Assembly (NCBI GenBank): GCA_029855935.1
Contig: JAGSHN010000023.1
Coordinates: forward strand, 32,001-96,000
Source of the DNA: Candidatus Thorarchaeota archaeon
GTDB lineage: Archaea > Asgardarchaeota > Thorarchaeia > Thorarchaeales > Thorarchaeaceae
Length of the DNA: 64,000 nucleotides
Reading direction: 5' to 3'
A program made the position numbers and the translations under genes. The notes under the pieces were generated by a model. The model was given only the letters and a program-made list of their open reading frames with translations. It ran no database searches and was not told the origin of the DNA. Positions 1 through 64,000 of the stretch are shown here, one piece after another (position 1 is the first letter of the stretch; each line of letters opens with the position of its first letter).

Positions 1-1
1 C

Positions 2-817
2 CCCGGTGAGATACTCCATCACGAGGGGGCGACCGGACGACGTGCACTCGCAGCCCTTCACCGGTACCTTGAGTGGGGAGGCTTCCCACGTGTCTATCTC
101 TCCTCGGACTCTCCGAACAGGAAAGATCTGCTGGAGTCGTATGTGGATGCCATCTTCTTCCGGGATGTGGTTGAGCGCCACCGAGTTCGTGACATCGAAG
201 GGGCGCGCATATTCCGAAACCTGGTAATGAAGAATCTTGCCCAGATATTCTCGGTCACAAAGGCAGCAAGATTTCTCAAGAGCATAGGTATCAGCAAGAG
301 CAAGAAGACACTCATGGAACTGCTTGAGCTGTTCCAAGAGGCCTTCCTCATCTTCGCCCTGCCGCGCTACTCAAGATCCGCTAGGGGGATTCTCCAGATG
401 CCCAAGAAGGTCTATCCCGTCGATGTTGGTCTGTTTCAGCCCTTCACCAGTTTTGGGGAATCCATGACTCGAAGACTGGAGTCCGTCGTTGCGATACATC
501 TCTACAAGCAACACCTCCGCACCGGACGCCGAATATACTACTGGCAAGACCACCGGCAGAACGAGGTGGACTTCGTTGTTGAGAGCCGCAAGGGCATCGA
601 GGAACTCATCCAGGTCTCCTATGACGTGAGTGATGAGAGGACCAGAGAGCGAGAAGAACGCTCGCTGATCAAGGCCTCAAGGGAACTCGGCTGCAAGAAC
701 CTCACGGTTGTCACTTGGGACCACACGGACACATCCGAGAGGGACGGTAGAACAATACAGTTCATCAGGCTTCTCGACTGGATAGTTGCGACGAAAGGCC
801 CCAATCCGGATGCCTGA
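2..817 (+). CDS. ATP-binding protein, AAA_14/DUF4143 family (5'-truncated by window edge)
   Basis: Frame is open from base 2 (YLEWGGFP...). It continues into RDVVERH, PKKVYPVDVG, ESVVA and the C-terminal EVDFV..IQVS motif typical of this family. Confidence 0.88.
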   Translation, partial: PGEILHHEGATGRRALAALHRYLEWGGFPRVYLSSDSPNRKDLLESYVDAIFFRDVVERHRVRDIEGARIFRNLVMKNLAQIFSVTKAARFLKSIGISKSKKTLMELLELFQEAFLIFALPRYSRSARGILQMPKKVYPVDVGLFQPFTSFGESMTRRLESVVAIHLYKQHLRTGRRIYYWQDHRQNEVDFVVESRKGIEELIQVSYDVSDERTREREERSLIKASRELGCKNLTVVTWDHTDTSERDGRTIQFIRLLDWIVATKGPNPDA

Positions 818-1822
818 GGAGTCCGTCATATTTGCCAGATCGCACTCACCCAGGCGTTCGCCTTCTCAACCCGTCCGCCCTGTAGCAAAAGCGATCCGGA
901 CAGCACTATCACAGGCGCCACACCTTGCCTACCGACCTACCACCACCGAGTTGACGATTTTTCGAAAAGCCGATGTCCCGAGGGTCTTTGATTTTCAATC
1001 ATTCTATTTTTTCTTCATTTCATTTCCTAAAGTGAATCTACTACAAATCTTCCGCTGCTCGGTCCTCTGCCTACCATTCCACGGCCCTCTCTTATTGTCC
1101 CTCTTTTCACAAACGTCTATTCCAGTTATGGCTCCCTAAGTGCCCCTTGGTGAGATGCACCATGCGATCAGCTGACCTCTGTCACCAGCGAGAGAGTCAA
1201 ATCTGCGGCATACCCACATACCGTGTTATAGGGTCTGCGAGATCAGAAAGTGGTGAAATAAGGGGGATTGACCTCGCCCGAAGCTAGCAGTACACACATC
1301 GCGAGTATGGAAGAGCGCGTGTCCCCCAGACTCGCCCCCCATCCATATTCAAGAACCGAATACAGACAAATGGATTCCATCTACTCAGAACAGGAAAAAT
1401 CTAATGCGACCGTAATATGATAGATTCGGGCCACGCTATGTGACGTATGACGCAAATACAAGTTCCTCGAATGCCGCAACTGTATGGGGACCATGAGGCA
1501 AGTCTATCAATCTACGGTTTCATAAAATACTGTATTAAGGAAGGTGTGCGGGAAAACTGTTGTCGAAAAATCGAAAGGATGTGAGTGATAGAATGATCAT
1601 CAAGTAGCAAGGAATGGACCATAGACAAGTGAATAGCAACCGTAACGTGTGAGAGTACACTTTCTCACTAGTGATAATCGAACGCCTGAAATACGCATTG
1701 AGAAGATGCGTATAGCCACGGGCTCGGTGAAATTTCCGAGGCCTAGGGAGGAACGGGAAATAGACTATGACTAGACGTGGCACACGACTTAGCATCGGCG
1801 ATCAGAAACCAAAGAAATCCAT

Positions 1823-2574
1823 ATGGAAGTCTATTGTGACGAAATCATAGGAAGTAAGGACAAAGGAACTTGGGGCGAATGGATATATCCAGGAGCGCTA
1901 CTTGTACCGGTTGACATAAGAAAAACGCTGTTACAAGAATTGCTGAATCGGCGATGTATGTGATTCAAATCGTGGAATCGTACCGAGGAATCATGTCCTC
2001 ACAAATGTGGATATTCTCCCTGACCATTCATCAGTTGTCATAGATACAATCTATCACGACAGGGGTAGTCAACAATCACACAAACACTTTCCATGGCATA
2101 CTCCACAAAAGTTGGATAATTTCGAAATTGGAATATTGGTTACAACAAAGAAGATATAGTACTTGTTGACTCGGATCATTGAAAATACAACGTCGGTGAC
2201 ATAGAAGATTTGCATGAACAATCTCAATTCATCCAATTTGTTGATTTAGTCCTTGGTTCCGGTGATACCTGTTTGCTTGCCTTATCTACTCGACGAGAAA
2301 AACCGAACTCGCTCAGATAATTTTGCCGTTGCTACAGGAAATGATGAGAGCCCCTAGAGATAAACACAGCAGATTTCACTATTATGGCCGACAACAAATA
2401 CAATTCATCCCAAAAGGACAATATCAAGCAACTGAAAATGAGTGGGTTCAGACAACAATTGATGGGAACATTAGTGAAAAACAACCTTCCCAAAGTCAAT
2501 TCTACTCAAATCGGCCAATTCTACTGAAAGCAGACGTGAAACAACATCCTCCCGACTTCTTGAGTAAAGAATAG
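1823..2574 (+). pseudogene. Decayed DUF3800-like protein
   Basis: Manual translation: MEVYCDE..WIYPGALLVP..(TGA)..IDTIYHDRGSQQSHKHFPWH..(frameshift, TGA)..SQFIQFVDLVLGS..(frameshift) into ORF 2323-2574. The N-terminal YCDE and C-terminal IQxxD motifs are DUF3800-like. Confidence 0.55.
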
Positions 2575-2582
2575 TCACATAC

Positions 2583-3266
2583 TCATCGTGGTGTAATTAC
2601 GCAGAATATACTCGACCTGTCAACTTCTACAATGCTGACATCGGCGTCAAGATCACGAGTCAGCGAGCGAAACATTGCAGGCGTCACGGTTGTAGCAACA
2701 AAACCATCTCTACACACAATCGTACCATTAGAGGTCCGCGTGTGGTCGATCTCCCCCAGCAGTCCCTCTTCTGACTGTCGCTCAAACCATTCGAGTCGAT
2801 GTTCCCAGAACTCGTCGGAATAGCTTGAGAACAAGACGGTCCCGCCGGATCGCGTGACTCGCACAGCCTCCTTGATGAGTCGTTGCCGACAGACTCCAAA
2901 GGCAGAGATCCCGTTCTGGATACAGGCAGTAATGTCAAAACATCCGTCTGGAAACGCAAGAGAGAGCGCGTCCATTGCGGCAACATCACAAGCGGGGGTG
3001 TGAATCGTTGGAACGTACCGTCTTGCAAGTTCGAGGCTCGGCAGAGAAATGTCGATACCTACGACTCTTGCATGGGATTGAACAAGTTCTGCAAGCACAC
3101 GACCATAGCCGCAGCCAAGTTCGAGGATCGTGTCACCAGAACGTACGTACGACTTGACGTGGTTAATCTCACTCTGAAGGTATCGTTGCACCCGTGGAGA
3201 GGCGATCTCATAGCAACGCCTGAGTCTTGCTCCCGACAGATTATCGACATAGTATTCTCCGCTCAA
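2583..3266 (-). CDS. Class I SAM-dependent methyltransferase
   Basis: ILELGCGYG motif I, GIDIS, MDA..L.F.DGCFD, RVTRSGG. Confidence 0.9.
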   Translation of the reverse strand: MSGEYYVDNLSGARLRRCYEIASPRVQRYLQSEINHVKSYVRSGDTILELGCGYGRVLAELVQSHARVVGIDISLPSLELARRYVPTIHTPACDVAAMDALSLAFPDGCFDITACIQNGISAFGVCRQRLIKEAVRVTRSGGTVLFSSYSDEFWEHRLEWFERQSEEGLLGEIDHTRTSNGTIVCRDGFVATTVTPAMFRSLTRDLDADVSIVEVDRSSIFCVITPR

Positions 3267-3894
3267 TAGGCCTGCACCTCATTGATCATAATCTTATGTC
3301 ATCAACTAAAAACTATGTGAAGCCATATTTGCGTCGCCAAGACACATCAGGAGCGAATCGAGTTGTCCTGCAGGGCTTGAATGAAAGTCCATATCAGATC
3401 AATACCGGAAGCAGTCTGTGCTCTTTCAGCGTCACTCGCCATCACGTGTGTGTTAGAAACGATCCTGCAGATTGGTGGATGTATTTGGTAGAAAAGGCAG
3501 GAGTTCGTGTCTGTAAGTCGCAGGATAGAGCACCAGGTACCTCAAATGTCGCGTACTCGTTTCAACACTCTTCGAGTCAGTAGGTAGAGCAAGCCCAATG
3601 AGCACATACACTCGGAAATCTGCATAGAGGTCAATCTTCGCAACTCTGCCAACTTGAAGAAAGCCGTTGAAACGACAGTCTCAAACACCCACATAACAAT
3701 GTCAATCAAAACAGAATGGGGGATGTCTATGGTAGACACTGGATAACATAGGATGATGTAGCTAACTTAATCCCTTCGGCCCTCCTTTGAAAGACGTGCA
3801 ATACTACAGCCGTGGTGCTCCTGACCTGGTCACTTCGACGTATGTATGGCTTTAGACCAATGGGCCTAAGGGAATTCCTACCTGCCAAGTAACA

Positions 3895-5010
3895 CTATCC
3901 TCCAACACCTACGCGTCTGCGCCCGAGATATTCATCGCAGTTTCCTTGTTCGCATTCAGAGTGTTGTTGACAACTGAGCAATTGATTCTGCTGCTCTTGC
4001 GACCTGTACTCAATTTGCCAACGATCCTGCTCGAACTTGAGAAATGTCAGCACATCTATGACTTCTGGTCTGTCGGAAGGTTCTTCAAACAAGCCCACAA
4101 CAACATAGCCTATAACCTTCCTGAGCACGCATTCTACTCTGTGTATGCTAACTCCTTCTAGTTTGACCGCCTTGATTATGCGTATTGCGAATTCAGCAAG
4201 CAACCGAACCAACCTTCTTGAGGAGCCTTCTTGGCGACCACGGTCAAACGACATTCTGCCGTCAGAAATACACTCTACTGCCATTCTGTGTGAACGGTTG
4301 TCCGAACCGATCTCTGTGGAATGGTGCAACATTCTTTCATCGACTGAAGAACATAGGTCGTGCTGCCAGCCACATTCAACAATCGAGGATTTGCTGGGCA
4401 CGGTCAGCTGTCTGATATCACTTTCGGAAGAGTGTCTAGACTTGTTCCCAATGGAAACGCCTACCATCGCAGCGCTTCTACAGTCATCAGCTGGAGGAGG
4501 AATCTCGCCAGCATCGTCTATCCACTGGGCAAGAAAGACCAGCAACAAGACAAGAGCTACTGCAACCCTCAGAGCCGTTTCGCCGCCTTCTTGTTGCATT
4601 CGCCATAGAAACTCATTGGTCAAGGCGACTATCTCGTCCTTCGACGGAATATGCCCGATCTGACATGCCTCCACCGCGTCCGCAGCCAATCGAGCTAGCG
4701 AGCTTTGATTCATTGAACGAAGAAATTCCACTACGTCTTGGGGGGTGCGGAGGGTCGGCACCGTGTCAACGGTGTCCGGGGAGAAAAAGAAATGTTGAAT
4801 AAGACCACTGTCAGGTTGGCAACCTTCATCCAGCAGATGCAATATGTGTGTAGCAATGCGACGCACTTGTTCCGGACGCATACCCTTGAGCGGGATGGGA
4901 AAGTTCTGTGGATGCACCTCTCTCAGGAGTTGCTCGGCTATTTCAAAGACAGCCATCGCCTCAGAAGAAATCTCTGGTAGAGAGCTTGTTTCGTCCTTGA
5001 ATATACTCAC
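3895..5010 (-). CDS. Hypothetical protein with one central hydrophobic segment
   Basis: 371-aa ORF with a TATATA element about 50 nt upstream on the minus strand and the hydrophobic stretch VAVALVLLLVFLAQW. No family recognised. Confidence 0.5.
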   Translation of the reverse strand: MSIFKDETSSLPEISSEAMAVFEIAEQLLREVHPQNFPIPLKGMRPEQVRRIATHILHLLDEGCQPDSGLIQHFFFSPDTVDTVPTLRTPQDVVEFLRSMNQSSLARLAADAVEACQIGHIPSKDEIVALTNEFLWRMQQEGGETALRVAVALVLLLVFLAQWIDDAGEIPPPADDCRSAAMVGVSIGNKSRHSSESDIRQLTVPSKSSIVECGWQHDLCSSVDERMLHHSTEIGSDNRSHRMAVECISDGRMSFDRGRQEGSSRRLVRLLAEFAIRIIKAVKLEGVSIHRVECVLRKVIGYVVVGLFEEPSDRPEVIDVLTFLKFEQDRWQIEYRSQEQQNQLLSCQQHSECEQGNCDEYLGRRRVGVGG

Positions 5011-5817
5011 TAGGAACTACTCCTCTGTCTTTTACTACTATCCTCATAATGGCTGAACTATATATACCCCGTCAGGAGCAGAGCAGAAGATCTATGCTCA
5101 TTCATCTGGGGCCTCGGGGGGAGATTGCTACTGTATTTGGCTGTTCATCTCTTCATATCACGCTCGGGGCAATGACTTGATTTGTGCGCGTATTCATTAT
5201 CGGCTCTGGCAATTGAGAGTTCGTACTGTCTGCGCATACGCCTCTGCAATGCCCTACGATGAGAACATAGCGACAATTTTCATCTCAAGTCGACGGATGA
5301 ATCTCTTATAGAAAGGAGGCTAATTCCCCCAGATTGGGGCAACTCGAGCCTTGACTCCTTGATAGCTAGCTACTAGATAGCCCAACAAGAGTCCGGAGGC
5401 GTGGGACTATATCCCTCATCCTATGTTCATCTCCGCTGACCGAATGTATGACACCGTGGACCTCAAATCGCCATCCGCGCTCGCCCAGCGGGATGGCCCA
5501 GCACAGCTCTTCAGAATATGAGATCGACAAGCCAGAGACGAATGACTATCTCAAGTTGAGCCTCCAAGGGCTATGCTCTTCTGATGCTGACCGAACAGAA
5601 TCGTGACCATATCCACAAGAGGACAAGAGCTAATGAGCCTTGCAGTCCAATCTCTCAGCCTTGATAGTCACAATGGTAGTAGTGGCTCTTGAAGGCGCGT
5701 GAATGTTACCAGTTCGTCGAGAGGAGTAGGCCAAATATCTTGTTCGGACGTGTCTTCGAACGAGTACCCGTGAGGAAAGAAGAGAGAATACGCAAAGAGG
5801 AACAATCCATTGCGGCC

Positions 5818-6342
5818 CTAGGAGTTGCGGGAAGATCTCAACAGACTCACTGACTCAAGCACCTTTCTAATCCATTGCTTCGAGTACTTTTGTTTGAGTG
5901 CTGCTACTATGTCAACAATCGTGTCAAAGTCGCGTTCGTTGAACACTCTCTTCACAAACAGCGCTGTGGCAATCACTGACAGCTGTGTTGCGGTATATGA
6001 TCCAAACTCCTCGACTAGCGTATCAATCACCTTCATTTCATTTTCGGCTAGGAAACTAGCGAGCTCGGCTTCTCTCTTAGGAGAAATGAAATACCCCTTG
6101 TCAGAGTCCCACAAGATCCTAAGCCATCCCATTGCCTGAGCCAAGTTGGTAAAACTTGTCACCTTCGGAGAGTATGGTCCGTAGTGATACAGCGAATACC
6201 CAAGGTCCGTGCCGCCCTTCGCATCAAACAAGTACATTAGTTTCTGGATTTTTGTTCTCCCTATTTGCTTGTCAGGATGTCTTGCATATAATTTCCTTAC
6301 GAGATAGTAGACCAGAGCAGGACCCTTTAGCAGACTCTTCAT
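5818..6342 (-). CDS. YwgA-like / Panacea(SocA)-like winged-helix protein
   Basis: GRTKIQKLMYL and YSLYHYGPYS motifs. ATG at 6342 lies 4 nt after the HD gene stop. Confidence 0.75.
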   Translation of the reverse strand: MKSLLKGPALVYYLVRKLYARHPDKQIGRTKIQKLMYLFDAKGGTDLGYSLYHYGPYSPKVTSFTNLAQAMGWLRILWDSDKGYFISPKREAELASFLAENEMKVIDTLVEEFGSYTATQLSVIATALFVKRVFNERDFDTIVDIVAALKQKYSKQWIRKVLESVSLLRSSRNS

Positions 6343-6346
6343 CTCT

Positions 6347-7603
6347 TCACAGACCTCCAGTATCCCTTGCTCGTTCCAGATCAGACGCATTGACATAGAT
6401 TCTCGTCTTTGCATATTTGCCTTGTAGTGCTTCCACTATGGGGGAATACGTTGAGAGAGGATAAATACGCCCCTCTTCTTTCTGAATGACCTGAATCTCT
6501 TCATTCTCAAGCCCATACCAAGTATTCATCTCTCTAAGACTATCCTCCCAGTACCATATTCCGTTTGCGGAGAGCTTTGACTTCAGCCTGCTCAGCCTAT
6601 CCTGTTCTTCTGATTGTATGCAAAGACCCCTTGTTTCATATAGAACTCGGGGGTGGTCTCTATTAATGATTCTTGTTAGTTCATCTTGCGCCTCTTGTCT
6701 CATGAGCTCCCACGCTGAGTAGTCATCAATCATCAGGAAGTCTTGGATGTCCTTTGGCGATGGAAGTTGGACTATTGCTTGTTTCAGTGCCTGTTGAAGA
6801 AGGTAGTCATATGCTCGTCGAGTTTTGTGACAATACACTTGGGTGAACATATGGTACCTAGAAATAAGCAATGACTCCGCAATGTGCCATCCACCCTTCC
6901 TTACGCCAAGAACAACATCGCCGGTCTCAGGATCGACACCAAGTCCAAGAGTAACAACTAGTCGCTCCAAGTCATAGATGCCATACTTGACTCCTGCGTG
7001 CAGAGAGTCTCTCAGGAGGTAGTCACATCGGTCGGCATCAAGCTGACTTGATATCAGAACCTTCCAAAATAGTCTTCCCTTGAGCCTCTTGGGGTTCCCG
7101 ATTATCAAGTCTGCTATTTCTTCAGATTGGATTCCGTAGTTCTGGTTCAAGGGATGGTCTTCGATGACTTGCTTCAGTGGTCCATTGATGATTGAGACAG
7201 TATAGTCTTCGTGCTTATACTGCCTTCCAGTGGTCGGATTCGTTTGCATCAGTTCCTCGGACGCGTGAGAGAATGGCGGATGCCCCAGATCGTGAAGAAG
7301 CCCAGCAAGACGAACAATCTGGCGGTCCCTCTTGAAGCCAGCCTCCTCGTAGTCTAGATTGTCCCGAAGTATTCTCCTATTTTCTTCGTTTCCTATAATC
7401 GAGTCATACATTCGCGTTATCAGACGCATGACCCCGAGTGAATGTTCAAACCTAGTATGAGTTGCACCAGGATACACCATGTCCGTCAGACCAAGCTGGC
7501 GTATTCTCCTAAGTCGCTGAATAGATGGGTGTGCTATGATCTCCTTTTCCCACTCATTGAACTTCACGAAGCCGTATACTGGGTCTCGAACCTCGAACTT
7601 CAT
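6347..7603 (-). CDS. HD-domain phosphohydrolase, SAMHD1/YwfO-like dNTP triphosphohydrolase family
   Basis: RDPVYG, QRLRRIRQLG, VYPGATHTRFEHSLG, LLHDLGHPPFSH, LDADRCDYLLRD, VYCHK. Start placed at MKFEVRDP. Confidence 0.92.
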   Translation of the reverse strand: MKFEVRDPVYGFVKFNEWEKEIIAHPSIQRLRRIRQLGLTDMVYPGATHTRFEHSLGVMRLITRMYDSIIGNEENRRILRDNLDYEEAGFKRDRQIVRLAGLLHDLGHPPFSHASEELMQTNPTTGRQYKHEDYTVSIINGPLKQVIEDHPLNQNYGIQSEEIADLIIGNPKRLKGRLFWKVLISSQLDADRCDYLLRDSLHAGVKYGIYDLERLVVTLGLGVDPETGDVVLGVRKGGWHIAESLLISRYHMFTQVYCHKTRRAYDYLLQQALKQAIVQLPSPKDIQDFLMIDDYSAWELMRQEAQDELTRIINRDHPRVLYETRGLCIQSEEQDRLSRLKSKLSANGIWYWEDSLREMNTWYGLENEEIQVIQKEEGRIYPLSTYSPIVEALQGKYAKTRIYVNASDLERARDTGGL

Positions 7604-8825
7604 CACGATATCCACACCCCAGCGCCACACTTCTTCACGTTGCGATATGTGCCCCGATTGCAATACGGAATAAATGAGGATGAAATTCCAGACAAACAGA
7701 GAACAAGATCAGAATCACTTCTTGAGCCCTGACGTTCGCAAGATGGTCGTATTCCAATCCAATTCCAAAACGTGAAACTCACAGGTGATGTATGGCCCTC
7801 TCTTTTGGCAGCCCGTTCGGCTACGCCAGTTCGTACGAGCACCGTATTCTTCGTGATTGACGTCATGGTCACTGTTCGCATACTCCCCAAGATTCGTTGT
7901 CAGCCCACTTTCCCGCTCGAATGAGCAGAATACAGGGTACGAACACCATATGAATACTTGTGCGATCCTGGCAGCCAGTTGAGGGAATCCGCAACTCTTC
8001 TATTTCAATCCACTGTCAAGAAAACGGCTGGGGCTACAATGACACGGTCCCGACCACGAACCGCAGTCAAGCCCTCCATTGCCTGAGGGCCTAATAGTGA
8101 CTCCGAAATTGATGCTGCGCACAACAAGATGACTGACCAAACAATCTCCCAGAGGGGGTATCGTTGCCTGTGGTCCGAGGAGCAAAGTTGCTATCACAAC
8201 GAAAGCTCAGTGTGGCTGTAGCTGAGCTACTCAACCCGATCTACCTTACGAATCGTATGCACACGGGCATTGCCATATCCTTCCTAGACCGAGCGTTCCG
8301 CCTAGCAGATTTCGGTAGCGGGTCGAAGTACCTCTCGGCTACTCCAAGCGTATCGGGGAGCAAACGTGCATAACCACCGGACTTCGTTCATTCCTGTTCA
8401 AGCGCAGCAATGGTGTCATCGTCAAACTCTTTGACATCATCGGAGAACCCAAGAAGGCTGCAAGCCTAGCGCTCCCAGCTTCCACAACGTGTTTCTTCCT
8501 GCTTGAGCCAACCGTTCACGTAGGCAGTTCAATTATTGACGAGAGTAAGCAACAGCACCGCCTGCCCACAGGTCAACAGAGTTGAAAAGTAGCTGGATAG
8601 CAAAGACATCCGAGCGCTTTGATAGGCTCAGCCCACATAGGGGCTTGAGAAGAATGCCCGTATTGCCAGAAATCACCAAGCCCCTGGGAATTGGATAGAC
8701 ACAGACGCTCGACTGCTAGCCAAGTCACATCAACTGCAAGACAGCCAAGGAATGGGTGAAGGCGCAGGTAGAACTATGGGAGTTTTGTCACCATAGGCGA
8801 GACATCAGAAACAAACGTTGATTGT

Positions 8826-9305
8826 CTAGCCAATCAACGTGAATCCGTCAAAGATACTGCAGCCGCAAGGTACTATCCGCAAAGGGAAACTAGGCGTTCC
8901 CAGAATCCTCTTTACCAGAGACAAGTTATTCGCAACAAAATCGCATATGTTCTGTGGGAGAACCAATATGTGACGGTAGTTGGGATTTCTCACGCCCATG
9001 CAGTCCAGCAACCCACCAAGAAATCCTTCAGTTTCCTTGAACTTGCTATCAAGACTGCGGATGGCTTCAGAAAAGGTTGATTCCTCAGCAATGTTCTTGA
9101 GTTCCACCAGGAATGCGGTGCATTTGTCATCCTCGAACATAACGTAGACTACATCGCAATGGGCCAAGTGCATTCTCCCAAGTTCCGCGTACTTCTCGAA
9201 GTTGAGAACCAGAAAGGGCAGACCGCCCTTGAGGATGATTTTGCAGTCATTCTCTTCATACTCGGCTTCCATTCTCGGCCCATTCGTCGTCCCCGGCACG
9301 TTCAT
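8826..9305 (-). CDS. Putative PD-(D/E)xK-fold nuclease, partner of the upstream ATPase
   Basis: HCDVVYV...FLVELK resembles the (P)D...ExK motif. Overlaps the ATPase 3' end; AGGAGA precedes the ATG; alternative start at 9272. Confidence 0.6.
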   Translation of the reverse strand: MNVPGTTNGPRMEAEYEENDCKIILKGGLPFLVLNFEKYAELGRMHLAHCDVVYVMFEDDKCTAFLVELKNIAEESTFSEAIRSLDSKFKETEGFLGGLLDCMGVRNPNYRHILVLPQNICDFVANNLSLVKRILGTPSFPLRIVPCGCSIFDGFTLIG

Positions 9306-10989
9306 CGTCTCCTAAGCCTAGCGCCCACTCCAGCAGAATATCTATGACATCCGTCAGACTGGGAATGTGCTTTGTTAGCTCATCTGCGGGAACTTCTGAT
9401 ACTTCAACTCCTTCCTTCTCAGGCTTGTAGTAGTAGAACCGGATGTCAAGATCCCCTGCTCGCGCAGCGTATTCTGACAGAAGCTCAAGAGGACCGCCCT
9501 CAACAGGCACCCTCTGCATCTCCAGGAGCCTCTCTATCAGCTCACGGATCTTCTCGCTGCTGGGTCGGTGTATCTTTATGTATGCTAGGATAAGAACGAT
9601 GAGGTCACTGTGGGTACTGAAAACCACTTGGTGCTCGTACTTGCTTGCAAGCGCCGCCAGAGTCAACCCCATCAGCAATTGAGCGGCATAGTGTAGTTGA
9701 GCCTCGGGCTCCTCTATGATGATCCTTGATCTTGGACGCGTCGAGAGAACTGGCAACAGAATTCCCGCAACTTCTCCGGCCAGGGCCGAGGCCGAGTTCA
9801 TTGGCACGGCGCACGCACCCGTGGAATAGAATAGACCCTTCGCCCTTTCGTAGGTAAGTCTGCCTTGAAGAACCGGAAGAAATAGCTCAATTGCTTCCTT
9901 GTCGTAGGAACCGTCGGCAATCTTGGATCTGCCCAGGCTCAGCCACGATATGTAGGAATGCAGAACGACATCTGACTCATACAGTGTGCTGTAGCCACGT
10001 CTGTCTCTTCGAATCGGTTCTTGCGAGAGGAGTTCTAGCTGGTTGATGACGAGGCTTCGTCCGAATGGAATGAAACGTACTTCCTCTAGACCGTATGACT
10101 CAGCATACGCAGCCCTGAGCGGTTGACATATTGACTCGTCTACGAATTCCAGAAGCACGTCATCCAGCCACAATTGGATACGGTGGGGAAGGAAGGAACC
10201 TAGGACATAGCCAGGCCTGCTGGCCCTCTGGAGAATCTGACTGACTGTGGCCTCCGGACTCTTTGCCGACGAAGCAATCTTCTTCAGTTCGTCCAGCACG
10301 TTCTTCGAGAAGACCCTCTCAACCGCCCTACTGCTGGCCCTCATCGAGAATCTGAGCTCCAAAGCAATTGCAACTACTCCTTCGGGTTTCAGGTCAAATG
10401 AAACGTTCGCTTGACAGATCGTATTCCTCCTCAGGTCACCAAATTTCTCAGCATAACTACGTGGCTCCGTAGAACTCTCAGCAATCAAGTCAAGGAACTC
10501 CGGCATTGATACCGAACTATCCAGTTTCGAGTCATCTCTCACCAAGACGATATCCCGATAGAAGTCTAGATTGGGCCGCAGCAAACTATCGACAGGAATG
10601 ACGCCAGAGGCCTCTATGGTAAAGTTGAGAGTGCCATCTTCGGAGCGCCAGCGAACGTTTTCCGCACCAGTCTGTTCTCTGAAAACCTCAGCGAGATTCG
10701 GTACTTGACTCTCTAAGCCTTCAAGGCCCAACGCGTACAACGCTACCAGCGCGTACAAAGCCCTCAGCGAGTTTCGCAGATTCAGAGGCGGATAGTCCAC
10801 ATCATACGTACTTAGTAGGTTACGGAACTCAAACTCGCGTGCGTGCTCATCGAGCATTAGAGTCGAAGCATACAAGGCTCTGAGGGTATACGACTTCCCC
10901 GTATTAGGCGGCCCGAACACGACAGTTATGTCGCCAATCTCTATATCCGCCGATCGTATCGGGCCCAAGTTCTCTATGTGGAATCCCAC
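9256..10989 (-). CDS. ABC-type ATPase (AAA_15/AAA_21 family)
   Basis: IENLGPI, Walker A GPPNTGKS, Walker B/D-loop IIEEPEAQLH, H-loop STHS. Confidence 0.88.
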   Translation of the reverse strand: MGFHIENLGPIRSADIEIGDITVVFGPPNTGKSYTLRALYASTLMLDEHAREFEFRNLLSTYDVDYPPLNLRNSLRALYALVALYALGLEGLESQVPNLAEVFREQTGAENVRWRSEDGTLNFTIEASGVIPVDSLLRPNLDFYRDIVLVRDDSKLDSSVSMPEFLDLIAESSTEPRSYAEKFGDLRRNTICQANVSFDLKPEGVVAIALELRFSMRASSRAVERVFSKNVLDELKKIASSAKSPEATVSQILQRASRPGYVLGSFLPHRIQLWLDDVLLEFVDESICQPLRAAYAESYGLEEVRFIPFGRSLVINQLELLSQEPIRRDRRGYSTLYESDVVLHSYISWLSLGRSKIADGSYDKEAIELFLPVLQGRLTYERAKGLFYSTGACAVPMNSASALAGEVAGILLPVLSTRPRSRIIIEEPEAQLHYAAQLLMGLTLAALASKYEHQVVFSTHSDLIVLILAYIKIHRPSSEKIRELIERLLEMQRVPVEGGPLELLSEYAARAGDLDIRFYYYKPEKEGVEVSEVPADELTKHIPSLTDVIDILLEWALGLGDDERAGDDEWAENGSRV

Positions 10990-11802
10990 GGGGAGCTCCC
11001 TCGGTGGGGACGTGCTCGTTCTCCGAACAATAAGGCTTTCGATAGAGGGCTGCAGGAGACTATGTCACGAGCGGACTGGGCGGCACGTAAGAAACCGGTT
11101 TTCTCATTAGAACGGCATTCCCGAAGACCAAGGCATCGCACGCCCCTGAGCCGCCCCTTTGCTTAGCTACATTGTCACGAAAATGCAAACTCTGTGCACA
11201 GATGTGCAACGAGAGAGCAAGCGTCGACACATCAGGTACAGCAGTATGAGGGCCAGACAGTTGACCAACGCCAGTGCGGGCCACGTCCTCAAGAGAAAAG
11301 ATACTCAAACTCATTGAACGGACACACTTGACGGTCTACATCTAGAACGTGAAAGTGCCCGCGGCTGCCACCGGGTACACGCGGTAGAAGTGGAAGAGTA
11401 GTCAAACTCCGGGACCAATTCCAAATGTGACAGTTCAACAGCAAGCGCGCCTGCAAACACAAGGTGAAAGACATAGTCATCGCTCGGAGAAGATCTCTCC
11501 CCGTACGATGTGCAGCTCCAGAATCTGCCCTATTCTACGACTCTTCAGGCATTCGTTCCGTCTTCTCGTGGCGGGGATAGACGCAGGACCTGATTGTACC
11601 AACAAGCACGGGCGGAGACCCCGACTCGACCCGGTCACGAGTACAGCGTTAGAAACAGCCTTGGTCGAAGAATCGACTATGGCATTGGAACTCCATCATC
11701 AAATCAGCCCGCTAAATTCAGGTTTCCGCTGTCCCTGGAGTGCTCTTCTCCAAAGAAACGACTCGCTGTTGGCCAGCCATCGGGTTTCGCAGACGCCTGT
11801 CA

Positions 11803-12468
11803 CTAACCCAGAGATCTCCGAAGAAGGACCCTATTCAGACCTCTTTTTCCTCTCTTTTTCCTGATTGAGGAGCGCTTGACTACCTTCCACTTGCCTAGGT
11901 CGAAAAACAACACGTCTATCCGGTGTCCATCCTTTTGTCGGTCGTCTAGTTGTTGCACGTCATCTATCGCTTTCTCCAAGGGATTCTGATCTCGTCCCCC
12001 TCTAGAAGTTGGGACCAAAAGAATGACCTCTATCAGGTGACGGTAGCTCAACTTGTTCTTGAATTCCACCAGCTTCTCAAAGTCCTCTCCATAGCCTCTC
12101 GGGTTTGTTGTTAACTTGAACTCCACCACTGCAAGATTCAGTTGATCTTTTCCCTTGACGTGGATGATGAAGTCCGGTATTCGTCCAGTATCGAAAATGT
12201 GTTGGTAACCTTTGTTCACTTCTCCCTGCACAATAGCACCGCCAAAATCCACAACTCGCTGTTCAATCAGACACCGGAGCTGATGGTAGAACTCGTATGC
12301 GATAGGGCGTTCAAGGAATTTCAACTCTGCAGCACTATTCTGCCCTTTAGTAGACGATATCTGCTGATAGTCATAGTGAGATAGTTGACAATACTCTTGG
12401 TCCATTCTTTCAAGCGCACAGCAAACAGCATCAAGAACACCCGAACACTTGGCTTCAACTTTGTCCAT
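11803..12468 (-). CDS. Putative PD-(D/E)xK restriction-like nuclease
   Basis: ERPIAYEFYHQL helix, IPDFIIH...VVEFK catalytic-type motif, GGTGG RBS-like element upstream. Confidence 0.65.
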   Translation of the reverse strand: MDKVEAKCSGVLDAVCCALERMDQEYCQLSHYDYQQISSTKGQNSAAELKFLERPIAYEFYHQLRCLIEQRVVDFGGAIVQGEVNKGYQHIFDTGRIPDFIIHVKGKDQLNLAVVEFKLTTNPRGYGEDFEKLVEFKNKLSYRHLIEVILLVPTSRGGRDQNPLEKAIDDVQQLDDRQKDGHRIDVLFFDLGKWKVVKRSSIRKKRGKRGLNRVLLRRSLG

Positions 12469-12501
12469 TCATGTCCACCTACCTGTCCCGTTTCAAACCC
12501 G

Positions 12502-12518
12502 TAGCAATCAGATTGCTA
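12502..12518. promoter_or_regulatory. Perfect inverted repeat, candidate operator
   Basis: TAGCAATC-A-GATTGCTA lies between an AT-rich box (about 12539-12548) and the start of the 12468 gene. Confidence 0.4.
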
Positions 12519-13014
12519 ATTGCGGGGTTTGCTCGCTCAAATATGAAACCTAGCTAGTCTGATATTATGACCAGAAAGACGGCCGCCGCCCGTATTTCAA
12601 TCTGTCGGCTACACAGCAGTTGCCGAGGTGGTTCTCAGGGGAACATCGTGCAAGTTCAAACAAGCTCGCAGAATGCTTCCCAAGATGCGGTTTCAGAAAG
12701 AGCATCACAAGACGGACGGACGACAAGATACCAGCTGAAACATTGTGTCATTTCGGACTTGCTGGCCAACCGACATAGGCCGAAGCAAAAGGGGCCCGAA
12801 AGAACGACTCATCGTTCCGATGGAAGGCGACGAAGTGAATTCGGAGCAACCGTTGGGAAACTATGTTCAATGCGCGACAAGCTGTGCCCCTTGAAGCAGT
12901 TTGAAACCTATTGACCGCCTACAGGCACCACTCCGGAAGAGCCTACCATCGAAGGACAAATAATATCAGGCAGAGCAACGTCACAATGCTTGCTCAGTAG
13001 GAGGGCTGCATGCA

Positions 13015-14934
13015 GTGAAACTCAAATCAGTCCACGTGAAGCACTTTCGATGCATCCGGGACCAGACCCTGAATTGCGAGGACCTCACAATACTCGTTGG
13101 TCCGAACGGCTCTGGAAAGTCTTCCTTTCTCAGGGCCCTCGACCTGTTCTATTCCACTTCGCCAAGTTATGCACAGGATGACTTCTACGGCCGAGACACG
13201 GACACACCCATAACGATCACGGTCACATTCTCGGAGCTGGACGATGACGAGCTAGAGCTATACAAGAGATACGTGCACAACAACGAGCTATCCATAACTC
13301 GAAAACTGGAATGGCCTCCCAGGAGAGGCTCGGCGAAATACCACGGGCTTCACAAATGCAATCCCGACTTTGATGGATTTCGTAGGGCAAGTGGGTCGGA
13401 TCTGCGCCGCGAGTACAATGCGCTACGTCAGGGCAAATATAGAGAACTCCCTCCGTACTCCAACAAGGATGCTGCTGAAGGAGCGCTCAAGGATTGGGAG
13501 GATAGGAATCCGGACAGATGTGAGATTAGGGAGGACGATGGCCAGTTCTTCGGATATACCGCAGTAGGCAAGTGGGTCCTGGAGAAAGGAACACGATTCT
13601 TTCTTGTGCCGGCCGTGAGGGACGCAGCCCTTGACGCTAGAGAAGGCAAAGGAAGTCCGTTCTCGGAGATAATGGACATAGTCGTGAGAAGTACTCTGAA
13701 AGATGCCCCCAGCTGGCAAGATCTTCAGAATCTCGTAAGAGAAGAGTATCGCAAGGTAATTGGTCCCATCCGGGAGGAGAAGCTGGAACAGATAAAATCC
13801 GAACTGATGGAGATTCTGCAGACATACGTGCCAAGCGGGAGCGTAGAGATAGACTGGGACGTTGAAACAGATCCGGAGATTCCAGCACCAAGAGCTACCG
13901 TAAGGCTTGCAGAAGACGAGTTCTATTCTCCTGCGGAGCTTTGCGGTCACGGCCTACAGAGGGCACTGACCCTGGCGATGCTCCAGCTCCTTGCCAGAAT
14001 TCGTACTCGGCTCGGATCAGACGAAACGCCGAACGAACCAACCTTCATCATCGCAATTGAAGAGCCTGAGGCATATCAGCATCCCAACAGGCAGCGCCAT
14101 CTGGCAAGAGTCCTCGTCGATCTTGCAGAAAATGGGCTTCCTGGTGCTGCTGAGAGAATCCAGATTATCTGTACAACACACTCGCCTCTATTCGTAGATA
14201 TGGCAAACTGCCACAGAGTTCGCAAGCTGAGAAAGATCAAGACACAGACCAACGCACCTCCCGAAACAGTGGTTGTTTCGACCAATCTTGACACTCTGGC
14301 CCGTGAGTTAGAGCAGATTGACGGCAAGGCTCAGGGAACGTATAGTGAGAAATCAGTATTGTCGCGGCTGAGAGCAGTGATGACCCCTCAATTGAACGAG
14401 GGATTCTTTGCTGATGTAGTGGTCCTCGTGGAGGGAGAAACTGATCGGGCGGCTATCCTTGCAGTGGCAAGGATGCTGGGTCACGATCTTGAGGCATTGG
14501 GCATATCTGTGCTCCCGTGCTCAGGGAAAGGGAGCCTAGTCGGTCCTGCCGTTGTCTTCAGGAGTCTCGACATACCAATATACCTTGTCTGGGATGCCGA
14601 CACGCAGTCCGGGGGCTCCGGACAGGACGATCCTCACAACAGAAAGCTCTTCCGCCTGATGACTGGCACAGCCAATGGCTCCCCGGGCACAATTGCTTCG
14701 ACGTATGCCTGTCTGCAAACCAACCTTGAGGAAACCATTAGGACGGAGATTGGTGGTGACGTATTCGATCCCATAGTGGAGCGGTGGCGCAAGGAGCACG
14801 GAATGAAGAGAAACGCCGCAGTCAAGCGAGCTGCTGCAATTGAGGAGATTCTCAATCAGGCCGCACAACAGGGAAGAAGATGCCAGACAATCGAGGAGAT
14901 TGTCACACAGATAGTCAAGCTTGTTGAACAATAG
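13015..14934 (+). CDS. OLD-family ATP-dependent endonuclease (ABC ATPase + TOPRIM)
   Basis: GPNGSGKS, GHGLQR signature, IEEPEAYQHP, TTHSP, TOPRIM VLVEGETD and VWDAD. Confidence 0.92.
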   Translation: MKLKSVHVKHFRCIRDQTLNCEDLTILVGPNGSGKSSFLRALDLFYSTSPSYAQDDFYGRDTDTPITITVTFSELDDDELELYKRYVHNNELSITRKLEWPPRRGSAKYHGLHKCNPDFDGFRRASGSDLRREYNALRQGKYRELPPYSNKDAAEGALKDWEDRNPDRCEIREDDGQFFGYTAVGKWVLEKGTRFFLVPAVRDAALDAREGKGSPFSEIMDIVVRSTLKDAPSWQDLQNLVREEYRKVIGPIREEKLEQIKSELMEILQTYVPSGSVEIDWDVETDPEIPAPRATVRLAEDEFYSPAELCGHGLQRALTLAMLQLLARIRTRLGSDETPNEPTFIIAIEEPEAYQHPNRQRHLARVLVDLAENGLPGAAERIQIICTTHSPLFVDMANCHRVRKLRKIKTQTNAPPETVVVSTNLDTLARELEQIDGKAQGTYSEKSVLSRLRAVMTPQLNEGFFADVVVLVEGETDRAAILAVARMLGHDLEALGISVLPCSGKGSLVGPAVVFRSLDIPIYLVWDADTQSGGSGQDDPHNRKLFRLMTGTANGSPGTIASTYACLQTNLEETIRTEIGGDVFDPIVERWRKEHGMKRNAAVKRAAAIEEILNQAAQQGRRCQTIEEIVTQIVKLVEQ

Positions 14935-15132
14935 GTTCGTCTAGTCACGCCAAGATGCGAAGTCCTTTCGACTACGACTCTCAGAAACCTCAGAGTATGT
15001 CCGGATAGACAGTACCTCTCTCGTATGCCGAGAGGTTCCCAGCGGTGACAATCCGCCGACGATGGACGCGACACGGGCAATAGCCCCGAGATTCCCATAG
15101 ACGTAGGACAGGCTATGTGCCAAAACCTCTAA

Positions 15133-16221
15133 ATGCCCCTTGGGCACACAATCGTTGAGGGGTCATCTCTGAGGGTACTCCACACGTCGGATCTCCATCT
15201 CAGTGCGGGCAACCCGCGCACACTCGAAGCCCTCGAACACATTCTAGATGTGGCAAGGCAAGAGAACGCAGATATCGTCACCATTGCTGGTGATATGTTT
15301 GACTCTGCCAGAGATGCAAACGAACTGCGGCCACAGCTAAGAGATCTGCTATCCGAAAACGGCTTTGAGATCCTTGTCCTCCCCGGGAACCACGACGCCA
15401 CGGCCTTTACCCAGAATACATTCTACGGCAATGATGTGTTCCCGCTGATCGATAAGCCTGTTACTGTCAGAGAATATGAAGACCTCCTCATCGCGGGCGT
15501 GCCATTCCGCGAGAGGCTGGACGATGATGTAGCACTCCGAATTCGAGAAGTTTCGGACTTCACAGGCACGAAGATCCTCTTGCTGCACTGCACCCTCGAT
15601 ATCGGCCTCGGGAGCGGTGGCTTCGGCGAAGAAGAGGCGATTCGCTACATGCCTGTGTCTTCAGCCAAGCTGGCCGGGCTCGGTTTCGACTACATCCTGG
15701 CTGGCCATTTTCACTCTTCGCTGCACGAACAGAAGCTTGCAAGCGGAGGACTGTTCGTCTACCCGGGGTCACCAGTCTCTCTGACAAGGAAGGAGCGAGG
15801 GCGGCGATCCGCCTATCTCATTGACACTGAGAGCAAGAAGACGCAGGCCATAGAGCTCTCTACGTTCTACTGTGATGAGCTCGAGGTCACAATCTCGCCG
15901 GGTACAGAGAAGGCGTGGGTCGAACAAATCGAACAATGGGCCAAGCATCACAAAGGAAAGAACTGTGACGTCAGGGTCATCGCGAAGGGGTTCACCGAGA
16001 TGCCAGAGGCTGAGCTGAAACAACAGATTGAGGCTGCAGCCGGGGGAATTCACGTTGACTTTCGCGTCCGTGGCATTGAGAACATCCTCCGATACCCCAT
16101 ATATCAGAGATTCAAGCAGCGACTTCTTAATGATGATGGGATCGACGACAAGGAGAGGGTAGATATGATGATGCTCACGGTCGTGTCTCGACTGGCGGAA
16201 GAGGGGGAGCTTGACCTATGA
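15133..16221 (+). CDS. Mre11/SbcD(YhaO)-like metallophosphoesterase DNA nuclease
   Basis: HTSDLH, AGDMFD, PGNHD, LHC, AGHFH, YPGSP. The true start may be about 12 codons downstream. Confidence 0.9.
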   Translation: MPLGHTIVEGSSLRVLHTSDLHLSAGNPRTLEALEHILDVARQENADIVTIAGDMFDSARDANELRPQLRDLLSENGFEILVLPGNHDATAFTQNTFYGNDVFPLIDKPVTVREYEDLLIAGVPFRERLDDDVALRIREVSDFTGTKILLLHCTLDIGLGSGGFGEEEAIRYMPVSSAKLAGLGFDYILAGHFHSSLHEQKLASGGLFVYPGSPVSLTRKERGRRSAYLIDTESKKTQAIELSTFYCDELEVTISPGTEKAWVEQIEQWAKHHKGKNCDVRVIAKGFTEMPEAELKQQIEAAAGGIHVDFRVRGIENILRYPIYQRFKQRLLNDDGIDDKERVDMMMLTVVSRLAEEGELDL

Positions 16222-18221
16222 GGTTGAAAGAGCTCAACATCATCCGATATGGACCCGTGAGGGACCGCAGGCTCACGTTTGAGGAGAGCGTCAATCTCAT
16301 CTACGGCCCGAACGAGTCCGGCAAGACACTCTCAATAGATGCCCTGATCAAGCTCCTCCTTGGACGGGAGAGAATCCAGAGATGGGACATCGACCGTGTC
16401 GAGTCAAAGCCCAACGGGTACGCAATCATAGAGATTGGGGGCGAAGAAATAGAGCTCACCGGCTCCAAGTCATTGATTGACGTAATCGAGATGGATGACA
16501 CCGAACTTGCAGTAGACGACCTGAGAAACGTGTTCATCATTCGAGACTCGGACCTTCGAACTCACGATTCCCCCAGGTATTTCGAAACGCTTGTGGATCG
16601 GGTATCGGGAGCACGACTTGCGGAGATCGAGAAGATAATAGAAGAACTCGAGAGAGAGGGACGCATAACACCGAAAGGTCAACTCACGGATCGTCAAGAC
16701 ACGGGAAAGCTCGCAACTCGTGTCCGAGATGCCCGCAAACTGTTGAACGCGATTGAGGAGTTTTTCCAAAGACCGGAAACGCATGAATATGAGGAATTGG
16801 AATGGGAGTTTGTCAGGAAAAAGACCCGACTAGAAATCTTGAAACAACACTGGGAGCGACTTGAGCAAGCCAAAGAGCTGTACGAAGCTGTTGAGATTCG
16901 AAACAGTATCAGTGTCATTGAGGGACTCTTGAAGGAACGACAGCGATACGACAGGAGCCAAATCAGCAATCTAAGGACAAAGGCAGAACAGGCTAGGGCT
17001 GAGTGTGAGTTCATTGAGGCGAGCAAAGAAAAGATTGAATTCTTGTCCAGAACGGTACTCGTCTTTGCATTTCTGTCGATGATTGCCCTGGTTCTGGCAG
17101 TGCTTGTGAATCCGTTGGCTCTAGCAGGTCTAGTTGTGTTCGCAGTCCTGACAACGCTTCACGTGGGAAGAATTCTGTCAATCAAGGACGACGAAGCCAA
17201 GTTTAGGTCCAAGGCTCACACTCTTCTGATGGAGGCTAGGGCTGTTGGTATCAAATGCGATGACGTGGATGCACTATGCGAGAAACTCCGAAGCGTCTTG
17301 GACCGCGCGGACGAGGTCCATAACAAACTGATAGGACATTGGTCGGTCTTGGCAGACAAGTTCAACTTGCCAATGGATGCAAACCCCGAGGACCATCTCC
17401 CTTCGATAAGAAACGATATCGAAATGAGACTCATGGCACACAAAGGTATTGATGCTGACAACTTCGATTCAGAAGAGTACGAGAGAGTTAGGCAAGAAAT
17501 GCGCGAACTCGGCGAAGAGATTGAGGGATATGAGAAGAAACTTGAGTACTACCGGGATAAGCTTCAGGAATTTGAGCGCACAACGAACCATGTACTAAGA
17601 GCTGATTTTTCCGGCAGTGATGGGGGCTTGGAAATAGGCTCTCTTGAAGCACTGAGGGCAGCTCGGTCGAAACTAGAAGAGTTCATAGATCGGGTCGAGA
17701 CCCGTGCCGATACCGCTAGAGAGGCAATCAAGATACTCAAGGAGGTGCGCAATGAAGAGAGAAGCTCAATAGGCAATCTCTTCAAACCCGATGGACCTGC
17801 AACCCGCACCTTCGCAAGAATCACGAAGGGGGCGTATTCGGAGGTGCTGGTGAACAGGGACGGGTCAGCAATCCACGTCCGTCGGGCCGGAGGAGAGCTC
17901 ATTCCCCTTGAGAAGCTGAGCAGGGGAGCAACCGACCAGCTCTATCTGTCAGTACGGATTACGCTTGCGAAAGAGATTCTGGGAGAAGAGCCGGGGTTCT
18001 TCGTCATGGATGATCCCTTCTTGGCCTCAGATATGGGTAGGCTACGTGAGCAGGTAAGCATATTGAAGGAGCTGGCCCAAGAGGGATGGCAGATCATCTA
18101 CTTCACCTCCAAGGAGGAAGTGGTGACCGCGTTCAGGGAGATGGTGGGCGTTAAAGCGAAGTCATTGAATACGCTTCAGGGCCTGATACCGCCAGAGGAA
18201 GTTTCCCAAGCGGAGCCGTGA
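16218..18221 (+). CDS. Rad50/SbcC-like (YhaN, AAA_27-type) coiled-coil ATPase with internal TM hairpin
   Basis: GPNESGKT, long coiled coils, LSRGATDQLY signature, VMDDPF, YFTS. ATGA overlap with the nuclease gene. Confidence 0.88.
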   Translation: MRLKELNIIRYGPVRDRRLTFEESVNLIYGPNESGKTLSIDALIKLLLGRERIQRWDIDRVESKPNGYAIIEIGGEEIELTGSKSLIDVIEMDDTELAVDDLRNVFIIRDSDLRTHDSPRYFETLVDRVSGARLAEIEKIIEELEREGRITPKGQLTDRQDTGKLATRVRDARKLLNAIEEFFQRPETHEYEELEWEFVRKKTRLEILKQHWERLEQAKELYEAVEIRNSISVIEGLLKERQRYDRSQISNLRTKAEQARAECEFIEASKEKIEFLSRTVLVFAFLSMIALVLAVLVNPLALAGLVVFAVLTTLHVGRILSIKDDEAKFRSKAHTLLMEARAVGIKCDDVDALCEKLRSVLDRADEVHNKLIGHWSVLADKFNLPMDANPEDHLPSIRNDIEMRLMAHKGIDADNFDSEEYERVRQEMRELGEEIEGYEKKLEYYRDKLQEFERTTNHVLRADFSGSDGGLEIGSLEALRAARSKLEEFIDRVETRADTAREAIKILKEVRNEERSSIGNLFKPDGPATRTFARITKGAYSEVLVNRDGSAIHVRRAGGELIPLEKLSRGATDQLYLSVRITLAKEILGEEPGFFVMDDPFLASDMGRLREQVSILKELAQEGWQIIYFTSKEEVVTAFREMVGVKAKSLNTLQGLIPPEEVSQAEP

Positions 18222-18405
18222 CATCTCGGCAATGCGATGCGAAGCGAAGGGGCTGTGCCGAACAAGGCTGCAGAGCGTTCAGCCAGTAGGCGAATGAAAG
18301 CAGTCCAATACCTGGGCCTGCCCGAATGCGTGTCCGGTAAGGCGGAACAGGGGCTAGCACAAGTTCCAGTCAGCGCTGACGCGTCGCCTGAACCAAACGC
18401 TCCCA

Positions 18406-19164
18406 CTACTCGTATATCTCCGAGATACTCGCAATCTCTCTCATCAGAAGCGTGATCTCGTCTAATAGCTCTTCACCCTCGTCGGGGTCCTGGGTCCGTA
18501 TGAGCTTGTCCTCATACATCCGGATAAGTCGCACCAGCTTCCTGTATCGCGGTAGAGGGAACTGTTCGGGGATCTCACCGAAGATGTAGCCCCGTTGTGG
18601 GGACAGATGTTCCTCGGCCGCTATATTTGCAATTTGAGTGATGGGAACCCAGATCTCCGCCAGAGTCCCGTCGTCATCTTCACTCGCCTTAAAGTAGGCC
18701 CCAATCTCGACGTCGTACTCGCCAAGGGTGCCTCGCAGTATGCTATCTGCGCGGACGTATCTCCATCCTCTTGCCCGTTTCTTCTTTCGGAGGGCAACAA
18801 CTATCTCAACCTCACCGTCCTCACGGTTTTCGCGAATGTACTCGCGGTCATCCTCACTGAGGCGGCAGGTCGGCGGTATTCCCCCAAAGTCGGTGTGAGA
18901 ATGAAACTCGCCGACTATGAAGTCCCAAGACAGAAACGCCAAGACCTCCTCAATACGGGCATATCTGCGGAAATTCGGCTCCACTGATGTGTATCGTCGC
19001 TCGGAGGACTGGAGAGCCACAACTGAGTTGACCACAACTTTGCCCGCCGAACCGAAGATGTCGCCCATCAATACACCTGTACATTCGCGCTTGTAGACCT
19101 CAATCGCATACCCGAGCATCTGTGCAAAGGCAGGTGCCCGGACGAAGACTGTTTCAATCTCCAA
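18406..19164 (-). CDS. JAMM/MPN+ (JAB) domain metallopeptidase with C-terminal helical extension
   Basis: RECTGVLMG (catalytic E), VGEFHSH, LSEDD (S..D). Confidence 0.8.
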   Translation of the reverse strand: MEIETVFVRAPAFAQMLGYAIEVYKRECTGVLMGDIFGSAGKVVVNSVVALQSSERRYTSVEPNFRRYARIEEVLAFLSWDFIVGEFHSHTDFGGIPPTCRLSEDDREYIRENREDGEVEIVVALRKKKRARGWRYVRADSILRGTLGEYDVEIGAYFKASEDDDGTLAEIWVPITQIANIAAEEHLSPQRGYIFGEIPEQFPLPRYRKLVRLIRMYEDKLIRTQDPDEGEELLDEITLLMREIASISEIYE

Positions 19165-19687
19165 TAGGTACTTTCACCCTGTTCCCTTTCCACGGAGTTC
19201 TTGTTTCCCCGCACTAAAGACTTGCGCTGGGTATTTGACAAGCTGCTCCAAGGTCCCTAAGCAATGTGGCCCAATCTCAAACGCCAAACCAGACTCTCGG
19301 AGGGTGCTCGGTCATTTGTTTCAGTGATCGACCCCAAGAGTGTGAACAGGCCGGCACTGAGGATGACTGGAGAACTGCGTGATGTATACTCAGTGAGGCA
19401 GGTTAGGCGCCAAGCCTCTCTCGATAGGCCAAGAGTGGCGACAAGCTTGGCGGGTCAGATGTGATTTCGGGCAGGCTGAATCTGCCAGTACACTAGCCTG
19501 GGCAGGAAGAAACTGAGCATCGGGGCAATGAAGGCGCTGGTACACCCGGAGCTTACACAGTCCCTTGGCGGCGTCCCCTCTGAACAGGCATTCATCGGGC
19601 TTTCAGCGGCATATGAGCACAGCATCCGCGTGACGACTCGTCGAACTGCGCTGAGAGAGAACTGGCATCGCCCCTTGAGGAGAATCA

Positions 19688-20215
19688 TCACAAGAATTTT
19701 CTCACGAAGTACCTGAAAGATTCACTTCTACGTTGTGCAAGCGAGGGGTCGAATCTCTCGATGATTCTATTCATAAATACCGAACGCGGTATCGACTGCG
19801 GTATTATGATATTGAACCACTGTTTTGTGACACGTGGCGGAATCGCGAGCCTCCTGACACCAGCAATCTGCCGAAGAATTTCTCTCTCAATTCCCGCGAC
19901 ATACCACGCCTCTATCTCGGGTATGACAACTACTATGCGCTGCTCGTCCCCAATCCCATATCGTCCGGCTATTTGGTTTCTCAGTGCCGTCACACAGGGA
20001 TAGCGATCCAGATCCCGAACAAGGACATACTCAGTACTCTTCCGTTCCAAGGTATGAATGAATTTCCGAATTTTCCTTTTCTCCATCTGAGCGTACTTGA
20101 CGATTTGAACACGATCATAGTGTTTCTCAAGACGTGAACAAAGGATTCTCCTGAAGAAGCGTTCGTCGTCATCCCCTTCGACGAAGACATAGAAAGACGA
20201 CATTTCTTTCGACAC
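19688..20215 (-). CDS. Small TOPRIM-like protein (DUF4276/DUF4435/RloB-like)
   Basis: FVEGDDD, VRDLD, PEIEAW. Starts 2 nt after the ATPase stop. Confidence 0.75.
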   Translation of the reverse strand: MSKEMSSFYVFVEGDDDERFFRRILCSRLEKHYDRVQIVKYAQMEKRKIRKFIHTLERKSTEYVLVRDLDRYPCVTALRNQIAGRYGIGDEQRIVVVIPEIEAWYVAGIEREILRQIAGVRRLAIPPRVTKQWFNIIIPQSIPRSVFMNRIIERFDPSLAQRRSESFRYFVRKFL

Positions 20216-20217
20216 CG

Positions 20218-21498
20218 CTACTGCAGAATGCCCTGCACGAATAGGTCATCCACACCGAGATCGTTCTCCAGAAACGCCATTACCTCCTCGTCATTTCTTG
20301 GACGCGTGACCTGCGAATATCCATCCTCGTCCCGCGTAACAAGGAGAAGGTTATCAATACCAGCGTGCTTGACCACTTCGGGGTTGTGCGTTGTAATTAT
20401 CACCTGTTTGTTCATTCGGCTCGAGACCTCTTTCATCATATTCACAATCTTCGAGATGAGTAGAGGGTGAATGTTTCGCTCGGGCTCCTCTATGATAACG
20501 AGAGGGTTCTTTTCGAAATACAATGCGATTACCAACGTTGTGACATTCACCGTACCATCTGAGATCAGAAAGGCTGGCAGGAACCGTTTCTGTGAATAGA
20601 TCTCTCTGATGCTGGCGAGAAGCGATTTGTCCGGAAGTCTCTCTACCGTGAAGTCCTCTACGAGTGGCAGGACATCCTTCACTAATGACGAGATCAGGTC
20701 CCGGTCTCGCTTATTATCCAAGATGCGCTTCAGAATCAGGGGCAGATTGCTACCGTCTGGCTCAAGCTCGGTCTTGCCAGTGACGGGAGTTGCACGTTTC
20801 ATAAGTCGCGGATCAAAATCGTAGATAGAGATGTTACGCAGATAGTGTGCCAAGCTCGAATAGAACGGTGAAAGAAGGACTGGATCTTCAATGGAGAGTC
20901 TTCGTGGGCGCGGACGGGCAGCATATCTCATATCTCGCGCTAGAGACAGGTAGAAGAAGCGTTCTATGCGTGTGTCCGAGAGGGAATCAGACATTTCCAT
21001 CGTCACTCTGCGACCATCATTGATAGTAGTGATAGTGCCTTTGCGAACTTCTCCACGGAGCGCATCACCACCGTTCGGCCGGCGAGTCCCGTATTCACAC
21101 ACTGCCGTGAGTTTGTCCGACACTCCCGAGTAGTCCAGTTTGCGTTTGTAGAACCTGATTGAGAGTTCGTAATCGTACCGACTGACGGAGAGATAGGCAT
21201 CTCGAGATATCCGCAAGATGTCTCTTGCTTCGAGTGAGAGTTGGATGGACAGGTCACGCAAAGAACCTATGGCAAGATTGCGTAAGTAGGCCACTCCACC
21301 TTGCATCGAAATAGCGTTCTCCAACCCCATCGTGGTGATATCCTTGAGGAACCGGAACAGGGCGATAAGATTGGATTTTCCTGAGGCGTTCGGTCCGACT
21401 ATCACGTTGAAGTCGCCCAACTCAATCTCCGTTTCATTGAAGGTCCTGAAATTGCTCACCCTTATTCTTCGGATCCTCGTTGTGTCCTTCGGTCGCAT
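20218..21498 (-). CDS. AAA_21-type ABC ATPase (AriA/PtuA/RloA-like)
   Basis: NFRTF, GPNASGKSN, DGSNL, ISDGT signature, IEEPERNIHP, TTHNP. Confidence 0.9.
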   Translation of the reverse strand: MRPKDTTRIRRIRVSNFRTFNETEIELGDFNVIVGPNASGKSNLIALFRFLKDITTMGLENAISMQGGVAYLRNLAIGSLRDLSIQLSLEARDILRISRDAYLSVSRYDYELSIRFYKRKLDYSGVSDKLTAVCEYGTRRPNGGDALRGEVRKGTITTINDGRRVTMEMSDSLSDTRIERFFYLSLARDMRYAARPRPRRLSIEDPVLLSPFYSSLAHYLRNISIYDFDPRLMKRATPVTGKTELEPDGSNLPLILKRILDNKRDRDLISSLVKDVLPLVEDFTVERLPDKSLLASIREIYSQKRFLPAFLISDGTVNVTTLVIALYFEKNPLVIIEEPERNIHPLLISKIVNMMKEVSSRMNKQVIITTHNPEVVKHAGIDNLLLVTRDEDGYSQVTRPRNDEEVMAFLENDLGVDDLFVQGILQ

Positions 21499-21967
21499 AG
21501 GTTGGGAACCTCCCAACTTGTTTCGGAGAATTTGGCGCGTGTTGAGGTACTATCTCGGGAACGTATAAGGATTTGGAATGAACTGCTGGCTGAACTGCGG
21601 AGCTGGTTCGCCAGTCCTATGGATGCTTCGAACTGGCCTGTGCTTGCGCCAGCGAATCGGGGAAACGCCCTCCAAGACAACGCCCACCCTGTAGCGTGCT
21701 GTCGTTTCTCAGTTTCTGAGAGTTGGCTCCTTCGAATTCTTGTCCTCTACTACCTCCAGCAATGTGATGTGCTACTGTCTATGGTGTCGACTCCGCTGGC
21801 ATGCGCCAACACTCGCGGGAGAGGGCTTGTCCGGCGGAAACAGAGGATGCCCCAGGGGATTGTCCTGTTGGAACAGCAGCTGCGCTGGGCTCAGCTCTCA
21901 AATGATTCTAGAGTCGGCAGCCGATAGGCATATGCTGCCCGTTGGTGGAAGATAGCACTCGAGGAGC

Positions 21968-23014
21968 TTGAAGTATACAGCCGAAGACGAGGAGAGGAAT
22001 CGCACCTACTATGTCGCGTTGAACAAATCGCGCAATGATCTATTCCACCCGTACAACAACAAGGGCGGAGGCACACTGGAGTGGGACAACGATTTCAGGG
22101 ACAGGGTTCGCGAGGCCAAGGCCTTGCGGAGGACCAATGGATTGATTGAAGAGTTGGATTCGCCACCCAAGGCCCGGAAGTCGCTACCCACAAGGTCATT
22201 GAGGGTGATATACCGTCGGGACCCTGTCTTGGAGTCGATCGCGAGCAGATTCCTGCCCCGAGTCATCGATGCCACTCATATCTACGGTCTTCTGTTGTGT
22301 CCGCGCCGACACCAGTACGGTACACTGATGGGCGCAGCCGGGATGAAGTGCGACGAGGTTGAACGCAGCGAGTTCTCGCCGGCCTTCGGCTCTGTCCTAC
22401 ACAGTATGATCGCAGAGTTTGACTATGCCACGGGCTCCACTGAGAGCGCTCTCACCGTGCTCCATCAGGCTGAGTTCCTCACCGGCCCCGACAAGAAGAG
22501 GCTCCAGAATGCGATCACCTCGTACTCGGAGTTCACAGAAGAGATAGGTCTGAGGTCATCAGAGGGAGATCGAGTGTTGTCAGAGAGGGAGATCTACGGA
22601 ACCATAGATGTGGACGGGCAAGTCATCGAGCTCCGCGGGGTCATCGACATAGCAGTTGTCCGATCCGACGGTAAGATCGACGTCTACGACGTCAAGACCA
22701 ACTATCTGCCCCCTAGTGGCACTTCTGAAGAGAGGCTCAAGCGTGAGTTCCTGCGGAAACACCACGAACGTCAGCTCCTGACATACAAGTCAATGCTCGA
22801 ACAACAGGGACACACTGTTGAAGGTGTCTACGTTGTGGCTGTATCAAAGAAGAGTGCAACCCAAGTCAAGTGGAACCTAGTTCAAGTTGACGATGCAGAC
22901 TGGTCATTGCAAGAACTTTGTGAGATGCTGCCGATAACGGTCGAAGAAGAGGGACTCAGAAAGACTGAGAACAAGTACTGAAGGATCTGTGAGTTCAGAG
23001 GAATGTGCAACTAG
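21968..23014 (+). pseudogene. 5'-truncated UvrD-helicase/PD-(D/E)xK (AddA/B- or Cas4-like Fe-S) nuclease remnant with in-frame TGA
   Basis: Begins at a helicase motif VI-like EERNRTYYVAL, followed by CPRR, FGSVLH, GVIDI, DVKT and RQL..Y. TGA at 22979-22981 is followed in frame by RICEFRGMCN-TAG. Confidence 0.7.
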
Positions 23015-23474
23015 GCGGAACAACGTCACCAAGACTGACGCTCTCGCTGACTCTCTCGACGACCATAGTATCTGCAACATTTCGCCAGCCTGGCCTCTCT
23101 ACGAGCAGGCCGCCTTTCCCAGTGGGGTGCGGTTTTGAAGAGTCGAAACGGCGTGTTCCTCCCCAGAATAGGAGGAGGTTCCACGGAGAGACCAATGGGA
23201 CGCGCAGTAGATATGTGGCCATAGTCACGCGGCCTCGTTTGATGCTCCAACGGAGGCAGAAGGCTGCACAGCCCCCTCGCAGGCTTGCATCTGGCTGCAC
23301 CAGTATCGCGTTATGTCGACATCGGGTACAGATTGGCTTGCTATGCCACATCGCCCGGTAGAGTTACGGTAACGGTTCTCCCTGACAGCTAGCTCGAATC
23401 GGCCGAGCGAGGCCCTAAAATAGCATGATGTTTCAGTATCGTCATGTCGGCAAAGTACAGAGGGGTTTGAGATT

Positions 23475-23918
23475 ATGGAACACTACACGGTACTGTGGAG
23501 AGGGCCCTTCACGTATGATGAGGTCATTGAGGAGGAGGGCTACGACGACGATGAGGACCTCTATGCCATCGCACACATACCACCAAGACGTGGTCCAAGA
23601 ACGCTCTACGTGGGACATTCGTTCCGCCAGTATGTTGCGGACAGGTTGAAACAGCAGCCAGCGATCGATGCCATCTACGAGAAATATGGTGAGAGATCGG
23701 TTCGGTACTATCTTGGAAGAATCAAACTGAAACCTGGACAGCGCAGATCTGAGAAGCGTGTTGCAGATATCGAGGCTGCAATAATCTGCAACCACGGCGA
23801 CGAATTGGAGTTCAACTATGTGAATACTGTAACGTACTCGGGTCGGGACCTCTCAGTATCTCACAGGGGGTCGGTACCACCGCGCCTTAGGGACTTCAAG
23901 ACCAGCGACTGGGACTGA
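23475..23918 (+). CDS. GIY-YIG nuclease-like protein
   Basis: DLYAI...LYVGHS...DRLKQ...DIEAAII...FN pattern. Confidence 0.7.
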   Translation: MEHYTVLWRGPFTYDEVIEEEGYDDDEDLYAIAHIPPRRGPRTLYVGHSFRQYVADRLKQQPAIDAIYEKYGERSVRYYLGRIKLKPGQRRSEKRVADIEAAIICNHGDELEFNYVNTVTYSGRDLSVSHRGSVPPRLRDFKTSDWD

Positions 23919-23988
23919 GGTGTGCAGTGGTGGCAATGCCGACGCCATCTCCATCCACGCCAAGGCCAGAACAAGAGATTAATACGGA

Positions 23989-25389
23989 GTGAAAGAACCT
24001 GCGAAACGAATGAGATCTTCTATGCGCAGGGCTGCCTGTATCTCATTGGTCCTGGTTGTAGTCGTGGCATGGTACGGCGTCGTGATTCTTGGGGAGTACG
24101 ATTCCAACATCACAGAGACGACTTCTGACCTCAAGTTGCCCGCCCCAGTGATTACAATGTTCAAGAACGACAAGAGGTACGCACTGTTAGTGTCGTGGGA
24201 TGATGGTGTGAATGATATGGACTTCTCGTTCCTCGAAGACGAACTGGGCATCAAACACACCTCTTTCGTCGTGACTAGCAGAATAGCCGACAAGAAGTTC
24301 TGGGGCCTGGACATAATGTTCAGGGGCCACGATATCCAGTCTCACACAAGAGAGCACAAGGCAACCGGTCTCGCCAACCTCTCCTACTGTGAATATCTGA
24401 TCTCCCGGAGCATAGTCGACATCGAACGCACTTATGGATTCACGCCGATAGTCCTAGCATATCCGTACGGTTCAACAAATGCCATTACCAGTGAGATCGC
24501 ACTGAGATATGTCGACGTGGCGCGTGGTACGATACCGGAGGGGATTCTCAGACTGGGAACGTGGCCCATAAAGCACAGGGGCAACGCAAGACATTCCACC
24601 TTCGACCTCAACGGCCTCAGTTCGGAGAATATGGACAGACTAGCGGAGAGGTTCTACGAGATGACCAAGCTTGAGGGCAATCGCGCATTCAAGATCTACG
24701 GCCATACCGACCTAGCCACATTCAACCTGACCGAACGCGCTATGCTGTTTGATGAGCTGAAGAAGATCGCATTCCGAAACGACACGTGGTACGCCTCGTG
24801 GGGCGAGGCAATCGCATACGACATCCTGAGGACGAACACCACGATAGAGGATTTCTCATACGATGATAGCGAAGTGATGTTCAGAACGGTGACGAGCGCG
24901 AACGTCACCAGATACCCAGTTCAACTGACATACAGGGTGGAGATTCCAAAAGAGTGGGATTCGATAGTAGTCTACGATGACGGCAGAATCAGCAGCGACT
25001 TCACCCTGACCAATGGAACCCTGCTAATCAATTCAAAGCCAAGAAACCAGACAATAAGAATAGTGAGAACTCAAGACACTATGATTGACACCGAAGGGCC
25101 TGTGATAGGGGGAGTGACCATAGCAACGGGCACTGAGGGCCTGTTGATCACATTCGAGGTCACCGACGTCCTGGGCTTCGTCACCGACGTGAACATGACT
25201 GTCTCGGTTGGAAACAATACTTTCTTCTTCAATAGGATCGTGAACCCGATCTTCTGGGACAATAGCACGTACGGCCGGGCAATCTTCGCAGACGATATTC
25301 AGTCATCCGACGGGATTGACATAACGATCTGCGCCCAGGACAGCAGTGGAAATCTGTCTTCTCTCTCCTATCAATACCAAGGATGCTAA
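23989..25389 (+). CDS. Membrane-anchored/secreted polysaccharide deacetylase (NodB/CE4) family protein
   Basis: N-terminal TM; SWDDG, QSHTREH, AYPYG, YGH motifs; beta-rich C-terminal domains with many NxS/T sequons. Confidence 0.82.
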   Translation: MKEPAKRMRSSMRRAACISLVLVVVVAWYGVVILGEYDSNITETTSDLKLPAPVITMFKNDKRYALLVSWDDGVNDMDFSFLEDELGIKHTSFVVTSRIADKKFWGLDIMFRGHDIQSHTREHKATGLANLSYCEYLISRSIVDIERTYGFTPIVLAYPYGSTNAITSEIALRYVDVARGTIPEGILRLGTWPIKHRGNARHSTFDLNGLSSENMDRLAERFYEMTKLEGNRAFKIYGHTDLATFNLTERAMLFDELKKIAFRNDTWYASWGEAIAYDILRTNTTIEDFSYDDSEVMFRTVTSANVTRYPVQLTYRVEIPKEWDSIVVYDDGRISSDFTLTNGTLLINSKPRNQTIRIVRTQDTMIDTEGPVIGGVTIATGTEGLLITFEVTDVLGFVTDVNMTVSVGNNTFFFNRIVNPIFWDNSTYGRAIFADDIQSSDGIDITICAQDSSGNLSSLSYQYQGC

Positions 25390-26067
25390 TTGACCAAAGA
25401 AACCGCCTAAGAGGTCACGTCCGTCATCCCAGACGTAACGGACTCTCCACGACCATAATGGACAAACGTGACCTAGGTCACCGTGTGGATGTGACAGGAA
25501 GGCCGACGGGCTGCCGACAAGAAGCGCAACGCAGATACCGTGTTGGTTCTTTCTATAGACAGGCTGGCCTCAATGTGGAGTCATCCCTGGGAAAATCCAC
25601 TACTGTGAGCTATCGAAAGGATTCCGTCGGAGAAAGATCCCATTCTCACAATCAGTTTCTATGTCTCCCCTATGGCTTGAACACACCGCATAGATTTAGG
25701 GAACAGGCAAGACCAAAGTGGATCCCGCGTTTGACCTCAAAGGAAAACGTATCGTCCCAGGTTGAACTTCATCCCAATTCACCAGATTGCAGAGACCAAG
25801 AGTTCTCTCTGATCGCACGTCGTTCTTCCCAGTTTTCCTGGCTCGACCACCTGCCCACGTCAGATCCTCACAACCCACCTTCAGGAGCAGCCCTATTTCT
25901 GTTCCAATTGGACAGGCTACGTTGACGTTGCGGGGTACCCGAGCATATTTCACCATTCCACCGAGGTTTATTTTTATGCACGAGTCAACGTGTTGCAGGC
26001 GGGAATCGGCTAGTCTGCTTGGTCTGTAGCAATCCCAAAGAACAACTCGCGTATTGAGGCGATCACC

Positions 26068-27846
26068 ATGAGCGAGTCACTAAACTCACGTTTCCTGCGC
26101 ATCCAGCACATCCTAGAACGGGTTCACGAAGGCGACTACGTCCTTCCGGAGTTCCAGAGGAGCTTCGTATGGTCGAACTCCGACATCAAGGATCTTCTCG
26201 TTTCATGTCTGAACGGGTATTTCATTGGGACGTTCCTCCTTCTTAGGGGTGATGCGGCAAAGAGCTTTAAGACACGGTATTTCGAGGGAGTTCCCGAGGC
26301 CAATCCGCAAATCCCACGAGAGCCAGATGACAGGACTGTCGATCGAATTGTCTTGGACGGGCAACAAAGGATAACTGCGGCATACTATGCCCTCTATGCG
26401 CCACCTGGTATCACACCCAAAGGGGCGTCATATCCCAGACGCTATCTCCTGAGGATTGAGAACTGTCACGTCGGCGACATCGACTGGGAGGATCTCATAG
26501 AAGACTGGTCCGAGAACGAGAGCAGTCGAAAAGTCCCTCACTCGTCAGGTGCAGCTAGACTTAGAGAACTCATTCAGAAACATGATTTTGTCAACCTTCT
26601 GAACGATTCAGAGTTCCGCAAATACCTCTTCGAGAATCATCTTCTGCCGTTCGCGGTTCTGAAATCAGACTCAGATTTCTCAAGGTGGTTGGACGATTAC
26701 GCGGACTACCTTGAGGAGAAGGGCATAGAAAAGGCTCAGGTGAGAGAACGGAAACAAGCCCTCCGAGAAAGACTGAAAAACGTGCTGAATTTCCAAGTTG
26801 CGGTTCTAGAGTTGGAGGAGAGGGACCTCGTCAAAGTCGTCGACCTCTTTGAGCGAATCAACCGAACAGGTGTTGCTCTCTCTGTGTTTGCACTAGCTAC
26901 CGCAGTCTACATGAAGGGAGGAGTAAACCTCCGCAGACTGTGGAGGGAGTTCTATGCAGCATCTCCTACAATTCAGCAGTTCTGTCAAGAGGATGATGAA
27001 ACATATCCCAAATACGTTCTCCAAGTGATGGCTCTTCTCCAAGGCAAGGAGGTCAAGAAGAAAGTCCTGATTGACTCCAGACAGTTGAGTGTTACATCTG
27101 ACCGATGGTCACAAGCCACGGAACTGCTCGAAAAGGCGCTCGACCGTGCAACAAGCACGAGAAACGGTTATGGAGCAATCAAGTCAAATCTCCTACCTTA
27201 TCGGTCGGCAATTGTCACTCTCGCTGCTCTTCTGGCCAAGTGCGGAACTGCTAGTGACTTTGACAAGCTGGACGCTTGGTACTGGAGTTCCGTCTTCACA
27301 GCAAGGTATGCTGGGGCCAGCGAAACAGCGATCAAGCAAGACTATGACCAAGTATGTCGATGGCTGAAGGATGGTACCCAAGAACCAAGTGTTGTCACTG
27401 AAGCGGCGAATCGTGTTTCGAGTCACAAGCTCGAGAACATCAGAACTGGCGGTACCTACAAAGCCATACTTTGCCTCATCTCATTGGCTGGTGCAAAGGA
27501 CTTCCTAACCGGACAGAGTCCCGAGCTAGGCTTGCTCAATGACCATCATATCTTTCCGAAATCATTGTATCGAGATAGACGCTCAGTTGATTCAATACTC
27601 AACCGGACACTCATTACCGACACGACAAATAGAGATATCTCGAATAAACGCCCGTCCGAGTATGTTCGGGAGATCATAAAGGCTCTTGGCGGGGAGGAGG
27701 ACGATGCGAGAGATATGCTGAAGAGTCATCTGATAGACGATGAATGTTTCGAGGCAATGAAACAAGATGACTATTCGCGCTTTATGGCCCGCCGGGCTGA
27801 GCTGATTCGTAGTGAGATGATTCGTCGAATCCGGTACGGGTCTTGA
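26068..27846 (+). CDS. GmrSD-type (DUF262 + HNH/DUF1524-like) modification-dependent restriction endonuclease
   Basis: LPEFQRSFVW, LDGQQR, FERINRTG, C-terminal DHHIFP..ILNR..N. Confidence 0.9.
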   Translation: MSESLNSRFLRIQHILERVHEGDYVLPEFQRSFVWSNSDIKDLLVSCLNGYFIGTFLLLRGDAAKSFKTRYFEGVPEANPQIPREPDDRTVDRIVLDGQQRITAAYYALYAPPGITPKGASYPRRYLLRIENCHVGDIDWEDLIEDWSENESSRKVPHSSGAARLRELIQKHDFVNLLNDSEFRKYLFENHLLPFAVLKSDSDFSRWLDDYADYLEEKGIEKAQVRERKQALRERLKNVLNFQVAVLELEERDLVKVVDLFERINRTGVALSVFALATAVYMKGGVNLRRLWREFYAASPTIQQFCQEDDETYPKYVLQVMALLQGKEVKKKVLIDSRQLSVTSDRWSQATELLEKALDRATSTRNGYGAIKSNLLPYRSAIVTLAALLAKCGTASDFDKLDAWYWSSVFTARYAGASETAIKQDYDQVCRWLKDGTQEPSVVTEAANRVSSHKLENIRTGGTYKAILCLISLAGAKDFLTGQSPELGLLNDHHIFPKSLYRDRRSVDSILNRTLITDTTNRDISNKRPSEYVREIIKALGGEEDDARDMLKSHLIDDECFEAMKQDDYSRFMARRAELIRSEMIRRIRYGS

Positions 27847-28378
27847 CATTGCGGTTCTCGTGGTTGGTCGGTGGCACGATGGTCGTTCTAGGCAGTTCGC
27901 TGCCCAATCCACTTCGCTGACAGATAGCTCGGGCCGTGGTCTTCGTGTGCAAGTCGAGGTTGCAGACTGCCTTCGTCGGCGCCGATGACTTCGACCGTAC
28001 AGTAGAGATGCTGTCGCAGATTGTAATCTCAGACGGTGGGGGGAGATCCAAGGTCCCCTACGATGAAACGCCGCCTAGGCGGTCTCTTCATCTCCGGCTG
28101 GTGGGCTATCACACGTGATTCTCGGCGAAGGATGCTCACAGGGTTTGGTCGGTCGAGGTCTCAATGGCCGATCACGAGAGTATGACCAGGCTGGCGTTGA
28201 TGAAGCGGGTCGAGAGAACTGTGTGATATGCACTCAGTGGGGCAAGTTGAGAGCCAGACCTCTCTGGACAACTCACCGTTTCGCCGGGCGTCACCCTGAA
28301 CGTCGTCACGGCCGGTTCCCTGAGAACGGTGTCGACAGATGCAGTGACCTCGATGGCATTGCTCTCTTCCGGGCCGAT

Positions 28379-29662
28379 TCATAGAGACGGGTTGGGCCGT
28401 CTATAACGATTCGTGATCTCTGGAACAAGGACTTGCCATCCGACTAGATGACCTGAACTCTCAGACTCCAGCAGATCATCAAGTGCAAGATGCAGCGCAC
28501 TGGTCGACGGAAGATTCGCCTCGTTCTCCGGATGGAGCCTCGAGCGGATGAAGTACTTCACTGCGGAGTCTGAGAAGGTTGTTGGGTACGTCTCGTTGCT
28601 GAACTCTATCCGGAGATGAGGACGAGAGTCCGAGGTATAGACCTCATATATCCCGTAGATTGTCTGTGGGAAGTTGGGATCGAATCTCGTGAAGCGGAGC
28701 CGGATCCTGTGAGGGGTGACAGAGGTGTCTATGTCATACTCAGCCTCCCACGTCTCGGATCCACCACTAGCCGTTCGCTGGTAGTAGACGGCGTGTTGAA
28801 CTCTCCCAAAGTATTGTGTGTCTGCGTGGATGAAGGTGAGAATCTCAGGAGGACCGCCGGCGTCCCACAGGCCGCTGTAGACCCACACTCCTGCAATGTC
28901 GTCCTCACCCTCCCGCACAGGAAAGACCGGGTTGACAAGTCGGTGTTCCGCCTTGCTCATACGGGGGACATCTATTCCGTCCAGGAAAGGTTGTAGCATA
29001 CTGTCGTTGAAGATCTGTTCGACCTGCAACCTCTCTGACTCGCTGAGATAGGAGAAGGGCGGAACGAAGCTACCCTCGGTCTCAGGGTCTGTTGAGAACC
29101 AGGGGAACATAGGCCCAGTCTTGTTGTTGAAGTCGACAAGCCCCCAGTCGACCATCGAATACGATGCGTACGACCTCGAATACCCGATGACCTGCCCCTT
29201 TGTCACATAGTCGTCCTTCGCGACGAGCAACTGGCCAAGGTGGTCAAACCAGCTTGCCATTGTGTAGTTGTGGAATATCACGATCCTGATATCGTCGCTC
29301 CCCACGTATTCGACGCTCTCAACCACACCGTCATCGGGAGCATAGACGGGACTCGTGTCATGAAACTTGAACGCAGTGTGGTCGAATCCCTCTGGGTGAC
29401 CGCCACCATGATAGCCCCACGTACCAATTGGACCCAATTCAGGAGAGTCCGTGGCCAGACTGTCGAGATCCACGGGGAGCGATATGCTGGCAGTCCTATT
29501 GAGTCGGGGGTCGCTGAGGAGTCCGTGTTCAGACCCATCCTCGTCCTCCGAGGGGGACTCGTTCTCAAGATGGCCAATCATGAACGCGACCGATCCCAGG
29601 GCAATCGCGAGAACTACGATCAAAGCCAGAATCTTGGCCCTTGTGGAGTGCATAGGGAACAC
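28379..29662 (-). CDS. Membrane-anchored M23 peptidase-like protein
   Basis: N-terminal TM; HPEGFD, VYAPDDGVV, WFDHL, V.KGQVIG. The canonical HxH is replaced by MVDW. Confidence 0.7.
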   Translation of the reverse strand: MFPMHSTRAKILALIVVLAIALGSVAFMIGHLENESPSEDEDGSEHGLLSDPRLNRTASISLPVDLDSLATDSPELGPIGTWGYHGGGHPEGFDHTAFKFHDTSPVYAPDDGVVESVEYVGSDDIRIVIFHNYTMASWFDHLGQLLVAKDDYVTKGQVIGYSRSYASYSMVDWGLVDFNNKTGPMFPWFSTDPETEGSFVPPFSYLSESERLQVEQIFNDSMLQPFLDGIDVPRMSKAEHRLVNPVFPVREGEDDIAGVWVYSGLWDAGGPPEILTFIHADTQYFGRVQHAVYYQRTASGGSETWEAEYDIDTSVTPHRIRLRFTRFDPNFPQTIYGIYEVYTSDSRPHLRIEFSNETYPTTFSDSAVKYFIRSRLHPENEANLPSTSALHLALDDLLESESSGHLVGWQVLVPEITNRYRRPNPSL

Positions 29663-30120
29663 CTCGACGAATGGACTTGTCAGGTCAGTCCTCCAATTCC
29701 GGAGCGATTCTCGAGCTTCAATCGTGAGGCGAAACGCCTGCGCGGCGAGTACTAGTCCAGCCAGGGAATTTATGCATTACTTGATTCAATTCATCCCTCG
29801 GGTCAAGTCTCTGGAATCTCGAGTCTCCAGTCGACGGGACACTGAATGGTGTGAGATCTGGCCGGCTTGAGAGGGACGATGAGGAACTTGAGAGAGCACA
29901 GGGGCTCTGTTCAAGACTTGGCCACTGGGTCAAGAAGCTCGAGCAGGACCACTCACAAGACATCGCCCCTTCTCCCGTTTCGAGACACCTCAGTACCTTG
30001 CCACAGCGAGCCTTCAACAAGAAACAAAAGAACAGGAGACAAATCAACAACTCGGATAGGTACGGGCTCAATACGAGAGTGCGTGAGTACCAGCGTCATC
30101 ATTGAAGGGTGTAGCGGCTA

Positions 30121-32595
30121 TTGCGGGAAAGTGAAACGGGGGTCCTGATGGACAAGCATGGCCCTCGGGCCGATGCCAGCGGATCAGAAGGACACGATGC
30201 TAGGCGACAGCTCCTCCGTTCCTCCGGACACAGCCAGGTGCCACGACGACGCTCCCCAACCGTGAAGAGCGCCGTGGGATGGGAGCCAGAGGAATACTCC
30301 GATTCTTCCGCACCTGGGGCGCGTCAAATTGCCACCCGGTCCCCTATACTCGTGACAGCCGTCTCGAGGTCCTCGGTGACGCCTCTGTTCGTGCTTCTGC
30401 TCCTGCTTGGAGGCACGCTCAGACTTCCCGTCTCGTCGGTTCCCCTATCCCTGTCTCATCCATCATCCGTCCCGTCCCCGCCCTTTCCTGTCCCGTCGTC
30501 AGATGTGAGCGGCCACTATCTTGATGGACCTGTGCAGGCGGTACGTGACAGGACGCGCCTTGCAGTTCCTGTCACCACGTCTCTGAGGTTGTACCCCTCA
30601 TCACAGACTCAACTCGACATTGCAGAGCCGCTCGTCTGGTCCACACTCTTGGGCACTCCCGAACACGAGTGGTGCGGTGACATTGCACTATTCTCCAACG
30701 GGTCAATAGTGGTATCGGGATCGACTATGGGCGTTGACTTTCCGGACCCTGAGGCACCAGACATATATCGGGACCCAATTGGCTTCGTTGTGTCGTTCTC
30801 GCGCCCGTGCGAGCCACCGATGCGCTCGTGGCTCATCGGCAACGAAGATTCGTACAGCTATAATGACTGCATGGCCGTCGACGAGCACGGACGGATCTTC
30901 GTCGCTGGGTACGTCTGGGGTCAGAATTTTCCGCGGGTGAATGCCAACGAGACATGGCTGCCGGGCACAAATGACAACGTATACGTCGTGGTCTACTCGC
31001 CCGATGGACAGATGTTATTCTCGACGCTCATTGGTGGTTCGGGCTACGACTACCCCTACTCAATCGTGCTGGGTCCTGATGGCATTCTGTACGTGGTGGG
31101 TAGCACCAGCTCAGTGGACTTCCCCGTGACGAGTACTCACTGGGGCTATCGCGCTGGCCCCTCTGACGTCTTTGTCATGGCCATCGACTGTCTGAACGAC
31201 CGACTGGTCTTCTCACGATGTCTTGGTGGTGAGGGGCGCGACTCCGGCAAGGCGGTGACGATGGACGCAGATGGGGCAATATGGGTGACAGGCTGGACCG
31301 ATTCCGAGTTCTTCGAGAGCACGCTCGACGGATGGGGGTCGTGCGGCGGCACAGACGTCTTCGTTGCCCGGCTGGACAGATCAGGAGTGCTTGATGGCCT
31401 TCTCGTGCTGGGCGGTGGCGGAGAGGAGAACGCCCTCGGCATCGCAGTCACCGATGACAATAGTGTGATCATTGCCGGATGGAGCAACTCGACAGACCTG
31501 CCTGCCCCGGTTGATGATGCCGAAGAGGAGCCGCCCATCAATCAGGGCGGCCACGATGTACTCTTACTCAGGATGGGCATGTCAGAAGAGGATGCTGAAA
31601 CCACCCTCGACAGGGCTGTGGAGGTAAGGCAGGTGGTCCTGATTGGTGGTTCTGATGACGACTATGCGTCAGCCATTGCTCTTGGCCAGGACGGGAGTGT
31701 GTACATTGCTGGCTGGTCCGACTCTGAGGACTTTCCAGTGGCCGGGACCTTCACCCTTCCTCATACACATTCGAGTCACAGCGACTGTCTGGTGATGAAG
31801 ATGTCTCCGGACCTGAGTCGGGTGCTCTACGCGTCCTGTCTTGGAGGTCCCTACCCCGATGAGGCGTACTCGCTGGTGGTGAACGGCACCGGGACGGTCT
31901 TTGTTGCAGGCACTGGACTTGATGGGATGCCGTTACGCGGTGCCTTTGACAACACGACTGGTTTCCGGGATGATGTCGTAGTGTTTGCACTTCTTGATCA
32001 CGCAGATGGTGACGCGGACGACCTCATCGATCACTTCGAGTACTTGTACGGTACCAGCCCTTCTCTGAACGACACGGACGGCGATGGTCTGACCGACAGA
32101 TACGAGTTGGAGATGGGACTCGACCCACTAAATCCAGACTGTGACAATGACGGCCTTGACGACGGGACGGAGGTTCGTGCAGGACTGAATCCACTGGATG
32201 GACGCGATGCGGGACTGGACCTCGACGGCGACGGACTGACCACGGCAGAGGAGATTGCGCTTGGTCTGAATCCCCTGAACTGGGACACAGACGGTGACGG
32301 GTTTGGCGATGGCTGGGAGGTGGCACGCGGATACGACCCGCGCGATCGGAACGTGCCGCTCGCAGAGGCGATTGAGGGATGGGCCGAATCGGCGGTGGCA
32401 ATGAGTGGTGGACCCATTGTGCTGGCGGTCCTGTCGACCGTGTTGCCACTGGTCATTGCGGTGGTGGTACTGCGTCGCAGAGAGATGATGCAACGAAGGG
32501 CACTGGAGAAGGCGAAAAAGAGAGAACGAGAGGTCTTGCACGAACTCGTATCCGGAGAGATAGACGATGAAGGCAGCACGCAGCCATGGGACTGA
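30121..32595 (+). CDS. SBBP beta-propeller + TSP3-like (DxDxDG) repeat surface protein with C-terminal TM
   Basis: Repeated STLxGG..D....I......YVxGxT.S.DFP units, DTDGDGL repeats, C-terminal TM followed by RRR. Start uncertain. Confidence 0.85.
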   Translation: MRESETGVLMDKHGPRADASGSEGHDARRQLLRSSGHSQVPRRRSPTVKSAVGWEPEEYSDSSAPGARQIATRSPILVTAVSRSSVTPLFVLLLLLGGTLRLPVSSVPLSLSHPSSVPSPPFPVPSSDVSGHYLDGPVQAVRDRTRLAVPVTTSLRLYPSSQTQLDIAEPLVWSTLLGTPEHEWCGDIALFSNGSIVVSGSTMGVDFPDPEAPDIYRDPIGFVVSFSRPCEPPMRSWLIGNEDSYSYNDCMAVDEHGRIFVAGYVWGQNFPRVNANETWLPGTNDNVYVVVYSPDGQMLFSTLIGGSGYDYPYSIVLGPDGILYVVGSTSSVDFPVTSTHWGYRAGPSDVFVMAIDCLNDRLVFSRCLGGEGRDSGKAVTMDADGAIWVTGWTDSEFFESTLDGWGSCGGTDVFVARLDRSGVLDGLLVLGGGGEENALGIAVTDDNSVIIAGWSNSTDLPAPVDDAEEEPPINQGGHDVLLLRMGMSEEDAETTLDRAVEVRQVVLIGGSDDDYASAIALGQDGSVYIAGWSDSEDFPVAGTFTLPHTHSSHSDCLVMKMSPDLSRVLYASCLGGPYPDEAYSLVVNGTGTVFVAGTGLDGMPLRGAFDNTTGFRDDVVVFALLDHADGDADDLIDHFEYLYGTSPSLNDTDGDGLTDRYELEMGLDPLNPDCDNDGLDDGTEVRAGLNPLDGRDAGLDLDGDGLTTAEEIALGLNPLNWDTDGDGFGDGWEVARGYDPRDRNVPLAEAIEGWAESAVAMSGGPIVLAVLSTVLPLVIAVVVLRRREMMQRRALEKAKKREREVLHELVSGEIDDEGSTQPWD

Positions 32596-32658
32596 CGCGC
32601 AGTCAGCCGTGGGACAGACGCGTATGTGACTGTCGACTCCGAATCTGCCACGACAGTC

Positions 32659-34965
32659 TCAAGAGTCCAGTAGAGTCTGGTCCTCACTCTTTGGGTCTTG
32701 TGGAGATTCTGTCTGAGGATGGTGTGATGACGGAGGTAGTGACCGCGTCCTCGCTCGTGGGCGCACTCTGTCACGGAACCCGTAAGTCAGTGCTATTATT
32801 GCGATACTGGTCACACCCAGACTGACAAGTATTGGGGAGACGTAGAGCACGCTCTCTATGAGGGGGAGTGTGGAGTTCACAGGGTCGAAACCGTTGGCAA
32901 CCTCCCAACCATCAGGAATACCATCACCATCGCTGTCGAGTGCACGCGGTGAGGTCCCCGTCAGGTATTCTCCGAGATTCGACAACGCGTCACCATCTGG
33001 GTCAGCCTCTGCGTCATCGACAAATGGACTGAGATTGAACTGAATCTCCCAGGCATCGGGGAGCCCGTCATTGTCCGTGTCTCTGCTGGTTGGACTGGTC
33101 CCGTAGACTTCGACTTCCTCATAGTCACTGAGGCCATCCTCATCGGTGTCGTTGCTTGTCGGACTGGTCCCGTAGACCTCAACTTCGTCATAGTCGCTGA
33201 GACCGTCGTGGTCCGTATCATTGCAGATTGGACTGGTCCCGTATACCTCCACCTCATCATAGTCGCGGAGCCCATCGTCATCAGAGTCCCTGCTCCACGG
33301 GTCTGAGCCTATTGCATACTCCTCTGTATTTGACAGGCCGTCAGCATCACTGTCCTGAGCCGCATCTGCCGGGTCCAGAGGATTCAGGGCGTTGGAGATC
33401 TCCCATCCGTCCGGAAGACCGTCGCCATCCGTGTCCGGCTCTCGGGGATTCGTCGAGCTGACAAACTCCTGGTAGTCTGAGGCACCATCGTTGTCGGTGT
33501 CTCTGACTCGCGGGTCACTTCCCGCCGTCAGTTCATACGTATCGGTCAGACCGTCACCATCGTGATCTGTCCAGTTGCCCACCGTCCCAGAACCTCCTCT
33601 CTCTCCTATCCACGGCCATACGTACGCATACTGATTGACACGGCTGACACCGAGACAGAGAACATCGTTCCCCGAGCCGACCACAATCTCCTGATTACCA
33701 TCATCATCAAGGTCTGTGACCAGCGGTGACGAGAAGGCCGTGCAATTGATGGGGATGGACCATTTCTCAGCGCCATTTCGAGCCTCACATGCGTAGAGTA
33801 TGTCTTCTCCGAGGCCTCTGCTGGTTCCCACGACAACATCAAGTCGGCCGTCAAGGTCTATGTCCGCAACCGCCGGAGCGGCCTGGAGATTGCGGTCAAG
33901 ATCACGGCCCCATCTCAGGGTCCCATCAAGTGCGTCCATGCAATAGAGTGTGCCGTAATATTCCGGGACAAGGACCTCATATGCTCCATTCCCGTCAACA
34001 TCCACAACGACCGGCGACCCCTCTGTGTAGGGAAAGGTCCCGAGCAGGGTCTTCTCCCCCGTGTCCCCCTCCAGTCGATACAACTGTCCCGCAAGCGTTA
34101 TGACGAAGATCTCAGTTATTCCATCTCCGTCGATGTCGACAAGGCTCGGATTCGTCCAGATGACAGAGTTCCCCCCTCTCAGCTCGGTTGCCCATTCGAC
34201 CCGCCCCGACCGCAGGTCAAAGCTACGTATCAGGTCTTCATTCGACCCGATGACCCCCTCCAGCTCACCGTCCCCGTCAATATCGGCCACTCCCGCCGAG
34301 CTGCAGATGGGGTACGGCGTGCTGTAGTTCCACCGTAATGTTCCAGTTGCCCCGTTGAGACAGATGATCCCCTCCTCTGCACCAAAGAGGACTACCTTCT
34401 TGCGAGAGGTACCAAGCTGTGCAACTGCAGGAGAGGCATAGATACCTGGGAACAGCCCATTGCCACTCAGTGTCTGATATCTCCAAACCAGTTCTCCCGT
34501 CTGACCATCCAGACAATAGAGCGCTCCGACTCGGGCTCCAATCAATACTTCGACCCTCCCGTCACCTGTGACATCCGCTACCGTCGGCATCGTGCTCACC
34601 CCTCCGGAGTACACGGGCCTCTCGGTTGTGAAGTTCCACAGGAGTGAGCCGTTGGCGGACAGCACGTACAGATTTCGGTCCCCGCTTCCTATCAGTACCT
34701 CAAGGTGGCCATCTCCATTGACATCCGCAGCCATTGGGGGATGCCAGAAATGGCCTCTCGAAGAGAATCGCCATCTCTCAATCGGCGGAGGGCCGCTCCC
34801 GGTTCCTGCGACCCTATGTATCGCATAGGTAGATGATGGTATTGAGACCGAGTCGTGATGGTATGTCCGGACGGCAAGGCCTGCTCCCGTAGGCACCACT
34901 AGGATAGAACACACTATGAGTACGAGGCCCCCTCTGGTCAGCATATCGTGACAGCCTTTCCTCAT
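32659..34965 (-). CDS. FG-GAP/PQQ-like beta-propeller + TSP3-like repeat surface protein with C-terminal TM
   Basis: Signal peptide, ADVNGDGHLEV/ADIDGDG repeats, about 10 DxDxDGL.D..E repeats, TM near the C-terminus. Confidence 0.88.
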   Translation of the reverse strand: MRKGCHDMLTRGGLVLIVCSILVVPTGAGLAVRTYHHDSVSIPSSTYAIHRVAGTGSGPPPIERWRFSSRGHFWHPPMAADVNGDGHLEVLIGSGDRNLYVLSANGSLLWNFTTERPVYSGGVSTMPTVADVTGDGRVEVLIGARVGALYCLDGQTGELVWRYQTLSGNGLFPGIYASPAVAQLGTSRKKVVLFGAEEGIICLNGATGTLRWNYSTPYPICSSAGVADIDGDGELEGVIGSNEDLIRSFDLRSGRVEWATELRGGNSVIWTNPSLVDIDGDGITEIFVITLAGQLYRLEGDTGEKTLLGTFPYTEGSPVVVDVDGNGAYEVLVPEYYGTLYCMDALDGTLRWGRDLDRNLQAAPAVADIDLDGRLDVVVGTSRGLGEDILYACEARNGAEKWSIPINCTAFSSPLVTDLDDDGNQEIVVGSGNDVLCLGVSRVNQYAYVWPWIGERGGSGTVGNWTDHDGDGLTDTYELTAGSDPRVRDTDNDGASDYQEFVSSTNPREPDTDGDGLPDGWEISNALNPLDPADAAQDSDADGLSNTEEYAIGSDPWSRDSDDDGLRDYDEVEVYGTSPICNDTDHDGLSDYDEVEVYGTSPTSNDTDEDGLSDYEEVEVYGTSPTSRDTDNDGLPDAWEIQFNLSPFVDDAEADPDGDALSNLGEYLTGTSPRALDSDGDGIPDGWEVANGFDPVNSTLPLIESVLYVSPILVSLGVTSIAIIALTYGFRDRVRPRARTRSLPPSSHHPQTESPQDPKSEDQTLLDS
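33085..33290. repeat. Three intragenic 69-bp (23-aa) tandem repeats
   Basis: GGACTGGTCCCGTA recurs at 33092, 33161 and 33230, encoding DxDxDGLxDYxEVEVYGTSP three times. Confidence 0.85.
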
Positions 34966-35145
34966 CTCCAGACCCCAGCACCTTCATATTGTGTCATTCT
35001 GACCATATCCAGATTCCAGTCCCACTCTCAATAAACAAGCGCTTTTCCTTAAGTCTTTCCTGCGAAATATTGTTGTTGCAGTCTTTGAACCGAAAAAAAA
35101 AATATGCGTGCAGTGACGAGTAACTACCCGTAGGGGTGTGTCATA

Positions 35146-36684
35146 GTGAGCCGTACGACCACCATTGACGGGAGCGAGAAACTCGGGAGAAAGCGAATAG
35201 CCACGCTAGTGATACTGTTCGTCATTGTTTCCCTGATCGGCATTCCTGCCGCAGCCAACACGGGACCCCTGTCCGTGAATACTACCAATCTGAGCTGTGA
35301 CAACTCATTCCTTGTCGCACCTCCGGGTGAATCAGGTGGTGGTTCCGATTGGCAACCATTCCTAGAGGACACTCAGACAAAGAGTTGGATGGAGATTGAC
35401 AGACTTCATAGTCTTGGATGGGATGGAGATGGCATCACCATTGCCATCATTGACAGCGGGCTCTATCCGCATAGCTACTTCACAAACGATCTGCACACTC
35501 AGTTGGTACAATACGTTTGCGTCAATGATGACTATAGTCTATCAAAGACAACCAGCTGGTCCAGTCCGCTTCTGCAAGATCACGTCGGTCACGGAACAGA
35601 GATGGCTGGTGTTGCATTGCAGTTTGCCCCCAAGGCAAGACTTGTATTCTATGCCACGGTGAGGTATCAAGAGGGCAAGGGCTGGAGGCTTGATTGGGAC
35701 AAAGTGAATAGGTCACTTGCAGACCTTGACGCGAACTATGCCACATATGGAGTCAATGTGCTCTCTATGAGTATTGGCAATTCTAAAGTTCCCCAGAGAA
35801 ACTACGAACTAGCTATGTCAATACAAACGTATCTCAGCTCACTTGCCTCTAAGGGGGTCACAATCTTCATCTCAAGTGGCAACGACTATGATAAGCCTGT
35901 GTCCTGGCCTGCAAGAATTGCCCCCGATTTCGATGGGATATTCAGTGTTGGAGCTGTCTTCGATCAGGAATATCAGAACTACGGTAAGGACTTCGATAAA
36001 CCGGGAAGGCCAAGACACGCAGGTCAGATATGGTTTGAAGAAAAGAAGAAGGGATCTACGAAATGGAAAGGGACTTCTCACCGCGATGGTCTTGAGATCA
36101 TGGCGTCCGGAGTCGACATTATGACGACCACAAATGAGAACGGGGGCAACTACCACTGTACTGGGACCAGTCCGGCCGCGCCTATGGCTGCGGGTTGCCT
36201 TGCCTGTCTTCTCGAACTCTGGCACAGCATAGAGGGCTTTGCAACAATCCCTGAGGACTTCATAGAGGGTATAATTGAGAACACGGCGGAATATCGTTTT
36301 GCCAGCGACCCTCATCTCTATGGCTATGGAATAGTCTCCCCCTACGACTGCAGAATCTATCCGCTCTCAGTCGCTGCCTCTTCCGTACATACCGGGTACC
36401 TGCTCACCAGCTATGATGCCGAATTCTATGGCCACGGTTTTTCAGTCTATCTGGAATGGTGGGAGAGAAACGGCCGGACCTGGGTCAAGCACAGCGATCT
36501 GGTCTATATGACTAGCTATGGCGATTGGGACCCAGTTCATGCGCAAAACAGTATCCATCCGGCCTTCTATGAAGGATACTATGCGACTATCAAATGGAGA
36601 TACAAGATGAGTGTGTTTGGCCTATCGATGACTCTCTACACATCGTGGCACACAGATACGGTTCCCGGTGGATACCCCGAGTAG
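35146..36684 (+). CDS. Secreted S8 (subtilisin-like) serine protease
   Basis: Triad IAIIDSG, DHVGHGT, GTSPAAP; oxyanion SSGND; N-terminal hydrophobic signal. Confidence 0.92.
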   Translation: MSRTTTIDGSEKLGRKRIATLVILFVIVSLIGIPAAANTGPLSVNTTNLSCDNSFLVAPPGESGGGSDWQPFLEDTQTKSWMEIDRLHSLGWDGDGITIAIIDSGLYPHSYFTNDLHTQLVQYVCVNDDYSLSKTTSWSSPLLQDHVGHGTEMAGVALQFAPKARLVFYATVRYQEGKGWRLDWDKVNRSLADLDANYATYGVNVLSMSIGNSKVPQRNYELAMSIQTYLSSLASKGVTIFISSGNDYDKPVSWPARIAPDFDGIFSVGAVFDQEYQNYGKDFDKPGRPRHAGQIWFEEKKKGSTKWKGTSHRDGLEIMASGVDIMTTTNENGGNYHCTGTSPAAPMAAGCLACLLELWHSIEGFATIPEDFIEGIIENTAEYRFASDPHLYGYGIVSPYDCRIYPLSVAASSVHTGYLLTSYDAEFYGHGFSVYLEWWERNGRTWVKHSDLVYMTSYGDWDPVHAQNSIHPAFYEGYYATIKWRYKMSVFGLSMTLYTSWHTDTVPGGYPE

Positions 36685-37303
36685 ACAGACTCCACTATTC
36701 GCGTTTACATCTCTTGGAGATCTCGCCCATCAACCAGTCCCCTGCCCTTCTGGGCAACCTGCACCAAGATACCCGATGGCTGCTGCACTCAAGGGTTCTA
36801 AGCGGCAGGGAGAGATTCAGGCTACTTGGGCTGCATCTCCCTCCAGGCCAGCAGCGACTATCTAGGGTCTGGAAGTCAATCCCTGCTTCCTGTGACGCGT
36901 TGGAGCAACAGGAGGAAGATATGTTCCTCGGCGGGTATGAGATGGCCTGTGCCCACTCGGGAGACGAATTGACCTTCTTCAGTGTAGACTTGGATGGCCT
37001 TTGATCAGCGACCAGTGGGACCCCTCCGACGCAGATCGTAGGACTCGGACCAATCACAATCTCAAGGCCCTTGGTCAAAATGGGCGGCAAGAAGGCCCAG
37101 CCCGAGTTCCCAAGGGACTTGGACATCCTTATGTGGACCTACACTGAGGATGACCTGATAGCGGTTGTTGATCGGACAGGTGTGAACGACACGGCGTCTT
37201 TCAACATACAATCACACAATCTAGACATACAGACAAGTGGGTCGTTCACGGACCCCCGACTACTCGGTCACATCTTGGGGCGACTAGTCCCAATTCGAAA
37301 GGT

Positions 37304-37800
37304 CTACTCAAGGTCTCCAACACGTGCCGTGAACTCGTCAATACTTGTCTGAACAGGAAGTATCAATATACCAAATTCGTCTGAAACACTAGATAGCCGC
37401 TTGAAATGAAAGTCATCCGCCAAGAATACTCCACAATTGCAATCTATGGCAGTGGCAAGATGTAGTGCATCAGATGCATACAGATTATACTGTGTGATGA
37501 ACAGACGAGTCGAACCAATCAATCTATTGCCTATTTCATGCACAACGAGGTGCCTCCTGATCATAAGCCGATTCCATTGTATCTCGATGAACTCGAGAAG
37601 TGAGGCCCCTTCATCTTGCGTCAGTTCGCGCTGATTCACTCGTTTTTGAACTGCACGTGTCAGTTCCAGTATGCTCCACGAAGATGTCTGACACAATAGA
37701 CTGTCAGTGGTCAGACAGAATTCGACAAGGTTCTCACTAGGCTCGCCATTACGAGATCCCAGAGGGCTGAGGCTTCAAGGCATACTGGAGTCCTCTTCAT
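37304..37800 (-). pseudogene. Frameshifted PIN-domain (VapC) toxin
   Basis: MKRTPVCLEASALW from ATG 37800, then a frameshift near 37755 into NGEPSENLVE...SILEL...LYASDALHLATA...LADD. Confidence 0.75.
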
Positions 37801-38023
37801 CATAAATCTCCTCAAGACCTCTCGTGCGCTCCTTTTTCTGGGAGAAGTAGGCACGGACTTCGTCAAAGCTCTTCCACGGCAAAGACTTGACCCTGTCTTC
37901 CAACATCAGTTCACGAATTCCTGCCTTTAGTGCCTCACTTATCGATGAGAACCGCCCCTCTGCAATCAGTCGTTCCAAGAATTCACGTTCTTCTCTCGTG
38001 AGGCGTACAGACGCAACCGTCAT
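37775..38023 (-). CDS. Ribbon-helix-helix antitoxin (CopG/ParD-like)
   Basis: SVRLT.EE.EFLERLI..GRFSSISEALK; overlaps the PIN start. Confidence 0.8.
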   Translation of the reverse strand: MTVASVRLTREEREFLERLIAEGRFSSISEALKAGIRELMLEDRVKSLPWKSFDEVRAYFSQKKERTRGLEEIYDEEDSSMP

Positions 38024-38056
38024 AGAGATGCCAATCAGGCATATGTCTACATCACC

Positions 38057-38067
38057 TATAAACGTTT
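38057..38067 (-). promoter_or_regulatory. Archaeal BRE/TATA-like promoter of the RHH-PIN operon
   Basis: AAACGTTTATA on the minus strand, about 34 nt before ATG 38023. Confidence 0.55.
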
Positions 38068-38321
38068 ACAAGAACGGAACACACCTCACCGCACATTTCA
38101 CACTCTATGTTCCATCCAAATCATTCAGAGGGCCGCTGTGAATTCGACAGGCCTGGTCACTATGTCGTATCTTCTGCTCCCCCACCAACGGCACTGGACA
38201 CGTAGGTGCTATTCCAGATCAACATGCACGCTACGTCAATCTACAGGACTCTTCCGACTGATTGCAGAGCCTACGGGTGGAGGGGCAGTAGGCCTGAACA
38301 TACCAGATTCGAAAGAAACAG

Positions 38322-38633
38322 TCAGTAGACGCACTCGTAGTTTCCAAAGGTTGGGATAATAGCCAAGTTTTCTGAGGCCCAATACAAATTAAGAATGTTA
38401 TTCCTGATCAAGTTTGAAATTTTCTCGGTGTGATGACCTGAGTGGACGACATGTTCACTATTTGCGATTATTGAAATTGACTCAAGAGAGGGGTATGTTT
38501 CTAGGAGAGAGAGTACGTAGTCCAAATTCGCATTAAATGTGATGCACTTGAGATGGTCAGACTCCAATTCGATGAACGCCTTGTCAAAAACATGAGTGAG
38601 ACTCTTGAATCCAAAATGGATTTCCTCGTTCAT
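38322..38633 (-). pseudogene. Probable truncated gene fragment (PLD-nuclease-like N-terminus possible)
   Basis: AT-rich protein-like ORF (CITFNANLDYV...ISIIA) that ends without an HxK motif. Assignment is weak. Confidence 0.3.
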
Positions 38634-38829
38634 CTTAGTACATTCTACCAACTCGATTTTGCAAGTCACATACTTGCAAACCAGTACATAATGACTACTG
38701 GTTTGCAAGTCAATCATAGCAAATGATATGATCACGCGAGTTCAGCATGGATGAGGACCACAGGCGCCGTCAAATAACCACTACAAACATTAAGTAAATA
38801 GACAATAACTGTATGTCAGGGAATATCCC

Positions 38830-39126
38830 ATGCTGGACAAGACCAGGGTATTGAAAAAGATAGAAGATAACATGGATGCCATCAAGAAATTCGGAGTGAG
38901 AAAGATTGGCATCTTTAGTTCATATGTTAGGGATGAGCAACAATCAGATAGTGACATAGACATTCTCATAGGATTTGAAAAGGGAATGAAGACTTTTGAC
39001 AACTACATGGACCTCAAGTTTTTCCTTGAGGATCTACTTGGATGCAAAGTGGATCTTGTGCTTGATGAGGCATTGAAACCAGAACTAAGACCGTATATCA
39101 TGGAAAGTGTGGAATATGCCTCGTGA
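38830..39126 (+). CDS. Minimal nucleotidyltransferase (MNT) antitoxin
   Basis: IGIFSSYVR (G of the GS motif replaced), SDIDIL, KVDLV. Confidence 0.85.
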   Translation: MLDKTRVLKKIEDNMDAIKKFGVRKIGIFSSYVRDEQQSDSDIDILIGFEKGMKTFDNYMDLKFFLEDLLGCKVDLVLDEALKPELRPYIMESVEYAS

Positions 39127-39457
39127 CTACAGTGCGTACCTCACGGATATCATCACGGCCATCGAAAAAATAGAACGATATACAGATGGAATCACGTTCA
39201 ATCAGTTCAAGAACAATGAACAGATACAGGATGCAGTAGTGAGGAACCTTGAAACTATGGGATAGGCCACGAAAAAGATCCCCGATGAGATCAAAGAAAC
39301 CAACTCTGAAGTGGAATGGCGCATGATTGCTGGATTAAGGGACATACTTATTCATGCGTATTTTGGAATAGATGTCGAGTTAATATGGAATATAATACAA
39401 AATAACATTCCCTCGTTCAAAGCGATTATCATATCTATCAGACACAGTTTGCAGTAG
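39116..39457 (+). pseudogene. HEPN/DUF86 toxin with internal TAG
   Basis: MPRDYSAYLTDI...DAVVRNLETMG*A...[20 protein letters not shown] at 39263-39265 sits where GE is conserved. Absent from the ORF track. Confidence 0.88.
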
Positions 39458-39552
39458 TCCTGATCTATGGGGCGTACCCTCTTGTAAGACGAACATCTAG
39501 AAGCCACGGTCATCCAAGGGAGCTGATTCTAACACTGGACCATCTTTCACTC

Positions 39553-41373
39553 TCACTCACGCCTGAGAAAAATGACTCCAACCGCCACAACGACGACGAC
39601 TGCTCCTACAGCAAATCCCATGGTGAGTAGGTTGACATCCATCAACGGGGTCGTGTAGTTTCCTGATGTATGATTTGTCGCTCCGGATGTCGTCGTAGTG
39701 CTGATGCTGGTGTTGGGAAGATTCTCTGGCTGAAGGTAGTAGTGTGGATTCCGTACCAGTGCTATGTAGTCACCTGCAACATACTTTGAAACCATATAGG
39801 GTCCTGATGTCACGAGATCACCCGAGGGCCCAGGGACCGGGTCCCAGAGGTCGATCTTGTCAGGATTGTACTTGTCAAGCGTTGCCTTCGGAAGAATGGG
39901 GGCATTACCTGCATACCAAAGATGGAAGAAGCTTCTGCTGTTGAAGACGACCTTCACGGTCTCGTTCGAGATCACCTCTGCCCTGTCCAGATCATTCAGG
40001 TGCAGATTGGTGGTGAACCAACTATCAGCGATGAAATTGAAAGACGCTGCCACATCCTGTGTTGTCACGGGGCTTCCATCCGTCCACACCGAGTCATTGC
40101 GAATAGTGAAGACAATAGCCATCTCACCAGGGGAGAGTGAAGGGTCTGCACCGGGCAGCTGAAACGCCCAGCTCGTGGCAAGCCCCGCATGGACCTCCAT
40201 GGCATCATCGATCATGAGGAGCCGGTCCCAGATCAGATTGTTGACAACTCCACTCTGCCCCTTTGACGACTCAATTGGGTTGAACGAGAATATGTCGTTG
40301 GCAATCGCTATGTCCAAGTTGTCGGTGTCACTCGCGGTGCTCTCGAAGTATGAATGCAGAAGACTCCAGCGTGACGTGAGACCTTCTCCAGCATGAGAAC
40401 TCAGCCCTCCGACATCATTACGGTATGCATGGTTGAAGTAGTTAGTGTAGAGGGGAATGATGGGGCATTGTTCAAACAGTATCTGCTGCAACTCAGCGGC
40501 ATAGGTCGCAGCGTCCGTTTCAGATAGTGTTGCCTTTAGGAGCGCTGCCTTAGAGTCAAAGGTCGCGTTTGAGAACTGACCAGTCGCCAGGTTGTTCGCA
40601 AATCCATCACTCATGAACTCGCATAGAACCAATGGATCAAGCATGTCAAATGACTTTCCGAGAAAAGCAATCCCGTAGTCATGAGTCACAGATATCCGCG
40701 AGGACCAGTCCAATGCATACTCGAGTGTTGAGTGGATGCCCAGCGCATCCAGTTGTTGTTGAACGTGAGAGAGGATATTGTGGGTAAGAGAACCAGAGGT
40801 ATCTGCAGAGATTATCTCAATTGAGAAGGCAGTACCGTTCGGAGCCTCTCTGTAGCCGTCGCTGTTGGTATCGACAAACCCGGCAGAGTCAAGAAGCGAT
40901 GCAGCAGCAGCCAAGTCGGCATCATAGTAAGTCCGAGCGAAGGTTCCTTCTGCAGTAAATGGATTGCCGACAGGGAGCACCGCATCGACTGGGTCCGCGC
41001 CCCAACTGAACATGTCTGCAATCATAGTCTTATTGACAGCAAGAGCAATCGCTCTTCTTAGTGCAGGATAGTTGAGCGGCCATGCCTTGCAGTTTAGAGT
41101 CAAGTATCCATATCCATTTCTCGGAACACCCACTACACTCACTTCCGAACTGGACGTGAGCGACGGATATTGGTCGGAGAGTCTGTCATAGATCAGATCA
41201 ATGCTTCCGTCAAGAATGGCGTTGACACGATTGTTCTCGTTTGAGATCACATGGAATACAAACCCACTAACGCCATCTGAGTCAGCGGGTGTAGCATGTA
41301 CCGATGCTGGTTGAAGGACAACCAAATTGAGCAGTATTAGCGTGGCTAGAAAGAATATCATTTGCCTTCCCAT
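39553..41373 (-). CDS. ABC transporter family-5 (peptide/nickel) substrate-binding protein, circularly permuted, C-terminal TM anchor
   Basis: RRAIALAVNK, LLDSAG and PIIPLY precede LATSW, WTDGSPVTTQDV and GPY..RNPHY. Signal peptide, Thr-rich linker and TM present. Confidence 0.88.
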   Translation of the reverse strand: MGRQMIFFLATLILLNLVVLQPASVHATPADSDGVSGFVFHVISNENNRVNAILDGSIDLIYDRLSDQYPSLTSSSEVSVVGVPRNGYGYLTLNCKAWPLNYPALRRAIALAVNKTMIADMFSWGADPVDAVLPVGNPFTAEGTFARTYYDADLAAAASLLDSAGFVDTNSDGYREAPNGTAFSIEIISADTSGSLTHNILSHVQQQLDALGIHSTLEYALDWSSRISVTHDYGIAFLGKSFDMLDPLVLCEFMSDGFANNLATGQFSNATFDSKAALLKATLSETDAATYAAELQQILFEQCPIIPLYTNYFNHAYRNDVGGLSSHAGEGLTSRWSLLHSYFESTASDTDNLDIAIANDIFSFNPIESSKGQSGVVNNLIWDRLLMIDDAMEVHAGLATSWAFQLPGADPSLSPGEMAIVFTIRNDSVWTDGSPVTTQDVAASFNFIADSWFTTNLHLNDLDRAEVISNETVKVVFNSRSFFHLWYAGNAPILPKATLDKYNPDKIDLWDPVPGPSGDLVTSGPYMVSKYVAGDYIALVRNPHYYLQPENLPNTSISTTTTSGATNHTSGNYTTPLMDVNLLTMGFAVGAVVVVVAVGVIFLRRE

Positions 41374-41498
41374 AACTACATCCTCCGACTGTAGTTTGTT
41401 ACAATCCACTAAAATACCTTCTCAAGAGTTGGAGTAGAACAATGCCAATCCACACTGACCGGAGGAACTTAACATCAAGAACGAGTTGCGTTAGCCAA

Positions 41499-44400
41499 CT
41501 ACTTACTACTTTGAAACTTGTACCCGCTCAATCGAGCCACCAGATGAACCCAAGCGTGCCTTAGACTGTTCCCGCTCCCCAAACAAGAGTCATGTGTTGA
41601 ACTAAGTGACTCCCTCGACGGGGGCAAACAGAAACAGTATCCCGAAGTGCTCAATGAGATGATATCTAGTCGAGCAGTGTCCGCGAAATCCTTCCCCGGC
41701 TCGACGCCGTTCGCGTCGCCCAAGGAAAGGGACAAGTCGAGTGCCCCGGCTACGGGACAGAAAGATCTCAAACTCATGTTTTTGCACACCGGAGTTGCGC
41801 GGTCACAATCTGTGGTCTCTTTGCTCCGCTCCAGACCCATAGTTATCACTTGGACTTGCCCTTGACTTCTCATCAGCAGACTCCATCGCTCTGCATTCCC
41901 ACTTCGTAGGTGATCCTTCAGTCTGATCATGAAGTGATTCCAAGGCGAGTCCGTTGACTTATCACTTCTACCCGTCACTAGGACAACTCTTTCAACCATG
42001 GGTCCCAGTTCCAGCCTTGAGCCTTGGGATTCCCAAGCGAACTGAATCATGCTTCGCGGAATGTCCTTGTTACAGGGGGTTATCGATATGTTCAAGATGC
42101 TACGGCCGAACGATGTTTCGTAGAAGTCATCACTACTGGCCTCTCTTGAAACGCACCCTGCAAGACTATTGAGAACGTAGACAAGTGCCCCTGGTACGTC
42201 CTTTAGACAAACAGAAATGTAGGCGTAGGATTCGCCGGTGGTCACGACACTCGAGCCGGGCTTCTCAGCCCTTGCCCCTTCTGTCTCTTTCTGTTCTTGT
42301 GGCTTGTCGGGCTCTCCCCGACCGCTCAGGACGTCATGCAGCATTGCGAGTAGAGCCCCAATGTCCTGATCACAGCAACCGTACGAAACCCCGTGCGTCT
42401 TGGTCACGGAGAACGACTCGACTACATAGTTACGTTGCACTCTGACATTGCACACATCCTTTTGTGATTCGAAGTCTCGTGCTATTGGGCAATGAAGTCG
42501 CCCTGTTAGGGCAGTGTCCTTTTTATCCTCGCTACCGGAATGCGATTCAAGCCTGAGCCGTTCTGGAAGTTCGTCATGAACCACAAGCTTGCCATGGAAA
42601 GCAAATGCAGACACAAAGGATGCCGCCATGGCTGGACGAATGAAAACGTAAGGGATGATGTTGGTCTTGGTCTTCTTCCTCCTCATGAACTCGGCAAGCA
42701 ATTTGCGGCATTCGTTTGCCTCAGCTTCCTCTTCAGCCAAGATGACGAGCCGCAATGGGCTTTTCGTTTTGCGTTTGAAATGCTCAATCGCAACAATCAG
42801 CCAGTTCAATATTCCAAGAGTGTGAAACTCGTCTCCTGAAATCACTATTGCCTTTAGTTTGCTAAATATCTGTTTGTACAGGGCGATATTGGGTGTTCCC
42901 CTATACACACACATTCTCTTTTCCTTATGAGAGTACCGAGACTTCTCTGCACCAAGGGAGTCTCGGAAGTGAAAGGTAACATATCCTGATGAAATGGATG
43001 GGTCGCATATGTGATCCCTGTTCGGCGACAGTAATCTAATATCGCGTGATCGTATCATGAAGATATTCGATTTGTTCAAGACGCAATTAAACTTCTGTGC
43101 CGCAATAGTTTCAAAGAGATAGAATGCTCGTCTGGTCGACCCGCCGATGATCAAGATTTTCATGTTTTCGGGTTTCTTGGACTCGGTCCAACCAACCAAG
43201 GCGAGCGAACCAACAAAAGAGCTCATGGTTCGTTCCAGATACAGTGGTATGGCATGATACGTACCAGTGGCAACTTCAGTTCCTGAATCGTTCATCTTTT
43301 CAAAATTGATACTGTGCACGACGCGATACACACGAGAAGAATCTGTGATGGCTATTACAACAGGCCAGGGATAGGTTCCTTTGCTCGAAGCCCTCTTCGA
43401 CCATATGTTCCTTAGTTCCTTCATCATTGGAAAGACTATCGCCAGCTCCGGTGAGGTATGAACAATCACTCGTGCATATCTGACTGCTCGACGAACTACG
43501 CTACGGTTCTGAATGCTCTCGACGATAGTTGGTACAAGTAGAAGCATTCTCTCCTGATCGCTAAGGAGTATTTCGGTCACGCCATACTTCCCTAGTTGAG
43601 GGTGGGTCCCAACAAAACTCACTTCTTCTTCGTTGTCATCAATGAAGACCATTCCTTCGAGGAGATACGTGCTGATGTCTCGTCTCTGCTGCGCTGGAGG
43701 TATTCGCCGTAGGGAGATTCCCACCTGGTTGCACCCGACAATGCGATATCCGTAATCAATTGCACGCCGCCTCGCTAAGGGCAGAGCCTCATACAGACCC
43801 TCACGAATTATGTGAATCGCGAACTGTTTTGCAATACTGCCGCCGCCCAGAACCAGATAACTATACGTTGATGAGATCAAGTTATTCAACGTGAGTTTGC
43901 CCAAGTAATTGTCCATCTCTTCAGACATTTCAAATGCGGAATAGACGATACCATAGAACGGTATTGAAATCCCAAGGTCAATGACCAACAGGACCGATGG
44001 TTTGACCACAAGACTCCGTATCACCTCATCCTCTTGGAACAGCAATAGTAGGGCAAGAAAGAAGATCTTCGTTACAAATGCAAAGGTGAGAGTCGTTATC
44101 TCACGCAAATGATTGTGGACGAGCACTGCGACGCCAAAGACCGAATTAGTGCCCCTAAGCATGAAGTATACAGCAAGAAACGTCAAGAGAATGCTAGTAG
44201 CGGTCAGTGTCGAAGACACTAGGAACAGAGCACGAAGATAGGTGCTTATGACATCAACTGAAAGAATCTCTTGACTCAATCTCCAGAGAATCTCAAAGCC
44301 AACTGCACCCGTGGAAACAACCACGCCTGCACTGAACAAGAATCCACTATTGAAACGATGCCGTCCAGTGAGTGAGAATAGTGAAAAGAGAGAGTCCCTG

Positions 44401-45371
44401 TAGCTCTTCGGCAGGTCCTCTTCCATCGAGAGAGTACCAAGCATGCGTGGCGAGATCTGACGCGGGAGCCCTAGGCTTGACCAGACACAGATGCATGCAC
44501 ACCAGTTGATTGTCAGCACAGCGGTTGCATCAAGAACCATCTTGGGATAATTGGTCAGCTGCGTGATGCCCCATTCAAAGTTAGTGATGACCTGGAATAT
44601 TGCAAGATAGGTCATCAAAGAGAATATGAAAACCACTCCGAGAAATATGTAAGGTAGACCAGCACTAGTGAGTTCCTCTTCCATACGATACTTTCGCCAG
44701 AATATGGCAAGCAATAGTGTTGATACGAATACTGGCAATAAGTATATGAATCCGTTCTGCGCTATGAAATAGGCCTGCTCGCCGAATAGTAGGGCGACTA
44801 TGTCATCAAGGAACTTGCTTCTGAGGCTACATATCGTAGTGCCCATCAAGAGGACAAAGAACACTCCGGTGACCAGTTGCCCACCGAATGAGCCTGATGT
44901 CGGTGTGAATGAATAGCTCCCATTGTCCTCCGGGATGGGAGCCTCATTGTGATCTTTAGATGATGAAACACGTGAAACCCTTCGAACGAACTTGGCAAAC
45001 TTGTTACGCAGGAATCGAACTGGTCCCGAGAATGAAATGCCGTACCTGAGAGACGAAACTACCAGTACGATAACCGTTCCAGATGCAGCAGTTAGAACAA
45101 TTCCCCATGTTATATCAAACCCCATCAAAGAGAATATGTCATCTGAAAAGGTGCGATACAGTGGGTCCCCAATCGTACTAGCCCAGTACCATTTGAGCAC
45201 AGCTCCTAGCGTGAAGAAAATGACTGGGAACGTCATAAATGCCGCACGGGTATTCCAATCGCCCAACTCCACCAGCTCAAGAAGACCTGTGCAGATGAGA
45301 TGTTCGGTGCGGAATAAATGTATTTTCTGCACCAATTGATGAATGCGAGAGGCACATAACAGCGATTGCAA
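41499..45371 (-). CDS. Large multi-pass membrane protein with Rossmann(RCK/TrkA-N)-like and ACT-like cytoplasmic domains
   Basis: 1290-aa uninterrupted ORF with about 10 hydrophobic segments in the first 480 aa, then LVLGGGSIAK, ILIIGG and CLKDVPGAL. Start may be the downstream MTFPV. Confidence 0.7.
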   Translation of the reverse strand: MQSLLCASRIHQLVQKIHLFRTEHLICTGLLELVELGDWNTRAAFMTFPVIFFTLGAVLKWYWASTIGDPLYRTFSDDIFSLMGFDITWGIVLTAASGTVIVLVVSSLRYGISFSGPVRFLRNKFAKFVRRVSRVSSSKDHNEAPIPEDNGSYSFTPTSGSFGGQLVTGVFFVLLMGTTICSLRSKFLDDIVALLFGEQAYFIAQNGFIYLLPVFVSTLLLAIFWRKYRMEEELTSAGLPYIFLGVVFIFSLMTYLAIFQVITNFEWGITQLTNYPKMVLDATAVLTINWCACICVWSSLGLPRQISPRMLGTLSMEEDLPKSYRDSLFSLFSLTGRHRFNSGFLFSAGVVVSTGAVGFEILWRLSQEILSVDVISTYLRALFLVSSTLTATSILLTFLAVYFMLRGTNSVFGVAVLVHNHLREITTLTFAFVTKIFFLALLLLFQEDEVIRSLVVKPSVLLVIDLGISIPFYGIVYSAFEMSEEMDNYLGKLTLNNLISSTYSYLVLGGGSIAKQFAIHIIREGLYEALPLARRRAIDYGYRIVGCNQVGISLRRIPPAQQRRDISTYLLEGMVFIDDNEEEVSFVGTHPQLGKYGVTEILLSDQERMLLLVPTIVESIQNRSVVRRAVRYARVIVHTSPELAIVFPMMKELRNIWSKRASSKGTYPWPVVIAITDSSRVYRVVHSINFEKMNDSGTEVATGTYHAIPLYLERTMSSFVGSLALVGWTESKKPENMKILIIGGSTRRAFYLFETIAAQKFNCVLNKSNIFMIRSRDIRLLSPNRDHICDPSISSGYVTFHFRDSLGAEKSRYSHKEKRMCVYRGTPNIALYKQIFSKLKAIVISGDEFHTLGILNWLIVAIEHFKRKTKSPLRLVILAEEEAEANECRKLLAEFMRRKKTKTNIIPYVFIRPAMAASFVSAFAFHGKLVVHDELPERLRLESHSGSEDKKDTALTGRLHCPIARDFESQKDVCNVRVQRNYVVESFSVTKTHGVSYGCCDQDIGALLAMLHDVLSGRGEPDKPQEQKETEGARAEKPGSSVVTTGESYAYISVCLKDVPGALVYVLNSLAGCVSREASSDDFYETSFGRSILNISITPCNKDIPRSMIQFAWESQGSRLELGPMVERVVLVTGRSDKSTDSPWNHFMIRLKDHLRSGNAERWSLLMRSQGQVQVITMGLERSKETTDCDRATPVCKNMSLRSFCPVAGALDLSLSLGDANGVEPGKDFADTARLDIISLSTSGYCFCLPPSRESLSSTHDSCLGSGNSLRHAWVHLVARLSGYKFQSSK

Positions 45372-45542
45372 CCCATTGAATGTTCGCGTGAGAATGTGGA
45401 TTTGATCAAAGATGCGGAGCGATCAACCGCATGTCAATTGACAAAAGAGATGCATGAGTGAGGACTCAGATCAGAGATGTGAAGTGGTGTGTTGATTTGC
45501 GACAAACTAATGTTTCCTGTCCCGTGGTAGGGGCCACTCAAA

Positions 45543-45884
45543 CTACATGTCCGACTTCGTACGAAGATTCTCGGCAATCTTGTCGGAGACCGGGTCCCCG
45601 TAGCCGCGTTCCACCAACTCGGCCCGAGCCGCCTCGACGACGCCGGCTATGTCAAGCCCTGATAGGCAGGTGGTCTGGCAGTTGCGGCAGGTGGTACACT
45701 CGTACAGTCGTTCGGTCAACTCGCTCCAGTCAAGCCATCCCCGCAATAGAGCGAACAAGATGGTCATCTTGTCCTTAGCACTATTTGACTCAAGTGTGGT
45801 CTGCTTGTAGATTGGACAGTTACTCTGACACAGTCCGCAGCTCACGCACTCCATGATGATATGACGATAGTCTTCAAGGACCAT
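45543..45884 (-). pseudogene. 3'-truncated GlcF/HdrD-like (Fe-S)-binding protein
   Basis: CVSCGLCQSNCP and CTTCRNCQTTC are present, but the ORF stops before the CCG domains. Confidence 0.75.
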
Positions 45885-45975
45885 TTTCTTCTTACCTCCA
45901 AGCATCCTCGTCCGTGACGTATGCAGAGTGAATCGGTCGCGTGCCCTTGTCCCGCTCCTCCGTGTCAAGACCCAT

Positions 45976-46962
45976 CTACCTTGGGTTCAGGATTCCATGA
46001 GGGTCAAACAGTTCCTTTATCTTTCGATCAATCTCCAACTTTCTCGCGCCGATCGCTTGAGAGACGTACGGGTTCTTGACATAGCCAAACCCGTGTTCGG
46101 CGCTGACGACACCACCAATACTCAAGACATACTCGATGATCTCTTTCTCGGCAATCTTCACTGCACGCCAGTGTTCCTCGTTATCGGGGTCAATCAGCAC
46201 CGCGGGATGGATGATACCAATGCCAGTGTGACAGAAGACGGCGGCTATGATATTGTGGGACCGAATGATTCGGCCCATCTCTCGAATTGCCTCACTCTGT
46301 TTTGAGAGCGGAACACAGGGGTCAGCAGCTGCAAAGCCCACCTCACGGTAGCCAGGATAGATTCGTACGACTGCCACATCAATAGCCAGACGAGGAGCCC
46401 ATAGCGTGTCGATCATCTTCGGGTCACGGGCAATGATGACATCCTTCCCGCCATGCTTTCGAAGAATATCGGCCATGAGATTCGCTCGACGCTCCAGATC
46501 AGACTCGTCGTAGGCGTGAAGGTCTCCCACAAAGTTTGCCTCACACTCGGGGAATCCGAGGTCCATCACATCATTGATTGTCTTGACCGTGTAGCCATCG
46601 GTTGCCTCCAGAGTGGCAGCCTCAACTCCTGCCATAGTTATCCCGTGAGAGGCCTTGATCAGTTCATCCAAATCATCGAAGAATGCACCAACACTCGCCT
46701 CGTACTTCGGGCGTGGTATCAGATTCAGCGTTGCCTCAGTGATGATGCCCAGAGTTCCTTCCGAGCCCGAGAAGAGCGATGCCAGATTGTAGCCCATGTT
46801 GTACCTCGGAGCCCTTGTGCCAACACGTAGAATGGACCCATCAGCCAAGACCACCTCAAGTTCACGGATCCAAGGGCTCACACGACCGTACTTGTATCCG
46901 TGGTGTCCGTTCGAGTCTGATGCGATGATGCCCCCGATGCTCGCCGCATCATGACTTCCCAC
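45976..46962 (-). pseudogene. 5'-truncated GlcD-like FAD-linked oxidase
   Basis: Starts mid FAD-binding domain (ASIGG); GSEGTLGIITEA and SAEHGFG present; GILNPR-TAG-MGL where NPGK is expected. Confidence 0.78.
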
Positions 46963-47154
46963 ATCATTGAGGAAACATCAGTCCGTGGTCGGCAAGAGCC
47001 TTATCGAGGGTCTCGTACCGCACACCCGGTTGCACTACTACGAGAAGATCTTCCACGTTTATCTCCAGTATCTTGTTCATGTGGCTTGTGTCCAGGACAA
47101 TGCCACCTGAGACTGGCAACGATGATCCCTGAAAGGAGGCACCACCGCCTCGGG

Positions 47155-47718
47155 GTGCAGAAAGTCAAGAAGAGTGGAGTCGGAGCGTTCCGCGAGTCGG
47201 ATGAGACAACGCCTCCTCTCGCACTCGCAGTGATAGTCATAACAACCCTGCTGGCATTCGTTCTGGTCTTCCTGATCTCGATTGCGTGGCTTGCTCCCGG
47301 TGTCTCGTCGGTATTGGTGCTGTTGATACCGCTCTTCGACCCGCCACTCTGGCTCTGGTCAGCGGGATTGGTAGTGCTTGAGATTGGAATCCTCCTTCAT
47401 CTCTGGTCGCGCGCGACGCGCAGAACCGACCTAGCCCTGTGGAGAGAGGGAGATGCCCGCGCCCTCGTCAGAAATGGCCCGTACGGAGTGGTCAGGCATC
47501 CGTCGTATCTATCGTACTGGCTGTGCTTCATCGGCCTGTCACTCCTGATCCCATCCGTAGTGACGGGACTGATGCTGCTCGGAATCCCAGGCTATTATCA
47601 GATAGCCGTTGCCGAGGAACAAGACCTGATTGCACGTTTCGGCGACGAGTATCTAACGTATGTGAATGGAACTGGCAGATTTCTTCCTCGCATCCGTACC
47701 AGAGGCCAAGTCATCTAG
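47155..47718 (+). CDS. Isoprenylcysteine carboxylmethyltransferase (ICMT/PEMT) family membrane protein
   Basis: LV..GPY..VRHPSY, EE..L..RFG.EY..Y. Start (GTG) uncertain. Confidence 0.85.
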   Translation: MQKVKKSGVGAFRESDETTPPLALAVIVITTLLAFVLVFLISIAWLAPGVSSVLVLLIPLFDPPLWLWSAGLVVLEIGILLHLWSRATRRTDLALWREGDARALVRNGPYGVVRHPSYLSYWLCFIGLSLLIPSVVTGLMLLGIPGYYQIAVAEEQDLIARFGDEYLTYVNGTGRFLPRIRTRGQVI

Positions 47719-47933
47719 ACGGCTCTGATGGAGAGGCCACTCTGAGCGCGCGCAGGCAGTGGGTACCGGCCTCGCTATCAATGGCGCAGAATGGCCGATG
47801 TCGACTTGACATCAAGAGAGTCACAGTAAGGCTGTCGTCCAAGGAGAAGAGTCCGAATCTTCGGCAAATCACATACGGTGTCTACAAGAAGGCTTTTCTC
47901 ATGGTCGATACACCTAGACTGCAGGTCACCCAA

Positions 47934-49121
47934 ATGAGAGCTATCAAGAATGCGACGATAGACTGCCCCGTGCTGGGACGAATTGGGAACGGGACGATTG
48001 TGTTTGACGAGTCGGGTATCCTTGATGTTGGGAGCGACGTTGAGATTCCCAAGGATGCCGAGGTCATAGACGCTGAGGGAAGGTTTGTAGTGCCGGGGTT
48101 CATCGACGCCCACACGCATCAGGGCCTCTTCGATGGCAGTATCGGTTGGGCCGGACAGGACGGGAACGAGTCAGTTAATCCGATCACTCCAGAACTGCGC
48201 GGGATAGACTCCTTCAATCCCTTCGAGCCATCGCTCAAGGAGGTTGTCAAGGGCGGTGTGACCTGTCTGAACACAGGTCCCGGCTCAGCAAATGTGATTG
48301 GCGGGCAGGCATTTGTGGTCAAACCCACTGGCTCGGGCATCATTGAGGACATGCTCGTGCTGGCACCGTCAGGACTGAAGGTCGCACTCGGCGAGAATCC
48401 CAAGAGGGTGCACGGAAACGAGAAGCGTTCTCCGGCCACACGGATGGCTGTGGCCGCACTGCTGAGAAAGACATTGACCGATGGGCAGAACTACCTGAAC
48501 GAGTGGACGGCCTACGGACAGAAGGCACGCGAGGCAAAGGAGAAGGGTGAGGCACCGCCCGCTCCGCCAAAGAAGGACATCGGCATGGAGGTCATTGCCA
48601 AGGTGCTCAAGGGAGAGATCCCACTGCACGCTCACGCCCACAGAGCAGATGACATCGCCACCGTGATAAGAATCGCAAGGGAGTTCAATGTCCGACTTGT
48701 GCTGATCCACTGCACCGAGGGACACAAGATTGCCGACTTCATTGCAAGGGCGGGTGTTCCCGCGGTGGTAGGACCAACAATGTTCTGGGTGAGCAAGCCA
48801 GAGACCCGTGAGAGATCCTTCGAGACAGTTGTCAAGCTCGTACGGGCTGGCGTGAAGGTCGCCCTGCAGACTGACTCGCTGACTCCGATGCTGCACTTTC
48901 AGCTTCTGCCTATGTACGCGATGAAGTATGGTCTGACCCGCGAAGAGGCATTCCGATGTGTCACAATCAACCCGGCTGAGATACTGGGTATCGAACACAG
49001 GGTCGGCTCCCTTGAGAGAGGGAAGGACGCGGACATCGTGGTATGGTCAGGCGACCCCTTCGACTTCTACAGCAGGCCCGAGATAGTGTTCATCAATGGA
49101 AAGCAGGTTGAGATTGAGTAG
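47934..49121 (+). CDS. Amidohydrolase family protein
   Basis: PGFIDAHTH, KVALGENPK, HAHRADD, HCTEG, TINPA, GKDAD. Start at MRAIKNA. Confidence 0.92.
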   Translation: MRAIKNATIDCPVLGRIGNGTIVFDESGILDVGSDVEIPKDAEVIDAEGRFVVPGFIDAHTHQGLFDGSIGWAGQDGNESVNPITPELRGIDSFNPFEPSLKEVVKGGVTCLNTGPGSANVIGGQAFVVKPTGSGIIEDMLVLAPSGLKVALGENPKRVHGNEKRSPATRMAVAALLRKTLTDGQNYLNEWTAYGQKAREAKEKGEAPPAPPKKDIGMEVIAKVLKGEIPLHAHAHRADDIATVIRIAREFNVRLVLIHCTEGHKIADFIARAGVPAVVGPTMFWVSKPETRERSFETVVKLVRAGVKVALQTDSLTPMLHFQLLPMYAMKYGLTREEAFRCVTINPAEILGIEHRVGSLERGKDADIVVWSGDPFDFYSRPEIVFINGKQVEIE

Positions 49122-49239
49122 AGGTGAAGTGTGTACGAACGTGGTGTCCCCGGTCAATGCTCTATGCTGATTATCCAATATCAGGAACCTTCTCGCTGCA
49201 GGCCGGCAGCCACAATAGATGTATAGGACGGTGCGCACG

Positions 49240-50193
49240 TCACCGAACTCCAAACCAAGACCTAAGTAGGAGGCTCGAATAGATATCACACCTCTCAGCC
49301 TCTGCAGGCCCGAACGAGGGAACGTCCTTGGCGTGTACCCTATTTCGGAGCTTTACGAGCTCCCCCGCAAGATAGTCTTCAAAGCTGTTCCGGTCCACAA
49401 CGCCAAAGGCTCTCAACGCACCCAACAGCTGGCCAGCCGTGAGCCTGTCAATACCCTTGGAGCCGAATCTCTTCCGTATGGCCTCCCATTCATCGGGTCT
49501 CTCGGCGACCACTGACTCGAGAAGCCTCTTCATAGCAGCCTCGAAGGCCTTTGACGTCTCTACAACAACATTCGCCCACTGTTCTTGCCAGAGGCTGGTC
49601 TTTGCCTGAAAGACGTGATTCCACACAGTCTCAGGAAGGTTTGTGATGAAGAGAGCAGCTGGCGTATTCAGGGCATCCATTCCAGCAGACGTCAGGTACA
49701 ACCTCACCTCGTCCCTTTCAGGCGCCAAGAGGCCGAGCAGAATCAACTTGCTGACCCTCCGGTAGAACTCGTTGCCAGGGGGGACGATACCACGCTTCCA
49801 CAGTCGTTCCTCAAGATCAAGAACGTGGCCACCGATCTCACGTAGGGCTGAGAGGACTTCGCGGTCCACGGAGTCCGCGAGAAGATACGGTGCCTGACGA
49901 TGAGCGTCAACTTCGATTGCGGGCCTCTCCCTCTCCACTCTCTCCATGATCTCGCGCCACTTGGCTCGTCTCTCACGTACAATCCAGATGAAATGCGTGA
50001 GTCCGACCACGACTCCCAGCAGGCCAATCACCAGCAGGACAACCAGCTCAATGACTCCACCCGCAGCGGTCAACAGGCCCAGGCCCGGAAAGAGCAGGTG
50101 GAGCACAATGATGAGTGCTGCCGTAGCCAAAGCGATGACACCGATCTGAGTGAAGTACGTGACAGCTAGGCGGTATAGGCGTCCGGACTCCAT
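49240..50193 (-). CDS. 2-TM + winged-helix-like + HEPN-like protein
   Basis: Two N-terminal TMs; wHTH-like RVSKLILLGLL...LYLTSAG; C-terminal helical domain with AFEAAMK and LRNRVH. Confidence 0.6.
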   Translation of the reverse strand: MESGRLYRLAVTYFTQIGVIALATAALIIVLHLLFPGLGLLTAAGGVIELVVLLVIGLLGVVVGLTHFIWIVRERRAKWREIMERVERERPAIEVDAHRQAPYLLADSVDREVLSALREIGGHVLDLEERLWKRGIVPPGNEFYRRVSKLILLGLLAPERDEVRLYLTSAGMDALNTPAALFITNLPETVWNHVFQAKTSLWQEQWANVVVETSKAFEAAMKRLLESVVAERPDEWEAIRKRFGSKGIDRLTAGQLLGALRAFGVVDRNSFEDYLAGELVKLRNRVHAKDVPSFGPAEAERCDIYSSLLLRSWFGVR

Positions 50194-50643
50194 CTCCACA
50201 GCCCTCCGCGGCGTGGTGAAACATTCCCTGGAGACATTCCATCTAGACCTCACAGGTATGGCGAGAGAGCACCAGACAATGACCAAATCAATGTTCACAC
50301 TGGTATATGTTCTACCAAGCGGGGGAAATCTCGCCTGATGTGCGTGCCACTGCTACGACGCAGCGTTCTCCTCAACGGCAAGCAGAAATGCGGCCACAGC
50401 GCCGAACAGTCTTTCAAATCAAGAAATCACTCTCAGTGGGAAACGTGATGCGTCCGAATATCACACCGAAGTGAGTTTCAAACAGACCAGACCACGTGAG
50501 AGGGGCCCAGAAAAACGGTGAGGCAAGGCGGAACAGGATGTGTCTGTCGCCCTGCCTCTGAGTTGGCTGCCCCTCGGATACGTCGCCAATCGCCCAAAGT
50601 CCAGAACGGGACCCTCTTATGCAAGGGCCTATTGCTAAATCTT

Positions 50644-50898
50644 CTAGTCAGGTGAGTCCAGGTGCTCCTGCACGATGCGCTTGACCCACGAGATGGGATG
50701 CTCCGGCTTCTGTCCGCTCCCGTAGATCTCTTCCATCGCCTTCTTGAACCGGCTGTAGTTCGTCTCGAAGTCGATCTCCACATCCCAGTTCTCGTTGATC
50801 CATTCCTGTAACTCTTCGTAGTAAGGCACATACCTCCAGGCAAGTCCCATAGTGAGTTTCTTCCCGTCAGGCAGTCTGAATACGTACATCCTCGTCAC
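50644..50898 (-). CDS. Small hypothetical protein
   Basis: 84-aa ORF with GC-rich third positions like neighbouring genes and protein-like composition. Confidence 0.65.
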   Translation of the reverse strand: MTRMYVFRLPDGKKLTMGLAWRYVPYYEELQEWINENWDVEIDFETNYSRFKKAMEEIYGSGQKPEHPISWVKRIVQEHLDSPD

Positions 50899-51511
50899 TT
50901 GCGAAGTCCCCCATTACATGTATGGCGCGAAGACAGAAGAAATTTTCTCGTATAGACTCCCGCGTTGCCGAAGCAAGTGTCGACAACAACCGGACTTGAA
51001 CCTGCTCTCACACCTTAACCGACGTGGATCGCACGCACAAAGGGGGAGTCAATGGTGCGGCCCTTGAGCCCGCAGTCTGAGACAGGTCTCACACAGGAAG
51101 AGAGCGGTTGCGGACGGAGAAGGCCACTCAAGACTTGGCCCAGTTTCCGAAGCACCAAGAGATCAGTCAGAACTGGCACTGATACACCAGCCTCAATCCA
51201 CACCTATGTCCATCTACGAGCAGGCTGACTCATCTGTCTCCAAGCCCGAAGACTGTGACTCCGTGTTCAACGAATGCCCTCCCGCACCGGGGTCTCGCAT
51301 CAGGTGTCATTGCCGCTTCCTGGTAGTCCCTCGACCAGGACGCGGAATATCGCATCAAGCCCCCAATTTGACGCTCTGGAGCCCTCCCGCAGCATACGTT
51401 TCATCTACATCCCATGGTGGGTCGAGCAAGGGCCATGAAGAGTGAGAACTTCACCGATGCTCCAGCCAATCTGAACAAGGTTTATTCCAGCGCGGATCAA
51501 GGAACAACGGT

Positions 51512-53113
51512 ATGCGGAGCGCGGGTGTGCGAGTCCCCATAGGAGAGTTTCGAGGTCATGCCGGCCCTGTGAGTTGCGTTACATTCTCCCCCGATGGACG
51601 CTGGATTGCCTCGGGTGGTACTGACCAAGTCACCCGACTCTGGGATGTCCAGACGGGTCATCCTCTCGTTGTCCTAGAGGGCCACTCATTCTGGGTCTTC
51701 TGGGTGGCATTCTCGCCTGACGGACGGCTACTCGCCACTGCGTCGGCGGACAAGAGCATCCGTTTCTGGGATACAGTGTCTGGCGAGTACGTGGACATCA
51801 TCGTAGACCACTCAGACTGGGTGAGGACCGTCACATTCTCACCGGACGGGCAGCTCCTCGCATCCTGTTCGAGGGACGGGACAGTGCGGCTGTGGGATGC
51901 ACGGACACGCGACTGTATCAGAGTCATCTCAGACAGACTAAGTGAGATCAACTCAGTGGCGTTTCAGCCCGGTGGCTCGATGATTGCAGCAGGACTATGC
52001 TATGGAGTCATACGACTCTGGGACCACAAGACAGGCGAATGCCTCAGAACACTCAGTGCCGGTACTGGGAGGGTCAATTCGGTGGCGTTCTCGCCTGACG
52101 GAGGGCTGCTGGCATCAGGCTCAGACTACGGCGCAGTACATCTGTGGGATGCGGAGAGCGGCGATTGCCTGTTCGTGCTCAAGGGTCATATATCCAATGT
52201 GAGATCAGTGTCATTCAGTCCTGACGGTCGGACACTTGCCTCCAGCTCCTCGGACGGGTCAATATGGCTCCACGATGTAAGGAGTGGAGAACGTCTCGCT
52301 CTATTTGAGGGCCACATAGGGCGTGTGGACTCAGTTGCATTCTCCCCGAATGGGCGACTGCTGGCCTCCGGTTCGGATGACCTGACCATCCGGCTGTGGG
52401 ACATCGAGAGCGGTACCTGTGAGAGGGTTCTCGGGAGAAGTCCACCGTATGCCTATTCAGCTGTGCTGTCACCTGACCAATCCATTCTGGCCGTAGGTCA
52501 TTCAGACGGGTCGATCAATCTGTGGGATGTACGAACACGTACAGTCCTCAGGACATTGAGGGGTCACTCCTGTGGTGTATTCGAGTTGGCGTTCTCTCAT
52601 AGCGGCCTGCTGCTGGCATCTGGCGCCAGTGAGAGCGGCGTAAGGCTCTGGGACGTGACCTCCGGAGAGTGCATCAGAGAGATGCACACTCCCCTCACAA
52701 TGCCAAGTTCTCTCTCCTTCTCCTCTGATGACTCGATCCTGCGCGTGGGACTCTCAGGACTCGAAGACGGATACTATGATGTGGAAACTGGACAGCAGCT
52801 GTTGACTGTATCGAATCAGGTACAGGTCAAAGACGGGGACCACAAATGGGATGATTGTCTCCAGGACAACATCGACGCAATGACCAACGACACACGCGTC
52901 GAGATATTCGTTGAGATTGCCTACCTCGAAGTGAGTATGAACGGACTGGGAATCGAGGACCCGAGCAGTCCTCTTGTGAGCCTCTTGAGGTCATACGTAA
53001 CAAATCCCCAGTGGGTCTGGATTGGAAATGGCGTCTGGATAAATTACGCCTTCACAGAGGAGGGGTTGCTGAAAGAACGTGCTCGACAGATAATTTCGCA
53101 GATCAAGACCTGA
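51512..53113 (+). CDS. WD40-repeat protein (about 10 repeats + unknown C-terminal domain)
   Basis: GH...V.SVAFSPDG..LAS.S.D..IRLWD units about 42 aa apart; TTTATT about 30 nt upstream. Confidence 0.95.
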   Translation: MRSAGVRVPIGEFRGHAGPVSCVTFSPDGRWIASGGTDQVTRLWDVQTGHPLVVLEGHSFWVFWVAFSPDGRLLATASADKSIRFWDTVSGEYVDIIVDHSDWVRTVTFSPDGQLLASCSRDGTVRLWDARTRDCIRVISDRLSEINSVAFQPGGSMIAAGLCYGVIRLWDHKTGECLRTLSAGTGRVNSVAFSPDGGLLASGSDYGAVHLWDAESGDCLFVLKGHISNVRSVSFSPDGRTLASSSSDGSIWLHDVRSGERLALFEGHIGRVDSVAFSPNGRLLASGSDDLTIRLWDIESGTCERVLGRSPPYAYSAVLSPDQSILAVGHSDGSINLWDVRTRTVLRTLRGHSCGVFELAFSHSGLLLASGASESGVRLWDVTSGECIREMHTPLTMPSSLSFSSDDSILRVGLSGLEDGYYDVETGQQLLTVSNQVQVKDGDHKWDDCLQDNIDAMTNDTRVEIFVEIAYLEVSMNGLGIEDPSSPLVSLLRSYVTNPQWVWIGNGVWINYAFTEEGLLKERARQIISQIKT

Positions 53114-53476
53114 CCAAGCCTGACGCAGACAGTGCTACGGTGACATGACTTCAAGACAGAGGGAGACGATAAGGCGACGCGTGGAACGTATCTCTCGCAT
53201 GACCGGGTGGGCAAAGGAAAACACGATGGACGTCAAATAGCCGCGTTTCTCAACAGTTCCAAGAACTGATTCGAGGGCGATACGACCGAACCCACATTCC
53301 AGATGACCTCTAGCAAAGCCGTCGCCCCACACACGAATTGTCCTCCGTGGCGTCGTTGCTGCTCTGGGCGTTTCACGCGATTCTCCACCAGTAGTCTGTG
53401 CACGCAGCAACTATGGTTTCTATAAGGGATGACCGACACAGGTATCAAAGGATGCAGGAACGTACGTTGCAGGCGG

Positions 53477-53896
53477 ATGACCGTGGAGATTGATTCGAAA
53501 AGACTGGCCCGCTACAGACAGAAGACTCGCCGGATCTTGTCTGCACTCGAAGAACTATTCAGCAGGCCCTCCAGACCACGGGGTCTGGTCCTGAGAGGGA
53601 TATACTACAACATCATCACGGCAATCGAGAGTGCTATGGATATTGCAGCTATGCTGGTCCGAGACTTGAGAGACGTACCAGTGGGCGACACGGAGAATGT
53701 AGGTGTCCTCACTCAGCACGGGATGCTGACCCAAGATCTGGCCCAGCGCCTGCTGCGCTGCATCGCACTGAGGAATGTCCTGATTCATAGATACAACGGG
53801 ATAGACGAACAACGCGTGATGGAATCGATATCAGAGGTCGACGGAATCCTGCGGGAGTATGTTGAGGTAGTGGAGGGACTCGTTGGTGGACCTTGA
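53477..53896 (+). CDS. HEPN/DUF86 toxin
   Basis: IESAMDI, intact LRNVLIHRY (Rx4H). Confidence 0.88.
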   Translation: MTVEIDSKRLARYRQKTRRILSALEELFSRPSRPRGLVLRGIYYNIITAIESAMDIAAMLVRDLRDVPVGDTENVGVLTQHGMLTQDLAQRLLRCIALRNVLIHRYNGIDEQRVMESISEVDGILREYVEVVEGLVGGP

Positions 53897-54515
53897 GGAG
53901 GTACGGCGAGAACTGGCATTTCTTTCGGGATGGGAGGTCATAGCGTTTGGCTCTGCGGTCAGAGGTCAGGCCGGGCCTCAATCAGACATCGATATTGCAA
54001 TAATCACGCGGACTCAGGACGCAGACGCACACTGGAGGCTCAGGATGGATGCCCTTAGCAAAGCGCCGGAGCGGTATGACATCCAGATTCTCGAGGACCT
54101 GCCGATAGTCGTGATTGCTGACATCCTCGATAACTATGTGGTCGTCTTCGGAGACCCGCCAGCGATAGGAGAGTATCTGTACACGTACCGGAGGGAGTGG
54201 GAGAGATATCAGCGGCGATTCGAGCTGCCCTCTCTGGATGAGATCAAGAGGGGAGTAGGACACTCACACGGCCAAGTAGAGGATTCAGAGAGGGCGTCAC
54301 CACCTAGAACAGGGAACCTCCGGCTGGCCCCAGACCCCGCCGGTCGTGTCCTGCGCCCCTGGGCCTCTTCCCGAGGGGGGCGCACGCCCTATTTCAAGAC
54401 AGTGAAGTCCTTAGTGCAGGAAAGAATGGTATCAAAGTGGGTCAAGGCAGGACAGCACCTCACGGCACTGTCGAACGATAACACTACTCGATACCAATTC
54501 GCGAGGCGACCTTGA
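53883..54515 (+). CDS. MNT antitoxin (with long, possibly read-through C-terminal tail)
   Basis: FGSAVRG, SDIDIA, YDIQ; overlaps the HEPN gene end. Confidence 0.82.
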   Translation: MVDLEEVRRELAFLSGWEVIAFGSAVRGQAGPQSDIDIAIITRTQDADAHWRLRMDALSKAPERYDIQILEDLPIVVIADILDNYVVVFGDPPAIGEYLYTYRREWERYQRRFELPSLDEIKRGVGHSHGQVEDSERASPPRTGNLRLAPDPAGRVLRPWASSRGGRTPYFKTVKSLVQERMVSKWVKAGQHLTALSNDNTTRYQFARRP

Positions 54516-54849
54516 CAAGCAGGAACACGACGAGTGCCACAATCAGGAACGTGATCAGCTCGCCGACAAAATGCCCCACTCTGAAGGTATAGACCGATAT
54601 CTCCTCCCAGGGAATGTCCGGGATGAAGAAGTTGATCACAGGCATTATGAGGTCATCGACAAGGGCCTGAACCAGCAGACCGAGATATATGCCGAGGATG
54701 AACGCGACAGCCAGCCCGAGCACCTTGTACTTGGACAGGAATGCCACAAACTCGTCCAAGAACCCCTCCGGCGGTGGAGGAGGCGGCGGCGGTTCAAGCA
54801 GCTTTCGTATTGCTCTCAGTTCCTCAAGTATCGCTTCCTCTCTCTCCAT
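54484..54849 (-). CDS. mscL: Large-conductance mechanosensitive channel family protein
   Basis: FLDEFVAFL, LAVAFILG, LVDDLIMP, G.F...LI.FLIVA.VVF. Confidence 0.88.
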   Translation of the reverse strand: MEREEAILEELRAIRKLLEPPPPPPPPEGFLDEFVAFLSKYKVLGLAVAFILGIYLGLLVQALVDDLIMPVINFFIPDIPWEEISVYTFRVGHFVGELITFLIVALVVFLLVKVASRIGIE

Positions 54850-55078
54850 CTTGTGCAACACCTCCAGCTCAACTGCGACAGTCAGATGAACAGTGGTCAA
54901 CAGAGATGGACTGCTCCTATTTTACAGTTGTCACCCGTCGACTTTCGCGGCTTCAGTCAAGACAAGAAGGAATAGAGTGAGCCAACGAACATTCCGCTCG
55001 CGCGACCGAGTGGGCGTGGGACGACAGGGCAAACGAGTACCCGAATCGACGATCCCAGAGAACAGGGCTCATCGTTCA

Positions 55079-55582
55079 CTAGACCCATTTCACCCGCTCG
55101 CAGCCCCACTCGCGCAACATCCTCGCCAGCTCACCAGTGTGATGCATCGAATGTCGCAGCAGGTAGACAAGCTTCTCAAAGATACTCGAGAACCAGTGAA
55201 AGCCATCCTGAGGTCGAAGGTCTGCGTCAACAACAGACGAGAGGTAGGTGGTCAGACGCTCCGAGACATCATCAAGGTAGCTGATCACAATCTCCTTTGT
55301 GATCTTGGGCAAAACCTCACGCTCGACATCAGTATCCTCGGACCACTCGAATCCCGCATGTCCGCCCCATCTCATCCCCTCGGGCGTGTCCCTTGAGTAG
55401 AAGTCCATAGTCTCGACCACGTGGTAGGCAGTCAGTGAGAAGTACCACTCTCTGGAGCCCCTATGCCACAACCCGTCCGGAACCTTGTCGACAGCCTGTC
55501 GGAGCATATCCCAACTGGCGCGAAACTGACTGAGCAGTGCAGGACCTAGCATTCTCTCGTCTGGCACTTGGACAGTCACCAC
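55079..55582 (-). CDS. DinB/YfiT family protein
   Basis: AYHVVE and LRHSMHHTGEL His triad. Confidence 0.8.
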   Translation of the reverse strand: MVTVQVPDERMLGPALLSQFRASWDMLRQAVDKVPDGLWHRGSREWYFSLTAYHVVETMDFYSRDTPEGMRWGGHAGFEWSEDTDVEREVLPKITKEIVISYLDDVSERLTTYLSSVVDADLRPQDGFHWFSSIFEKLVYLLRHSMHHTGELARMLREWGCERVKWV

Positions 55583-55883
55583 AACGGAACAGGAACAGAA
55601 GAACCACTTGAGTTTTATGACGGTTCACGACGAACAACCCCGTACTGGTATTCCGCTGTTCTCCGTCCCGATGTGAAGATCAGTACGCGACGTTCATTCC
55701 CTTTGCAGCCTCTGGAATCTGACCTGAAGGCTACCCTGAACCCCTGCAGAAAACGCCCATTCGGCCCCCGGCTTGGCCGGAGCACGCCACCTCATTGGAA
55801 TACGCTGTCTCCCCGCGGCAGATCCGTCATCTGTCGAACTGTAGCCAGACCCGAGCCGGTGACATGCACGCAATGTTTTTCTT

Positions 55884-55970
55884 GGCCGCAACGGCCCCCC
55901 GCCGGGGTTCGGACCCCGGATGTCAAATGGCACCCGTGAACCAACATCGGCTCGGGAAACCGAGGCCATT
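55884..55970 (+). ncRNA. Candidate structured cis-regulatory leader
   Basis: GGCCG-CAA-CGGCC; CCGGGGT-TCGG-ACCCCGG; AATGGC...CTCGG-GAAA-CCGAG-GCCATT, directly upstream of a small ORF. Confidence 0.35.
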
Positions 55971-56007
55971 CCCAATAGAGAAGAAAAGCGGATAGGTGTT
56001 GAACGCA

Positions 56008-56136
56008 ATGCCGACGTGTAGGGACTGCAAGTTCTACAAGCCAATCGACGACACGAAGGGGGACTGCCTTGGCCACGAGGTCCCTGGGGACAGGGACGCA
56101 AAGCTCTGTCCTGCGAAGGCATTCACGCCCAAATGA
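56008..56136 (+). CDS. 42-aa Cys4 metal/Fe-S-binding small protein (BssC gamma-subunit-like pattern)
   Basis: MPTCRDCKFYKPIDDTKGDCLGHEVPGDRDAKLCPAKAFTPK; AGGTG RBS-like element upstream; below the ORF-track cutoff. Confidence 0.8.
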   Translation: MPTCRDCKFYKPIDDTKGDCLGHEVPGDRDAKLCPAKAFTPK

Positions 56137-56510
56137 CTAGCGACACATAGCTGGGACTTCGATTCTGCTCTCTGAAGCTCAGCTGAGAGAGAAAAAGCAG
56201 GTCCAAGCCGAGTGCTGGTTAGTCGAGTTTCACCATATCGCTTGCAGCAGGGTCCACTCCGCAATCACAACTGCGCAGAGTCCCGAGAGGGCAAATGCTT
56301 CCTGCGACATGCTGCACGCTTGAAGTCAGCACAGAACAGACTCATCCAGGAAACCGAAGAAACCCCCATGCGTGGACGGACTTTGTTCCTGTACGTGAGA
56401 AACCAGTACCTCCACAAAAGAACCGACCTACCGTGTGAGTCTGACTAGGGCTTAGTTCCGTCGCTATGTTAATGACCACCCGTTGACCACCATGCCCGAA
56501 GCGAAGCCGA

Positions 56511-56933
56511 ATGACCGAGATTGACAAGGATCTTGTCACACGCCGACTGGCCGAGATCAAGAGGTGGGTCTACGATATCAGGGCAATTGTGGAACAGGGC
56601 CTCGACAAGTTCCTGTCTGACCCCTACGTCGTAGATGCGGTAAAGTACAGATTGATTGTGATTATGGAGGCATGCATCTCAGTCTGCAGTCACATCATCA
56701 CAAGGACGACGCGGACAGTCCCCAGGACCTGCGCCGACTGCTTTGCGCTGTTGAGCCAACAGGGCATCCTGTCAAAAGAGTTGGCCGAGAGGTTGGGGGA
56801 GATGGCAAAGTTCACGAGTACACTTGCCCACATCAATCGGAAGGTAGATGACAAGAAGGTCTACCAGATAATGAGGGATGACATAGGCGACATCGAGATG
56901 TTTGTGCAAAGGGTGAGTGAGTACATTGGCTAG
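56511..56933 (+). CDS. HEPN/DUF86 protein with degenerate active site
   Basis: DAVKYRL..IMEACI; FTSTLAH in place of FRNxLVH. Confidence 0.82.
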   Translation: MTEIDKDLVTRRLAEIKRWVYDIRAIVEQGLDKFLSDPYVVDAVKYRLIVIMEACISVCSHIITRTTRTVPRTCADCFALLSQQGILSKELAERLGEMAKFTSTLAHINRKVDDKKVYQIMRDDIGDIEMFVQRVSEYIG

Positions 56934-57315
56934 CAGAGAAGAGATTCTCAACAGGGTCAGGCAGCTCCTGCTCCAACAGGATGAGGTCGTGTTTGCCTAC
57001 GTGTTTGGTAGCTTTCTCAGGGGGCCATTCAGAGATATCGACATAGCCGTATTTGTCGACGAAAACCGCGTATCAGACTACCTCAAGTTTGGTCTGAGGC
57101 TCGCAGCGAGAATGGAGAGGGAGATCCACTTGCCCGTTGACCTCAGGGTCCTGAACGACGCCCCGCTGTGTTTCCAGTACGCCGTTATCAAGGGAGAAGT
57201 GTTGATCTCCAGGGACGAAGAGACAAGGTGCAGCTTTGTCGAGAGAGTGATTGTTGAGTATCTTGACTTCAGAGAGTTCGAGAGACGGGCCATCCGCGAT
57301 ATCATCTCGGCATAG
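56917..57315 (+). CDS. MNT antitoxin
   Basis: YVFGSF, RDIDIA, VDLRVLNDAP, EYLDF. Confidence 0.88.
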   Translation: MSTLASREEILNRVRQLLLQQDEVVFAYVFGSFLRGPFRDIDIAVFVDENRVSDYLKFGLRLAARMEREIHLPVDLRVLNDAPLCFQYAVIKGEVLISRDEETRCSFVERVIVEYLDFREFERRAIRDIISA

Positions 57316-57442
57316 TGGTTCAGTCGTTGTTGCTCGTGAAGCGAGTACTCGCAGGGATGTTTCCAGTGCTACTGAATTCCTTGGGCCTTCTGCAAGGCGC
57401 TCTGTCGACACTGATATTCCTCCGCACGGGGACTGATTATCC

Positions 57443-58942
57443 CTACCACACCCATAGACCAAACAGCTGAAGCAAGACGGCCTGACCGAATACGAAACCG
57501 AGCAGCATAGCCCGCTCCTTGGTGCTCATCCCCGTCCCCGTGATGTAGGTGAGAACGGGAATCAGCAGGAACGGCAGAATGAACATGCAGATTCTTGCTG
57601 TCTCGCCCTTCTTAGGCGTTCCAGCCAGGAACAGAATGGCCAGGGAAATAAGAGCCGCGACGACAAGAGCATATCTCTTGAGCCCCCTCCCATCGCGCCC
57701 TGCCTCATCCCTCATCATCAGGAGGCCTCTGTAGGCGAGGACGGACAGAATCGGGCCAAAGAAGATCATGATGTCCATGACATCCTCTACTCTCGTCACA
57801 ACGTACTCAATCGGATTGGCAAGCAGCGTGAGGCCGTTCGGATTCTCCAGCGAGCTGGCATAGAGAAACGCGTTGATGTAGTTGAAGCCAGTTGCGAGAG
57901 ACAGCAACGCGTATGCCGCAGCAATGCAGGCACTCAACAACAGAGGAAGCCGTATCGACCTCAGGACCTCAACCACACGAGAGACTATGGCACCATCTCT
58001 TGTTCCTGCCAGGGCCTTCAGCGTCTCGAAGGCAAAGAGGAAGAGCACCGCGAACGCGGACAGGAACGTGATGAAGGTGAGCAGGAACAGACAGACAAGA
58101 GATCCTGCAAACGCCACCCTCCGGTCCGGATGAAGATAGAAGTAGGTGAGGCCCAGCACAAGTGTTGCGACAATCGCATAGATGTTCGCAAGATAGTAGG
58201 CCTGAACAGCAGGAAGAAAGAGGTAGAGAAGGGCAGCATAGCCTGCGATGTCCTCGTCGAACAGCTGACGAACCAACCCCTTGAGGAAGACGGCCGAGCC
58301 AGCAGAGGATATGACGCAGATACCGAGAGCAATCATCCCCGGGGAGCCGAACGCAAGGCAGAGAACATAGATCACCAGTACTGCCCCGGGCGGATGAGTC
58401 TGGGCGTGCACCGTTAGCGTGGGTTGGAGTGTCTCGTAGTTGCTGATGAAGTCGATGACGCTGCGGACTCGGACCGCGTCGTTGAAGATCTCGATGGGAC
58501 CGCCTATCGGCTGCACAATACCAATCTCCCAGCCGTGAATCAGACTCGTGGCGATGATGGATATCATTCCGACAGCAGCCGCCAGCCAGGGACTCAGGGA
58601 TATCCGCCCTCGCCTGTGCAGATACACAAGACCAATCACCGCCACAGCCGACACGACAAGAGCGACTACAATCTCCGGAGGGGAGGGAATCACCAGTTGA
58701 CCCCACAGCGGCCAGCTGTTGAATGCCCTGCTACTGTCGCCAGCAGGAGGCGGTCTTGGAGAACCCGAGGGGGGTCGGCGACCGTCAGGCGGCCCTGCGC
58801 GGGCTGGACCCAATAGGATGTGGTAGAAGGCGACAATCAACACGATGCCGAGTGTGACCTTCACGTACGCCCAGATGTTCTCCCTGCTCAGCAGTACACC
58901 GGATTGCGAGTCGCGATGGGCAGGTGCTTCCTCGGCCGTCAT
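57443..58942 (-). CDS. Multi-pass membrane protein, GT-C glycosyltransferase-like
   Basis: About 11-12 TMs; loop HAQTHPPG; GETARI near the C-terminus. Confidence 0.65.
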   Translation of the reverse strand: MTAEEAPAHRDSQSGVLLSRENIWAYVKVTLGIVLIVAFYHILLGPARAGPPDGRRPPSGSPRPPPAGDSSRAFNSWPLWGQLVIPSPPEIVVALVVSAVAVIGLVYLHRRGRISLSPWLAAAVGMISIIATSLIHGWEIGIVQPIGGPIEIFNDAVRVRSVIDFISNYETLQPTLTVHAQTHPPGAVLVIYVLCLAFGSPGMIALGICVISSAGSAVFLKGLVRQLFDEDIAGYAALLYLFLPAVQAYYLANIYAIVATLVLGLTYFYLHPDRRVAFAGSLVCLFLLTFITFLSAFAVLFLFAFETLKALAGTRDGAIVSRVVEVLRSIRLPLLLSACIAAAYALLSLATGFNYINAFLYASSLENPNGLTLLANPIEYVVTRVEDVMDIMIFFGPILSVLAYRGLLMMRDEAGRDGRGLKRYALVVAALISLAILFLAGTPKKGETARICMFILPFLLIPVLTYITGTGMSTKERAMLLGFVFGQAVLLQLFGLWVW

Positions 58943-59025
58943 AGCACGACAGGAATCTCGTGATCACATATACCAGTTTGCCGAAGTCTCTACAGCTCTC
59001 ACCCAAATCTCTCCCAAATCACAGT

Positions 59026-59481
59026 TCAGTCCAGACTTATGTATAGAAACACAGCAAGCGCAACACTGGTGAAGAAGTCCGGAATCAGGACAAACGGCCC
59101 GAGTCCCTGCGCCCGAAATCCGAACACCAAATGCACCAGCGGATTCGAGGCCAGAGCGTACAGAAGGAGAGACACCATCACGAGTATCAGGCCGAGAGTG
59201 AACCGAGTCTTGATCTCCCTATATATGCCCGCGTAGATTGCGGTCAGCGCCAGGACCACAACGATATTGAAGAACGAGAGCAGGGCCTTGAGATTCAGCA
59301 GAACGTTCATCGTGGCCGGATCAGCCAGCGGCGGCGGTCGAGGCTCCTCCTGAGGCGGCGGCAGAACGACACTTGCCAGTACCATACCCAACACTCCCAC
59401 CAGCAGAGCGACCGCAATGATGGCAACAAACCTCATTCGTTTCGAAGACATAGTCCCGCTATCAATCTCCACTGTCATCAC
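59026..59481 (-). CDS. Conserved archaeal 4-TM membrane protein (partner of ArsR-like regulator)
   Basis: Y.EIKTRFTLGL, NPL, GPF..IPD.F motifs; overlaps the regulator gene. Confidence 0.75.
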   Translation of the reverse strand: MMTVEIDSGTMSSKRMRFVAIIAVALLVGVLGMVLASVVLPPPQEEPRPPPLADPATMNVLLNLKALLSFFNIVVVLALTAIYAGIYREIKTRFTLGLILVMVSLLLYALASNPLVHLVFGFRAQGLGPFVLIPDFFTSVALAVFLYISLD

Positions 59482-59773
59482 CTATACCCCTTTGCCCAAT
59501 TCTCTCCCAAATCTCGGTCAACTTGTCAAAGGAGGCCTCGACCTCCTCAGAGAGGAAATAGAGGGATCCGTAACCGCTCCCCTCCCGAACAACGACCTCG
59601 TGGCGTTCAAGAAACGCCAGATGATGTCGGACTGTCTTGTAGTCCAGACCGAGCAGCTCCGCAAGCTGGTTGGCATTGTAGGGTCGACTGTGAAGAAGGA
59701 ACATAATTCTCGCGCGATTCACACCGCCACGGGTGCCAGCGACAAGCCACCAGAGAAGCTGCTCTATCTTCAT
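59462..59773 (-). CDS. ArsR-like winged-helix transcriptional regulator
   Basis: LWWLVAGTRGG.NRARI, PYNANQLA..L.LDYKTVRHHL, GYGSLYFLS. Confidence 0.9.
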   Translation of the reverse strand: MKIEQLLWWLVAGTRGGVNRARIMFLLHSRPYNANQLAELLGLDYKTVRHHLAFLERHEVVVREGSGYGSLYFLSEEVEASFDKLTEIWERIGQRGIGDDSGD

Positions 59774-60400
59774 CAAGTTCTCTCTCTTCGGGCGGGTATT
59801 ATAGATTCCCACCAAAGTGAGTTCAGACTGGATATCCGGTATCAGCGGTGTTCCTCAGGCCGACAAGCACGACCCAAGAACATAGCTCGTTGACAGTCTA
59901 CGAGAAAGCCCACAATGATAGCCGAGGGCGTCGGTACTCTCATCAATGTCATCTGGGAGCGGGTCAGGCAGGTGTCCCGTAGTTGGAACTGGTGTAGTCT
60001 GGGGTAACCAAGAAAACTCAACGCATACACGCTCAACCACCGGGTGGCAACCAGCGTGCCCTCGGTCTTCGCTTCGAGCGGCTTGTTTCCCCGCTTGCCA
60101 GTTGTCAGTGGCCAGCAGCCTCTCGATAGCCACGAGAAACGTGCGCACATCGGCTATCAGAAGGGGCACGGCTCCCTCAAGAATGTGAGAACGGACGTCA
60201 CAATGCGGGGTGGGAACATACTCGAGCACCTGGTCGGGTGCGACTCGTGCGTACAGTATTTGTTCAGTACGTGACTAGTCGCCATCGCACATTAGGACGA
60301 AGAGATGGTGTTGCGTTCTGTATGATGAGGCGATGCTATCTTTCTTCGAAGGAAGCACAAATCTTATATCCAAAGGTATCCATAGATATCCCGATGTATA

Positions 60401-60691
60401 ATGCGCATACAAAGATCGCGAAAAGAGAAGATCCTCATCACGGTCCCGGAAGACCACTTGCGGATAATAGACGGTCTAGTGGCGCGGGGGGCGGCTCCGA
60501 GCCGAAGCGCACTCATTCAGCAGATCATAGGGGCATTTGTTACAGAGGTCAACAGGATGAAAAACTCCTCATCTCAACTATATGCTCAGCCTCAGACGAT
60601 AGGAAACGCCGTGGAAGCTCTGATTGCGTATTTCTTGTATGTGCTTGGGAAGGCAGCAATTGACGCACTGTTTGGGAGTGACAATCAATGA
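60401..60691 (+). CDS. Ribbon-helix-helix (CopG-like) protein with hydrophobic C-terminal helix
   Basis: ILITVPE..L..ID.LV..G...SRSALI. Confidence 0.7.
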   Translation: MRIQRSRKEKILITVPEDHLRIIDGLVARGAAPSRSALIQQIIGAFVTEVNRMKNSSSQLYAQPQTIGNAVEALIAYFLYVLGKAAIDALFGSDNQ

Positions 60692-61155
60692 GAATGAGAA
60701 ACATTCCGATGCACAGAGACATTGTGATTCCGAAGACAATGATGCCAACGGTTCCACCTGGCTTTGAAAAGACGATACTGGGGGAACCAAAAGGAGCAAT
60801 CGCACAATACAGGGGCCCCGGGAACCTTCACCTACGCGAATACGATGACAGATGGACACTCCATAGAGACTATGGCGACCCACGAACTCTTGGCGGCCTA
60901 ATCATCCATATATTCTTGGATGCGCCCGAGATTGGGATATCTTTGCTCATTGCCGCAGGAACCTTCAAGGAAACATACGAGGCCACAGGGTCAACAACAA
61001 AGGCGCTGACAGAAGCGCTGAAGGTTCTGCCAGTTTCGTATATCGCTCTGCGGACAATCAAGGCACTATTTGAGTATCTGGTTCAGTTGTTTTCATCCGG
61101 CAGTGTTGAATATTCACGACTCAGCCAGAATCCGGCGGTCCGATACGAGTGGTAG
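60688..61155 (+). CDS. Hypothetical protein (archaeal-type), translationally coupled to RHH
   Basis: ATGA overlap; LG..KGA..QYR...LHLREY....HRD..DP...H...DAPE. Confidence 0.7.
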   Translation: MRMRNIPMHRDIVIPKTMMPTVPPGFEKTILGEPKGAIAQYRGPGNLHLREYDDRWTLHRDYGDPRTLGGLIIHIFLDAPEIGISLLIAAGTFKETYEATGSTTKALTEALKVLPVSYIALRTIKALFEYLVQLFSSGSVEYSRLSQNPAVRYEW

Positions 61156-61544
61156 CTTTTCAGGATGCACTTGAATTCGCTAAGTGATAGTACAATTCCC
61201 TATCCTCCGGAGAGTCGATGGTGTTCCATAACCATACAAACTCCGACATCTAGTTCCAGTGTGCACTGGCTCTCGCCGACTGCAATGTACTTCTCCTGCG
61301 AGAACGTGAGGGATGCAGAACAGGATTCAGAGAGAGCGGCAAATGACACAGGTGAGGCGTGATGTCGAGGGAGCCAATGGGCAAATCTCTTTCCCATCAT
61401 TCTCTAGAACCGTTCATCGTGCCTTCCTTCCAGTGACTCATCTCCCGATAGACAATACACTCGATTAGATCTTGGGATAGGTAGCTCAGTAGTGAATTGA
61501 TTGTCAGTTTACCACGTGTGCCACGGCTTGCCCACCTTGCCCAC

Positions 61545-61641
61545 ATCTTCTGGTAGGAAACCTTGTTGAGGCTGACGTCAAGTTCTTGTCTGTATCTTCC
61601 CACAGCGGTCTTTGCTGTACAAACCGTCGATCAATTGCCAT
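61545..61641 (-). pseudogene. Remnant 5' end of HEPN/DUF86 toxin
   Basis: ATG overlaps the MNT stop: MAIDRRFVQQR, then frameshifted GRYRQELD..L..VSY. The rest is missing. Confidence 0.45.
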
Positions 61642-62065
61642 CTCTAATCGACCTCATCACTTGGTCTAGAAACCGGCGCTCGAAGATTGCATAGTCGGGG
61701 TAGTGAATCATCACATCGGCGAGAAACCTCTCCCACGCCCCCTCTCTCGCAAAAAGGACCAGGCCATCCCGTGCAATCTTGTATCTCAGTGACCAGTTTA
61801 CGTCCTCGACAAGAATGACATCGACCCGTTTTTCTGGGCCGTTCAATGCGGACACCAGCTCCATCAACAGCCTCCATCTGTCATCCACCTCGGGCAGGGT
61901 CGTCTTGATGGCAATGTCGGTGTCGCTCAGAGAGTGAGCAGTGCCACGTGCACGGGAGCCGAAGACTGCGATGAACTCTATGCGGTCGCCGCCAATCCGG
62001 AGGATGACATCCCGTATGTTCTTCAAGTCCGGTGGAATTGAACTGGCTGTCTGCGGCTTTGTCAA
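61631..62065 (-). CDS. MNT antitoxin
   Basis: VFGSRARG, SDTDIA, VDVI, IARDG; TTTTTTATG box about 33 nt upstream. Confidence 0.88.
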   Translation of the reverse strand: MTKPQTASSIPPDLKNIRDVILRIGGDRIEFIAVFGSRARGTAHSLSDTDIAIKTTLPEVDDRWRLLMELVSALNGPEKRVDVILVEDVNWSLRYKIARDGLVLFAREGAWERFLADVMIHYPDYAIFERRFLDQVMRSIRDGN

Positions 62066-62484
62066 CGAACCTACCCATCTACTGTTTTGACCTCAAGCAT
62101 AAAAAACTGGCTAGGCTAGAATAGGAACGAGAACACCCCAGCAACCCTCGGACCAGAATTGTCAGACAATTACATCCGGGTGCTCCGACAGAGATGTCTG
62201 AATGGAACCCGACACTCCGGAGTGCAAGATCAGCTGTAGATGTTCTGATCGTTCGATGAAGCGTTCTAGATGCAACCTCGTCCCACTTACGATACTTGCC
62301 AGACTGGGATTCCCGATGCCTTTGAAACGTAGGCAGACTCCGAGGATTGAACCGGCCTAACTGGGATTGATGGGGGGCAGGACAGCGTCAACGAGAGCAC
62401 GTCTTGTCCGAGGGCCAACACACCGACAAGCGTGAACCAAGCCACTCTGGTAGCAACAGCGTGCAACTCGCGCAGGAAATACGT

Positions 62485-63240
62485 CTATCCAGCAAGTGCC
62501 TGTATCAGCAAGATTGCTGCAACTGTGAGGAGGACACCGCCGAACACCGCACGCACGTGCCTCGGCCTTGCGTGATGCGCCATTACTCGCGACCCGATCT
62601 GACTCCCCGCAAACACGGCCACTGCACAGGCAATCCAGATGTCCCACTGCGGCTCGGCGGCAAAGACCATATGCGAGATGAAGCTCGACGTCCCCGAGCA
62701 GCTGACGATGAACGCCGATGTCGCTGCTGCAATCTTGGGATCCAGTCCGACGATGTACAGCAGTGGCACCACAAAGCTGCCGCCGCCCCTGCCAATCAGC
62801 CCAGCGATGAGTCCAAGCCCAGCACCACCCATCAGACCAATGGCCATTCTCTCGCGGGACTTGAACTCATCACGCGACGGTCTCCACCCGCTCAGCATCA
62901 GTAGTGCCGCCGCAGCCGTGAACAGCGCGAACACAACCAGCAGGACATCGGTGGGAGCAGCGATATTGAGCAACGTTCCGATGGGTGCAAAGATGACCAT
63001 CGTCAGTCCAAACGGCAGCGCGATTCTCCAGTCGATGAGCCCCCTCCGATGGTATGTCACGGCGGCCGACGAGCTGTTGATCACGTTCAGCAGCATCCCG
63101 AGGGGAATTGCCTGGGTCTTGAAGTCCATCCCGAACCAGAAGAGAATGGGAATGTAGAGCTGGGACCCGCCCATCCCCAACATCGAGAATACAAATGCAA
63201 TCAGAAAGAAGACAATTGGTATCAGGATGGCGTAGTCCAT
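62485..63240 (-). CDS. Sulfite exporter TauE/SafE family membrane protein
   Basis: Two repeats, GMGGSQLYIP and GRGGGSFVVP; A.ATS; about 8 TMs. Confidence 0.9.
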   Translation of the reverse strand: MDYAILIPIVFFLIAFVFSMLGMGGSQLYIPILFWFGMDFKTQAIPLGMLLNVINSSSAAVTYHRRGLIDWRIALPFGLTMVIFAPIGTLLNIAAPTDVLLVVFALFTAAAALLMLSGWRPSRDEFKSRERMAIGLMGGAGLGLIAGLIGRGGGSFVVPLLYIVGLDPKIAAATSAFIVSCSGTSSFISHMVFAAEPQWDIWIACAVAVFAGSQIGSRVMAHHARPRHVRAVFGGVLLTVAAILLIQALAG

Positions 63241-63589
63241 GCAATCACTGGCTCCTACAATAGCGACTCAGGTTGTCGAGCCCCGGACCGACTAGCGACC
63301 GCTGAGGCCCTGCAGTCGCATTCCGTGCACTGTTCTATTTACATATGCCGCAACTGGCACACTGCCAGATACTTCAGAATACGCGCTGCTGATCCCTGAC
63401 CCAGCAGGCCTATTCGCAAATGGTTTCGCGCTGGCAACGCCCGAGACATTGGCACAGCAGAGTGGTCAGGCCCACAGAGAGTCTACCATCGCAGGGTTCG
63501 CAGTGATACCGCTCATTCTCCATTCTCAGCCAGTCGTACGACGAATCCTTTTAGATGTGACAGACATAGTATGAGGGGAGGGAAGCACG

Positions 63590-64000
63590 TTGGCATCAAG
63601 TCGGACGGCCTTTGGTCTGATCGTGGTGTACGGCATCAGTGTGGTCCTCAGCGCGGCCTTCTCATTGACAAACCCAGAATGGAGTACGGTCGTTCCACTG
63701 CTGGGACTGGAGACGAGATACCACTTCCTTCTCGTGGTCTACGTCATCCCGCTGGTCGTGGGCATTGTCGTCACATATCTCGCGCTCCGTGGAGTGACTC
63801 CTCTCTATCTGAGACTGAGAACGGCAATGGCTGAGGGAGACAGCCGCATCGTCTATGCGCCCCCCACCTCTGACCCAAACGACTCGGATGTCTATCTCAG
63901 GAGGAGCCTTCTCGTGGCGTTCCTTGTTCTTGGGATTCTGTCAATCATCATCCACTACGTCGACCCGCATCTCTTCATGACCGACGCGGACTACGAGATG
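63590..64000 (+). CDS. Membrane protein, 3'-truncated by window edge
   Basis: Frame from TTG 63590 is open to the window end (MASSRTAFGLIVVYGISVVLS...) with three hydrophobic segments. Confidence 0.7.
   Translation, partial: MASSRTAFGLIVVYGISVVLSAAFSLTNPEWSTVVPLLGLETRYHFLLVVYVIPLVVGIVVTYLALRGVTPLYLRLRTAMAEGDSRIVYAPPTSDPNDSDVYLRRSLLVAFLVLGILSIIIHYVDPHLFMTDADYEM

Follow-up and report, generated by a model that had tools for sequence, protein, structure and literature searches.

A 22-kb accessory island of putative nuclease-based defence cassettes in an Asgard archaeon

Gene content of the island

The window, as the whole 64,000-nucleotide stretch analysed is called here, contains a 22-kb putative defence island of 15 intact genes and one methyltransferase relic (Table 1). 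Nuclease or nuclease-partner domains occur in 10 of the 15 intact genes. Each of the four ABC-type ATPases has a different nuclease as its partner. A small PD-(D/E)xK protein accompanies an AAA_15 ATPase, a TOPRIM is fused to the ATPase of a class-1 OLD, an Mre11/SbcD-like phosphoesterase goes with an SMC-like ATPase, and the TOPRIM-like HEC-01B with HEC-01A. The initial annotation had proposed such a set of four at this locus, and this is confirmed. Further genes encode an HD dNTPase-like and a Panacea-like protein, two solo PD-(D/E)xK proteins, and GIY-YIG, JAMM and GmrSD proteins. These classes are present as first listed, except that the supposed pair of HD dNTPase-like proteins consists of one HD gene and one Panacea-like gene. 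The catalytic motifs of all these genes are unbroken.

The spacers between the modules had been described as decayed. This holds for a single gap, in which the methyltransferase fragment, matched in tblastn by the G010 methyltransferase at E 1e-15 (60% identical across 50 aa), abuts the ATPase/nuclease cassette and breaks off where the neighbouring nuclease gene ends; in the other gaps of the island, no gene relic was found.

Table 1. Features of the island, with positions in the window
Feature	Position	Strand	Size or evidence
Defence island (putative)	5818-27846		22 kb
Panacea/DarG-C-terminal-like 198-aa protein	5818-6414	-	Pfam SocA_Panacea 24.4 bits, just below the cut-off of 25.7; PADLOC DarG 1.2e-10
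HD + HD_assoc_2 phosphohydrolase	6347-7663	-	Pfam HD 4e-11, HD_assoc_2 5e-14
N4/N6 DNA methyltransferase N-terminus (relic)	8669-8818	+	two in-frame stops
159-aa PD-(D/E)xK-fold protein (predicted effector partner)	8826-9305	-	AlphaFold model and family alignment
577-aa ABC ATPase (AAA_15)	9256-10989	-	Pfam AAA_15 2e-13; insert of ~350 aa
Solo 221-aa PD-(D/E)xK-motif protein (PD..EFK)	11803-12468	-	PD-Lambda-3_A-like
Class-1 OLD nuclease (ABC ATPase fused to TOPRIM)	13015-14934	+	Pfam AAA_15 2e-40, OLD-like_TOPRIM 1e-16
SbcD/SbcF/Mre11-like phosphoesterase	15133-16221	+	Metallophos 4e-16; NCBIfam sbcd 1e-13
SbcE/YhaN-like SMC ATPase	16218-18221	+	SMC/AAA_27 1e-11
Stand-alone JAB/JAMM metalloprotease-like protein	18406-19164	-	Prok-JAB 1e-5; PADLOC JAB 1e-4
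HEC-01B, TOPRIM-like (DUF4276/OLD-TOPRIM-like)	19688-20215	-	PADLOC HEC-01B 3e-8; EGDDD motif
HEC-01A ABC ATPase	20218-21516	-	PADLOC HEC-01A 4e-50; Pfam AAA_21 5e-29
337-aa ORFan with PDDEXK_1 (Cas4/RecB-like) nuclease domain	21968-22981	+	Pfam PDDEXK_1 7e-13
147-aa stand-alone GIY-YIG-fold protein	23475-23918	+	AF2 model, pLDDT 85.5
Secreted polysaccharide deacetylase	23989-25389	+	Polysacc_deac_1 3e-9; N-terminal membrane helix
GmrSD-type (type IV restriction) enzyme	26068-27846	+	GmrSD_N 8e-26; PADLOC PDC-M55C 1e-30, HEC-05 3e-29

Catalogued cassettes

Three cassettes of the island are catalogued ones, namely class-1 OLD, HEC-01 and GmrSD, and only these are called by the PADLOC models; the remainder stays uncalled. 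Like the class-1 OLD proteins known from phage P2 and from Burkholderia and Thermus structures, the OLD nuclease combines in one chain an ABC ATPase at the N-terminus and a TOPRIM at the C-terminus, here with an EGETD motif, but its host is an archaeon. It matches the PADLOC Old model (1.3e-54) better than GajA (1e-29), and a helicase partner is absent. The second TOPRIM cassette had been taken for a PARIS-like module and is in fact HEC-01 (Hma-embedded candidate 1), with the same combination of an ABC ATPase and an adjacent TOPRIM-like protein, the gene of which starts 3 nt past the HEC-01A stop. Unlike its namesake, the pair lies outside any Hma system; a second copy of the pair is found elsewhere in the genome, on C15. 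HEC-01 itself is a candidate only, as the assays of the defining preprint detected no protection (10.1101/2024.01.29.577857). The GmrSD-type enzyme shares with GmrSD and BrxU (HEC-05) the single gene, the DUF262 N-domain with DGQQR and the C-terminal His-Me domain (DHxxP, here DHHIFP), but its relationship to them is remote, the PADLOC models matching at E around 1e-30, and BREX and Hma genes are not adjacent.

Remote variants of known nuclease defences

Most of the uncalled genes belong to known kinds, as remote archaeal variants. Three cassettes, namely the ATPase pair, the PD-Lambda-3_A-like protein and the GIY-YIG protein, are distant versions of nuclease defences already known. The 577-aa ATPase belongs to a family of 56 clusters that is confined to archaea: 41 of its 42 genome loci are archaeal, and the remaining one, in a bacterium, is matched only marginally, over 62 residues. 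The family is absent from the 2.9 million viral contigs searched. In the island, the genes of the ATPase and the 159-aa protein overlap by 50 nt. Of 31 loci, 29 have a partner ORF immediately 3' of the ATPase gene, the other two stopping at a contig edge, and the pairing with the nuclease is kept at all 29 testable loci, which represent six archaeal lineages.

The family of the 159-aa protein has an invariant D51 and E68, a conserved lysine (K70, of a VELK motif) beside E68, and nearly invariant C21, E37 and K88. Its AF2 model (pLDDT 87.9) matches PD-(D/E)xK nucleases in VIA with Z 5-7.9, among them XisH, R.BspD6I, SdaI, Can2, Card1, McrC, NucC and HamA. Likewise, the top six VIA matches of the 147-aa model are all GIY-YIG nucleases (Z 5.0-6.8, the next match being at 3.5). 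Both sets of structural matches are middling (Z < 8), and Foldseek searches with the two models returned nothing at E<=1e-3.

In the two-gene systems PD-T4-4, HEC-02 and the PADLOC candidate PDC-M47, the gene of an AAA_15-type ABC ATPase likewise precedes that of a small PD-(D/E)xK nuclease. PD-T4-4 was reportedly described as a two-gene defence by Vassallo et al. in 2022. It is listed as AAA_15 plus PD-(D/E)XK nuclease (PMC10952713), and HEC-02 combines an ABC ATPase with NERD (10.1101/2024.01.29.577857). The 577-aa ATPase matches the PADLOC models PD-T4-4_A (7.5e-16), PDC-M47A (1e-12) and HEC-02A (2e-9), and single members of the nuclease family faintly match PDC-M47B, HEC-02B and PD-T4-4_B. 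There are differences as well. Only the two ends of the ATPase, one with Walker A and the other with the signature/Walker B, are matched, the insert not at all, and the PDC-M56A, PD-T4-4_A and AriA models also align to these two ends only. Furthermore, the island's own 159-aa nuclease has no PADLOC or Pfam match, its family keeps the near-invariant C21 and two more conserved Cys positions, and the island family is limited to archaea. In other archaea, the pair often has CRISPR, Hma, viperin and restriction genes as neighbours; the 127 neighbouring ORFs include Cmr6/RAMP, HmaB/DUF1156 methylases, viperins, type IIG restriction-modification, PDC-S01, HepT/MNT, PIN and integrases.

The 221-aa protein represents a family of 338 representative clusters with invariant E53, D99, E116 and K118. 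Twenty of 30 members match PADLOC PD-Lambda-3_A (best E 1.9e-9), an E. coli defence nuclease, and no PD-Lambda-3_B partner was detected beside the gene. The 147-aa protein aligns to the structure of the E. coli defence nuclease PD-T4-3 (9u75) at Z 5.0, as it does to other GIY-YIG nucleases. In contrast to PD-T4-3, it is a bare GIY-YIG domain, the likeness is in fold only, and no family was matched at the sequence level. The 337-aa ORFan has no relative among the 5.8 billion proteins searched, and its sole match outside its own genome, among 301 Asgard genomes, is marginal (E 1e-3).

Two conserved gene pairs and a stand-alone JAB protein

Two further units are conserved gene pairs: HD with Panacea-like, and a membrane-anchored SbcE-like SMC ATPase encoded together with an SbcF-like nuclease. 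The HD gene likely starts at the MKFEV... codon at 7603. Its product has unbroken H..HD..D motifs and, judged by sequence matches in the PDB (2hek, 8e-48; EF1143, 2e-38; SAMHD1, 1e-19), belongs to the SAMHD1/EF1143 dNTPase clade. It lies directly upstream of the Panacea-like gene on the same strand at 52 of 55 testable metagenome loci, and the two are adjacent at all five Asgard loci, the window's own included. The pair is very widespread and rarely near defence genes; its neighbours are mostly sugar-nucleotide and polysaccharide genes. With PanA/PanT, which are toxin-antitoxin pairs (PMC8832971), and with DarTG it has in common a small Panacea/DarG-C-terminal-like protein in a tight bicistron with a possibly toxic enzyme, and the order of enzyme first and Panacea-like protein second is that of DarT-DarG. 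It differs in its sub-threshold Pfam match, its mostly non-defence context and its partner, an HD phosphohydrolase of the SAMHD1/EF1143 type, of which the Panacea papers make no mention in their main text.

The phosphoesterase keeps all four phosphoesterase motifs and lies directly upstream of the SMC-like gene at six of seven other Asgard loci (five of six fetched loci plus locus L031 of G034, the nearest relative). Where a zinc hook would be, the SMC-like ATPase has a two-helix hydrophobic hairpin (~17060-17210), predicted to be transmembrane and kept in the strong homologues read. The pair's only characterised relative is SbcE/SbcF of Bacillus subtilis, which acts in double-strand-break repair and competence/transformation (PMC2811018). 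The two share the SbcD-like phosphoesterase gene (SbcF, YhaO) immediately 5' of the SMC-like one (SbcE, YhaN), the AAA_27 (YhaN) head and a hydrophobic central domain that contains proline, and neither has a CxxC zinc hook. Sequence likeness is limited to the head domains, and the archaeal protein is shorter, with 667 aa against ~960 aa for B. subtilis SbcE; its version is sporadic in the lineage instead of universal and sits in a defence island. OLD lies directly upstream of the pair in this lineage only: G034 keeps the linkage with a decayed OLD, and it is absent at the five other SbcEF-like loci with upstream sequence. Homologues of the pair are mostly away from defence genes, among mixed or housekeeping neighbours as judged by eye and not by family models. 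The JAB protein has no conserved neighbour or partner in the family genomes. The two pairs, the JAMM protein and the PDDEXK ORFan are possible, though unproven, defence genes as well.

Host and accessory character

The suspected Asgard origin is supported by an archaeal SSU (Rfam, 1167 bits) and by G034, which is deposited as 'Promethearchaeota archaeon', i.e., within the Asgard phylum. The island DNA is absent from four same-genus genomes, one of them 98% complete, and the right flank to about 45 kb is likewise unconserved there. Many of the sampled relatives are incomplete metagenome-assembled genomes, and within this sample each tested module occurs in 1-12% of the related genomes (family or phylum). 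Among 301 Asgard genomes, own included, the SMC-like ATPase is found in nine, the Panacea-like protein in four, the GIY-YIG protein in nine (some truncated) and the PDDEXK ORFan in two, i.e., its own and the marginal match. Among 81 family genomes, again own included, the PD-Lambda-3_A-like protein is found in two (1/80 others), JAB in ten (9/80 others, some pseudogenes) and OLD in eight (7/80 others, several pseudogenes). G034 carries the same modules at other sites, scattered singly and in an order unlike that of the island, with OLD fragmented and the SMC-like gene split; its ATPase and SbcEF-like pairs adjoin type III CRISPR genes. The GC content of the island is 51.5% and that of the genome 55.7%, so that the island ranks within the lowest 1.7% of 22-kb windows; this and the methyltransferase relic next to the ATPase/nuclease cassette also fit an accessory, mobile character.

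The view that these are core genes, inherited vertically and syntenic across the lineage, has a negligible probability. Nothing speaks for it, as moderately frequent relatives exist for the deacetylase and the HD family only. The island is truly accessory, so this view, which the initial annotation had named as one that would refute its own reading, clearly fails; within the genomes sampled, it is refuted by the distribution of the modules and by a gene order that differs even from the nearest relative.

Origin and function of the island

The locus is probably a horizontally acquired, fast-turnover defence island of a hydrothermal-vent Asgard archaeon, a mosaic of independent one- or two-gene cassettes. 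In most cassettes, an NTPase that would serve as sensor or motor is paired with, or fused to, an effector that would cut DNA. The ABC ATPases may detect foreign DNA or proteins of phages and license the partner nucleases, GmrSD may cut modified DNA, the Panacea-like protein may restrain the dNTPase until infection, and a membrane-tethered SbcEF-like complex could process linear DNA at the cell envelope. The island thus offers several concrete candidates for trial against archaeal viruses. In the initial annotation, the unassigned neighbours were candidate undescribed antiviral systems. An antiviral role is supported for the ATPase pair, which recurs beside known defence genes in other archaea, and is weakened for the SbcEF-like and HD plus Panacea-like pairs by their mostly non-defence settings; "undescribed" was too strong for most neighbours, given the PD-T4-4/HEC-02 architecture, the PD-Lambda-3_A-like protein, the PD-T4-3-like fold and the likeness to SbcE/SbcF.

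It is conceivable, albeit somewhat doubtful, that the locus is a generic hypervariable "flexible" region and no dedicated immune locus, with OLD, HEC-01 and GmrSD as its only defence genes. The SbcEF-like pair would then serve DNA repair or uptake, as its relatives do in B. subtilis (PMC2811018), and HD with Panacea-like would regulate nucleotide pools, in keeping with its polysaccharide and sugar-nucleotide neighbours; the partnerless JAMM protein and the deacetylase would be unrelated cargo, and the unconserved right flank fits as well. Against this stand the share of nuclease-related genes, the sporadic occurrence of every module and the type III CRISPR neighbours in G034. Moreover, the genome has a housekeeping Mre11-Rad50 (at C21), HerA-NurA and four other HD paralogues elsewhere, so the island copies are extra. 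That an integrated provirus, plasmid or casposon-like element brought its own exclusion genes here and left the island behind as its remnant is improbable. Such an origin would suit the low GC content, OLD being classically phage P2-encoded, and the integrases among the neighbours of the ATPase pair elsewhere (3 of 127 ORFs). Yet the island and its surroundings hold no integrase, transposase, tRNA or terminal/flanking repeat, and genes for virions or replication were not seen either; the ATPase family is missing from the 2.9 million viral contigs, and the dispersal of the modules one by one in G034 speaks against block movement. The deacetylase is cargo outside defence, and its homologues occur at 42-48% identity in two family genomes.

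Gene content and matches to defence models

The genome that carries the island is represented by an assembly of 2.97 Mb in 32 contigs, is 97% complete, and has an rRNA scoring 1167 bits against the archaeal SSU model. The sole sequencing run with island DNA is a hydrothermal vent metagenome, which is the probable source, and no RNA run is listed as containing this DNA. An ORF listing, together with scans against Pfam, PADLOC and NCBIfam, yields 15 credible genes between positions 5818 and 27846 of the window. The Walker, signature, TOPRIM, phosphoesterase, HD, JAMM and DGQQR motifs of the island genes are intact. ORFs of 80-180 aa in the gaps are treated as non-coding because they have no family match and their translations are of low complexity and rich in Arg, Ser and Pro.

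Credible genes of the island (window positions)
Product	Position	Strand	Basis or remark
Panacea/DarG-C-terminal-like protein	5818-6414	-	Pfam/PADLOC/NCBIfam
HD + HD_assoc_2 phosphohydrolase	6347-7663	-	family models
159-aa protein	8826-9305	-	overlaps end of 577-aa ATPase gene
577-aa AAA_15 ABC ATPase	9256-10989	-	family models
221-aa protein, PD...EFK motif	11803-12468	-	motif
OLD nuclease, 639 aa	13015-14934	+	AAA_15, OLD-like_TOPRIM, PADLOC Old
SbcD/Mre11-like phosphoesterase	15133-16221	+	overlaps SMC-like ATPase gene by 4 nt
SMC-like ATPase, 667 aa	16218-18221	+	AAA_27
JAB/JAMM protein	18406-19164	-	
HEC-01B	19688-20215	-	PADLOC
HEC-01A	20218-21516	-	PADLOC
PDDEXK_1 protein, 337 aa	21968-22981	+	
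147-aa protein	23475-23918	+	GIY-YIG fold
Secreted polysaccharide deacetylase	23989-25389	+	unrelated cargo
GmrSD	26068-27846	+	GmrSD_N, PADLOC PDC-M55C/HEC-05

The gene classes named in the initial annotation are correct, apart from three corrections. Its HD pair consists of one HD gene and one Panacea-like gene, and its PARIS-like pair is HEC-01 (4e-50, against 1e-28 for AriA and 1.6e-3 for AriB); the third correction concerns the deacetylase. By PADLOC models, taken as model matches outside the rule-based pipeline, catalogued systems are limited to three cassettes, OLD, HEC-01A/B and GmrSD, all inside 15 kb, and the remaining genes stay uncalled. The proposal that these neighbours are candidate undescribed antiviral systems is borne out in part: the genes without a call make good candidates, yet the majority are distant versions of nuclease defences already in the catalogues, not undescribed kinds. 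A perfect 18-nt direct repeat (9703-9720 and 20479-20496) corresponds to the coding sequence of the Walker B motif IIEEPE in two ABC ATPase genes.

An accessory and rearranged region

The island is genuine, accessory in nature and foreign in composition. None of four same-genus genomes, one of which is 98% complete in 10 contigs, yielded island DNA to a 20-kb DNA query. As a control, conserved genes of the right flank are detectable at the same-genus distance (79% identity for the FAD oxidase at 45.5-47.2 kb). Between the island's genome and one of those compared with it (G003), genes are broadly reshuffled, and same-genus DNA synteny is informative for presence or absence only. Protein searches, with the own genome counted, place the modules in 1-12% of family or phylum genomes. 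Across the Asgard phylum, the SMC-like ATPase and the 147-aa protein each occur in 9 of 301 genomes, the Panacea-like protein in 4 of 301, and the PDDEXK ORFan in 2 of 301, namely its own genome and one marginal match (E 1e-3). Within the family, the JAB protein is present in 10 of 81 genomes, OLD in 8 and the 221-aa protein in 2. None of these proteins occurs in the four same-genus genomes, and several module copies in other genomes are truncated or carry in-frame stops. The GC content of the island is 51.5%, compared with 55.7% for the genome, and lies in the lowest 1.7% among 22-kb windows.

The nearest relative found, G034, shares 75-84% nucleotide identity with the island's genome in common genes and has the modules at other places and in a rearranged order. 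Its ATPase pair (the 577-aa type ATPase with its small nuclease-like partner) has Cmr6 and further type III CRISPR genes beside it and runs convergently to the SbcEF-like pair. There, nothing but an N-terminal and a C-terminal fragment, apart from each other, is left of OLD, the membrane hairpin is the exact point at which the SMC-like gene breaks into two ORFs, and the 147-aa gene adjoins a homologue of a gene 30 kb distant in the window. The modules are therefore not core and syntenic across the lineage, the possibility against which the initial annotation had set its reading, since they are sporadic, lack same-genus copies and stand in a different order in G034. G034, read at loci L031 (on a 21.5-kb contig), L032, L043, L094 and L123, carries two or three paralogous ATPase and nuclease pairs, of which the one beside Cmr6 is a member.

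In the window region, family scans, a tRNA scan and a repeat search revealed neither integrase nor transposase genes, no tRNA and no repeats at the island's flanks, and Rfam gave no match in the window at gathering thresholds. Past turnover shows only in the low GC content and in a methyltransferase relic. This relic (8669-8818, + strand) corresponds to the N-terminal ~50 residues of an N4/N6 DNA methyltransferase, with two in-frame stops and 60% identity over 50 aa to a gene of another compared genome (G010). Its end coincides exactly with the 3' end of the 159-aa gene, a hint that the ATPase/nuclease cassette took the place of the remaining part of a restriction-modification gene. The description of the gaps as decayed spacers applies to this one gap; the others contain no relic and match either nothing or only what lies upstream of the corresponding genes in G034.

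The right flank (27900-45500) has no DNA-level conservation in same-genus genomes, so the variable region exceeds the defence genes. It encodes an M23 peptidase, secreted beta-propeller/TSP3 proteins, a subtilase, a solute-binding protein and a 1290-aa orphan.

An archaeal ATPase and its small nuclease partner

The family of the 577-aa ATPase comprises 56 clusters among 5.8 billion proteins. Clear members in species-representative genomes come from archaea alone and are distributed patchily over Asgard archaea, Bathyarchaeota, Archaeoglobales, Thermococcus, Desulfurococcales/Thermoprotei and Thermoplasmata. The only bacterial locus (L071) rests on a marginal 62-residue match, and no relatives were found in viral contigs. 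Directly after the ATPase gene, an ORF of 110-225 aa is present in 29 of 31 loci; the other two stop at a contig edge, leaving 29 of 29 testable loci with a partner. In the partner alignment, D51 and E68 are invariant, one Cys, one Glu and one Lys are nearly so, and a C-terminal Cys is present. The motif reads (H)CD...(V/I)ELK, and next to E68 the lysine of VELK, K70, is conserved as well.

The AlphaFold model of the 159-aa protein (pLDDT 87.9, pTM 0.84) has structural matches with Z scores of 5-7.9, none reaching 8. Leaving aside a few matches to the acetyl-CoA carboxylase central domain, nearly all are PD-(D/E)xK nucleases, including XisH, R.BspD6I, SdaI, Can2, Card1, LlaBIII, McrC, NucC, HamA and NucS. 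Foldseek against the PDB (E<=1e-3) returned no match for this model or for that of the 147-aa protein. Individual members of the nuclease family show faint matches to PDC-M47B, HEC-02B and PD-T4-4_B. The ATPase matches PD-T4-4_A, PDC-M56A, AriA and HEC-02A with similar strength, confined to residues about 1-50 and 410-465, and PDC-M47A at its two ends only. PARIS is rejected for this ATPase, as the partner fold is PD-(D/E)xK and not the DUF4435 TOPRIM of AriB. PD-T4-4 combines AAA_15 with a PD-(D/E)XK nuclease (PMC10952713), and HEC-02 an ABC ATPase with a NERD nuclease, both genes being needed (10.1101/2024.01.29.577857). The window pair shares with this class a PD-(D/E)xK nuclease gene beside an ATPase, and we read it as an archaeal, very divergent family of the PD-T4-4/HEC-02 architectural class. 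In this reading, the ATPase would serve as sensor and regulator, and the small protein would cut DNA.

Among 127 neighbouring ORFs at 20 loci are Cmr6/RAMPs, four HmaB/DUF1156 methylases, two viperins, PDC-S01, type IIG restriction-modification genes, PLD-type restriction nucleases, HepT/MNT, PIN, other AAA_15/21 ATPases and three integrases, with housekeeping genes mixed in. This pair, confined to archaea, recurs in the company of CRISPR, Hma, viperin and restriction genes.

A relative of SbcE and SbcF with a membrane hairpin

The SMC-like ATPase of the island has an AAA_27 (YhaN) head (9.6e-12) and no CxxC hook. At about residues 283-330, in the middle of the coiled coil, it carries a hydrophobic hairpin (FLSRTVLVF...PLALAGLVVFAVL) of two helices and roughly 45 residues with a proline, which is also present in the strong homologues read. 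At 6 of 7 other Asgard loci (five of six fetched, plus L031 of G034), the gene immediately upstream encodes a phosphoesterase. In SbcE (YhaN) of B. subtilis, CxxC is absent and the central domain, which is hydrophobic and insoluble and contains proline, is unique; SbcE has the SbcD-like SbcF (YhaO) as its partner, locates to the pole of competent cells and functions in double-strand-break repair and transformation (PMC2811018). With its AAA_27 head, hydrophobic proline-containing centre, missing CxxC and phosphoesterase neighbour, the island pair matches this published description.

The genome contains three Mre11/Rad50-type pairs, at C21:144146-149364, at C10:44285-46667 (a short pair of 357 and 433 aa) and in the island. 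The Rad50 model scores 25 bits with the island gene, against 74+57 bits with the gene on contig C21. The latter stands beside an Mre11 gene with a HerA-like gene upstream and probably belongs to the housekeeping pair; NurA-HerA is encoded separately (C17:29450-32132). Because Mre11 and Rad50-like proteins are encoded elsewhere, the head differs, the hook is missing and NurA-HerA lies on another contig, the island pair is rejected as the housekeeping Mre11-Rad50.

The hairpin would place both heads in the cytoplasm, which leads to the mechanistic guess of a membrane-tethered Rad50/Mre11-like clamp-nuclease acting on linear DNA at the envelope. Conservation of this hairpin in archaeal relatives of SbcE/SbcF likewise suggests DNA processing at the envelope, and the pair may function in defence, DNA uptake or repair.

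The adjoining OLD gene could be taken as the first member of a three-gene system with the SbcF-like and SbcE-like genes. This is rejected because OLD adjoins the pair only here and, in decayed form, in G034, while the 5 further SbcEF-like loci whose upstream side could be read have no OLD there.

A bicistron of HD and Panacea-like genes

The HD protein belongs to the EF1143/SAMHD1 clade of dNTP triphosphohydrolases, and four other HD paralogues are present in the genome. It is rejected as an anti-phage dGTPase of the Dgt type, reaching 24 bits with the NCBIfam model antiphage_dGTPase against a cut-off of 400. Its neighbour, the 198-aa protein encoded downstream, resembles the C-terminal Panacea-type part of DarG (PADLOC DarG, C-terminal part, 1.2e-10; NCBIfam DarG 1.4e-6; Pfam Panacea 24.4 bits against a cut-off of 25.7). 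Each of the five Asgard loci, counting that of the window, has an HD gene next to the Panacea-like gene; in four it immediately precedes the latter on one strand. The same arrangement, usually with genes that overlap or nearly touch, is found in 52 of 55 testable metagenome loci, including ones from sediment, marine, gut and fermentation samples (L132-L211, some of them near-duplicates). In metagenomes, the bicistron is widespread among both bacteria and archaea. The main text of the Panacea papers mentions no HD or dNTPase partner. A conserved enzyme-regulator or toxin-antitoxin-like pair is the best-supported, putative reading. The bicistron may link nucleotide-pool control to toxin-antitoxin logic, and a role in dNTP-depletion immunity can be envisaged.

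Defence, repair or nucleotide metabolism

Archaeal immunity outside CRISPR and restriction-modification is poorly charted: according to a 2025 preprint survey, nearly a third of archaeal genomes have no other known system (10.1101/2025.04.20.649705). Asgard defence has already been surveyed with bacterial models (PMC11291487, PMC13700489). The island adds three leads that such models miss: the archaea-only family of ATPase and mini-nuclease, the archaeal SbcEF-like pair, and the HD and Panacea-like bicistron in its full breadth.

Around the SbcEF-like loci, inspected by eye, neighbours look mixed and partly housekeeping. The neighbourhoods of the HD and Panacea-like pair are dominated by sugar-nucleotide and polysaccharide genes, with only a few methylases, AAA_21 ATPases and integrases and one GmrSD; the bicistron often sits within clusters of such sugar and polysaccharide genes and not in defence islands. 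The comparative context of these two pairs gives defence no edge over repair or nucleotide metabolism.

It is conceivable, albeit rather unlikely, that one or more of the three conserved pairs left uncalled represent a genuinely new antiviral mechanism. The archaea-only ABC ATPase with its Cys-bearing mini PD-(D/E)xK nuclease would then be an autonomous immune system native to archaea. Alternatively or in addition, the SbcF-like protein and the SMC ATPase with its membrane hairpin would form an envelope-tethered machine of the Mre11-Rad50 type that destroys entering viral DNA, or the HD and Panacea-like proteins would act as a dNTP-depletion toxin-antitoxin switch across bacteria and archaea. 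Should all three leads prove ordinary, the island would still be a clean example of module-by-module defence turnover between close Asgard relatives.

Catalogued cassettes and solo genes

The OLD protein consists of AAA_15 (residues 1-394) and OLD-like_TOPRIM (residues 464-529, with EGETD at residue 473), and matches PADLOC Old better than GajA (1.3e-54 against 1e-29). No UvrD/GajB-type helicase partner is present, the flanking genes encoding the 221-aa nuclease-like protein and the SbcF-like protein. OLD belongs to class 1, because its ATPase is fused to TOPRIM and it lacks the helicase partner. Loci L128 (G199:C98), L129, L130 and L131 show OLD in other settings. In another genus of the family, one contig harbours a C-terminal OLD fragment and a JAB homologue (62% identity) 12 kb apart, and the intact OLD homologues of that genus adjoin a pair of ParB-like and 239-aa genes. 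In the compared genome G007, the genes after OLD encode a second ABC ATPase, a GIY-YIG protein and a DNA methylase.

HEC-01A (4.3e-50) and HEC-01B (3.2e-8) lie on the same strand, with the HEC-01B start 3 nt past the HEC-01A stop. HEC-01 is a candidate system only; it gave no protection in E. coli in the defining preprint (10.1101/2024.01.29.577857). A second, diverged copy (38-41% identity) is located at C15:9272-11046. The JAB gene is rejected as a third HEC-01 gene, since this copy has no JAB and JAB homologues occur without HEC-01 nearby.

GmrSD matches GmrSD_N (8e-26). Its class is defined by DUF262 with DGQQR and a His-Me motif; both are present, as DGQQR at residue 97 and DHHIFP in the C-terminal part, where the DUF1524 region is seen by motif and not by Pfam model. 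PADLOC PDC-M55C covers residues 189-582, and this model and HEC-05, which is essentially BrxU (10.1101/2024.01.29.577857), both score about 1e-30.

Among the solo genes, no relative of the PDDEXK_1 protein could be detected anywhere, and the JAB protein is sporadic, with no conserved neighbour. The 221-aa family comprises 338 representative clusters with invariant E53, D99, E116 and K118. PADLOC PD-Lambda-3_A is matched by 20 of 30 members (best E 1.9e-9) and by the window protein at 1.3e-4. No PD-Lambda-3_B partner accompanies the gene: the ORFs at 11427-11864 and 12567-12914 have no PADLOC or Pfam match and look non-coding. Sequence and profile searches of the PDB gave nothing for the 221-aa and GIY-YIG families and only marginal hits for JAB.

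The 147-aa gene is conserved and stand-alone, with truncated copies in some genomes. Its product has no sequence-profile match and is predicted to adopt a GIY-YIG fold. The five models disagree (pLDDT from 85.5 for the best down to 43.7). The top six VIA matches of the 147-aa model, with Z scores of 5.0-6.8 before a next match at 3.5, are T4 EndoII (Z 6.8), 2lwf (Z 6.5), UvrC-N, I-TevI, Eco29kI and PD-T4-3; 2lwf is the N-terminal domain of a plant GRX, which we take to be a GIY-YIG domain. Its two Tyr motifs read YAI (residue 30) and YVG (residue 45). The ~170 nt before this gene (23301-23474), in which Rfam detects nothing, are about 80% identical in DNA sequence to the same position in G034, like the gene itself, and could be a promoter/leader or a small RNA.
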